Positions 1 through 64,000 of a stretch of 64,000 bases of DNA are shown in pieces. Source of the stretch: Chrysomallon squamiferum. Lineage: Eukaryota; Animalia; Mollusca. Numbering within the stretch: position 1 is the first letter of the stretch; every line of letters starts with the position of its first letter. The DNA is taken from positions 13,764,001 to 13,828,000 of the forward strand of contig CM022679.1 of assembly GCA_012295275.1 (NCBI GenBank), written 5' to 3'. The notes under the pieces are model-generated. The model worked only from the letters and a program-made list of their open reading frames with translations, was not told the origin of the DNA and made no database searches. Both the position numbers and the translations under genes were made by a program.

Positions 1-463
1 GTGAAAAAAAATAAAATATTAATAGGATCAAGCTATCCTAAAGGATGCTTGTCACAGTGAAAAAAAGCAGCAGCATTCATTAAAGACATTTATATAAAAA
101 CAGTGAGTAATGGGAATTCAATTCACACAAATAGACTCAAATGTTTTTATAACAGTCATACATGCATTTGCAAAGGCAGGAAATGTCAGCGTTCATATGT
201 TACTCCTGGAGCAACAGCATCATATTATGTACATTCTTTATTATTAGGAAAAACTGGTTAGAAGAAACAAATAAAATACTGAAAGAATACACAGTGCATT
301 TCGACGACTGACTGACTCAAAACAACAAATTTATATTCTTTGACAGAACTGTAAACTAATCTGAATTGAAACATATGCAGTGTTGTGTGAGTGGATTTGT
401 GTTTACGTGTGTGAGTGTATTTTTTCAATTTGGTTAACTGGAAATATACATCTGTCAACTCAC

Positions 464-670
464 CTATTTTGTCTTTTTTCGTTAGTTCTGTTTGTTCTTG
501 ATTTTGCTCAACACCATCTTTGTTTTTGTTTTTACGTCGTATGCTCCACAGTAGGAAAAATATTTGATCTGCAACTGATGATACTATTACTATTGCTAGT
601 ATTACTAATACTACTAGTATTGCTAGTAATACTATTGTATCATAAAGGTCTTCCTGAATCTGGTAGAGAT
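464..670 (-). CDS. Transmembrane and juxtamembrane exon, copy 1
   Basis: ttatttcAG acceptor and GTgagt donor; lies inside ORF 258..698; hydrophobic run followed by RRKNKNK; open through the donor. Confidence 0.85.
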
Positions 671-1439
671 CTGAAATAAAACCAAAGTTTTGTAACAAGC
701 ACCCATAAAAACAACTATGAATTCAGCCATTTTTATAAAGCAAACCAGACTACTGCCATAATACATATACATACACACATTCATACAAACATACATACAT
801 ACAAACATACATACACACACATACATACATACTATACATACATACATACATGAACATACATAGATTCATATATATATATATATATATAAATAATATATAT
901 ATATATATATACACACACAAATACACACAAACATACATATATACATACATACATACATACATGCAAAGACACACACATACATATATCCTCATACACATAT
1001 TCAGACAAATACACATTCACAAACACATACACACACACACACAGATATACACAAACATTAATTATTTTGTGGCTGTAATAAAAAGCTTTACCTTTTTTTG
1101 CCTGATTATCAAGGAAATCTGAAACCAAAACAGAAAACAAATATAATCTGTGAAATAAGCACACAGAAAAGTTGTTACTCTGTATAAAATGAGATCAAAA
1201 ACAAAAGCTGTAACTAACTTTGTAAACATCTATGTGTTTATTTATTTATTTGTTTGTTTGTTTATCTGTTTATTCATTTATTATTTATTTGTCAAATAAT
1301 AAGACACATAATAAAAATGTTACACTACTGTTGTAAAATATAGTATCATCTAGCCTAGAAAGGCCTGCTTTATAGAAACATTTTAAAACATACAAATAGC
1401 AAAAACATTTCTTCTTATTAGAAACCTTTATAATTAATG

Positions 1440-1515
<76 letters not shown>

Positions 1516-1757
1516 TCACAAAGGATCAAAGCACACTGTAATATACATTACAAGGAAACTTTAAACTCGAATGATTATTTATTTTAATAAAAACATTCCT
1601 TTGACAGTGCGTTTTATAAGTCTTAAACAACACAGATATACACACACATACACACAGACACACACAAACATATATATATACATACATACATGCATATCCA
1701 CATAAACATAAATACATACACACACACAGAGACATACATACATACATAAATACATAC

Positions 1758-1822
<65 letters not shown>

Positions 1823-2366
1823 CGTACTTGCATATCAACATAAACATACATAAATATGTAGAGACACAAACACATATAAACACACATACATATATACGTA
1901 CATGTATACATACATGCATATATCCATATAAACATACATAGATATACACACATACATACACACACTCACAATATATACGCACAAATATACAAACACAAAC
2001 ATTTATTATTTCTTAGCTGTAACGATTAATAAGCAGCCTTACCTCTCTGATTAACAAGGAAATCTGAAACAAAAACAAGAAACAGAAAAGTTGTTACTGT
2101 AACTTTGTGAAGATCTGTGAGTTTATCTATTTATTTATTTGACTGTTTGTTTATCTATTTATTTATTTGACTGTTTGTTTATCTATTTATTTATTTGACT
2201 GTTTGTTTATTTATTCAAATAAAAAGACAATAAAAATGCTACAGTTTTGATACAGAAACATTTTAAAATATAGAAATAGCAAAAATAGTTATTCTTATTA
2301 CGAACCTTTAAAGCTAATAAAACACATACACATATTCATTCATATTCAGATACCATTACATAAAGA

Positions 2367-2412
<46 letters not shown>

Positions 2413-2595
2413 TTTACCTACCTTTACAGAAATGAGTACACTGTTTAGGGAAATCCAAACGCTGTGTGAAGCACAAATCACTGATGTCTTTGCAGTAATA
2501 GCACACGCCGTCTTCAGGTACACAATACTCTTCTATCTCATCACATTCATCGTGGCCACATCTAAACGTTGTTCCATGTGTCATATTGATTACTT
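464..2595 (-). CDS. Grindelwald/TNFR-like single-CRD membrane receptor, copy 1 (exons 2422-2595, 2043-2063, 1092-1118, 464-670; continues beyond window start)
   Basis: Four AG/GT-bounded exons of 174, 21, 27 and 207 nt, all phase 1-1, join in one frame: xVINMTHGTTFRCGHDECDEIEEYCVPEDGVCYYCKDISDLCFTQRLDFPKQCTHFCK-DFLVNQR-DFLDNQAKK-DLYQIQEDLYDTIVLLAILVVLVILAIVIVSSVADQIFFLLWSIRRKNKNKDGVEQNQEQTELTKKDKI. It has 8 Cys, a hydrophobic span and a basic stop-transfer patch. Confidence 0.8.
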
Positions 2596-2804
2596 CTGAA
2601 ATAAAACTGTACCGTTATTATTTCTCTAAATTCCAATTAAAGAGTGTATTTGGTAATGCGAAAATACATACATACATACATACATACATGCATACATACA
2701 TACATACATACATACATACATACATACATACATACATACATACATACATACATACATACATACATACATACATACATACATACATACATACATACATACA
2801 TACT

Positions 2805-2836
<32 letters not shown>

Positions 2837-2856
2837 TATACATACATAAATACATA

Positions 2857-2910
<54 letters not shown>
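740..2910. repeat. Dense intronic microsatellites (TACA)n, (CA)n, (TA)n
   Basis: Directly visible; they generate the MYVC/HTYI ORFs in the track. Confidence 0.95.
2422..2595 (-). CDS. Cysteine-rich ectodomain exon, copy 1
   Basis: ttatttcAG acceptor and GTagg donor; Cys spacing Cx4Cx6Cx6Cx2Cx6Cx10Cx3C, close to the recalled Grindelwald CRD spacing (Cx4Cx6Cx6Cx2Cx3Cx11Cx3C). Confidence 0.85.
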
Positions 2911-2915
<5 letters not shown>

Positions 2916-3209
2916 GTACCGGATCCATTATCCGAAGTCCTTGGGGCCTGAGGCCTTCCGAATTTCTGGATTTTCCGATTTTCTGGTACCAAGGCATTTA
3001 AATACGTAAATAATTAGGCATAAACATTTTAATATTAAAAACATAAAGAAAATTGACAATACACAACTGTGGTGACTCGACACGTAAACAATGCGGCGAG
3101 TGAAATGAACGTCAACGCGCGCGAACTACAAAGGTAACGTCGGGGAAAAAAATTCCGATTTTCTGGTCCTTCGGGATTTCAGGACGCCGGATAATTGGTT
3201 CGGTACCTG
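2911..3209. mobile_element. Non-autonomous DNA transposon (MITE) with ~22-bp imperfect terminal inverted repeats
   Basis: Left end cagaagtaccggatccattatccg vs reverse complement of right end caggtaccgaaccaattatccg; TA follows the right end (Tc1/mariner-like); second copy at 52736-53032. Confidence 0.65.
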
Positions 3210-3271
3210 TATATGTATGTGCGTGTGTGTATATGTGTGTTTATAGTTAAATACACACGCACATATGTAAA

Positions 3272-3453
3272 GGTGGTCTTGATGGCCGAACGGTAGTGCG
3301 AGCGATAGGGTGACATACGTTCGAGTCTCATCAGCGGCATCTGACGAGGGTTTGAAGTCGTGACTGGACTTTATCCTCCTGCGCCACAGGAATGTTGTCT
3401 CTGAAGAGTCTAGTCAGACGTAGATTTCACAGAGAATATTCAAAATCCTAAAC
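3272..3453 (+). mobile_element. tRNA-derived SINE-like element
   Basis: A-box-like TGGCCGAACGG and B-box GTTCGAGTC; head and tail segments recur at about 13640-13690 and 13815-13840; copy at 53096-53276. Confidence 0.55.
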
Positions 3454-3639
3454 AACATATATATGTATATACACACATACACTATAAACATGTACGTATT
3501 ATATATATATATTCTTCACACTTTTCAGTTATGTCCATTTATGTCTCTGCTATCTGGCCTTAAATAATAATTTTCTTCATTTTTTTTTTTTTATTATTTT
3601 TTTTTTTAATGTTGTCAAACAAACTGTAGCTATCAGTCC

Positions 3640-3781
3640 ATTATATCTGCATCGACGACAAGGCTACATCAATGATATAAAAAATTTCCGGAAAAACGAC
3701 TCGACACACAAACCACATATTCAGGTTTGCTTGGTGACAAAACAGCTATCAGAGGCTAACTGCTCCTGTAAAGCTGGATGA
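3640..3781 (+). mobile_element. SWIM-zinc-finger-like transposon gene fragment
   Basis: Translates ...KNDSTHKPHIQVCLVTKQLSEANCSCKAG*, resembling the recalled 'CxCxAG' start of SWIM fingers in transposon-associated proteins; copy at about 53470-53609. Confidence 0.4.
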
Positions 3782-4019
3782 GTGTATTTTGGTATTAAAC
3801 TGATATTGAAGCATGGTTTATTACAGTGCAAAGAAAAAAGAAAAGTAACAAACCAGAAGATAACAAATGACACACGTGTCTTTTCAAGACTAATTGTAAT
3901 AGTTGAACTTTTACAATAAATCGTCAAGCTGTTTAGTTTGAATTCACCTCAAAACCTCTAAACACACACACACATTACTGTTTTTCGTTTTCTTAACACT
4001 GTCTGTGGATCCATTAGTC

Positions 4020-4215
4020 CAACCAGTGCACTATAATTGGTATCTACTACCCTATCTGTGGGATGGTACTTCCAATCAAAAATAGTAGCCCATGAAGTGG
4101 AAAGAGTGGACTTTCTACCTCAAAATAGTGTAGTCCTTAACCGTATGTCCGACACCACATAACCGTAAATAAAATGTGTTCAGTGTATCATGAAACAAAA
4201 CATTTCTTTCTTCTT
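4020..4215 (+). repeat. Dispersed SINE-like repeat 3' portion
   Basis: Ends ...aaccgtaaataaaatgtgtt...aaaacatttctttc; diverged copy at about 53850-54045; resembles an abundant gastropod repeat from memory (unverified). Confidence 0.4.
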
Positions 4216-4354
4216 TTCTTCTGTTCAATGCTGTGTTATATATTATTCATATTTAGGTAATTCGTATATAGCTAAATGTCAGCTATGTCTATTATTATTA
4301 TTATTATTATTTGAAAATATGGTCATGTTTATAAAAGACTTTCTTTTTTCAGAA

Positions 4355-4472
4355 TGTTATCGTCCGCATTTTTCTCGTTGTTTTCGGCTTCGGACACGGT
4401 ATATATGTCAGATGTTGTCCACTTTCGTACCGTTCATCCGATTTGCATGTCCCCGAAGCACATCGCTTCACC
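4355..4472 (-). mobile_element. THAP-domain N-terminal fragment of a DNA transposase
   Basis: VKRCASGTCKSDERYESGQHLTYIPCPKPK (Cx4C...F/Y-x-P-x-P pattern); the copy at 54190-54306 retains the ATG (MVKRCALGTCKSD); both decay after about 32 codons. Confidence 0.6.
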
Positions 4473-4849
4473 TTTGTGCCTATGAATAAAGCCTACTAAC
4501 AACGCAAGTATTAACGGTTGCTGAACAATTGAACTAAACAAAAAACAACATAAAAACACACTATGGCGGCGGAAAATGAAATATTATGGGTGTGTGAAAT
4601 AGTGCGCTTTGATTGGTTGAAGTTCTGAAGTGATTGACACCTGTGGAAACATGAATTAAGACAGGGGTCGGCAACACTTGCGCCAATAGCGGGGATTTCA
4701 GTCAGGCCCACCAACTGAACACTTGAACACCAATTATCCTATCCGATGGCAATCCTGATCTAACATCATCGTTAGATATTGTGGTTTTATTATAGTTTAT
4801 TCACAATTATCATATTATTTTATCATTTTACTTAGAAAAAGAATCTGAG

Positions 4850-4918
<69 letters not shown>

Positions 4919-5940
4919 TGATTAAGAGAGAACAGGTATTTGTGGGAGATACAGTTTCATAGTTAAGACTTTGACATACGCCTGTAGAATATGCTCCTCT
5001 TGATAGGACAAAAATCTGCAACAGAATATGCTGATTCCGTCTCCCATTTTGTTGGACTGTAAAATGTTAGTTCTTTGTTGATCTTTTCACAGGCGATAGA
5101 GTTAATACAAAAAAAGTTGGGAAATCGTATTAACCCTCTAAACTTAAGAACACATAACATTTATTTAATACGGTAATATAATAATCTAAGAACAACATAA
5201 AGACAAATCCCCTAAACAAATTTCACCCCACATGTCATTTTTTAAAAAGAAGAAACAAAAATAGTACATGTTACTTTTAAAGATCAAAATTTATTGATTT
5301 ATTTTTTTATCTAATATATTCATCGTATAATTTATTTATTTGTAAAACATTGTTTTTATTTATTTTTATTTATGTGGTTTTTTTGGGGGTTTTTTTTTGT
5401 TTTTTTTTTTTTTTTTTTTTTAAAGTTTCTTTACAAAATGTAGAAAAATGTTATTTTGTCCTGTCATCATTTACCCTAGATAACCTCACACGTTCATATT
5501 TAATACATAGATTATACAGACAGTCTGCAGGTAACTACTTCTATACAGTAATTTTAATACTTTACAGGTGACACTCGATTTCACAGAGCAATAGAGTTAA
5601 CACAAGTCCGGAAAATACAAAAGTCTGGGAAATCGCGAATCTAAATATTGACCCTCAAATTTACCAATACATTAAAGTTTAGTAATTTTACCTACCTGGA
5701 TGATTTGCTTTCCTGTAACTATTTCCTTTAGTGTTCACTTTCGACTCAAAGAATCGGTTAAACTGAAAAGTATTCCGACGAATATTTGAATATTTCCTCA
5801 ACAGGATAACTTAATAGTGTGTACGTAGAGCCAAGGTTTCGAGACGGAAATTACGGCTTGTTCAGATTTATCTGTCGTCGCGTAAGATATATAAATAGTT
5901 CGGAATTTCCAAATCATACCTATTTTTTAAATAGATGTTA

Positions 5941-5988
<48 letters not shown>

Positions 5989-7053
5989 GCTATATTTTAT
6001 TCATTTATTTATTTATATTACTTTTTTAATTATATATATATTATAAGTACTTCAAGATAATCACAAAGTACATAAAATAAAGACGTTATGAACCATTCAA
6101 AAACCATTTTATTTTATTTTTTATTTTTTTCTAGCATAGAGATATTTTTTTGTAAGATATTCTGTGCATGATCATAAGTAAACAAATGATGATTTTAGGT
6201 GAAAATTGGTAATGTAAATAAATAAAATATTGCAATAATAACAGTAATAATAATAAACATCTAAACAAATTTACAAAAAGTTACATAAAAGAAAAAATAA
6301 ATAAATAAGAAAGAAAGAAAGAAAAGAAAAGCCAGTCATTGCGTCTGCAAATACAGATAACATTGATTACACATATGTACGTTTTCATATCATTTAAAAT
6401 AAAAATTAATCTAAAAAATAAAAATAAAATAATAATAAAAATAAAAACATATAATAAAATGAATAAAAATAAATAAAAATATATGTTTATAAAATGAATT
6501 ATAATATTCTGTCGTGCTACTCAATTTTAGAACATAAATTTTGGTTTTCTTTTCTATTTTTAAAACAATTTAGAGGACGAAAATGAAAATATTGCAATAA
6601 TAGCAATAATAATAACAAACATCTAAAAAAACAAAAACAATTACAGTTATAATAGTAAAAATGAATAAATAAAAAATACATAAATAAATAAAAGGAAATA
6701 AATAAAAAATATATATATAAAATAAAACAAATGAAATAAAATTAATAAATTTAAAAAAATAAAATTTATAAATTTAAATAATAATGAAATAAATATAAAA
6801 TAAAATAAAGTTTAAAAAAATATTTTTTTCTAAATACAATATAATTAAATTAAATTAATTAAATAAATAAATTAAATAAATATAAAAACGATTTGAAATA
6901 AAATAAAATAAAATGAATGAATGAATGAATGATTGAATGAATAATGAATGGAAATCAAATAAAATAAATATAAAATTAAATTAAATTAATTTAAAAAAAA
7001 TTAAATTAAATTAAAAGTTGGATTTTTCTTACTTTTACAAATTCCATTACCAT

Positions 7054-7478
7054 TTATGAATACAGCTTTTCAGCGTTTAACCCTTCTTTATCTACGGCTG
7101 GAATCACTGTTTCCAGTTCATTTGGAAGACCTGATCCATTTGGAATATGTTTGTTCTTATTATGTATGGTAATCACTATATCATCATCATCAACAGCAAT
7201 GGTCTTGTCAGCAGTGTTTCTGTTTCTGTTTCTGGAATTCTGTCCAACAGGATGATCTTCATCTGTTTCACTTATTTCCTCACACAACACACTTCCAGAA
7301 CTTCTTCTGTAGAGATGTTTATTAGCATCAACATCCTCTCCTTCTTTTTCATCACTGCTGCAGTGGATATTCCCGTTGAGAACTGCCTGACACAAAGTTG
7401 TTGTATCTGTGTCCCCAGCTCCATCTCCTGCCTCTGTCTGTGATTCAGCACACACGTTCTGCAACACCATCTTGTTCC
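7054..7478 (-). CDS. Terminal exon encoding an acidic low-complexity ~140-aa region; candidate cytoplasmic tail of the receptor family
   Basis: tttttctAG acceptor in phase 1 (compatible with the TM-exon donor); open to TAA at 7054; GC-richer than its flanks; a truncated paralog lies ~1.15 kb downstream of the TM exons of copies 2 and 3. Confidence 0.55.
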
Positions 7479-8479
7479 CTAGAAAAATTAAAACTTAATA
7501 TACTCATATCTTTTATTAGTCACTTGTGTAACTCCATGAGAAAAATATATAAACAAAAAAGCAAACAAACAAATAATAAATACAATAATAAAAAAGAAAA
7601 TGAAATAAACATTGTTAGAAATATAAAAATATACCACTCAGAAATTACTGTTTTAGTGTACAACTCATACAAATTAACAGTAGTGATCTTCAGTCTGACC
7701 ATAATGTAGGTCTCTACTTTGGCAGTATGATCAAATGGCTAAAACACTTTCAGTGTATCTCCTAATTTTTGTTTTTATTATTATCATTATTTATATATAT
7801 ATATATTCGCTAATGATAAAGCATGACAGTAAAAATATACTATCACGAAACTGGATGAGTATTGTAATTTCCCCCCTTTATTTGCATCAATGATCATGAT
7901 GTGTTGTCACACAAACTATAGCTATCAGTCTATCATGTAGGCCTTTTCATTGTCGTCACTGCTTCACTGATGAATGGGGGAAAATGGCGGCGAAAATAAC
8001 AATATTTTGAAACAGTATTATTTTATTACTATACTTTGCTATGAACAACGGTACGCCAAACAAAATAGTAATATAATTGTAAAGAATTTTATCTCAGCAT
8101 TTATCAGACCACAGGTCTCTTATTTCATATAATGACATACGGAGTCCCCTCACTGTGCCCACAGTTTGACAGGACAGAAATCTGCAACAGAATATGTTGA
8201 TTCCGTCTCCCATTTTGTTGGACTGTAAAATGTTAGTCTAAAATGTTGGTCTTTTGAGAAAGAACTATACTGTAATCCCCTACTGTTTTATCGTTTGCTA
8301 TCCTTTATTTACTTATTTTTATCATAGTTCATTTATTTATTCATTTATTTATACTGTAATGCCCCACTTTTTTTGTTATCATTTCTTGTCCGTGATTGCT
8401 TCAGTTATATATAACAATAGGTGCGGGCACAGTGAATAACCCTGTATGTCATGATATGAAATAAGAGATTATTTTTTTA

Positions 8480-9205
8480 AAGCTTCTTTCAGAAATGCAG
8501 AAAATGTTATTTAGCCGTGTCATCATTTACCCTAGATAACCTCACACGTTCATATTTCATATATAGATTATACAGACAGTCTGCAGGTAACTACTTCTAT
8601 ACAGTAATTATAATACTTTACAGGTGACACTCGATTTCACAGAGCAATAGAGTTAACACAAGTCCGGAAAATACAAAAGTCAGGGAAATCGCGAGTCTAA
8701 ATATTGACCCTCAAATTTACAAAAACATTAAACTTTAGTAGACGTAACACCTACATAATACAGTAAAACAATAATGTAAGAACAATATACTGACAAAAAC
8801 AAATTAAAGAAATTTCATACGGTATATGTTAAGAAAAAGGAACAGTAGAAAAATGTAGAGTACGTTGGCTATAGTTATGGGTGAATTGTAAAATGTACTC
8901 TTACCTTGATGGAAACTGGATTGAGAGAGGACTGCCGCCTTCGTATAGTTAAACTCAGAATAACTTAATAGTACGTAGAGGAAACGTTTCATACCGCAAA
9001 TGACAGATTAACCTTAAATCACGTTTCGTTTATGTGATATAAATAGTTCGGAATTTCCAAGTTAAAAATAAATCCATGTCGCAAATTATAATTTTTATTT
9101 TTTATTCTTTATTTTATTTTTTATTTTTTTTTAAATAGATGTTACTTATTATTATTATTTTATTTTATATTTTATTTATTTATTTATATTACTTTTTTAA
9201 TTATA

Positions 9206-9279
<74 letters not shown>

Positions 9280-10995
9280 TTTGTTTATTTATTACTTCTA
9301 TAATTATAGAAAATCTGGTATAAATACTGGTATTATCAATTTATTATTTATGTGGGTTTTCTTTCTTCTAAATCACAAACACACACACACATATATGAAA
9401 AAAGTAATTTCACCTACTTAGATGTGTACTTATTTTCTCACAACTTTCATATTTAATACATAGATTATACAGACAGTCTGCAGGTAACTACTTCTATACA
9501 GTAATTATAATACTTTACAGGTGACACTCGATTTCACAGAGCAATAGAGTGAACACAAGTCCGGAAAATACAAAAGTCAGGGAAATCGCGAATCTAAATA
9601 TTGACCCTCAAATTTACAAAAACATTAAACTTTAGTAGACATAACACCTACATAATACAGTAAAACAATAATGTAAGAACAACATACAGACAAAAACAAA
9701 TTAAACAAATTTCAAACGGTATATGTTAAGAAAAAGGAAGAGTAGAAAAATGTAGAATGCGTTGGGTATAGTTGTGGGTGAATTGTAAAATGTATTCTTA
9801 CCTTGATGGAAAATGGATTAGCAGAGGGCTGCGTGATCGTGTAGCTGAACACAGAATAATTTAAAAGTACCTAGAGGCAAGGTTTCATACCGCAAATGAC
9901 AGATTAACCTTAAATCACGTTTCGTTTATGTGATATAAATAGTTCGGAATTTCGAAGTTAAAAATAATACCATGTCGCAAATTATAATTTTTATTTTTTA
10001 TTCTTTATTTTATTATTATTTTTTTTTTTTTAAATACATGTTACTTATTATTATTATTTTATTTTATATTTTATTTATTTATTTATATTACTTTTTTAAT
10101 TATATATATAATTTTTATTATTATTATTATTATTGCTATTATTGCTATATTAAATTTATTTATTTATTTATTTATTATAACTTTTTTAATTATAGAAAAT
10201 CTGGTATAAATACTGGTATTATCAATTTACTATTTATGTGAGGGTTTTTATCTTCTAAATCACAAACAAACACACACACACACATATATGAAAAAAGTAA
10301 TTTCACCTACTTAGATGTGTACTTATTTTCTCACAACGTTCATATTTAATACATAGATTATACAAACAGTCTGCAGGTAACTAGTTCTATACAGTAATTA
10401 TAATACTTTACAGGTGACACTCGATTTCATAGAGCAATAGAGTTAACACAAGTCCGGAAAATACAAAAGTCAGGGAAATCGCGAATCTAAATATTAACCC
10501 TCAAATTTACAAAAACATTAAACTTTAGTAGACATCTATATAATACAGTAAAACAGTAATGTAACAATATACAGCATACACAAGTTAAACAAATATCAAA
10601 CGGTATATGTTAAGAAAAAGGAACAGTAGAAAAATGTAGAGTGCGTTGGGTATTTTTGTGGGTGAATTGTAAAATGTACTCTTACCTTGATGGAAAGTGG
10701 ATTAGCAGAGGGCTGCGTGATCGTGTAGTTGAACACAGAATAACTTAAAAGTACGTAGAGGCAAAGTTTCATATCGGAAATGACGGTTTATTCAGATTAC
10801 ATGTCGCTTTAGTGATATAAATAGTTCGGAATTTCCAAGTTAGAAATAAATCCATGTCGCAAACTCGAATTTTTATTTTTTTTTAGTCTTTATTTTATTA
10901 TTATTATTTTTAAAATAGATGTTAATTATTATTATTTTTTTATTATTATTATTTATTTATGTTTATTACTTTTTAATTATATATATATATATATA

Positions 10996-11035
<40 letters not shown>

Positions 11036-11350
11036 GCTGCTATTATTGCTGCTATTATTGCTATATTTTATTTATTTATTTATTTATTTGTTACTTTTTT
11101 AATTATAGAAAATATTTTATAAATACTGGTATTATCAATTTATTATTTTCGTGTTTTTTTTTTTTATTCTAAATCACAAATACACACATGAAAAAAGTAA
11201 TTTCACCTACTTAGATGTGTACTTATTTTCTCACAACTTTCAAATTTAATACATAGATTATACAGACAGTCTGCAGGTAATTAATTCTATACAATAATTT
11301 TAATACTTTACAGGTGACACTCGATTTCACAGAGCAATAGATTTAAACTT
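8480..11350. repeat. Diverged tandem array of the exon-like cassette, ~900-bp period (also 33260-36130)
   Basis: cagtctgcaggtaa...tttacaggtgacactcg recurs near 8580, 9480, 10370 and 11270. Confidence 0.85.
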
Positions 11351-11403
11351 TAGAAGACATAAATATCAATTTATTATTTATGTGGGGTTTTTTTCCTTCT
11401 AAA

Positions 11404-11442
<39 letters not shown>

Positions 11443-12799
11443 AAAAAAGGTAATTTCACCTACTTAGATGTGTACGTAATTGCTTTTCTGTAATTTTTAC
11501 CTTTAGTGTTCACATTCGACTCAAAGAACCAGTTAAACTGAAAAGTATTCCGAGCAGTACTTGAACACACCCTCTACGGTGTCGCGATATAAATAGTTCC
11601 ACGTTAAAAATAAATCCACACCGGAAATTATTTTTATTATTATTATTCATTTTTTAAATAGATGTTAATTATTATTATTATTGCTATTATAGCTATATTT
11701 TATGTATTTATTTATATTACTCTTTTATATTACTTTTTAAATTATATATATATTATAAGTATTTCAAGTTAATCGCAAAATACACAAAATAAAGACATTA
11801 CGGACCATTAAACAAGCCTTCTTATTTTTTTTACCGTTTCTCGTTAATTATAAAATTACTGCATCGAGATATTACTTTGTAAGATATTCAGTGCAGGAGC
11901 ATAAGATAAGAAACGATTGTTTCAAGCGGGAATTGTTAAATTAAAATCAAAATGTGGATAAATAGATAAATAAATGATATATTGCAATAATAGCTGTAAT
12001 AATAATAAATATTCAAAAAATAAAATTACAGAAAGTTACAATAAAAAAATAAAACACAGCAACAAAAACAAGAAGAAGAAGAAGAAGAAGAAGAAGAAGA
12101 AGAAAGAAAAAAGAAAGAAAGAAAGAAAAGCTTGCGCAAATACAACTTCGGGAGAGATAACATTTTCATGTGATTTAAAAATAAAATAAAATAAAATAAA
12201 ATAAAAATAAAAATTATGTAATTGAATGAAAATATGACTGCTCCTCTTGACAAGACAGAAATCTGGAACAAAATACGCTGATTCAGTCTCCCAGTTTGTT
12301 GGACTGTAAAATGTTGGTCTTTTGGGAAATAAGGTATACTGCAGTCCCTTATTGTTTTATCATTTGCTATCCTTGACTACTTATATGTAATGTAGGTAAC
12401 AGTAGATGCAGGCACAGTAGAAACAAAGAAACAATAGTACACTATTAAAGATCAAGATAAGCGACCAGTTTATTTAACATCTTCAGTACAATTTATATTT
12501 CTAAAATACACTTTTTATTTATTTATTTATTTATTATTATTTTATTTATTATATATATATTATTTTTTAAGTTTCTTTCCAAAATATAGAAAATGTTACA
12601 AATATTAGGACCTGACTTCTAACTTGATATATATATGTGTGTGTGTGTGTATGCATGTATGTATATGTGTGTGTGTGAGTGTATATATATATAAATAAAA
12701 TAATAAGTATATTTTTCTGCATATATTTTAAAAAGCTTGAGCTATATAAAGCAAAAAACAAATATGTATGTATGTATGTTTTTTTAAATATGTATATGG

Positions 12800-13225
12800 A
12801 CGTGGAAGTGGTTTTTCCAGAATGTTCGTTTGGTACAGGGATGGTTTGCTTCGTGACATTTTATCCACAAAAGCAATCTGATGCAGTCGTTTATATTTCG
12901 GGGGTGGTTTTTGCTCTAAAACATAGTACAAGTTAAATGCAAAATTTTGTATAGCATTTATTTAGTTCCATCGCCAAAAAACCCACAACAATTCACGTAA
13001 CCTTATATGATTAAAACAGTGTTTATTTTCATTTTATTTTAAAACAATGGGCATATTTAATATAATTTTGGTGTTTGCCTGCGTGGTACCGTTGACTGGC
13101 TGAAATATTTACATCCATGGCACAGCTCGAGGTATCACTGTACGCAGAAAAGGATCTCGCCTATGCACTTAGATTATACATACAGAATGAAGAAGCAAGA
13201 TTAAGCGAATTAAAAAGGTAAAATG

Positions 13226-13278
<53 letters not shown>

Positions 13279-15059
13279 TCATTCATTCATTCTTTTGTAA
13301 CTAACTGAAATACTAACCATAAAGATGATGAAACAAATAATTACACAATAATCATGATGATGATAATTATCAACAGAAATAATGCCAGACAGTTATGATT
13401 ATGGCGTTAGCGGAGCCGGCAGCTGCAAACTTAGGATGGTAGCGTTGATGGTGGTAAACCATGATATTTATAAAATGTATCTTCAGCTTGTGAAACTGAG
13501 GCAAACAACAGTGGAGAGATGCATGGGCGGAGAAACACGGAGAAGTTTCCTTTACCAAGCAGTGTGTACGTCATACAGACAATACAACCTGTCCCGTCTC
13601 GTTCAAAGTGATTACCATTCTTAAAGGTAACTAACTGTCTGTCTAATCAGACGTACATAAATAAAACAGAGAATATTCAGAATTCTAAACTACACACTTG
13701 CCACTGCCAGGTTTCCCACAAAAAATAGATGCACGCAAAAATGACGAAAGACAAAAAGAACGGTGTGCTTCGGAGGAAGCGATGATTACCCTCGGTTACT
13801 GAGCAACCTGTTTAAGGTTGTCTCGATGGTCGAACGGTAACATTTAAATGTCTAATACTATGGTGTGATCGACTGTTTTTTTAATACTGTGTAATTGTGT
13901 CATAATCCATGACAGTAAAACTAGGACAAGTAATCTCGTCTTGACAGTTCGCTGGAAATAAAGTGGATTGGTACCCACCTCTATTTTTAAATTATTAGTT
14001 CTAAATGAACGATGGTAGTTTATTATGTTTAACTACTAGGAGTTAAATGGTTAAGCGCTAAACGCTATGCTAAACATGGTCCAATAACAACAATAACAAA
14101 TAATAATAATAATAATAAAAAAAAATAACAACAGCAATAATAACAAAACTATTATTTATTATTATTAGAAAAACATAACGCTGACAAACACTAAAGCAAA
14201 CACGAACAGTATCACAGTATTATAGCAATGATAACAATTTCACAGTACTATATCAACTATAAGAACAAGATCACTGTACTCTAGCAACTGTAACAACACT
14301 AAACAATACAATAAAAAAAACCCATAAACTATACTATAAAGGAAGTATTAAATATCACAAGTACAAACTTAAGTAATGAGATTTCATATATAGCCCGTAA
14401 TATAGCATGGTATTAGATGCAGCTCTTTTGTTCTTTTCGTGTACTTTAGCCGTCTAACAGCTCATGCATACCCCCTGTCCAAACTATCCCTGGGGTTAAA
14501 GAGTACTAGACTGTTTACACCTAGAATGTATTCTGGCTGCTCCCACAGAACTGGTTTATAAAAACACTAAATATTTTCAGAGTTCAAGATCTTTTTACAC
14601 TTCAAGAATTAAAATTATGTTACAAACTATAACAAAGTATGGATCAGACATACATTTTTTGTAAACATCCGAACATTTACATGTATTATTTTTGTTTTGT
14701 TTTACTGAGCTTTTCATTCAGTGCAAACGGATATGCTGATTTGGCAAATAAATGATCTAAACCATTTTCTTGTTTATTGATAAATGATCTAACAAAACGT
14801 ATAATTATATCTAAACGCTTGTTAGTGTTGTAATATGTTTGTTACAACACTGAAGTGATCCGAGTCATTCTCAAGATCCTATGTGAATTGTGTGTGGCCT
14901 AAACTGACTGTATCATGTCATTCATGTTATCTTCTTTGAGTATAATGGGCATTTAAATAGGGACCAACTTATGAGTAATACAAGAGCGTATAATCTGTAA
15001 GTCAAAATATTCCCCAGAACATAAAGAGCTATTTTACACCATGGGGTAGACCAAGAATA
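12800..15059 (+). repeat. Diverged copy of about 15630-17965 (and 38075-40435) abutting the gap
   Basis: Colinear similarity including the P4HA exon and LINE relics; may be a paralog or an alternate haplotype. Confidence 0.85.
13047..13217 (+). pseudogene. P4HA: Prolyl 4-hydroxylase alpha first coding exon, frameshifted
   Basis: Paralog of 15865-16039 with a 2-nt deletion (ttgactggct vs ttgactgtggct); AG/GTaaaa donor. Confidence 0.75.
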
Positions 15060-15259
15060 NNNNNNNNNNNNNNNNNNNNNNNNNNNNNNNNNNNNNNNNN
15101 NNNNNNNNNNNNNNNNNNNNNNNNNNNNNNNNNNNNNNNNNNNNNNNNNNNNNNNNNNNNNNNNNNNNNNNNNNNNNNNNNNNNNNNNNNNNNNNNNNNN
15201 NNNNNNNNNNNNNNNNNNNNNNNNNNNNNNNNNNNNNNNNNNNNNNNNNNNNNNNNNNN
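15060..15259. other. Assembly gap (200 N)
   Basis: Run of N. Confidence 1.
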
Positions 15260-15864
15260 TCCACATTTTATTTATTCGACGTTCGACCGCTGATTATATA
15301 ACATAATCGCTTGAAATATTTCAGAAATAGTTATGGTAATTATTTTATGATCGTAATATATATTTTTCAATCGTTTTGAAATTAATAATCATGATATAAT
15401 TATCATTACCATTTAGCTGCTTGCGCGAAGCTTTTAAATTTTATTTTCGTTTTGTCGACGTGCTGAAGCCGGCGTTCGCGTGAATCAAAATGATTCTGGT
15501 CAAGGGAAACAACTCAAAATTTATTTAAAGCATAAAAAGCATTTTATTCTGTGGTATGAAAACCAAGGGGAACAACTCATATATGTATTAATTCGTAAAC
15601 AAAAAGACATCTTCAAGAATTTCGGACGACGTGGAAGTGGTTTTTCCAGAATGTTCGTTTGGTACAGGGATGGTTTGCTTCGTGACATTTTATCCACAAA
15701 CGCAATCTGATGCAGTCGTTTATATTTCGGGGTGTTTTTGCTCTAAAACATAGTACAAGTTAAATGCAACATTTTGTATAGCATTTATTTAGTTCCAACG
15801 CCAAAACAATTTACGTAACCTTATATGATTAAGACAGTTTTTATTTTCATTTTATTTTAAAACA

Positions 15865-16039
15865 ATGGGCATATTTAATGTAATTTTGGTGTTTGCCTGC
15901 GTGGCACCGTTGACTGTGGCTGAAATATTTACATCCATGGCACAGTTCGAGGAAGCACTGCACGCAGAAAAGGATCTCGCCTGTGCACTTAGATTATACA
16001 TACAGAATGAAGAAGCAAGATTAAGCAAATTAAAAATAG
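15865..16039 (+). pseudogene. P4HA: Prolyl 4-hydroxylase alpha subunit orphan first coding exon
   Basis: MGIFNVILVFACVAPLTVA-EIFTSMAQFEEALHAEKDLACALRLYIQNEEARLSKLK: a signal peptide plus the P4HA N-terminal motif (E-F-TS...E-DL...L--YI--EE--L); I found no later P4HA exons in the window. Confidence 0.8.
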
Positions 16040-16086
16040 GTGAAATTTTGCTTATTTTTTCTTACCATAGTTAATAATAATAATAA

Positions 16087-16134
<48 letters not shown>

Positions 16135-17071
16135 TTCATTCATTCATTCATTCTTTTGTAACTAACTAAAATACTAACCATAAAGATGATGAAACAACTA
16201 ATTACACAATAATCATGATGATGATAATTATCAACAGAAATAATGCCAAAAAAAAAAAAAAAAAAAAAAAAAAATTAACCTTGACAGTTATGATTATGTC
16301 GTTAGCGGAGCCGGCGGCCGCAGACTTAGGATGGTAGCGTTGATGGTGGTAAACCATGATATTTATAAAATGTATCTTCAGCTTGTGAAATTGAGGCAAA
16401 CAACAGTGTAGAGATGCTTGGGCGGAGAAACACGGTGAGGCTTGCTTTACCAAGCAGTGTGTACGTCATACAGACAAAACAACCAGTCACGACCCGTTCA
16501 AAGTGATCACCATCCTAAAGGTATACCTGTCTAATCAGACGTACATAAATAAGACAGAAAATATTCAGAATTCTAAACTACACACTTGCCACTGCCAGGT
16601 TTCCCACAAAAAATAGATGCACGCAAAAATGACGAAAGACAAAAAGAACGGCGTGCTTCGGGGGAAGCGATGATTACCCTCGGTTACTGAGCAACCTGTT
16701 TAAGGTTGTCTCGATGGTCGAACGGTAACATTTAAATGTCTAATACTGTGGTGTGATCGACTGTTTTTTTAATACTGTGTAATTGTGTCACAATCCATGA
16801 CAGTAAAACTAGGACAGGTAATCTCGTCTTGACAGTTCGGTGGAAATAAAGTGGATTGGTACCCACCTCTATTTTTAAATTATTAGTTCTAAGTGAACGA
16901 TGGTAGTTTATTATGTTTAACTACTAGGAGTTAAAGGGTTAAGCGCTAAACGTTATGCTAACAACAATAACAAATAATAACAACAAAAAAAACGTTACAA
17001 CAGCAATAATAACAAAACTATTATTTATTATTGTTAGAAAAACAACGCTGGCAAACACTAAAGCAAACACG

Positions 17072-17200
17072 AACAATATCACAGTACTATAGCAATTATA
17101 ACAACAATATCACAGTATTATAGCAATGATAACAATATCACAGTACTATATCAACTAGAACAACAATATCACTCTACTATAGCAATTGTAACAACACTAA
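17072..17200 (+). repeat. Minisatellite, ~28-31 bp unit (aacaatatcacagtactatagcaatt) x4
   Basis: Visible tandem units; also at about 14205-14310 and 39544-39670. Confidence 0.8.
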
Positions 17201-17424
17201 ACAATACAATAAAAAAAAACCATAAACTATAGAACAAAGGAAGTATTAAATATCACAAGTACAAACTTAAGTAATGAGATTTCATATATAGCCCGTAATA
17301 TAGCATGGTATTAGATGCAGCTGTTTTTATTCTTTTCGTGTTCTTTGGCCGTCTAACAGCTCATGCATACCCTCTGTCCAAACTATCCCTGGGGTTAAAA
17401 TGTATTAGACTGTTTACGCCTAGA

Positions 17425-17530
17425 ATATATTCTGGCTGCTCCCACAGAACCAGTTTATAAAAACACTAAATATTCTCAAAGATCAAGATCTTTTTACACT
17501 TCAAGAATTAAAATTATGTTACAAACTATA
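17425..17530 (+). mobile_element. LINE ORF2 C-terminal relic (L2/CR1-like)
   Basis: With a frameshift reads PTEPV.KTLNILKDQDLFTLQELKLCYK, like the recalled 'HTEPLFK-LNILK--DLF--Q-LKF-YK' motif; copies at about 14540-14630 and 39905-40000. Confidence 0.55.
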
Positions 17531-17849
17531 ACAAAGTATGGATCAGACATACGTTTTTTGTAAACATCCGAACATTTACATGTATTATTTTTGTTTTCTT
17601 TTACTGACCTTTTCATTCAATACAAACTGCAAACGGATATGCTGATTTGGCAAATAAATGATCTAAACCATTTTCTTGTTTATTGATAAATGATCTAACA
17701 AAACTTATAATTATATCTAAACGTGTGTTAGTGTTGTAATATGTTTGTTACAACACTGAAGTGATCCGGGTCATTCTCAAGATCCTATGTGAATTGAGTG
17801 TGGCCTAAACTGACTGTATCGTGTCATTCATGTTATCTTCTTTGAGTAT

Positions 17850-18300
17850 AATGGACATTTAAATAGGGACCAACTTATGAATAACACAAGAGCGTATAAT
17901 CTGTAAGCCAAAATATTCCCCAGAATATAAAGAGCTATATTACACCATGGGGTAGACCAAGGATAGACTTGCAAGGATTTAATCTGGTCTGTTTCACTGG
18001 TATCTGATATGATCATACAAACTTAATTTAGAGGGTGCCGGTGTAAAATAATATTTGTTCCCCCAGGTCATATAGAACAGGAGTTTGTTAATTCCCACCG
18101 TCATAATCATTGGTGTAAATCAAAATGAAGGGTCTCGTCAGTGGATTTACTTCGATACTTCAGGTTGAAACAAGAGACTTGGGTCCTGACATTTTGATGA
18201 AAGTGTGTTGTTGTAGCACTTGAATTTAAAATATTGAGGCACAAATGCAACACGTTTCTAAAAGAGTACGTTCATAGGCCTGCAATAGCGTTATCGATAA
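17850..18300 (-). mobile_element. Degenerate LINE reverse-transcriptase C-terminal relic
   Basis: Fragment QIK.CKSILGLPHGV...ILG resembles the 'Q-KFCK-ILG' motif of non-LTR ORF2; frameshifted. Confidence 0.45.
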
Positions 18301-18732
18301 TAAAAAATTATCAATGGATTTAGGGATGAATGTTTTTACCTTCCTTTTAAAAAAAGAAAATCCCTGTTTTCAAGATGTTAATAGTGATCAAGTACCCAGA
18401 CAAATGTATCCCCCAGTTAGTTCTTCACACATCTACAATTATAATTGTGTACATATCAATAAAGGCAAACACTTCAAAACAAAATATTAATATATAATAA
18501 TAATACACATACCACAAACAAAACTAATATGTCTACAATAATTAAATATGTTAATACTAAGTTAATTCTACTTTTGTCCTATCAGCTTGCAGCGATGGTT
18601 ATGGACACTGTATTGAAGTAGGAAAAACAAGAAAAGATGTATGGAACTGAAGTGTATCAGGAAATTTCGAAATGTGCCCTTGTTCCATTTAAAGGAGGTT
18701 GGTATTTCAATTTATATAATTACCTCTCATTA

Positions 18733-18796
<64 letters not shown>

Positions 18797-18959
18797 AACC
18801 TAGTTATCTGTAGCTAGTGAAGAAGAAAGAAGAAAATATTTTTTGATATGGTTTGTTACACTATTATAACAGTGAAATGTTTGTATCCTCTGTTATTTGT
18901 TTTCTAATTCTGCATAAATTAGTTACGTTCATTACAAATTATTAATCTCATACTAAATA

Positions 18960-19124
18960 TGTCGATCATTTTATTCGGTTGGAATCACTATTTTCATTTA
19001 AAGAATAAATCCATTTGGAATACTGTGTATGTCAATCACTGTATCATTATCTTCAACAGTAATGGTCTCGTCAGCATGGTTTCTTTCACTATTTCTCCAA
19101 TTCTGTCCAACAGGCTCATCTTGA
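18960..19124 (-). pseudogene. 5'-truncated paralog of the candidate cytoplasmic exon (also 41441-41605)
   Basis: QDEPVGQNWRNSERNHADETITVEDNDTVIDIHSIPNG aligns with EDHPVGQNSRNRNRNTADKTIAVDDDDIVITIH...IPNG; the acceptor and 5' half are missing and a microsatellite sits at the junction; upstream intron matches 7600-7890. Confidence 0.75.
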
Positions 19125-20299
19125 TAATAATAATAATAACAACAACAACAACAACAATAATAGCAATAAATACAGTAATAAAACCTAAATGAAATAAACA
19201 TTGTTAAAAATATAAAAATATGCCACTCAGAAATTAGTTTCATTGTACAACTCATACATATCACATTTCATGTACACATTTTACAAGGCTGTAATGGTGT
19301 TCTCATAATTAATCTAAAATACATGTAATAGCACAAGTCAGAAATTGTTATAAACTGAACAAAAATGAATATTTTACAGCAGTGACACAGCAAGATATTA
19401 AAGAAAATATTTTACACACATTAATTTTGTTTGCTCAAATTAACTGTAGTGATCTCAATTTGACCTTAATGTAGGGCTCTACTTTGACAGTATGAACAAA
19501 TGGCAAAAACACTTTCAATGTCTCTCCTAATTTATATATATATATATAAATGACAACCAGTCTTTGCTATGACAGTAAAAATACGCTATCACGAAACTGG
19601 ATCCCCCTTTATTTGCATCAATGGCGATGACATTTCGTTTGATGAGGACTGATTTGTTGTAAGTTGTTAGAAAAAGATTTGGACTCATACCATCAAGGTT
19701 ATTTGTACGGATAAGACCAATATGATTCAATAATTATTATTTCGTGCATTTATGTATGCATCTGTATGTGTGTTTATATACATGTGCGAATGAGTAAGTT
19801 AATGGATGTGTGCATGAGTGAGTCGGTGAAAAAAAATTAAAATATTAATAGGATCAAGCTATCCTAAAGGATGATTGTCACAGTGAAAAAAAGCAGCAGC
19901 ATTCATTAAAGACATTTATATACAAACAGTGAGTAATGGGAATTCACACAACTAGACTCAAATGTTTTTATAACAGTCATACATGCATTTGCAAAGGCAG
20001 GAAATGTCAGCGTTCATATGTTACTCCTGGAGCAACAGCATCATATTATGTACATTCTTTATTATTAGGAAAAACTGGTTAGAAGAAACAAATAAAATAC
20101 TGAAAGAATACACAGTGCATTTAGACTATTGACTGGCACGTAACAACAAATTTATGTTCTTTGACAGAACTGTAAACTAATCTGAATTGAAACATATGCA
20201 GTGTTGTGTGAGTGGATTTGTGTTTACGTGTGTGAGTGTGTTTTTTTCAATTTGGTTAACTGGAAATATACATCTGTCAACTCACCAGCTATTTTGTCT

Positions 20300-21700
20300 T
20301 TAATTCGTTAGTTCTACTTGTTCTTCATTTTGGTCAACACCATCTTTGTTTTTGTTTCTACTTCGAATGATCCCCTGTAGAAAAAATACTAAACCTGCAA
20401 CTGATAATCCTGCTGCTATTGTTAGACTTGCTATGAAAAGTGTATAATAAAGGTCTTTCTGACTCTGGGGGAGATCTGAAATAAAACCAAAGCTTTGTAA
20501 CAAGCACCCATAAAAACAACTATGAATTCAGCCATTTTTATACAGCAAACCAGACTACTGCCATAATACATATACATACACACATACATAAAAACATATA
20601 TACATTTATATACACATACATTCATACACAAGCATACATACGAACACACATACATACAAACATACATATCCATATACTGCCATAATATATGAATACATAC
20701 ATACACACACATATATATATATACTGTGCATACATACCTACACACAAATATATATATGCAAACACACATACATATAAACATACATACACACATACATACA
20801 TACATACATACATACATACATGAACAAACATAGATTCATATATAAATATAAATATATATATACACACACACACACACATAAGAACAGATATACACAAACA
20901 AACATTCATTATTTTGTGGCTGTAATAAATACTTACCTTTTGTTGTCTGATTATCAAGGAAATTTGAAACTAAAACAGAAAACAAATATAATCTGTGAAA
21001 TAAGCACACAGAAAAGTTGTTACTCTACAAAATGAGATCAAAAACAAAAGTTGTAACTAACTTTGTGAAGATCTGTGTGTTTATTTGTTTGTTTGTTTTT
21101 TTGTTTGTTTGTTTGTTTATCTGTTTATTTATTTATTATTTATTTATCAAATAAAAAGACATAATAAAAATGTTACCTTACTGTTATAAAATATAGTATC
21201 ATCTAGCCTAGAAAGACCTGCTTTATAGAAACATTTTACAAATAGCAAAACATTTCTTCTTTTTAGAAACGTTTGTAACTAACTAATAAAACACACACAA
21301 ACACATACTCATTCAGAAAGGACCAAAAGCAAACTGTAATATACATTACAAGGAAACTTTAAACTATATATATACACACACTCACACATACGATAAATAT
21401 ACAAACACAAACATTTATTATTTTATAGCTGTAACAATTAATAATTCTTACCTGTCTGATTATAAAGGAAATCTGAAACAAAAACAATAAACAGAAAAGT
21501 TGTAACTGTAATTTTGTGAAGATCTGTTTATTTCTTCAAATAAAAAGACACAATAAAAATGCTTCAGTATTGATATAGAAACATTTTAAAATATAGAAAT
21601 AGCAAAAATAGGTCTTCTTATTAAGAACCTTTAAAGCTAATAAAACACATACACATATTCATTCATAAATATTCAAACAGACAGACAGACACACACAGAT

Positions 21701-21737
<37 letters not shown>

Positions 21738-21937
21738 GATACATACACATATTTACCTACCCGTACAGAAAGGAGCACACTGTTTAGGGAAAACCAAACG
21801 TGTTGTAGGGCACAAATCACTGATGCCTTTGCAGTAATAGCACCTCTGGTCTTCAGGTACACAGTACTGTTCTATCTCATCACATTCATAGTAGTGGCCA
21901 CATCTAACCATTGTTCCATGTGTCATATTGATTACTT
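20300..21937 (-). CDS. Grindelwald/TNFR-like single-CRD receptor, copy 2 (exons 21761-21937, 21452-21472, 20937-20969, 20286-20475), short tail
   Basis: xVINMTHGTMVRCGHYYECDEIEQYCVPEDQRCYYCKGISDLCPTTRLVFPKQCAPFCT-DFLYNQT-VSNFLDNQTTK-DLPQSQKDLYYTLFIASLTIAAGLSVAGLVFFLQGIIRSRNKNKDGVDQNEEQVELTN*; AG/GT boundaries in phase 1. Confidence 0.78.
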
Positions 21938-22120
21938 CTGAAAATAAAACTGTACTGTTATTATTTCTCTAAATTCCAATTAAAGAGTGTATTTGGCTAT
22001 GCGAAAATACATACACACATACATACATACATATTTATACATACATACATACATACACACATACATACATACATACATACATACATACACACATACATAC
22101 ATACATACATACTTACTTAC

Positions 22121-22174
<54 letters not shown>

Positions 22175-22189
22175 GTACCGGATCCATAG

Positions 22190-22390
22190 GATCAACTTGT
22201 TTTAATGTATGTCACCGAACTGGGGAATGACAGAAACTTCTGGAACCGTTTCGAAACAAATGGTGCCACTCCTACGAATCACGTTACGGATGGCATTGAA
22301 AACTGAAAATGATAGGCAGCAGTCTTCCCAATATTTTTGAATTCAAAGATATGATTAAAAGAAAACAGGCCTTTGTTGAAGTTAAAGTTT
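22190..22390 (+). mobile_element. Mutator-like (MULE) transposase fragment (also about 44870-45070)
   Basis: With frameshifts reads FWNRFETNGATPTNHV.GWH*KLKMIGSSLPNIFEFKDMIKRKQ, like the recalled 'WN...RTNN--EGWH...HPNI-E----K-EQ' motif. Confidence 0.6.
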
Positions 22391-23002
22391 TATAGTTAAG
22401 ACTTTGACATATGCCTATAGAAAATGCTCCTCTTGACAGGACAAAAATCTGCAACAGAATATGCTGATTCCGTCTCCCATTTTGTTGGACTGTAAAATGT
22501 TAGTTCTTTGTTGATCTTTTGGGAAATTAACTTTACTAAAGTGTATGTCATTTTTATGAGAAACAGTAGTACACTATTAAAAATCAAAATAAGCGATTAA
22601 TTAATTTATTTAATATATTCAGAACAATTTATATTTGTAAAACATTGTTTTTATTTATTTATTTTTTATTTTTTCTATTTATTTATTTTTAAGAATCAGT
22701 TAAATTGAAGAGTATTCCGAGGAATATTTAAATACATCCTCTACAGGATAAACTGGCAAGGTTTCAAGTCGGAAATGACGTTTTGTTCAGATTTACCTGT
22801 CGCGTGCGAGCACAGTGAGGTGACCCCGTATGTCATTATGCGAAATAAAAGATTATGAAGAAACAGTAGTACAGTATTAAAGATCAAAATAAGCGACCAA
22901 TTTATTTATTTAATATATTCCGTACAATTTATATTTATAAAACATATTTTTTATTTACATATTTTATTAGTGTTTATTTAATTTATTAATTTATGTACTA
23001 TT

Positions 23003-23034
<32 letters not shown>

Positions 23035-23529
23035 TTCATATTTGTATTTTTATTTTTATTATTATTTTATTTATTTTTTCTATTTTTTAAATTTCTTTCG
23101 AAAATATACAAAACGTTATTTTCCATGTCATTATTTACCTTAGATACTCTCACAACGTTCATATTCCGTAGACACATTATACAGACAGTCTGCAGGTAAT
23201 TAATTCTATACAATATTTTTAATAATTTACAGGTGACACTCGATTTCGTAAAGCAATAGAGTTAACAAAAAAGTCTGGGAAATCGCGAATCTAAATATTA
23301 ACCCTCAAATTTACCAAAACATTAAACTTTAGAACACATAACATCTATTTAATACGGTAATAGAATAATCTAAGAAAAACATACAGACAAAAAGAAATTA
23401 AACAAATTTAAGAAAAAGGAACAGAAGAAAAATGTAGAGTACGTTGGGTATAGTTATGGGTGAATTGTAAAATGTATTCTTACCTTGATGGAAATTGGAT
23501 TGAGACAGGACTGCCGCGATCGTGTAGTT

Positions 23530-24300
23530 CAGTGATTCTCAACCTTTTTTTTTTGCCAACGGCACACCTTGGAACACAGGAAAAAATAGCGGCACACCTG
23601 GCTAAATATATATGAAAAATATTTGAATTTTGCAAAATAAAAACATGGCAAGTCATAGACAGCAGACAACCGTAGACACAAATTAGTCATAGACACATAG
23701 AATGACTCAAACTAAATAAAGAAAAACACAGCTATGAACTCACTTCATTGCAGTAGTTCTAATTTCATGAATCAAATAGCTGGCTTCTTTAGTGACAAAT
23801 TTGTGCCTGACTTTTATTCATAATTTCGTCAATGTTTCGTCAAATATGAGACAGACACACCCTCATTTCTTCTTCCATTGTACGTAATCTCCAGTGCTTC
23901 ATGTTTTTGATGTTGTTTAATGTTGAGAAGCCTAATTCACATATGTAAGAAGTTGAAAATTGTAATAAAATTGCTAAAGCTCTTTTATATAATATGGGAT
24001 ACTCCTCTTCAATTGAAATCCAAAATGAATCAATGGGCAGATTCAAATATTTTAATTTTAACCCTTGGTCATTAGAAAGGTGGCCAATTCGTATTCTTCC
24101 TATAACTCACGTTCAATGTTGGAAGAATAATTTATGAAAGGATTTCTAATCCAATCATTCTTTTCTGACTTTAATGACGGAAAGTAATTGTTGATGCTTT
24201 CGTCCAGGACTGTCAGATGAGTAAACACAATAGAGATCATTTCTCTAATACAGGTAGAACACAATAAAAGGAACATATCAAGATTGCCAGTGATTGCTTT
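23530..24300 (-). mobile_element. hAT (Charlie/Buster-like) transposon 3' end with dimerisation-domain coding relic
   Basis: Terminal cagtgattctcaacct; FWISIEEEYPILYKRALAILLQFSTSYICELGFSTL...MRVCLS; upstream INNYFP...DWIRNPF; 5' part deleted. Confidence 0.85.
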
Positions 24301-24612
24301 TTTTTGTTGGACTGTAAAATGTTAATCCATTGTTGGTCTTTTGGAAAATAAACTATACTGTAATCCCGTACTGTTTTATCATTTGCTATCCTTGACTGCT
24401 TAAGTAATATATAACAATAGGTTCGGGCACAGTGAGGTGACCCCATACGTCATTGCACGAAATAAGACGTTACAAAGAAACAATAGTACACTATTAAAGA
24501 TCAAGATAAGCGACCAATTTATTTAGTTAATATATTCAGTACAATTTATATTTATAAAACATATTTTTTATTTACGTATTTTATTATTGTTTATTTAATT
24601 TATTAATTTATG

Positions 24613-24675
<63 letters not shown>

Positions 24676-24739
24676 TTTATTCATTTATTTTTATTAGTAT
24701 TTTTATTTTTATTAGTATTTTATTTATTTTTTCTATTTT

Positions 24740-27700
24740 TTAAATTTCTTTCGAAAATATACAAAACGTTATTTTGTCATGCCATAATTTACCTTAGATA
24801 CTCTCACAACGTTCATATTTCGTGGACACATTATACAGACAGTATGCAGGTAATTAATTCTATACAATATTTTTAATAATTTACATGTGACACTCTATTT
24901 CATAGAGCAATAGAGTTAATACAAAAGTTTGGGAAATCGCGAATCTAAATATTAACCCTCAAATTTACCAAACCATTAAATTTTAGAACACATAACATCT
25001 ATTTAATACGGTAATATAATAATCTAAGAACGATATACAGACAAAAACGAATTAAACAAATTTCATACGGTATATGTTAAGAAAAAGGAACAGTAGAAAA
25101 ATGTAGGCTAGGTTGGGTGTAGTTATGAGTGAATTGTAAAATGTATTCTTTCTGGATGGAAATTGAATTGAGAGAGGGCTGTCGCGATCGTATAGTTGAA
25201 CACAGAATAAGTTAATAGTACGTAGAGGCAAGGTTTCAAGCGGGAAATGACGTGTGTTCAGATTTATCCAGACAAAATAATCACGTGTCGCGTAAGCGAT
25301 ATAAACAGTTCTATTTTCCGAATTAAAAGTAATCCATATCGTAAATTGAAAGTCTTTATTCTAGCGATATAAACAGTTCTATTTTCCAAATAAAAGTAAA
25401 AAAAAACAATTTCTTTTTTTTAATTTTTAATTTTTTTTTAAATTTCTTTTGAAAATATACAAGACATTATTTTGCAATGTCATTATTTACCTTAGATATT
25501 CTCACAACGTTCATATTTCGTAAACAGATTTTTCAAACACTATGCAGGTAATTAATTCTATACAATATTTTTTCAATAATTTACAGGTGACACTCGATTT
25601 TATAGAGCAATAGAGTTAATACAAAAGTTTGGGAAATCGGTTATCTAAATATTAACCCTCAACTTTACCAAAACATTAAACTTTAGAACACATAATATCT
25701 ACTTAATACGGTAATATAATAATCTAAGAACAATATACAGACAAAAACAAATTAAACAAATTGCATACGGTATATATTTTAAGAAAAAGGAACAGTAGAA
25801 AAATGTAGACTAGGTTGGGTATAGTTACGATTGAATTGTCAAATGTATTCTTACCTTAATGGAAATTGGATTGAGATAGGACTGCCGCAATCGTGTAGTT
25901 GAACACAGAATAAGTTAATAGTGCGTAGTGGTAAGGTTTCAAGCGGAAAATGACGTGTGTACAGATTTATTCAGACAAAATAATCACGTGTCGCGTAAGC
26001 GATATAAATAGTTCTATTTTCCAAATTAAAAGTAAATCCATATCGGAAATTATATGTCTTTTTTTTTTTTTTTTTTTTTTTTATTTTTATTTTTTTATTT
26101 CTTGTTGTTTTGTTTTTGTTTTTTTTTGTATTTTATTACTATTCTTTTTCACTTTCTTTCGAAAATATACAAAACGTTATTTTGCCATGTCATTATTTAC
26201 CTTAGATATTCTCACAACGTTCATAATTCGTAGACACATTATACAGACAGTATGTAGGTAATTAATTCTATACAATATTTTTTTAATAATTTACATGTGA
26301 CACTCTATTTCACAGAGCAATAGAGTTAATACAAAAGTTTGGGAAATCGCGAATCTAAATATTAACCCTCAAATTTACCAAACCATTAAATTTTAGAACA
26401 CATAACATCTATTTAATACGGTAATATAATAATCTAAGAACGATATACAGACAAAAACGAATTAAACAAATTTCATACGGTATATGTTAAGAAAAAGGAA
26501 CAGTAGAAAAATGTAGGCTAGGTTGGGTATAGTCATGAGTGAATTGTAAAATGTATTCTTTCTGGATGGAAATTGGATTGACAGAGGGCTGTCGCGATCG
26601 TATAGTTGAACACAGAATAAGTTAATAGTACGTAGAGGCAAGGTTTCAAGCGGGAAATGACGTGTGTTCAGATTTATCCAGACAAAATAATCACGTGTCG
26701 CGTAAGCGATATAAACAGTTCTATTTTCCGAATTAAAAGTAATCCATATCGTAAATTGAAAGTCTTTATTCTAGCGATATAAACAGTTCTATTTTCCAAA
26801 TAAAAGTAAAAAAAAACAATTTCTTTTTTTTAATTTTTAATTTTTTTTTAAATTTCTTTTGAAAATATACAAGACATTATTTTGCAATGTCATTATTTAC
26901 CTTAGATATTCTCACAACGTTCATATTTCGTAAACAGATTTTTCAAACACTATGCAGGTAATTAATTCTATACAATATTTTTTCAATAATTTACAGGTGA
27001 CACTCGATTTTATAGAGCAATAGAGTTAATACAAAAGTTTGGGAAATCGGTTATCTAAATATTAACCCTCAACTTTACCAAAACATTAAACTTTAGAACA
27101 TATAATATCTACTTAATACGGTAATATAATAATCTAAGAACAATATACAGACAAAAACAAATTAAACAAATTGCATACGGTATATTTTAAGAAAAAGGAA
27201 CAGTAGAAAAATGTAGACTAGGTTGGGTATAGTTACGATTGAATTGTCAAATGTATTCTTACCTTAATGGAAATTGGATTGAGATAGGACTGCCGCAATC
27301 GTGTAGTTGAACACAGAATAAGTTAATAGTGCGTAGTGGCAAGGTTTCAAGCGGAAAATGACGTGTGTACAGATTTATTCAGACAAAATAATCACGTGTC
27401 GCGTAAGCGATATAAATAGTTCTATTTTCCAAATTAAAAGTAAATCCATATCGGAAATTATATGTCTTTATTTTATTTTAATTTTATTTTAATTTTTATT
27501 TATTTATTTCTTGTTGTTTTGTTTTTTTTTTTTGTATTTTATTACTATTCTTTTTCACTTTCTTTCGAAAATATACAAAACGTTATTTTGCCATGTCATT
27601 ATTTACCTTAGATATTCTCACAACGTTCATAATTCGTAGACACATTATACAGACAGTATGCAGGTAATTAATTCTATACAATATTTTTAATAATTTACAT

Positions 27701-30500
27701 GTGACACTCTATTTCACAGAGCAATAGAGTTAATACAAAAGTTTGGGAAATCGCGAATCTAAATATTAACCCTCAAATTTACCAAACCATTAAATTTTAG
27801 AACACATAACATCTATTTAATACGGTAATATAATAATCTAAGAACGATATACAGACAAAAACGAATTAAACAAATTTCATACGGTATATGTTAAGAAAAA
27901 GGAACAGTAGAAAAATGTAGGCTAGGTTGGGTATAGTCATGAGTGAATTGTAAAATGTATTCTTTCTGGATGGAAATTGGATTGACAGAGGGCTGTCGCG
28001 ATCGTATAGTTGAACACAGAATAAGTTAATAGTACGTAGAGGCAAGGTTTCAAGCGGGAAATGACGTGTGTTCAGATTTATCCAGACAAAATAATCACGT
28101 GTCGCGTAAGCGATATAAACAGTTCTATTTTCCGAATTAAAAGTAATCCATATCGTAAATTGAAAGTCTTTATTCTAGCGATATAAACAGTTCTATTTTC
28201 CAAATAAAAGTAAAAAAAAACAATTTCTTTTTTTTAATTTTTAATTTTTTTTTAAATTTCTTTTGAAAATATACAAGACATTATTTTGCAATGTCATTAT
28301 TTACCTTAGATATTCTCACAACGTTCATATTTCGTAAACAGATTTTTCAAACACTATGCAGGTAATTAATTCTATACAATATTTTTTCAATAATTTACAG
28401 GTGACACTCGATTTTATAGAGCAATAGAGTTAATACAAAAGTTTGGGAAATCGGTTATCTAAATATTAACCCTCAACTTTACCAAAACATTAAACTTTAG
28501 AACACATAATATCTACTTAATACGGTAATATAATAATCTAAGAACAATATACAGACAAAAACAAATTAAACAAATTGCATACGGTATATTTTAAGAAAAA
28601 GGAACAGTAGAAAAATGTAGACTAGGTTGGGTATAGTTACGATTGAATTGTCAAATGTATTCTTACCTTAATGGAAATTGGATTGAGATAGGACTGCCGC
28701 AATCGTGTAGTTGAACACAGAATAAGTTAATAGTGCGTAGTGGCAAGGTTTCAAGCGGAAAATGACGTGTGTACAGATTTATTCAGACAAAATAATCACG
28801 TGTCGCGTAAGCGATATAAATAGTTCTATTTTCCAAATTAAAAGTAAATCCATATCGGAAATTATATGTCTTTATTTTATTTTAATTTTATTTTAATTTT
28901 TATTTATTTATTTCTTGTTGTTTTGTTTTTGTTTTTTTTTGTATTTTATTACTATTCTTTTTCACTTTCTTTCGAAAATATACAAAACGTTATTTTGCCA
29001 TGTCATTATTTACCTTAGATATTCTCACAACGTTCATAATTCGTAGACACATTATACAGACAGTATGCAGGTAATTAATTCTATACAATATTTTTAATAA
29101 TTTACATGTGACACTCTATTTCACAGAGCAATAGAGTTAATACAAAAGTTTGGGAAATCGCGAATCTAAATATTAACCCTCAAATTTACCAAACCAAAAC
29201 CATTTTTTTTTAGAACACATAACATTTATTTAATACGGTAATATAATAATCTAAGAACGATATACAGACAAAAACAAATTAAACAAATTTCATACGGTAT
29301 ATGTTAAGAAAAAGGAACAGTAGAAAAATGTAGGCTAGGTTGGGTATATAGTCATGAGTGAATTGTAAAATGTATTCTTTCTGGATGGAAATTGGATTGA
29401 CAGAGGGCTGTCGCGATCGTATAGTTGAACACAGAATAAGTTAATAGTACGTAGAGGCAAGGTTTCAAGCGGGAAATGACGTGTGTTCTGTTTTTTACCA
29501 AAACATTAAACTTTAGAACACATAATATCTACTTAATACGGTAATATAATAATCTAAGAACAATATACAGACAAAAACAAATTAAACAAATTGCATACGG
29601 TATATTTTAAGAAAAAGGAACAGTAGAAAAATGTAGACTAGGTTGGGTATAGTTACGATTGAATTGTCAAATGTATTCTTACCTTAATGGAAATTGGATT
29701 GAGATAGGACTGCCGCAATCGTGTAGTTGAACACAGAATAAGTTAATAGTGCGTAGTGGCAAGGTTTCAAGCGGAAAAAATGACGTGTGTACAGATTTAT
29801 TCAGACAAAATAATCACGTGTCGCGTAAGCGATATAAATAGTTCTATTTTCCAAATTAAAAGTAAATCCATATCGGAAATTATATGTCTTTATTTTATTT
29901 TAATTTTATTTTAATTTTTATTTATTTATTTTTTTGTTTTGTTTTTGTTTTTTTTTGTATTTTATTTATTATTTTTTTCAATTTCTTTCGAAAATATACA
30001 AAACGTTATTTTTGCCATGTCATTATTTACCTTAGATATTCTCACAACGTTCATAATTCGTAGACACATTATACAGACAGTATGCAGGTAATTAATTCTA
30101 TACAATATTTTTAATAATTTACATGTGACACTCTATTTCACAGAGCAATAGAGTTAATACAAAAGTTTGGGAAATCGCGAATCTAAATATTAACCCTCAA
30201 ATTTACCAAACCATTAAATTTTAGAACACATAACATCTATTTAATACGGTAATATAATAATCTAAGAACGATATACAGACAAAAACGAATTTAAACAAAT
30301 TTCATACGGTATATGTTAAGAAAAAGGAACACGGAACGTTTTGTAAAAATGTAGGCTAGGTTGGGTGTAGTTATTTGAATTGTAAAATGTAATTATTTTT
30401 TGGATGGAAATTGAATTGAGAGAGGGAATATTTGCGATCGTATAGTTGAACACAGAATAAGTTAATAGTAATAGAGGCAAGGTTTCAAGGGGAAATTACG
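24740..30500. repeat. Higher-order tandem array, ~1407-bp dimer of two diverged ~700-bp monomers
   Basis: The gtgacactctatttc marker occurs near 24887, 26296, 27701, 29108 and 30125, alternating with a gtgacactcgatttt variant. Confidence 0.9.
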
Positions 30501-31815
30501 GTGTGTTCAGATTTATCCAGACAAAAAAAGAAAATAAATAGTTCGTGTAAGCGATATAAACATTTTATACAGATAAATTAAAAGTAATCGATATTTATAT
30601 TTTGAAAATAAAAATTCTAGCGATATAATTTTTATATTATTTTCAAAAAAAAAGTAAAAAAAAAATATTATTTTTTTTTTTTTTATTTTTTTTTATTTTT
30701 TTAATTTCTTATGAAAATATTATAAGACATTATTTCAAGATAATCACAATGTACATAAAATAAAGACGTTATGAACCATTTCAAAAACATTTTATTTTAT
30801 TCATTTTTTATTTTTTATTTTTTTTTTCAAACACTATGCAGGTAATTAATTCTATACTGATTTTAAAATAATTGGCATAGAGATATTATTTTGTAAGATA
30901 GTGCAATCAGAGTTAACAAAAATTTTGGGAAAAAATAATGTAAATAAATAAAAATTTGCAATAAAACATTAAAATAAGAATACATAACATCTAAACAAAT
31001 TTAAAAAGTTAAAAAAGAACAATAAATAATAAAACAAATTAAACAAATTGCAAAGAAATATTTTAAGAAAAAAGGAAAGAAGAAAATTGTAGTCTAGGTT
31101 ACAGAGTTAACATTGATTACACATATGTACGTTTTCATATGATTTAAAATAAAATTAATAAAAAAATAAAAACTAAAATAATAATAAAATAGTTGAACAC
31201 AGAATAAAATTAATCAAAAAAAAATAGTGGCATGTTTTAAAATGAAAAATAATAATTTGTCGTACAGATTTATTTCAGAACATAAATTTTCATTTTTCCT
31301 TTAAGATATATTTTAAAACAATTTAGAGGACGAAAATAAAAAATATTGCAATAATAGCAATAATAATAACAAACATCTAAAAAAAAAAAAAAAAAATTAC
31401 AATAGTAAAAATGAATAAACAAAAAAAATACATAAATAAATAAAAGGAAATAAATAAAATAAAATAAATATAAAATAAAATAAGAAAATGAAATAAAATT
31501 AATAAATTTAAAAAAAAATAAAATTGATAAATTTAAATAATAATGAAATAAATATAAAATAAAATAAAGTTTAAAAAAATATTTTTTTCTAAATACAATA
31601 TAATTAAATTAAATTAATTAAATAAATAAATTAAATAAATATAAAACGATTTGAAATAAAATAAAATAAAATAAAATGAATGAATGAATGAATGATTGAA
31701 TGAATAATGAAATAAAATAAAATAAAATAAATATAAAATAAAATTAAATAAATTTAAAAAAAATTAAATTGAATTAAAAGTTGGATTTTTCTTACTTTTA
31801 CAAATTCCATTACCA

Positions 31816-32240
31816 TTTATGAATACAGCCTTTCAGCGTTTAACCCTTCTTTATCTACGGCTGGAATCACTGTTTCCAGTTCATTTGGAAGACCTGATCC
31901 ATTTGGAATATGTTTGTTCTTATTATGTATGGTAATCACTATATATCATCATCAACAGCAATGGTCTTGTCAGCAGTGTTTCTGTTTCTGTTTCTGGAAT
32001 TCTGTCCAACAGGATGATCTTCATCTGTTTCACTTATTTCCTGACACGACACATTTCCAGAACTTCTTCTGTAGAGATGTCTATTAGCATCAACATCCTC
32101 TCCTTCTTTTTCATCACTGCTGCAGTGGATGTTCCCGTTGGGAACTGCCTGACACAGAGTTGTTGTATCTGTGTCCCCAGCTCCATCTCCTGCCTCTCTC
32201 TGTGATTCAGCACACTCGTTTTGCAACACCATCTTGTTCC
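31816..32240 (-). pseudogene. Second copy of the candidate cytoplasmic exon with a 1-nt frameshift
   Basis: Acceptor intact; ctatatatcatc vs ctatatcatcatc gives a stop at 31939; the remainder is still colinear with 7054-7180. Confidence 0.6.
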
Positions 32241-33984
32241 CTAGAAATATTAAAACTTAATACAGTCATATCTTTTATTAGTCACTTGTGTAACTCCATG
32301 AGAAAAATTATAGAAACAAAAAAGCAAACAAACAAATAATAAATACAATAATAAAAAAGAAAATGAAATAAACATTGTTAGAAATATAAAAATATACCAC
32401 TCAGAAATTACTGTTTTAGTGTACAACTCATACAAATTAACAGTAGTGATCTTCAGTCTGACCATAATGTAGGTCTCTACTTTGGTAGTATGATCAAATG
32501 GCTAAAACACTTTCAGTGTATCTCCTAAATTTTTATTTATTATTATCATTATTTTTATATATATCTGTAAATATCAGCTAATCTTCGCTAATGATAAAGC
32601 ATGACAGTAAAAATATACTATCACGAAACTGGATGAGTATTGTAATTTCCCCCCTTTATTTGCATGAATGATCATGATGTGTTGTCACACAAACTATAGC
32701 TATCAGTCTATCATGTAGGCCTTTTCATTGTCGTCACTGCTTCACTGACGAATGGGGGAAAATGGCGGCGAAAATAACAATATTTTGAAACAGTATTATT
32801 TTATTACTATACTTTGCTATGAACAACGGTACGCCAAACAAAATAGTAATATAAGTGTAAAGAATTTTATCTCAGCATTTATCAGACCACGGGTCTCTTA
32901 TTTCATATAATGACATACGGAGTCCCCTCACTGTGCCCACAGTTTGACAGGACAGAAATCTGCAACAGAATATGTTGATTCCGTCTCCCATTTTGTTGGA
33001 CTGTAAAATGTTAGTCTAAAATGTTGGTCTTTTGAGAAAGAACTATACTGTAATCCCCTACTGTTTTATCGTTTGCTATCCTTTATTTACTTATTTTTAT
33101 CATAGTTCATTTATTTATTCATTTATTTATACTGTAATGCCCCACTTTTTTTGTTATCATTTCTTGTCCGTGATTGCTTCAGTTATATATAACAATAGGT
33201 GCGGGCACAGTGAATAACACTGTATGTCATGATATGAAATAAGAGATTATTTTTTTAAAGCTTCTTTCAGAAATGCAGAAAATGTTATTTAGCCGTGTCA
33301 TAATTTACCCTAGATAACCTCACACGTTCATATTTCATATATAGATTATACAGACAGTCTGCAGGTAACTACTTCTATACAGTAATTATAATACTTTACA
33401 GGTGACACTCGATTTCACAGAGCAATAGAGTTAACACAAGTCCGGAAAATACAAAAGTCTGGGAAATCGCGAGTCTAAATATTAGCCCTCAAATTTACAA
33501 AAACATTAAACTTTAGTAGACGTAACACCTACATAATACAGTAAAACAATAATGTAAGAACAATATACTGACAAAAGCAAATTAAAGAAATTTCATACGG
33601 TATATGTTAAGAAAAAGGAACAGTAGAAAAATGTAGAGTACGTTGGCTATAGTTATGGGTGAATTGTAAAATGTACTCTTACCTTGATGGAAACTGGATT
33701 GAGAGAGGACTGCCGCCTTCGTATAGTTAAACTCAGAATAACTTAGTAGTACGTAGAGGAAACGTTTCATACCGCAAATGACAGATTAACCTTAAATCAC
33801 GTTTCGTTTATGTGATATAAATAGTTCGGAATTTCCAAGTTAAAAATAAATCCATGTCGCAAATTATAATTTTTATTTTTTATTCTTTATTTTATTTTTT
33901 TTTTTTTTTTAAATAGATGTTACTTATTATTATTATTTTATTTTATATTTTATTTATTTATTTATATTACTTTTTTTATTATTA

Positions 33985-34039
<55 letters not shown>

Positions 34040-35764
34040 GCTATATTTTGTTTATTTATTACTTCTATAATTATAGAAAATCTGGTATAAATACTGGTAT
34101 TATCAATTTATTATTTATGTGGGTTTTCTTTCTTCTAAATCACAAACACACACACACATATATAAAAAAAGTAATTTCACCTACTTAGATGTGTACTTAT
34201 TTTCTCACAACTTTCATATTTAATACATAGATTATACAGACAGTCTGCAGGTAACTACTTCTATACAGTAATTATAATACTTTACAGGTGACACTCGATT
34301 TCACAGAGCAATAGAGTGAACACAAGTCCGGAAAATACAAAAGTCAGGGAAATCGCGAATCTAAATATTGACCCTCAAATTTACAAAAACATTAAACTTT
34401 AGTAGACATAACACCTACATAATACAGTAAAACAATAATGTAAGAACAACATACAGACAAAAACAAATTAAACAAATTTCAAACGGTATATGTTAAGAAA
34501 AAGGAAGAGTAGAAAAATGTAGAATGCGTTGGGTATAGTTGTGGGTGAATTGTAAAATGTGCTCTTACCTTGATGGAAAGTGGATTAGCAGAGGGCTGCG
34601 TGATCGTATAGCTGAACACAGAATAATTTAAAAGTACCTAGAGGCAAGGTTTCATATCGGAAATGACAGATTAACCTTAAATCACGTTTCGTTTATGTGA
34701 TATAAATAGTTCGGAATTTCCAAGTTAAAAATAAATCCATGTCGCAAATTATAATTTTTATTTTTTATTTTTTATTTTATTATTATTATTTTTTTTTTAA
34801 ATACATGTTACTTATTATTATTATTTTATTTTATATTTTATTTATTTATTTATATTACTTTTTTAATTATATATATAATTTTTATTATTATTATTATTAT
34901 TGCTATTATTGCTATATTAAATTTATTTATTTATTTATTTATTATAACTTTTTTAATTATAGAAAATCTGGTATAAATACTGGTATTATCAATTTACTAT
35001 TTATGTGAGGGTTTTTATCTTCTAAATCACAAACAAAACACACACACACACATATATGAAAAAAGTAATTTCACCTACTTAGATGTGTACTTATTTTCTC
35101 ACAACGTTCATATTTAATACATAGATTATACAAACAGTCTGCAGGTAACTAGTTCTATACAGTAATTATAATACTTTACAGGTGACACTCGATTTCATAG
35201 AGCAATAGAGTGAACACAAGTCCGGAAAATACAAAAGTCAAGGAAATCGCGAATCTAAATATTAACCCTCAAATTTACAAAAACATTAAACTTTAGTAGA
35301 CATCTATATAATACAGTAAAACAATAATGTAACAATATACAGCATACACAAATTAAACAAATATCAAACGGTATATGTTAAGAAAAAGGAACAGTAGAAA
35401 AATGTAGAGTACGTTGGGTATAGTTGTGGGTGAATTGTAAAATGTATTCTTACCTTGATGGAAAGTGGATTAGCAGAGGGCTGCGTGATCGTGTAGTTGA
35501 ACACAGAATAACGTAAAAGTACCTAGAGGCAAAGTTTCATATCGGAAATGACGGTTTATTCAGATTACATGTCGCTTTAGTGATATAAATAGTTCGGAAT
35601 TTCCAAGTTAGAAATAAATCCATGTCGCAAACTAGAATTTTTATTTTTTTTAGTCTTTATTTTATTATTATTATTTTTAAAATAGATGTTAATTATTATT
35701 ATTTTTTTATTATTATTATTTATTTATGTTTATTACTTTTTAATTATATATATATATATATATA

Positions 35765-35825
<61 letters not shown>

Positions 35826-36192
35826 GCTGCTATTATTGCTGCTATTATTGCTATATTTTATTTATTTATTTATTTATTTGTTACTTTTTTAATTATAGAA
35901 AATATTTTATAAATACTGGTATTATCAATTTATTATTTTTGTTTTTTTTTTTTTATTCTAAATCACAAATACACACATGAAAAAAGTAATTTCACCTACT
36001 TAGATGTGTACTTATTTTCTCACAACTTTCAAATTTAATACATAGATTATACAGACAGTCTGCAGGTAATTAATTCTATACAATAATTTTAATACTTTAC
36101 AGGTAACACTCGATTTCATAGAGCAATAGATTTAAACTTTAGAAGACATAAATATCAATTTATTATTTATGTGGGGTTTTTTTCCTTCTAAA

Positions 36193-36225
<33 letters not shown>

Positions 36226-37345
36226 AAAAAAGGTAATTTCACCTACTTAGATGTGTACGTAATTGCTTTTCTGTAATTATTTCCTTTAGTGTTCACATTC
36301 GACTCAAAGAACCAGTTAAACTGAAAAGTATTCCGAGCAGTACTTGAACACACCCTCTACGGTGTCGCGATATAAATAGTTCCACGTTAAAAATAAATCC
36401 ACACCGGAAATTATTTTTATTATTATTATTCATTTTTTAAATAGATGTTAATTATTATTATTATTGCTATTATAGCTATATTTTATGTATTTATTTATAT
36501 TACTCTTTTATATTACTTTTTAAATTATATATATATTATAAGTATTTCAAGTTAATCGCAAAATACACAAAATAAAGACATTACGGACCATTAAACAAGC
36601 CTTCTTATTTTTTTTACCGTTTCTCGTTAATTATAAAATAACGGCATCGAGATATTACTTTGTAAGATATTCAGTGCAGGAGCATAAGATAAGAAACGAT
36701 TGTTTCAAGCGGGAATTGTTAAATTAAAATCAAAATGTGGATAAATAGATAAATAAATGATATATTGCAATAATAGCTGTAATAATAATAAATATTCAAA
36801 AAATAAAATTACAGAAAGTTACAATAAAAAAATAAAACACAGCAACAAAAACAAGAAGAAGAAGAAGAAGAAGAAGAAGAAGAAGAAAGAAAGAAAGAAA
36901 AGCCAGTCATTGCGTGCGCAAATACAACTTCGGGAGAGATAACATTTTCATGTGATTTAAAAATAAAATAAAATAAAATAAAATAAAAATAAAAATCATG
37001 TAACTGAATGAAAATATGACTGCTCCTCTTGACAAGACAGAAATCTGGAACAAAATACGCTGATTCAGTCTCCCATTTTGTTGGACTGTAAAATGTTGGT
37101 CTTTTGGGAAATAAGCTATACTGCAGTCCCTTATTGTTTTATCATTTGCTACCCTTGACTACTTATATGTAATATATGTAACAGTAGGTGCAGGCACAGT
37201 AGAAACAAAGAAACAATAGTACACTATTAAAGATCAAGATAAGCGACCAGTTAATTTATTATCTTCAGTACAATTTATATTTCTAAAATACACTTTTTAT
37301 TTATTTATTTTTATCATTGTTTCATTTATTTATTTATTATTAGTT

Positions 37346-37399
<54 letters not shown>

Positions 37400-38311
37400 T
37401 TTTAAGCTTCTTTCCAAAATATAGAAAAATATTACAAATATTAGGACTTGACTTCTAACTTGATATATATGTGTGTGTGTATGTATGTATGTATATGTGT
37501 GTATGTGTGTATATATATATATATAAATAAAATAATAATAAGTATATTTTTCTGCATATATTTTAAAAAGCTTGGGCTATATAAAACAAAAAACAAATAT
37601 GTATGTATGTATGTATGTATGTGTTTTTAACTATGTATATGGAAGTGTAAGAAAAAGGTGATTAATATCTCATTTTGTTTACTATTGTTATTATAGTGTT
37701 ACTTCCACATTTTATTTATTCGACGTTCGACCGCTGATTATATAACATAATCGCTTGAAATATTTCAGAAATAGTTATGGTAATTATTTTATGATCGTAA
37801 TATATATTTTTCAATCGTTTTGAAATTAATAATCATGATATAATTATCATTACCATTTAGCTGCTTGCGCGAAGCTTTTTAAATTTTATTTTCGTTTTGT
37901 CGACGTGCTGAAGCCGGCGTTCGCGTGAATCAAAATGATTCTGGTCAAGGGAAACAACTCAAAATTTATTTAAAGCATAAAAAGCATTTTATTCTGTGGT
38001 ATGAAAACCAAGGGGAACAACTCATATATGTATTAATTCGTAAACAAAAAGACATCTTCAAGAATTTCGGACGACGTGGAAGTGGTTTTTCCAGAATGTT
38101 CGTTTGGTACAGGGATGGTTTGCTTCGTGACATTTTATCCACAAACGCAATCTGATGCAGTCGTTTATATTTCGGGGGTGTTTTTTGCTCTAAAACATAG
38201 TACAAGTTAAATGCAACATTTTGTATAGCATTTATTTAGTTCCAACGCCAAAACAATTTACGTAACCTTATATGATTAAGACAGTTTTTATTTTCATTTT
38301 ATTTTAAAACA

Positions 38312-38486
38312 ATGGGCATATTTAATGTAATTTTGGTGTTTGCCTGCGTGGCACCGTTGACTGTGGCTGAAATATTTACATCCATGGCACAGTTCGAGGA
38401 AGCACTGCACGCAGAAAAGGATCTCGCCTGTGCACTTAGATTATACATACAGAATGAAGAAGCAAGATTAAGCAAATTAAAAATAG
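38312..38486 (+). pseudogene. P4HA: Prolyl 4-hydroxylase alpha orphan first coding exon, duplicate
   Basis: Same translation as 15865-16039. Confidence 0.8.
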
Positions 38487-38535
38487 GTGAAATTTTGCTT
38501 ATTTTTTCTTACCATAGTTAATAATAATAATAAAT

Positions 38536-38596
<61 letters not shown>

Positions 38597-41198
38597 TTCA
38601 TTCATTCATTCATTCTTTTGTAACTAACTAAAATACTAACCATAAAGATGATGAAACAACTAATTACACAATAATCATGATGATGATAATTATCAACAGA
38701 AATAATGCCAGAAAAAAAAAAAAAAAAAAAAAAATTAACCTTGACAGTTATGATTATGTCGTTAGCGGAGCCGGCGGCCGCAGACTTAGGATGGTAGCGT
38801 TGATGGTGGTAAACCATGATATTTATAAAATGTATCTTCAGCTTGTGAAATTGAGGCAAACAACAGTGTAGAGATGCTTGGGCGGAGAAACACGGTGAGG
38901 CTTGCTTTACCAAGCAGTGTGTACGTCATACAGACAAAACAACCAGTCACGACCCGTTCAAAGTGATCACCATCCTTAAAGGTATACCTGTCTAATCAGA
39001 CGTACATAAATAAGACAGAAAATATTCAGAATTCTAAACTACACACTTGCCACTGCCAGGTTTCCCACAAAAAATAGATGCACGCAAAAATGACGAAAGA
39101 CAAAAAGAACGGCGTGCTTCGGGGGAAGCGATGATTACCCTCGGTTACTGAGCAACCTGTTTAAGGTTGTCTCGATGGTCGAACGGTAACATTTAAATGT
39201 CTAATACTGTGGTGTGATCGACTGTTTTTTTAATACTGTGTAATTGTGTCACAATCCATGACAGTAAAACTAGGACAGGTAATCTCGTCTTGACAGTTCG
39301 GTGGAAATAAAGTGGATTGGTACCCACCTCTATTTTTAAATTATTAGTTCTAAGTGAACGATGGTAGTTTATTATGTTTAACTACTAGGAGTTAAAGGGT
39401 TAAGCGCTAAACGCTATGCTAAACGCTATGCTAACAACAATAACAAATAATAACAACAAAAAAACGTTACAACAGCAATAATAACAAAACTATTATTTAT
39501 TATTGTTAGAAAAACAACGCTGACAAACACTAAAGCAAACACGAACAATATCACAGTACTATAGCAATTATAACAACAATATCACAGTATTATAGCAATG
39601 ATAACAATATCACAGTACTATATCAACTAGAACAACAATATCACTCTACTATAGCAATTGTAACAACACTAAACAATACAATAAAAAAAAACCATAAACT
39701 ATACAACAAAGGAAGTATTAAATATCACAAGTACAAACTTAAGTAATGAGATTTCATATATAGCCCGTAATATAGCATGGTATTAGATGCAGCTGTTTTT
39801 ATTCTTTTCGTGTTCTTTGGCCGTCTAACAGCTCATGCATACCCTCTGTCCAAACTATCCCTGGGGTTAAAATGTATTAGACTGTTTACGCCTAGAATAT
39901 ATTCTGGCTGCTCCCACAGAACCAGTTTATAAAAACACTAAATATTCTCAAAGATCAAGATCTTTTTACACTTCAAGAATTAAAATTATGTTACAAACTA
40001 TAACAAAGTATGGATCAGACATACATTTTTTGTAAACATCCGAACATTTACATGTATTATTTTTGTTTTCTTTTACTGACCTTTTCATTCAATACAAACT
40101 GCAAACGGATATGCTGATTTGGCAAATAAATGATCTAAACCATTTTCTTGTTTATTGATAAATGATCTAACAAAACTTATAATTATATCTAAACGCTTGT
40201 TAGTGTTGTAATATGTTTGTTACAACACTGAAGTGATCCGAGTCATTCTCAAGATCCTATGTGAATTGAGTGTGGCCTAAACTGACTGTATCATGTCATT
40301 CACGTTATCTTCTTTGAGTATAATGGACATTTAAATAGGGACCAACTTATGAATAACACAAGAGCGTATAATCTGTAAGCCAAAATATTCCCCGGAATAT
40401 AAAGAGCTATAATTACACCATGGGGTAGACCAAGGATAGACTTGCAAGGATTTAATCTGGTTTGTTTCACTGGTATCTGATATGATCATACAAACTTAAT
40501 TTAGAGGGTGCCGGTGTAAAATAATATTTGTTCCCCCAGGTCATATAGAACAGGAGTTTGTTAATTCCCACCGTCATAATCATTGGTGTAAATCAAAATG
40601 AAGGGTCTCGTCAGTGGATTTACTTCGATACTTCAGGTTGAGACTTGGGTCCTGACATTTTGATGAAAGTGTGTTGTTGTAGCACTTGAATTTAAAATAT
40701 TGAGGCACAAATGCAACACGTTTCTAAAAGAGGACATTCATAGGCCTGCAATAGCGTTATCGATAATAAAAAATTATCAATGGATTTAGGGATGAATGTT
40801 TTTACCTTCCTTTTAAAAAAAGAAAATCCCTGTTTTCAAGATGTTAATAGTGATCAAGTACCCAGACAAATGTATCCCCCAGTTAGTTCTTCACACATCT
40901 ACAATTATAATTGTGTACATATCAATAAAGGCAAACACTTCAAAACAAAATATTAATATATAATAATAATACACATACCACAAACAAAACTAATATGTCT
41001 ACAATAATTAAATATGTTAATACTAAGTTAATTCTACTTTTGTCCTATCAGCTTGCAGCGATGGTTATGGACACTGTATTGAAGTAGGAAAAACAAGAAA
41101 AGATGTATGGAACTGAAGTGTATCAGGAAATTTCGAAATGTGCCCTTGTTCCATTTAAAGGAGGTTGGTATTTCAATTTATATAATTACCTCTCATTA

Positions 41199-41277
<79 letters not shown>

Positions 41278-42836
41278 AACCTAGTTATCTGTAGCTAGTG
41301 AAGAAGAAAGAAGAAAATATTTTTTGATATGGTTTGTTACACTATTATAACAGTGAAATGTTTGTATCCTCTGTTATTTGTTTTCTAATTCTGCATAAAT
41401 TAGTTACGTTCATTACAAATTATTAATCTCATACTAAATATGTCGATCATTTTATTCGGTTGGAATCACTATTTTCATTTAAAGAATAAATCCATTTGGA
41501 ATACTGTGTATGTCAATCACTGTATCATTATCTTCAACAGTAATGGTCTCGTCAGCATGGTTTCTTTCACTATTTCTCCAATTCTGTCCAACAGGCTCAT
41601 CTTGATAATAATAATAATAACAACAACAACAACAACAATAATAGCAATAAATACAGTAATAAAACCTAAATGAAATAAACATTGTTAAAAATATAAAAAT
41701 ATGCCACTCAGAAATTAGTTTCATTGTACAACTCATACATATCACATTTCATGTACACATTTTACAAGGCTGTAATGGTGTTCTCATAATTAATCTAAAA
41801 TACATGTAATAGCACAAGTCAGAAATTGTTATAAACTGAACAAAAATGAATATTTTACAGCAGTGACACAGCAAGATATTAAAGAAAATATTTTACACAC
41901 ATTAATTTTGTTTGCTCAAATTAACTGTAGTGATCTCAATTTGACCTTAATGTAGGGCTCTACTTTGACAGTATGAACAAATGGCAAAAACACTTTCAAT
42001 GTCTCTCCTAATTTATATATATATATATAAATGACAACCAATCTTTGCTATGACAGTAAAAATACGCTATCACGAAACTGGATCCCCCTTTATTTGCATC
42101 AATGGCGATGACATTTCGTTTGATGAGGACTGATTTGTTGTAAGTTGTTAGAAAAAGATTTGGACTCATACCATCAAGGTTATTTGTACGGATAAGACCA
42201 ATATGATTCAATAATTATTATTTCGTGCATTTATGTATGCATCTGTATGTGTGTTTATATACATGTGCGAATGAGTAAGTTAATGGATGTGTGCATGAGT
42301 GAGTCGGTGAAAAAAATTAAAATATTAATAGGATCAAGCTATCCTAAAGGATGATTGTCACAGTGAAAAAAAGCAGCAGCATTCATTAAAGACATTTATA
42401 TACAAACAGTGAGTAATGGGAATTCACACAAATAGACTCAAATGTTTTTATAACAGTCATACATGCATTTGCAAAGGCAGGAAATGTCAGCGTTCATATG
42501 TTACTCCTGGAGCAACAGCATCATATTATGTACATTCTTTATTATTAGGAAAAACTGGTTAGAAGAAACAAATAAAATACTGAAAGAATACACAGTGCAT
42601 TTAGACTATTGACTGGCACGTAACAACAAATTTATGTTCTTTGACAGAACTGTAAACTAATCTGAATTGAAACATATGCAGTGTTGTGTGAGTGGATTTG
42701 TGTTTACGTGTGTGAGTGTGTTTTTTTCAATTTGGTTAACTGGAAATATACATCTGTCAACTCACCAGCTATTTTGTCTTTAATTCGTTAGTTCTACTTG
42801 TTCTTCATTTTGGTCAACACCATCTTTGTTTTTGTT

Positions 42837-44327
42837 TTAACGTCGAAAGCTCCACAGTAGGAAAAATACTAAACCTGCAACTAATAATCCTGCTGCTATT
42901 GCTATGAAAAGTGTATAATAAAGGTCTTTCTGACTCTGGGGGAGATCTGAAATAAAACCAAAGCTTTGTAACAAGCACCCATAAAAACAACTATGAATTC
43001 AGCCATTTTTATACAGCAAACCAGACTACTGCCATAATACATATACATACACACATACATAAAAACATATATACATTTATATACACATACATTCATACAC
43101 AAGCATACATACGAACACACATACATACAAACATACATATCCATATACTGCCATAATATATGAATACATACATACACACACATATATATATATACTGTGC
43201 ATACATACCTACACACAAATATATATATGCAAACACACATACATATAAACATACATACACACATACATACATACATACATACATACATGAACAAACATAG
43301 ATTCATATATAAATATAAATATATATATACACACACACACACACATAAGAACAGATATACACAAACAAACATTCATTATTTTGTGGCTGTAATAAATACT
43401 TACCTTTTGTTGTCTGATTATCAAGGAAATTTGAAACTAAAACAGAAAACAAATATAATCTGTGAAATAAGCACACAGAAAAGTTGTTACTCTACAAAAT
43501 GAGATCAAAAACAAAAGTTGTAACTAACTTTGTGAAGATCTGTGTGTTTATTTGTTTGTTTGTTTTTTTGTTTGTTTATTTATTTATTATTTATTTATCA
43601 AATAACAAGACATAATAAAAATGTTACCTTACTGTTATAAAATATAGTATCATCTAGCCTAGAAAGACCTGCTTTATAGAAACATTTTAAAACATACAAA
43701 TAGAAAAACATTTCTTCTTATTAGAAACCTTTGTAACTAACTAATAAAACACACACAAACACATACTCATTCAGAAAGGACCAAAAGCAAACTGTAATAT
43801 ACATTACAAGGAAACTTTAAACTCGATGATTTTTTTTTTTTTTTAATAAAAACATTTCTTTGCCAGTGCGTTTTATAATTCTTACATGCATACAAACATA
43901 CGTATATATTTATATATGTACATGCAAATCCACATAAACATACATAAATACATTTAAATACATATATACGTACATGCATACATCCACATAAACATACATA
44001 TATTTACGTACATATAAACACACACTCACACATACGATAAATATACAAACTCAAACATTTATTATTTTATAGCTGTAACAATTAATAATTCTTACCTGTC
44101 TGATTATGAAGGAAATCTGAAACAAAAACAATAAACAGAAAAGTTGTAACTGTAATTTTGTGAAGATCTGTTTATTTATTCAAATAAAAAGACACAATAA
44201 AAATGCTTCAGTATTGATATAGAAACATTTTAAAATATAGAAATAGCAAAAATAGGTCTTCTTATTAAGAACCTTTAAAGCTAATAAAACACATACACAT
44301 ATTCATTCATAAATATTCAGACAGACA

Positions 44328-44363
<36 letters not shown>

Positions 44364-44554
44364 TACACACATTTACCTACCCATACATAATGGATTACAC
44401 TGTTTAGGGAAAACCAAACGTGTTGTAGCGCACAAATCACTGATGCCTATGCAGTAATAGCACCTCTCATCTTCACGTACACAATACTGTTCTCTCTCAT
44501 CACATACATCGTGGCCACATCTAAACGTTGTTCCATGTGTCATATTGATTACTT
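42837..44554 (-). CDS. Grindelwald/TNFR-like single-CRD receptor, copy 3 (exons 44381-44554, 44096-44116, 43404-43436, 42766-42946), tailless
   Basis: xVINMTHGTTFRCGHDVCDEREQYCVREDERCYYCIGISDLCATTRLVFPKQCNPLCM-DFLHNQT-VSNFLDNQTTK-DLPQSQKDLYYTLFIAIAAGLLVAGLVFFLLWSFRR*. Confidence 0.78.
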
Positions 44555-44783
44555 CTGAAAATAAAACTGTACTGTTATTATTTCTCTAAATTCCAATTAA
44601 AGAGTGTATTTGGTTATGCGAAAATACATACATACATACATACATACATGCATACATACATACATACACATACATACATACATACATACACACACATACA
44701 TACATACATACATACATACATACATACATACATACATACATACATACATACATACATACATACATACATACATACTTACTTAC

Positions 44784-44855
<72 letters not shown>

Positions 44856-46268
44856 GTACCGGATCCATAGGATCAACTTGTTTTAATGTATGTCACCGAA
44901 CTGGGGAATGACAGAAACTTCTGGAACCGTTTCGAAACAAATGGTGCCAGTCCTACGAATCACGTTACGGATGGCATTGAAAATTGAAAATGATAGGCAG
45001 CAGTCTTCCCAATATTTTTGAATTCAAAGATATGATTAAGAGAGAACAGGCCTTTGTTGAAGCTAAAGTTTTATAGTTAAGACTTTGACATATGCCTATA
45101 GAAAATGCTCCTCTTGACAGGACAAAAATCTGCAACAGAATATGCTGATTCCGTCTCCCATTTTGTTGGACTGTAAAATGTTAGTTCTTTGTTGATCTTT
45201 TGGGAAATTAACTTTACTAAAGTATATGTCATTTTTATGAGAAACAGTAGTACACTATTAAAGATCAAAATAAGCGATTAATTAATTTATTTAATATATT
45301 CAGTACAATTTATATTTGTAAAACATTGTTTTTATTTATTTATTTTTTTTTTTTTTTTTATTTATTTTTTATTTTTTAAAGAATCAGTTAAATTGAAGAG
45401 TATTCCGAGGAATATTTAAATGCATCCTCTACAGGATAAATTGGCAAGGTTTCAAGTCGGAAATGACGTTTTGTTCAGATTTACCTGTCGCGTAGGAGAT
45501 ATCACGAATCACGTGATATATAATAACAGGTGCGAGCACAGTGAGGTGACCCCGTATGTCATTATGCGAAATAAAAGATTATGAAGAAACAGTAGTACAC
45601 TATTAAAGATCAAAATAAGCGACCAATTTATTTATTTAATATATTCCGTACAATTTATATTTATAAAACATATTTTTTATTTACATATTGTATTAGTGTT
45701 TATTTAATTTATTAATTTATGTATTATTATTTATTTATTTATTTATTTATTTATTCCTTCATATTTGTATTTTTATTTTTATTATTATTTTATTTATTTT
45801 TTCTATTTTTTAAATTTCTTTCAAAAATATACAAAACTTTATTTTGCCATGTCATTATTTACCTTAGATACTCTCACAACGTTCATATTCCGTAGACACA
45901 CTATACAGACAGTCTGCAGGTAATTAATTCTATACAATATTTTTAATAATTTACAGGTGACACTCGATTTCGTAAAGCAATAGAGTTAACAAAAAAGTCT
46001 GGGAAATCGCGAATCTAAATATTAACCCTCAAATTTACCAAAACATTAAACTTTAGAACACATAACATCTATTTAATACGGTAATATAATAATCTAAGAA
46101 AAATATACAGACAAAAAGAAATTAAACAAATTTAATACGGTATTTGTTAAGAAAAAGGAACAGAAGAAAAATGTAGAGTACGTTGGGTATAGTTATGGGT
46201 GAATTGTAAAATGTATTCTTACCTTGATGGAAATTGGATTGAGACAGGACTGCCGCGATCGTGTAGTT

Positions 46269-47040
46269 CAGTGATTCTCAACCTTTTTTTGCCAACGGCA
46301 CACCTTGGAACACAGGAAAAAATAGCGGGACACCTGGTTAAATATACATGAAAAATATTTGAATTTTGCTAAATAAAAACATGGCAAGTCATAGACAGCA
46401 GACAACCGTAGACACAAATTAGTCATAGACACATAGAATGACTCAAACTAAATAAAGAAAAACACAGCTATGAACTCACTTCATTGCAGTAGTTCTAATT
46501 TCATGAATCAAATAGCTGGCTTCTTTAGTGACAAATTTGTGCCTGACTTTTATTCATAATTTCGTCAATGTTTCGTCAAATATGAGACAGACACACCCTC
46601 ATTTCTTCTTCCATTGTACGTAATCTCCAGTGCTTCATGTTTTTGATGTTGTTTAATGTTGAGAAGCCTAATTCACATATGTAAGAAGTTGAAAATTGTA
46701 ATAAAATTGCTACTAAAGCTCTTTTATATAATATGGGATACTCCTCTTGAATTGAAATCCAAAATGAATCAATGGGCAGATTCAAATATTTTAATTTTAA
46801 CCCTTGGTCACTAGAAAGGTGGCCAATTCTTATTCTTCCTATAACTCATGTTCAATGTTGGAAGAATAATTTATGAAAGGATCTCTAATCCAATCATTCT
46901 TTTCTGACTTTAATGACGGAAAGTAATTGTTGATGCTTTCGGCCAGGGCTGTCAGATGAGTATACACAATAGAGATCATTTCTCTAATACAGGTAGAACA
47001 CAATAAAAGGAACATATCAAGATTGCCAGTGATTGCTTTT
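46269..47040 (-). mobile_element. hAT (Charlie/Buster-like) transposon 3' end, duplicate
   Basis: Same terminus and coding relic as 23530-24300 (ORF 46576..46785 and part of 46839..47186). Confidence 0.85.
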
Positions 47041-47327
47041 TTTTTGGTGGACTGTAAAATGTTAATCCATTGTTGGTCTTTTGGAAAATGAACTTTACTG
47101 TAATCCCGTACTGTTTTATCATTTGCTATCCTTGACTGCTTAAATAATATATAACAATAGGTTCGGGCACAGTGAGGAGACCCCATACGTCATTGCACGA
47201 AATAAGACATTACAAAGAAACAATAGTACACTAATAAAGATCAAGATAAGCGACCAATTTATTTACTTAATATATTCAGTACAATTTATATTTATAAAAC
47301 ATATTGTTTATTTAATTTATTAATTTA

Positions 47328-47402
<75 letters not shown>

Positions 47403-47469
47403 TTCATTTATTTTTATTAGTATTTTTATTTTTATTATTATTTTATTTATTTTTTCTATTTTTTAAATT

Positions 47470-50400
47470 TCTTTCGAAAATATACAAAACGTTATTTTGT
47501 CATGCCATAATTTACCTTAGATACTCTCACAGCGTTCATATTTCGTAGACACATTATACAGACAGTCTGCAGGTAATTAATTCTATACAATATTTTTAAT
47601 AATTTACAGGTGACACTCGATTTCATAGAGCGATAGAGTTAATACTAAAGTCTGGGAAATCGCGAATCTAAATATTAACCCTCAAATTTACCAAAACATT
47701 AAACTTAAGAACACACATTTCATCTATTTAATACGGTAATATAATAATGTGAGAACAATATACAGACAAAAACAAATTAAACAAATTTCATACGGTATAT
47801 GTTAAGAAAAAGGAACAGTAGAAAAATGTAGACTACGTTGGGTATAGTTATGAGTGAATTGTGAAATGTATTCTTACCTTGATGGAAATTGTATTAAGAG
47901 GGGGCTGCAGCGATCTTATAGTTGAACACAGAATAAGTTAATAGTACGTAGAGGTAAGGTTTCAAGTTGAAAATGACGTGTGTTCAGCTTTATTCAGACA
48001 AAATAACCACGTTTCGCGTAAGCGATATAAATAGTTCTATTTCCCAAATTAAAAGTAAATCCATACCGGAAATTTATAGTTTTTATTTTAGTTTATTTTT
48101 ATTTTTATATATTTATTTATTCGTTGTTTTTTTTGTTTTTTTGTTGTTTTTTTTGGTGTCTTTTTGTATTTTATTATTATTATTTTTAATTTCTTTCGAA
48201 AATATAGAAAACGTTATTTTCCCATTCCGTCATTTACCTTAGATATTCTCACAACGTTCAAATTTCGTAGACACATTATACAGACAGTATGCAGGTAATT
48301 AATTCTATACAATATTTTTAATAATTTACAGGTGACACTCGATTTCATAGAGCGATAGAGTTAATACTAAAGTCTGGGAAATCGCGAATCTAAATATTAA
48401 CCCTCAAATTTACCAAAACATTAAACTTAAGAACACACATTTCATCTATTTAATACGGTAATATAATAATGTGAGAACAATATACAGACAAAAACAAATT
48501 AAACAAATTTCATACGGTATATGTTAAGAAAAAGGAACAGTAGAAAAATGTAGACTACGTTGGGTATAGTTATGAGTGAATTGTGAAATGTATTCTTACC
48601 TTGATGGAAATTGTATTAAGAGGGGGCTGCAGCGATCTTATAGTTGAACACAGAATAAGTTAATAGTACGTAGAGGTAAGGTTTCAAGTTGAAAATGACG
48701 TGTGTTCAGCTTTATTCAGACAAAATAACCACGTTTCGCGTAAGCGATATAAATAGTTCTATTTCCCAAATTAAAAGTAAATCCATACCGGAAATTTATA
48801 GTTTTTATTTTAGTTTATTTTTATTTTTATATATTTATTTATTCGTTGTTTTTTTTGTTTTTTTGTTGTTTTTTTTGGTGTTTTTTTGTATTTTATTATT
48901 ATTATTTTTAATTTCTTTCGAAAATATAGAAAACGTTATTTTCCCATTCCGTCATTTACCTTAGATATTCTCACAACGTTCAAATTTCGTAGACACATTA
49001 TACAGACAGTATGCAGGTAATTAATTCTATACAATATTTTTAATAATTTACAGGTGACACTCGATTTCATAGAGCGATAGAGTTAATACTAAAGTCTGGG
49101 AAATCGCGAATCTAAATATTAACCCTCAAATTTACCAAAACATTAAACTTAAGAACACACATTTCATCTATTTAATACGGTAATATAATAATGTGAGAAC
49201 AATATACAGACAAAAACAAATTAAACAAATTTCATACGGTATATGTTAAGAAAAAGGAACAGTAGAAAAATGTAGACTACGTTGGGTATAGTTATGAGTG
49301 AATTGTGAAATGTATTCTTACCTTGATGGAAATTGTATTAAGAGGGGGCTGCAGCGATCTTATAGTTGAACACAGAATAAGTTAATAGTACGTAGAGGTA
49401 AGGTTTCAAGTTGAAAATGACGTGTGTTCAGCTTTATTCAGACAAAATAACCACGTTTCGCGTAAGCGATATAAATAGTTCTATTTCCCAAATTAAAAGT
49501 AAATCCATACCGGAAATTTATAGTTTTTATTTTAGTTTATTTTTATTTTTATATATTTATTTATTCGTTGTTTTTTTTGTTTTTTTGTTTTTTTTTGGTG
49601 TTTTTTTGTATTTTATTATTATTATTTTTAATTTCTTTCGAAAATATAGAAAACGTTATTTTCCCATTCCGTCATTTACCTTAGATATTCTCACAACGTT
49701 CAAATTTCGTAGACACATTATACAGACAGTATGCAGGTAATTAATTCTATACAATATTTTTAATAATTTACAGGTGACACTCGATTTCATAGAGCGATAG
49801 AGTTAATACTAAAGTCTGGGAAATCGCGAATCTAAATATTAACCCTCAAATTTACCAAAACATTAAACTTAAGAACACACATTTCATCTATTTAATACGG
49901 TAATATAATAATGTGAGAACAATATACAGACAAAAACAAATTAAACAAATTTCATACGGTATATGTTAAGAAAAAGGAACAGTAGAAAAATGTAGACTAC
50001 GTTGGGTATAGTTATGAGTGAATTGTGAAATGTATTCTTACCTTGATGGAAATTGTATTAAGAGGGGGCTGCAGCGATCTTATAGTTGAACACAGAATAA
50101 GTTAATAGTACGTAGAGGTAAGGTTTCAAGTTGAAAATGACGTGTGTTCAGCTTTATTCAGACAAAATAACCACGTTTCGCGTAAGCGATATAAATAGTT
50201 CTATTTCCCAAATTAAAAGTAAATCCATACCGGAAATTTATAGTTTTTATTTTAGTTTATTTTTATTTTTATATATTTATTTATTCGTTGTTTTTTTTGT
50301 TTTTTTGTTGTTTTTTTTGGTGTCTTTTTGTATTTTATTATTATTATTTTTAATTTCTTTCGAAAATATAGAAAACGTTATTTTCCCATTCCGTCATTTA

Positions 50401-51390
50401 CCTTAGATATTCTCACAACGTTCAAATTTCGTAGACACATTATACAGACAGTATGCAGGTAATTAATTCTATACAATATTTTTAATAATTTACAGGTGAC
50501 ACTCGATTTCATAGAGCGATAGAGTTAATACAAAAGTCTGGGAAATCGTGAATCTAAATATTAACCCTCAAATTTACCAAAACATTAAACTTAAGAACAC
50601 ACATTTCATCTATTTAATACGGTAATATAATAATGTGAGAACAATATACAGACAAAAACAAATTAAACAAATTTCATACGGTATATGTTAAGAAAAAGGA
50701 ACAGTAGAAAAATGTAGACTACGTTGGGTATAGTTATGAGTGAATTGTGAAATGTATTCTTACCTTGATGGAAATTGTATTAAGAGGGGGCTGCAGCGAT
50801 CTTATAGTTGAACACAGAATAAGTTAATAGTACGTAGAGGTAAGGTTTCAAGTTGAAAATGACGTGTGTTCAGCTTTATTCAGACAAAATAACCACGTTT
50901 CGCGTAAGCGATATAAATAGTTCTATTTCCCAAATTAAAAGTAAATCCATACCGGAAATTTATAGTTTTTATTTTAGTTTATTTTTATTTTTATATATTT
51001 ATTTATTCGTTGTTTTTTTTGTTTTTTTGTTGTTTTTTTTGGTGTCTTTTTGTATTTTATTATTATTATTTTTAATTTCTTTCGAAAATATAGAAAACGT
51101 TATTTTCCCATTCCGTCATTTACCTTAGATATTCTCACAACGTTCAAATTTCGTAGACACATTATACAGACAGTATGCAGGTAATTAATTCTATACAATA
51201 TTTTTAATAATTTACAGGTGACACTCGATTTCATAGAGCGATAGAGTTAATACAAAAGTCTGGGAAATCGTGAATCTAAATATTAACCCTCAAATTTACC
51301 AAAACATTAAACTTAAGAACACACATTGCATCTATTTAATACGGTAATATAATAATGTGAGAACAATATACAGATGAAAACAAATTAAAG
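47470..51390. repeat. Homogeneous tandem array, 720-722 bp monomer x ~5.4
   Basis: ORF-track starts 47967, 48689, 49411, 50131 and 50853; units almost identical. Confidence 0.97.
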
Positions 51391-51641
51391 GTTTCAAGCG
51401 GGATGTTTTTTAACACACACACACACGAACAAACAAAAAAAGCAATTTGACTTATTTGAATGTGTACTTAATTTCTTTTCTGTAATTATTTCTTTTTGTG
51501 TTCACTTTCGACTCAAAGAATCAGTTAAACTGAAAAATATTCCCAGAAATATTTGAATACACCCTCAACAGGATAACTTAAGAGTACATACGTAGAGCCA
51601 AGCTTTCGACTCAAAGAATCAGTTAAACTGAAAAGTATTTC

Positions 51642-51841
51642 NNNNNNNNNNNNNNNNNNNNNNNNNNNNNNNNNNNNNNNNNNNNNNNNNNNNNNNNNNN
51701 NNNNNNNNNNNNNNNNNNNNNNNNNNNNNNNNNNNNNNNNNNNNNNNNNNNNNNNNNNNNNNNNNNNNNNNNNNNNNNNNNNNNNNNNNNNNNNNNNNNN
51801 NNNNNNNNNNNNNNNNNNNNNNNNNNNNNNNNNNNNNNNNN
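51642..51841. other. Assembly gap (200 N)
   Basis: Run of N. Confidence 1.
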
Positions 51842-51874
51842 TTCTTAGCTGTAACGATTAATAAGCAGCCTTAC

Positions 51875-52189
51875 CTCTCTGATTAACAAGGAAATCTGAA
51901 ACAAAAACAAGAAACAGAAAAGTTGTTACTGTAACTTTGTGAAGATCTGTGAGTTTATCTATTTATTTATTTGACTGTTTGTTTATCTATTTATTTATTT
52001 GACTGTTTGTTTATCTATTTATTTATTTGACTGTTTGTTTATTTATTCAAATAAAAAGACAATAAAAATGCTACAGTTTTGATACAGAAACATTTTAAAA
52101 TATAGAAATAGCAAAAATAGTTATTCTTATTACGAACCTTTAAAGCTAATAAAACACATACACATATTCATTCATATTCAGATACCATT

Positions 52190-52236
<47 letters not shown>

Positions 52237-52419
52237 TTTACCTACCTTTACAGAAACGAGTACACTGTTTAGGGAAATCCAAACGTGTTGTAGGGCACAA
52301 ATCACTGATGTCTTTGCAGTAATAGCACACGCCGTCTTCAGGTACACAATACTCTTCTATCTCATCACATACATAGTGGCCACATCTAAACGTTGTTCCA
52401 TGTGTCATATTGATTACTT
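51875..52419 (-). CDS. Grindelwald/TNFR-like single-CRD receptor, copy 4, partial (exons 52246-52419, 51875-51895; remainder lost at the gap)
   Basis: xVINMTHGTTFRCGHYVCDEIEEYCVPEDGVCYYCKDISDLCPTTRLDFPKQCTRFCK-DFLVNQR; flanks 51842-54740 are colinear with 2010-4920. Confidence 0.78.
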
Positions 52420-52612
52420 CTGAAAATAAAACTGAACTGTTATTATTTCTCTAAATTCCAATTAAAGAGTGTATTTGGCTATGCGAAAATACATACATAC
52501 ATACATACATACATACATACATACATACATACATACATACATACATACATACATACATACATACATACATACATACATACTTACTTACTTACTTAATTAC
52601 TTACTTACTTAC

Positions 52613-52669
<57 letters not shown>

Positions 52670-52689
52670 TATACATACATAAATACATA

Positions 52690-52735
<46 letters not shown>

Positions 52736-52740
<5 letters not shown>

Positions 52741-53032
52741 GTACCGGATCCATTATCCGAAGTCCTTGGGGCCTATACCTTCGGAATTTCTGGATTTTCC
52801 GATTTTCTGGTACCAAGGCATTTAAATACGTAAATAATTAGGCATAAACATTTTAATATTAAAAACATAAAGAAAATTGACAATACACAACTGTGGTGAC
52901 TCGACACGTAAACAATGCGGCGAGTGAAATGAACGTCAACGCGCGCGAACTACAAAGGTAGCGTCGGAAAAAAAATTCCGATTTTCTGGTCCTTCGGGAT
53001 TTCAGGACGCCGGATAATTGGTTCGGTACCTG
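52736..53032. mobile_element. MITE, duplicate of 2911-3209
   Basis: Same terminal inverted repeats. Confidence 0.65.
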
Positions 53033-54189
53033 TATATGTATGTGCGTGTGTGTATATGTGTGTTTATAGTTAAATACACACGCACATATGTAAAGGTGGT
53101 CTTGATGGCCGAACGGTAGTGCGAGCGATAGGGTGTCATACGTTCGAGTCTCATCAGCGGCATCTGACGAGGGTTTGAAGTCGTGACTGGACTTTATCCT
53201 CCTGCGCCACAGGAATGTTGTCTGTGAAGAGTCTAGTCAGACGTAGATTTCACAGAGAATATTCAAAATCCTAAACAACATATATATGTGTATATACACA
53301 CATACACTCATAAACATGTATTTTTTATATATATATATATTCTTCACACTTTTCAGTTATGTCCATTTATGTCTCTGCTATCTGGCCTTAAATAATAATT
53401 TTCTTCATTTTTGTTTTTTATTATTATTTTTTTTTAATGTTGTCAAACAAACTGTAGCTATCAGTCCATTATATCTGCATCGACGACAAGGCTACATCAA
53501 TGATATAAAAAATTTCCGGAAAAACGACTCGACACACAAACCACATATTCAGGTTTGCTTGGTGACGAAACAGCTATCAGAGGCTAACTGCTCCTGTAAA
53601 GCTGGATGAGTGTATTTTGGTATTAAACTGATATTGAAGCATGGTTTATTACAAAAAAAAAGAAAAGTAACAAACCAGAAGATAACAAATGACACACGTG
53701 TCTTTTCAAGACTAATTGTAATAGTTGAACTTTTACAATAAATCGTCAAGCTGTTTAGTTTGAATTCACCTCAAAACCAATTTTGGTCATATGCAACACA
53801 CACACACATTACTGTTTTTCGTTTTTTTAACACTGTCTGTGGATCCATTAGTCCAACCAGTGCACTATAATTGGTATGTACCACCCTATCTGTGCGATGG
53901 TACTGCTAATCAAAAATAGTAACAGTGGCAACAGAGGGTTTCCTCTCTCAATATAGTGTGGTTCTTAACCGTATGTCCGACACGACATAACCGTAAATAA
54001 AAAGTGTTGAGTGTATCATGAAATAAAACATTTCTTTCTTCTTTTCTTCTGTTCAATGCTGTGTATGGGCATATATATTATTCATATTTAGGTAATTCGT
54101 ATATAGCTAAATGTCAGCTATGTCTATTATTATTATTATTATTTGAAAATATGGTCATGTTTATAAAAGACATTCTTTTTTCAGAATGT

Positions 54190-54306
54190 TGTCGTCCGCA
54201 TATTTCTCGTTGTTTTCAGCTTCGGACACGGTATATATGTCAGATGTTGTCGACTTTCGTACCGTTCATCCGATTTGCATGTCCCCAAAGCACATCGCTT
54301 CACCAT
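54190..54306 (-). mobile_element. THAP-domain transposase fragment, duplicate
   Basis: MVKRCALGTCKSDERYESRQHLTYIPCPKLK. Confidence 0.6.
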
Positions 54307-54632
54307 TGTGCCTATGAATAATGCCTACTAACAAATGAAGTATTAACGCTTGGTGAACAACTGAACTAAACAAAAAACAACATAAAAACACAATATGATA
54401 ATGAATATGGCGGCGGAAAATGAAATATTATGGGTGTGTGGAAACATGAATTAAGACAGGGGTCGGCAACACTTGCGCCCTCGGGGATTTCAGTCAGGCC
54501 CACCAACTGAACACTTGAACACCAATTATCCGGTCCGATGGCAATCCTGATCTAACATCATCGTTAGATATTGTGGTTTTATTATAGTTTATTCATAATT
54601 ATCATATTATTTTATCATATTACTGAAGATAC

Positions 54633-54734
<102 letters not shown>

Positions 54735-56789
54735 GTATGTGTGTGTGTGTAATACATTTGATATCTTGGTCCTCCTACAAAACACTGCATAGCTGTCTGA
54801 CCCTCTCTCCCCTGATTTAAGTGATACGACTGAACGCTTATATCTCTTTAGTTATACAGACAGTATGCAGATAATTAATTCTATACAATATTTTTAATAA
54901 TTTACAGTTGACACTCGATTTCATAGAGCAATAGAGTTAATACAAAAGTCTGGGAAATCGCGAATCTAAATATTAACCCTCAAATTTACCAAAACATTAA
55001 ACTTAAGAACACATAACATTTATTTAATACGGAAATATAATAATATAAGAACATTATACAGACAAAAAGAAGTTAAAGAAATTTCATACGGTATATGTTA
55101 AGAAAAAGGAACAGAAGAAAAATGTAGACTACGTTGGGTATAGTTATGAGGTATGTAAAATTTATTGTTACCTTGATGGAAATTGGATTGAGATACGACT
55201 GCCGCGATCGTATAGTTGAACACAGAATAACTTAATAGTACGTAGAAGCAAGGTTTCAAGCGGGAAGTTTTCTAAGACACACACACACGCACACACAAAC
55301 AAACACACGAAAAAAAAAAGCAGTTTGACTCACTTGGATGTGTACTTATTTGCTTTTATGAAATGATTTTCTTTAATGTTCACTTTCGACTGAAAGAATC
55401 AGTTAAATTGAAGAGTATTCCAAGGAATATTTGAATATTTCCTGAACAGGATAACTTAATAGTGTGTACGTCGAGCCAAGGTTTCGAGACGGAAATTACG
55501 GCTTGTTCAGATTTATCTGTCGCGTAGGAGATATAAATAGTTCGGAATTTCCAAGCCAGTCATTGCGTCTGCAAATACAGATAACATTGATTTCACATAT
55601 GTACATTTTCTTATGATTTAAAATAAATAAAAAATCAATCCAGACCGGAAATTATATATATAGATATATATATATAAAAAAGAAAAATAATAAATATTTT
55701 ATTTTTTATTTTTTAAATAGATGTTAATTATTATTATTATTATTGCTATATTTTATTTATTTATATTACTTTTTTAATTTTATATATATATATATATTAT
55801 AAGTATTTCAAGATAATCACAAAGTACATAAAATAAAGACGTTATGAACCATTCAAAAAACATTTTATTTTTATTTTTATTTATTCATTATTTTCTTTTA
55901 TTATTATTATTATTTTTTTTTTTTTACCTTCTCTCACTGATTATAAAATACTGGCATAGAGATATTATTTTGTAAGATATTCTGTTCATGATCATAAGTG
56001 AATGATGATTTTAGGTAAAAAAAATTAATGTAAATAAATAAAATATTGTAATAATAACAGTAATAATAATAAACATCCAAACAAATTTACAAAAAGTTAC
56101 ATAAAAAAATAATTAATAAATAAATAAATAAGAAAGAAAGAAAGAAAGAATGAAAGAGAAAGAAAAGAAAAGCCAGTCACTGCGTCTGCAAATACAGATA
56201 ACATTGATTACACATATCTACATTTTCATATGATTTAATAAAAAAAAAATAAATAAAATAAAATAAAAATAAAATAAAATAAAATAAAATAAAAATAAAA
56301 ATGTAGACTACGTTGGGTATAGTTATGGGTGAATTGTAAAATTTAGGGGGCTGCCGCGATCGTATAGTTGAACACAGAATAACTTAATAGTACGTAGAGG
56401 CAAGGTTTCAAGCGGAAAATGACGTGTGTTCAGCTTTATTCAGACAAAATAATCACGTGTCGCGTTAATCACAAAGTACATAAAATAAAGACATTACGAA
56501 ACATTACGAACCATTAATGAATTTTTTTGCTTTAATTATAAAATAATGGCATATAGATATTACTTTGTAAGATATTCAGTACATCAGCATAAGTTAACAA
56601 ATGATGGTTTTATGTCAAAATTGTTAAATTAAAAATATTATATAATAAATAAAATATTGCAATAGTAACAATAATAATAAAATAAAAATATGTTTATAAA
56701 ACAGAATATATTAATCTGTCCTATACATAAATTTTGGTTATCCATTTCTGTTTTTAAAATAGAGCCTGGATAGAAATTAGAGGAGAGAC

Positions 56790-56881
56790 ATAGTTATGTC
56801 GTTAACAAAGTTATGGGAGGGTTGAGAGACTATAGTATCACCGATTTTCCTGTATAACATGCAATACTGCTTTTTCATAGT

Positions 56882-56926
<45 letters not shown>

Positions 56927-58773
56927 TTGAATTGTTTGCTCACAATTCTCATTTTTTGTTGATGAAGTTCATTACTACTGTTGCTACTACTACTACCACT
57001 ACCACTACCACTACTATTACTGATGTTACTGCCATCATCATTTCCATTATTTATTTTTTATTTTAAATATTATTACTCTTATTCTTCTGTTGTTGTTGTT
57101 TTCTTTTGCCTTTTTAGTTTATTATTTAATGATTTCCTTTACATGTAGTTTATAGAAATTATAATCTCTCTTTGGTGATTAAAAAATGTAGTATAAATAT
57201 ATTCTGCATACTTCCAAGTTACGTTTTTGCAGTCCAGTGTTAATTTGTAACGAAGTATATCAACAAAACAGGAAAACTACAAATTTCTTCTAGTGCCCCC
57301 CCCAAAAAAAAACTAATTTTAGTCAGCCATATAGCCGATGATGTTACTACTCCAGCTTAGTTTAGTTAAAATGGCGGCGTTAAGATGTATTGTGTTATGT
57401 TGTTTTTTACTGAAGAGAGGTTGCCAAAACAGTAAGTTAATAATAACTTGAAATCTCTTCTCCTTTATCCACTGTTTTAGTATATTTTCAGTTTCATCAA
57501 TTTCCCAAGGTATATACAAAGCTCTTGTAAAGGATGTGTTACTAATGGTGGGGAAAAAAATAATATAAAATATCTAGTGATACTGATTTTATTTGCTTTG
57601 AATAAATTAATATTTCTGTAACAATCCTTCAAAGTAAGATTATTTTTGTAATGCCTACTAAATATTTAATAACATGACTGGGAAGTAAAAATTTGCCAGA
57701 AATCTCATATCAAAGATACATGTATCTCCTTCAAATTCTAGATACGCACCTAGTGGAGCAGTGGGTGGACTAATAATAAACTTACAGGTTGATTCGCAAA
57801 CAAGGACTGACACTGACAAATGTTTCCTTATTCTCACATCGTAAAAGGTTGATCGAAAGATAATTATTATTAGTTTCAGTTCTTTCTTTTTCTTTTCTAT
57901 TATTATTATTATTAAAGCTTCTTTACAAGATATAGAAAATGTTATTTTGCCGTGTGATCATTTACCCTAGATATTCTCATAACGCTCATATTTCGTAGAC
58001 ACATTATACAGACAGTCTGCAGGTAATTAATTCTATACAATAATTTTAATAATTTACAGGTGACACTCGATTTCATAGAGCAATAGGATTAACATCGGTC
58101 CAGAAAATACAAAAGTCTGGGAATTCGCGAATCTAAATATTAACCCTAAAATTAACGAAACCATTAAAGTTAGTACACGTAACACATACAAAACACAGAG
58201 ATATAATAATCTAAGAACAATATAAAGAAAAAAACAAATTAAACAAATTTCATACGGTATATGTTAAGAAAAAGGAACAGAAGAAAAATGTAGACTACGT
58301 TGGGTATAGTTATGAGTGAATTGTAAAATGTATTCTTTCTTGATGGAAATTGGATTGAGATAGGACTGCCGCGATCGTATAGTTGAACATAGAATAAGTT
58401 AATAGTACGTAGAGGCAAGGTTTCAAGCGGAAAATAACGTGTGTTCAGCTTTATTCAGACAAAATAGTTATTTCGTTAACAAACTTATGGGAGGGTTGAG
58501 AGATTACATTATCACCGATTTTCCTGTATAACATGCAATATTGCTTTTTCATACACAGATAGTTAGATAGATAGATAGATAGATAAATAGATTTGAATTG
58601 TTTGCTCACAATTCTCATTTTTTGTTGATGAAGTTCATTACTACTGTTGCTACTACTACTACCACTACCACTACCACTACTATTACTGATGTTACTGCCA
58701 TCATCATTTCCATTATTTATTTTTTATTTTAAATATTATTACTCTTATTCTTCTGTTGTTGTTGTTTTTTTTT

Positions 58774-58804
<31 letters not shown>

Positions 58805-59505
58805 TTGAATTGTTTGCTCACAGTTCTCAGGTTTTGTTGATGAAATTCCTTACTACTATTGCTACTACTATAACTACCACTACCACTATTATTACTGATG
58901 TACTACCATCATCACTTGCATTATTTATTTTTTATTTTAAACATTATTACTCTTATTCTTCTGTTGTTGTTGTTGTTGTTGTTGTTTTGTCTTTTTAGTT
59001 TATTAATTAATGATTTCCTTTACATGTAGTTTATAGAAATTATAATCTGCCCAAAACAATAAGTTAATAATAACTTGAAACAGGTTCTCCGTTATCCGCT
59101 CATTTAGTATATGTTCAGTTTCATCAATTTCTGTAGGTATATACAAAGCTCTTGTAAAGGATGTTTACAAATGGTGGGGGAAAAAATAATATAAGAGATC
59201 TAGTGATACAAATTTTATTTGCTTTGAATAAATTAATATTTCTATAACAATCCTTCAAAGTAAGATTATTTTTGTAATGTATATTAAATATTTAATAATA
59301 TAACTGGGAAGTAAAAATTTGCCAGAAATCTCATATCAAAGATACATGTATCTCCTTCAAATTCTAGATACGCACCTAGTGGAGCATTGGGTGAACTAAT
59401 AATAAACTTACAGGTTGATTCGCAAACAAGGACTGACACTGACAAATGTTTCCTTATTCTCACATCGTAAAAAGTTGATCGAAGGATAATTATTATTAGT
59501 TTCAT

Positions 59506-59510
<5 letters not shown>
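56790..59510 (+). repeat. Local duplication (56790-57900 vs 58465-59510) with (GATA)n and (ACT/ACC)n tracts
   Basis: Colinear diverged copies, e.g. gatacgcacctagtggagca near 57741 and 59367. Confidence 0.85.
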
Positions 59511-59536
<26 letters not shown>

Positions 59537-59539
59537 TTA

Positions 59540-59603
<64 letters not shown>

Positions 59604-60229
59604 GTTAAACTTTGGTATGAAAGACCGTTCCCCTATCAAAACATTAATCTAAGTATAAAGAATTTTATCAGACCATTTATCAGACCCACAGATACGCTTT
59701 AATAGTTAACACTTGTGTTGTTAGAGGTTTAACCTCACTGTGCCCGCAGTCTGACATACGCCTACAGCAAATGTTCCTCTTCACATGGCATTAATCTGCA
59801 ACAGAATATGCTGATTTCATCTCCCATTTTGTTGGACTGTAAAATGTTAATCCACTGTTGGTCTTTTGGAAAATAAACTATACTGTAATCCCCTACTGTT
59901 TTATCATTTGCTATCCTTGACTGCCTCAGTAATATATAACAATTGGTTCGGGCACAGTGAGGTGACCCCATACATAATTGTACGAAATAAGAGATTACAA
60001 AGAATCAGTACACTATTAAAGATCAAGATAAGCGACCAATTTATTTATTTAATATATTCAGTATAATTTATATTTATAAAAGATATTTTTTATTTACATA
60101 TTTTATTATTGTTTATTTAATTTATTTATTTATTTACTGTTTTATTTTTTTTTTTTTTTTTTTGTATTTGTATTTGTATTTGTATTTTTCTTTTATTTAG
60201 TTTTTCTATTTTTTAAAGTTCTTTCGAAA

Positions 60230-60735
60230 ATATACAAAACGTTATTTTGCCATGTCATTATTTACCTTAGATATTCTCACAACGTTCAAATTTCGTAGAC
60301 ATATTATACAGACAGTATGCAGGTAATTAATTCTATACAATATTTTTAATAATTTATAGGTGACACTCGATTTCATACAGCAATAGAGTTAATACAAAAG
60401 TCTGAGAAATCATGAATCTAAATATTAACCCTCAAATTTACCAAAACATTAAACTAGAGAACACATAACATCTATTTAATACGGTAATATAATAATCTAA
60501 GAACAGTATACAGAGAAAACCAAATTAAACAAATTTCATACGGTATATGTTAAGAAAAAGGAACAGAAGAAAAATGTAGTCTAGGTTGGGTACAGTTATG
60601 GGTGAATTGTAATATTTATTGTTACCTTGATGCAAATTGGATTGAGAGAGGTCTGCAGCGATCGTATAGTTGAACACAGAATAACTTAGTAGTATGTAGA
60701 GGCAAGGTTTCAAGCGGGAAGTTTTTAAGACACAC

Positions 60736-60779
<44 letters not shown>

Positions 60780-62557
60780 AAAAAAAGCAGTTTGACTTAC
60801 TTGGTTTGTGTACTTAATTGCTTTTCTGTAATTATTTCTTTTAGTGTTCACTTTCGACTCAAAGAATCAGTTAAACTGAAGAGTATTCCGAGGAATATTT
60901 GAATATTTCCTCAACAGGAAGGTTTCGAGACGGAAATTACGGTTGTTCAGAATTATCTGTCGTCGAAGGAGATATAAATAGTTCCGGAATTTCCAAGCCA
61001 GTTAGTGCGTCTGCAAATACAGATAACATTGATTTCACATATGTGCATTTTCTTATGATTTAAAATAAAAATAAAAATCAGTCCATACCGGAAATTATAT
61101 ATATATATAAAAAAAATAATAATAATAAATATTTTTTTTTTTTTAATAGATGTTAATTATTATTATTATTATTGCTATATTTTATTTACTTTTTTAATTA
61201 TATATATATTATAAGTATTTCAAGATAATCACAAAGTACATAAAATAAAGACGTTATGAACCATTCAAAAACCATTTTATTTTTATTTTTATTTATTCAT
61301 TTTTTTATTATTTTTATTTTTATTTTACTTTTTTTTTTTTTTACCGTCTCTCACTGATTATAAAATACTGGCATAGAGATATTATTTTGAAAGATATTCT
61401 GTGCATGATCATAAGTAAATGGTGATTTTAGGTAAACAAATTTAATGTAAATAAATAAAATATTGCAATAATAACATTAATAATAATAAACATCTAAACA
61501 AATTTACAAAAAGTTACATTAAAAAAATAATAAAGAAATAAATAAGAAAGAAAGAAAGAATGAAAGAGAAAGAAAAGAAAAGCCAGTCATTGCGTCTGCA
61601 AATACAGATAACATTGATTACACATATCTACATTTTCATATGATTTAATATAAAAAAAAAAATAAAAAAAAAAAATAAAAAAAATAAAACAAAATAAAAA
61701 ATAAAAATGTAGTCTAGGTTGGGTATAGTTATGAGTGAATTGTAAAATTTATTGTTACCTTCATGGAAATTGGATTGAGATACGACTGCCGCAATCGTAT
61801 AGTTGAACACAGAATAAGTTAATAGTACGTAGAGGCAAGGTTTCAAGCGGAAAATGACGTGTGTTCAGCTTTATTCAGACAAAATAATCACGTGTCGCGT
61901 AAGCGATATAAACAGTTCTATTTTCCAAATTAAAAGTAAATCCATACCGGAAATTGCACGTCTTTACTTTAGTCTATTTTTATTTTTATTTATTTATTTA
62001 TTTATTTATTTTTATTATTTTATTATTATTATTTTTTAATTTCTTTCGAAAATATACAAAACGTTATTTTCCCGTGTAATTATTTACCTTAGATATTCTC
62101 ACAACGTTCAAATTTCGTAGACATATTATACAGACAGTATGCAGGTAATTAATTCTATACAATATTTTTAATAATTTATAGGTGACACTCGATTTCATAC
62201 AGCAATAGAGTTAATACAAAAGTCTGAGAAATCGCGAATCTAAATATTAACGCTCAAATTTACCAAAACATTAAACTAGAGAACACATAACATCTATTTA
62301 ATACGGTAATATAATAATCTAAGAACAGTATACAGAGAAAACCAAATTAAACAAATTTCATACGGTATATGTTAAGAAAAAGGAACAGAAGAAAAATGTA
62401 GTCTAGGTTGGGTACAGTTATGGGTGAATTGTAATATTTATTGTTACCTTGATGCAAATTGGATTGAGAGAGGTCTGCAGCGATCGTATAGTTGAACACA
62501 GAATAACTTAGTAGTATGTAGAGGCAAGGTTTCAAGCGGGAAGTTTTGTAAGACACG

Positions 62558-62605
<48 letters not shown>

Positions 62606-64000
62606 AAAAAAAAAGCAGTTTGACTTACTTGGTTGTGTACTTAATTGCTTTTCTGTAATTATTTCTTTTAGTGTTCACTTTCGACTCAAAGAATCAGTTA
62701 AACTGAAGAGTATTCCGAGGAATATTTGAATATTTCCTCAACAGGAAGGTTTTCGAGACGGAAATTACGGTTGTTCAGAATTATCTGTCGTCGAAGGAGA
62801 TATAAATAGTTCCGGAATTTCCAAGCCAGTTAGTGCGTCTGCAAATACAGATAACATTGATTTCACATATGTGCATTTTCTTATGATTTAAAATAAAAAT
62901 AAAAATCAGTCCATACCGGAAATTATATATATATATAAAAAAAATAATAATAATAAATATTTTATTTTTTTTAATAGATGTTAATTATTATTATTATTAT
63001 TGCTATATTTTATTTACTTTTTTAATTATATATATATTATAAGTATTTCAAGATAATCACAAAGTACATAAAATAAAGACGTTATGAACCATTCAAAAAC
63101 CATTTTATTTTTATTTTTATTTATTCATTTTTTTATTATTTTTATTTTTATTTTACTTTTTTTTTTACCGTCTCTCACTGATTATAAAATACTGGCATAG
63201 AGATATTATTTTGAAAGATATTCTGTGCATGATCATAAGTAAATGGTGATTTTAGGTAAAAAAATTTAATGTAAATAAATAAAATATTGCAATAATAACA
63301 TTAATAATAATAAACATCTAAACAAATTTACAAAAGTTACATTAAAAAAAATAATAAAGAAATAAATAAGAAAGAAAGAAAGAATGAAAAGAAAGAAAAG
63401 AAAAGCCAGTCATTGCGTCTGCAAATACAGATAACATTGATTACACATATCTACATTTTCATATGATTTAATATAAAAAAATAAATAATAAAAAATAAAA
63501 AAATAAAACAAAATAAAAATAAAAATGTAGTCTAGGTTGGGTATAGTTATGAGTGAATTGTAAAATTTATTGTTACCTTCATGGAAATTGGATTGAGATA
63601 CGACTGCCGCAATCGTATAGTTGAACACAGAATAAGTTAATAGTACGTAGAGGCAAGGTTTCAAGCGGAAAATGACGTGTGTTCAGCTTTATTCAGACAA
63701 AATAATCACGTGTCGCGTAAGCGATATAAACAGTTCTATTTTCCAAATTAAAAGTAAATCCATACCGGAAATTGCACGTCTTTACTTTAGTCTATTTTTA
63801 TTTTTATTTATTTATTTATTTATTTATTTTTTATTATTTTATTATTATTATTTTTTAATTTCTTTCGAAAATATACAAAACGTTATTTTCCCGTGTAATT
63901 ATTTACCTTAGATATTCTCACAACGTTCAAATTTCGTAGACATATTATACAGACAGTATGCAGGTAATTAATTCTATACAATATTTTTAATAATTTATAG
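60230..64000. repeat. Tandem array of the exon-like cassette, ~1820-bp period, continuing past window end
   Basis: Matching ORF coordinates 60525/62347 and 61854/63672; units near-identical. Confidence 0.93.

Follow-up and report, generated by a model that had tools for sequence, protein, structure and literature searches.

Four tandem gene copies of a spliced, transcribed family in the window, the 64,000-nt stretch of Chrysomallon squamiferum DNA analysed here, probably encode TNFR-like membrane receptors that make up a variable set of receptors and tail-less decoys for the animal's own TNF-type cytokines. The four minus-strand CRD exons lie exactly where the first-pass annotation had placed them (Table 1), each flanked by ttcag on its 5' side and by gtaggt on its 3' side, and all four are open in one frame with eight cysteines each, spaced 4-6-6-2-6-10-3. 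This pattern matches four times across the six frames of the window and never in 30 shuffles, and the eight cysteines are kept in 23 of 24 aligned sequences. The CRD exons of copies 2-4 are 74-91% identical to that of copy 1, the cysteine codons hold none of the 30 variable CRD columns (P = 0.007), and the CRD is free of stops in every copy. The 3-nt insertion of the copy 2 exon is also present in DNA runs X1 and X5.

Table 1. Exons and leader arrays of the receptor family in the window.
Feature	Position	Strand	Remarks
Copy 1 CRD exon	2422..2595	minus	8 Cys; internal Met at codon 4
Copy 1 micro-exon 1	2043..2063	minus	21 nt, stalk
Copy 1 micro-exon 2	1092..1118	minus	27 nt, stalk
Copy 1 TM exon	464..670	minus	207 nt, open to donor; 19-aa hydropathy 3.66
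Copy 2 CRD exon	21761..21937	minus	one extra codon
Copy 2 micro-exon 1	21452..21472	minus	21 nt
Copy 2 micro-exon 2	20937..20969	minus	33 nt, frame kept
Copy 2 TM exon	20286..20475	minus	stop ~27 residues past helix, short tail
Copy 2 terminal (cytoplasmic) exon remnant	18976..19125	minus	5' two-thirds gone
Copy 3 CRD exon	44381..44554	minus	8 Cys
Copy 3 micro-exon 1	44096..44116	minus	21 nt
Copy 3 micro-exon 2	43404..43436	minus	33 nt, shifted acceptor
Copy 3 TM exon	42766..42946	minus	stop ~5 residues past helix, tail-less
Copy 3 terminal exon remnant	41457..41606	minus	
Copy 4 CRD exon	52246..52419	minus	8 Cys
Copy 4 micro-exon 1	51875..51895	minus	21 nt
Orphan terminal exon	7054..7478	minus	phase 1, 140 aa open; no own CRD or TM exon
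Second orphan terminal exon	31817..32240	minus	frameshift after 99 aa
Leader-unit tandem array	24630..30594	minus	~700-nt period
Similar leader arrays	8468-11346, 33246-36135, 47351-51389, 54852-64000	minus	
Leader exon, unit nearest copy 2	23484..23529	minus	exact 30-nt match to RNA loose end
Leader exon, unit nearest copy 3	46223..46268	minus	identical match, same RNA end
Leader unit with in-frame ATG and GT donor	8905..8992	minus	
Other leader unit with in-frame ATG and GT donor	33683-33770	minus	

The CRD exon is followed by micro-exons (21 nt in four copies; 27-33 nt in three) and, in three copies, by a TM exon, all in phase 1 as originally described, and copies 1-3 hold one hydrophobic segment each; only copy 1, however, keeps an open frame all the way from its CRD to the donor of the TM exon. 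The exon after the copy 1 TM exon would fall outside the window, past its start, and the copy 4 gene is interrupted by an N gap (51642-51841) after micro-exon 1. In copies 2 and 3, the acceptor AG of micro-exon 2 sits 6 nt upstream of the copy 1 position. Micro-exon 2 had been taken as dead in these two copies (AA for AG), a reading overturned by RNA that uses the shifted acceptor (one contig, of copy-3 type). CRD and micro-exon 1 are joined in four of the eight RNA contigs, one of which runs on into micro-exon 2; the first 18 nt of copy 1 micro-exon 1 are joined to CRD in the consensus of three contigs, and all 21 nt of copy 3 micro-exon 1 are joined to a CRD in one. Two of the eight contigs bear a 5' exon, and one of these exons has exact matches in the window, in two leader units; the second has no convincing match there. 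In RNA run X9, depth is confined to the CRD exon. Splicing from leader to CRD to micro-exons was thus seen in RNA; no join to the TM exon or to a terminal exon was observed there, and these two joins are predicted ones.

The repeats upstream, 28 in number, turn out to be duplicates of the leader exon, an identification that is new relative to the earlier reading; all of them lie on the minus strand and none on the plus strand. An in-frame ATG with an open frame occurs in 2 of the 28 units and is lacking in the other 26. Both RNA-matched units have an in-frame stop ahead of the CRD (in the unit nearest copy 2, whose 5' part has been displaced by a hAT remnant, it lies 18 codons upstream, without a Met), as does one paralogue RNA contig on hand reading. 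An internal Met occupies the same place in the CRD exon of all four copies and of both genes of Gigantopelta aegis, whose gene models show no hydrophobic N-terminus. Judged from these frames, the receptors are likely to be type III proteins that, like BCMA, lack a signal peptide; BCMA, TACI and BAFF-R are described as having none (PMC5360319). Type I forms may also exist, because two leader units carry an in-frame ATG and Haliotis N-termini are hydrophobic.

The AlphaFold model of the CRD (pLDDT 78.8) has strands at residues 22-25 and 30-33 followed by two helices, and this beta-hairpin plus helix-loop-helix is the fold of the small single-CRD TNFRSF members. Each of the first 11 Foldseek matches is to BCMA, TACI or Grindelwald, and in a search of 48,161 chains, five reach Z 2, with BCMA, BCMA, TACI and Grindelwald as the top four. 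Against BCMA, the model gives Z 3.9-4.0 and an rmsd of 1.7-2.2 Å over 35-37 residues; Grindelwald superposes worse (model residues 8-56 on 31-81, Z 3.4, rmsd 3.4 Å; range 3.4-3.7 Å). These scores are weak in absolute terms, and no structure comparison gave a match at E 0.001 or Z 5 (all Z ≤4.0). In the Atlas, two homologues led by features to Fn14, TACI, BCMA and BAFF-R, and Grindelwald came first by structure; all Atlas scores are <0.9 and are therefore leads only. Together, the model, Foldseek, the wide structure search and the Atlas support the single-CRD TNFR-like fold proposed in the first-pass annotation, but not Grindelwald as its closest match, since BCMA and TACI are closer. Fn14 and BAFF-R structures are absent from the fold matches, an absence that excludes nothing. 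An initial CRD model (nine sequences, pLDDT 56) was discarded; it had Grindelwald at rank 1 but with E 2.2, and its wide search returned only a complement C6 row.

By sequence, a Pfam scan of the four window CRDs gave no matches. One of 12 aligned CRDs matches TACI-CRD2 (Pfam) at E 0.024, far under the cut-off, and homologue P0001 scores 13.5 bits against the Pfam TACI-CRD2/BCMA model, whose cut-off is 22.9. PDB sequence searches with one CRD and two profiles returned chance matches only and no TNFR, and a word-based homologue search using the four copies alone found no match.

BCMA (TNFRSF17), TACI (TNFRSF13B), BAFF-R and Fn14 each have a single small CRD and one TM segment, as here; in the window family, for its part, no death domain was found and a signal peptide is likely absent. 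The family differs from the BCMA group in its eight cysteines, including an extra N-terminal pair, in its Cys5-Cys6 interval of six residues, in its tandem multicopy array and in lacking both a TRAF site and a DxL motif at the hairpin tip. That tip is Asp-x-Leu or Ser-x-Asp-Leu in the small single-CRD TNFRSF members (PMC8024323), and reads V-P/R-E-D between the two strands in the four copies; Grindelwald also lacks DxL. Grindelwald shares the eight cysteines, arranged as an X2 module and then a C2 module, and its N-terminal module has the same length (model residues 11-56 aligned to Grindelwald 34-81). The aromatic residue before Cys3 is invariant, and Tyr23 here presumably equals Grindelwald Phe46. 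The Grindelwald-like spacing noted earlier holds for the N-terminal module but not for the interval between Cys5 and Cys6, the C2 module being C-x6-C-x10-C-x3-C here and C57-x3-C61-x11-C73-x3-C77 in Grindelwald. The Grnd-like receptors of a 2024 preprint carry CxxCxxxC (C57-x3-C61 in Grindelwald), whereas this motif is absent from the window family, with six residues in that interval in the four copies and the 10 homologues measured.

The relatives of the family are unnamed proteins with a CRD and a TM segment in Gigantopelta and Haliotis. G. aegis has LOC121379917 and LOC121378842, both uncharacterised, H. rufescens has five loci on one contig (LOC124114659 and LOC124114663-666), and counterparts occur in H. 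rubra, H. asinina and H. cracherodii. Identity over the CRD is 33-53%, and these proteins have the spacing 4-6-6-2-6-(8 or 10)-3, with a single TM segment and clustered loci as in the window. In Haliotis the N-termini are hydrophobic and the stalk is long and heptad-like, in contrast to the short micro-exon stalk of the window and G. aegis genes. One G. aegis gene is long-tailed (327 aa), and the other is annotated as short-tailed (114-124 aa), with a 9-aa segment after the CRD that is skipped. P0003 was dropped as a homologue for its repetitive frame. We found no description of this gastropod CRD family in the literature; the 115 grnd homologues of the 2024 preprint may include members.

The orphan terminal exon with the open 140-aa frame is likely to be a cytoplasmic tail of the family; its C-terminus aligns with that of G. 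aegis P0002 (10/19, E 0.006), and no alignment was obtained with Haliotis P0021. The TRAF consensus (P/S/A/T)-x-(Q/E)-E, which BAFF-R and fish TACI are also described as lacking (PMC5360319), occurs neither in this exon nor in the copy 1 TM-exon tail. The P0002 tail has one match to it, at chance level. The terminal exon has no Pfam family, and no Death match was found in the seven homologues scanned. Copies 2 and 3, with a stop inside the TM exon, would be decoy-like. Among known TNFRs, DcR1 and DcR2 are decoy receptors that lie beside DR4 and DR5. The likeness lies in paralogues that sit in tandem, some having a signalling tail and some lacking it; DcR1 and DcR2, however, belong to a multi-CRD, death-domain clade, and the truncation here suggests a putative decoy function.

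We propose that a leader exon of the upstream array splices to the CRD exon and then to the micro-exons, as seen in RNA, and that translation would start at the CRD-exon Met, giving a type III membrane protein that has no signal peptide. Three CRDs of the predicted hairpin and helix-loop-helix fold could, by analogy, engage a single TNF trimer, the contacts being made by the hairpin tip and by the loop between the helices. Long-tailed copies, of the copy 1 type, which have no death domain, may then signal to a TRAF-type adaptor through a C-terminal I/V-x-P motif (its regular expression was composed after the alignment had been inspected), and copies 2 and 3 would bind ligand without signalling. 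Duplication, loss and gene conversion among the copies would shuffle residues on the CRD surface but leave the cysteines in place.

Copies 2 and 3 differ at 16 of 174 positions in the CRD exon (9.2%) vs 62 of 3387 in introns (1.8%; P = 6e-7), with divergence peaking on the two large exons; the corresponding difference between copies 1 and 4 is not significant (P = 0.12). Charge and proline changes occur at residues 26-30 and 42-47, in the hairpin tip and the loop between the helices, and codons 15, 16 and 22 each divide the four copies differently, giving three groupings that are mutually incompatible. The comparisons do not demonstrate positive selection, because pN/pS is ~1 (0.91-1.48 among CRD comparisons, never significant), and between copies 2 and 3 synonymous sites are raised too (pS 0.08 vs intron 0.018). 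These ratios would also suit a birth-and-death graveyard, a reading we consider unlikely, in which a single TNFR-like gene (copy 1 or 4) is functional and copies 2 and 3 survive as transcribed pseudogenes. Relaxed constraint, together with gene conversion from other paralogues, would then explain the exon divergence without any repertoire function. The TM-exon stops, the cut-down terminal exons, the two orphan terminal exons, the hAT remnant in a leader and the many leader units without an open ATG frame all point the same way. Cysteine codons untouched by variation, CRDs free of stops, a frame-keeping shifted acceptor that is used in RNA and the short-tailed gene annotated for G. aegis nevertheless argue against this reading.

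It is similarly improbable that fewer than four loci exist, with one pair of copies (1 with 4, or 2 with 3) being haplotypes of a single locus set in tandem by assembly; the family would still be multi-locus, and the exon peaks would reflect allelic hyper-polymorphism. Copy 4 begins directly at the N gap, and its identity to copy 1 is 96% upstream, rising to 100% in one intron; between copies 2 and 3, identity reaches 99.3-100% across the ~2 kb that lie 3' of micro-exon 2. No gap, however, interrupts the sequence that holds copies 2 and 3, the repeat arrays between these copies differ, and single DNA runs hold at least seven (X8), at least five (X5) and at least four (X1) distinct contigs over one CRD interval, counted among the best eight by length and with pooled samples possible. 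Summed depth is many times that of a single contig, but it does not measure copy number and carries no weight in this argument. Because independent DNA samples hold four to seven variants each, more than one diploid locus would give, the family is not one locus assembled repeatedly. Of the three outcomes that the earlier annotation had named as refuting it, none was obtained, apart from the TM-exon join being missing from the RNA. Indeed, the variants per DNA run, the clustered gastropod loci and the divergence between copies support its description as an expanded, variable, multi-locus family.

A more far-reaching version of the receptor and decoy reading seems to us quite improbable as a whole: a gastropod TNFR clade bridging Grindelwald (eight cysteines) and BCMA/TACI (closer fold), with the signal peptide independently dropped and a hypervariable, gene-converted array under balancing selection for symbiont control or self/non-self recognition, a role that the first-pass annotation had also raised as a possibility.

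We regard it as very improbable that the fold was co-opted for direct recognition of microbial, symbiont or allo-ligands by the CRDs, not of host TNFs: the many variants per sample, the changes at the tip and loop and the missing DxL would suit this, but abalones, which are not known to be chemosymbiotic, have clusters of this family too, and Grindelwald without DxL still binds Eiger. The closest relative, G. aegis, is described as a chemosymbiotic vent snail (PMC7895826), which favours co-option, whereas molluscs are reported to have many TNFs, up to 27 in one species (bioRxiv 10.1101/2024.07.27.603686), which speaks against it.

The origin of the human TNF receptors with one or two CRDs is contested between two preprints. 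One did not succeed in tracing four of them and describes Grindelwald as arthropod-specific (bioRxiv 10.1101/2021.12.26.474206); the other (bioRxiv 10.1101/2024.07.27.603686) reports Grnd-like receptors across invertebrates, with homologues in two bivalves and expansions, an annelid having 12. The window family has Grindelwald's eight cysteines, yet superposes better on BCMA. Mollusc TNFR counts are likely too low, because the family escapes Pfam and is 'uncharacterized' in five gastropod species. Together, long-tailed and tail-less copies with exon-focused divergence offer a testable diversifying cytokine-receptor array in an invertebrate.

The first-pass annotation proposed four minus-strand copies of a CRD exon, and these are borne out where they were placed: within a window of 28% GC, each exon has AG/GT ends, is in phase 1 on both sides and encodes eight cysteines, with a spacing across the four of 4(5)-6-6-2-6-10-3. 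The eight-cysteine pattern occurs four times in the window and in none of 30 shuffles, and a search within the window for a fifth CRD exon found none. A single locus assembled four times is unlikely because individual DNA runs hold several distinct contigs over one CRD interval, at least seven in X8 (among the 8 longest of 54), at least five in X5 (among the 8 longest of 90) and at least four in X1 (among the 8 longest of 29). The insertion in copy 2 is found in DNA runs X1 and X5. Copies 1 and 4 may still be haplotypes. At window position 2613, the copy-1 base is missing from all three DNA runs and is either a private allele or a mistake in the assembly. A 2.3-kb stretch is duplicated around the first N gap (12799-15059 versus 15628-17965, 89% identity), possibly a scaffolding overlap of haplotypes.

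Window positions of CRD exons, orphan terminal exons and N gaps
Feature	Position	Detail
CRD exon, copy 1	2422-2595	minus strand
CRD exon, copy 2	21761-21937	minus strand
CRD exon, copy 3	44381-44554	minus strand
CRD exon, copy 4	52246-52419	minus strand
Orphan terminal exon, without CRD or TM	7054-7478	140 aa open
Second orphan terminal exon, without CRD or TM	31817-32240	frameshifted
N gap 1	15060-15259	200 N
N gap 2	51642-51841	200 N

RNA depth (run X9) is confined to the exon, while DNA runs X1, X5 and X8 extend over the flanks. Eight RNA contigs from one library were aligned here, with depths of 2-11. In three of the eight (reverse complements, read by hand), the CRD runs on into the first 18 nt of the copy-1/4 micro-exon 1. 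One, also read by hand, contains the entire micro-exon 1 of copy 3, followed by the 6 nt immediately upstream of micro-exon 2, so that the acceptor is shifted and the frame kept; a 39-nt contig is identical to copy 1. Two of the eight include a 5′ exon, which in one is identical to the window at positions 23486-23515 and 46225-46254; the other is a divergent paralogue with an in-frame stop nine codons upstream of the CRD (read by hand). The joins from leader through CRD to micro-exons are present in RNA, and the TM-exon join was not seen in the eight contigs. The divergent paralogue, which lies outside the window (RNA record 31; DNA records 6 and 19), has ~20 differences across the CRD and an inter-helix loop like that of the G. 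aegis gene, and has apparently lost Cys6 (hand reading, 30-nt loose end).

The 700-900-nt repeats filling the window are copies of this RNA-identified leader exon. All 28 units are minus-strand; 22 have a GT donor, and two combine an in-frame ATG with an open frame. The leader frame resembles a weak signal peptide, with a hydropathy over 11 residues of 1.2-1.8 versus 2.2-3.2 in eight Haliotis N-termini. Because both RNA-matched units, interrupted by a hAT remnant (Dimer_Tnp_hAT, E 3e-4), have a stop and no Met ahead of the donor, and a Met at CRD-exon codon 4, where the G. aegis gene models start, is present in all copies, we infer a type III topology of the kind that PMC5360319 reports for BCMA, TACI and BAFF-R. 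The decayed hAT remnant (23550-24320 and 46270-47040) has inserted into the leader exon that lies closest to copy 2 and copy 3, respectively, and the leader it cuts is still used in splicing. Between leader arrays and CRD exons, a short minus-strand element occurs eight times behind a strong-looking acceptor (5015, 8181, 12262, 22448, 32959, 37044, 45129 and 59795), with a GT donor-like site 36 nt on at 5015 and 59795, and may be an optional exon. CCGCCAT-containing elements, spotted by eye on the minus strand at ~4570, 7990, 54415 and 57400, lie upstream of copy 1, copy 4 and the orphan terminal exon; they resemble YY1-type promoter motifs.

Copy 1 consists of the CRD, micro-exons of 21 and 27 nt and a 207-nt TM exon, with 142 residues open up to the TM-exon donor; the next exon would fall past the window start. 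Copies 2 and 3, contained in a large tandem duplication, have a stop codon ~27 and ~5 residues past the helix, respectively, and only a 3′ remnant of the terminal exon. Their TM exon may be the last, since AATAAA sites lie 222 nt 3′ of the TM donors. Copy 4 is interrupted by an N gap. The C-terminal end of the open orphan exon resembles that of the long-tailed G. aegis homologue (10/19 residues, E 0.006). Micro-exons 1 and 2 with their flanks (1075-1160 versus 2025-2100) are mutual duplicates at 78-88% identity, and the stalk was therefore lengthened by micro-exon duplication.

The proposed likeness to Grindelwald and TNFRs is supported by the predicted fold and not by the Cys5-Cys6 spacing. 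With a model built from 24 sequences (pLDDT 78.8), BCMA, TACI and Grindelwald fill Foldseek ranks 1-11 (best E 0.63), and a wide structural alignment gave Z of at least 2 for 5 of 48,161 chains: BCMA (twice), TACI, Grindelwald and complement C6. Realignment yielded Z 4.0 (rmsd 2.2 Å, 37 residues) and 3.9 (1.7 Å, 36) with BCMA, 3.4 (3.4 Å, 47) with Grindelwald and 2.9 with TACI; for two homologues, Atlas indicated the same clan at scores below its 0.9 bar. The assignment thus draws on agreement among scores each weak alone. PMC8024323 describes three residues between Cys5 and Cys6 in Grindelwald and a DxL hairpin used by vertebrate receptors, whereas the snail CRDs have six residues there and lack the DxL motif. 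Non-death TNFRs are described as signalling via TRAF-interacting motifs (PMC3697994); tails encoded within the window contain no TRAF consensus, and long-tailed members share a loose I/V-x-P motif, defined post hoc, near the C-terminal end.

Searching 1.84 billion representatives with a profile turned up five matches: a pair of G. aegis genes, a protein of H. rubra, an unnamed protein from ENA and a repetitive frame, which was dropped. Two iterations gave 11 and then 13 proteins, all from Gigantopelta or Haliotis, although the family may range further because such searches depend on shared words. Window CRDs are 48-53% identical to those of Gigantopelta versus 33-40% for Haliotis, so that their source is probably a gastropod nearer to the former genus. 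The G. aegis genes encode 327 aa and 114-124 aa, with isoforms differing by 9 residues past the CRD, and one H. rufescens contig carries LOC124114659 and LOC124114663-666. In H. rubra, an annotated protein of 568 aa, P0009, contains the complete CRD-stalk-TM unit twice and is probably a pair of tandem genes merged by the gene model. Literature searches found no account of this gastropod family; Grnd-like single-CRD receptors, expansions included, are reported across invertebrates (bioRxiv 10.1101/2024.07.27.603686).

Among the copies, 30 of 171 CRD columns vary, and the Cys codons are free of variation (P=0.007). Between copies 2 and 3, differences occupy 16/174 CRD-exon sites versus 62/3387 intron sites (P=6e-7) and 9/181 TM-exon sites, and divergence peaks coincide with these two exons; between copies 1 and 4 the exon excess is not significant (P=0.12), and pN/pS (0.91-1.48) is significant in none of the six copy pairs. 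Adjacent codons group the four copies in all three possible ways, a pattern suggestive of gene conversion or of recurrent change. The changes affect the hairpin tip (26-30) and inter-helix loop (42-47), but other sites too; by our putative mapping, these two regions correspond to those with which Grindelwald binds Eiger, as described in PMC8024323.

Together, these observations describe a real, expressed array evolving by birth and death, whose receptors have a predicted BCMA/TACI/Grindelwald fold. The array fails several marks of every named family compared, BCMA/TACI-type receptors and Grindelwald alike. By prediction, the encoded proteins would work like small TNFRs, with putative roles in ligand binding, perhaps in symbiosis, in signalling or as decoys.
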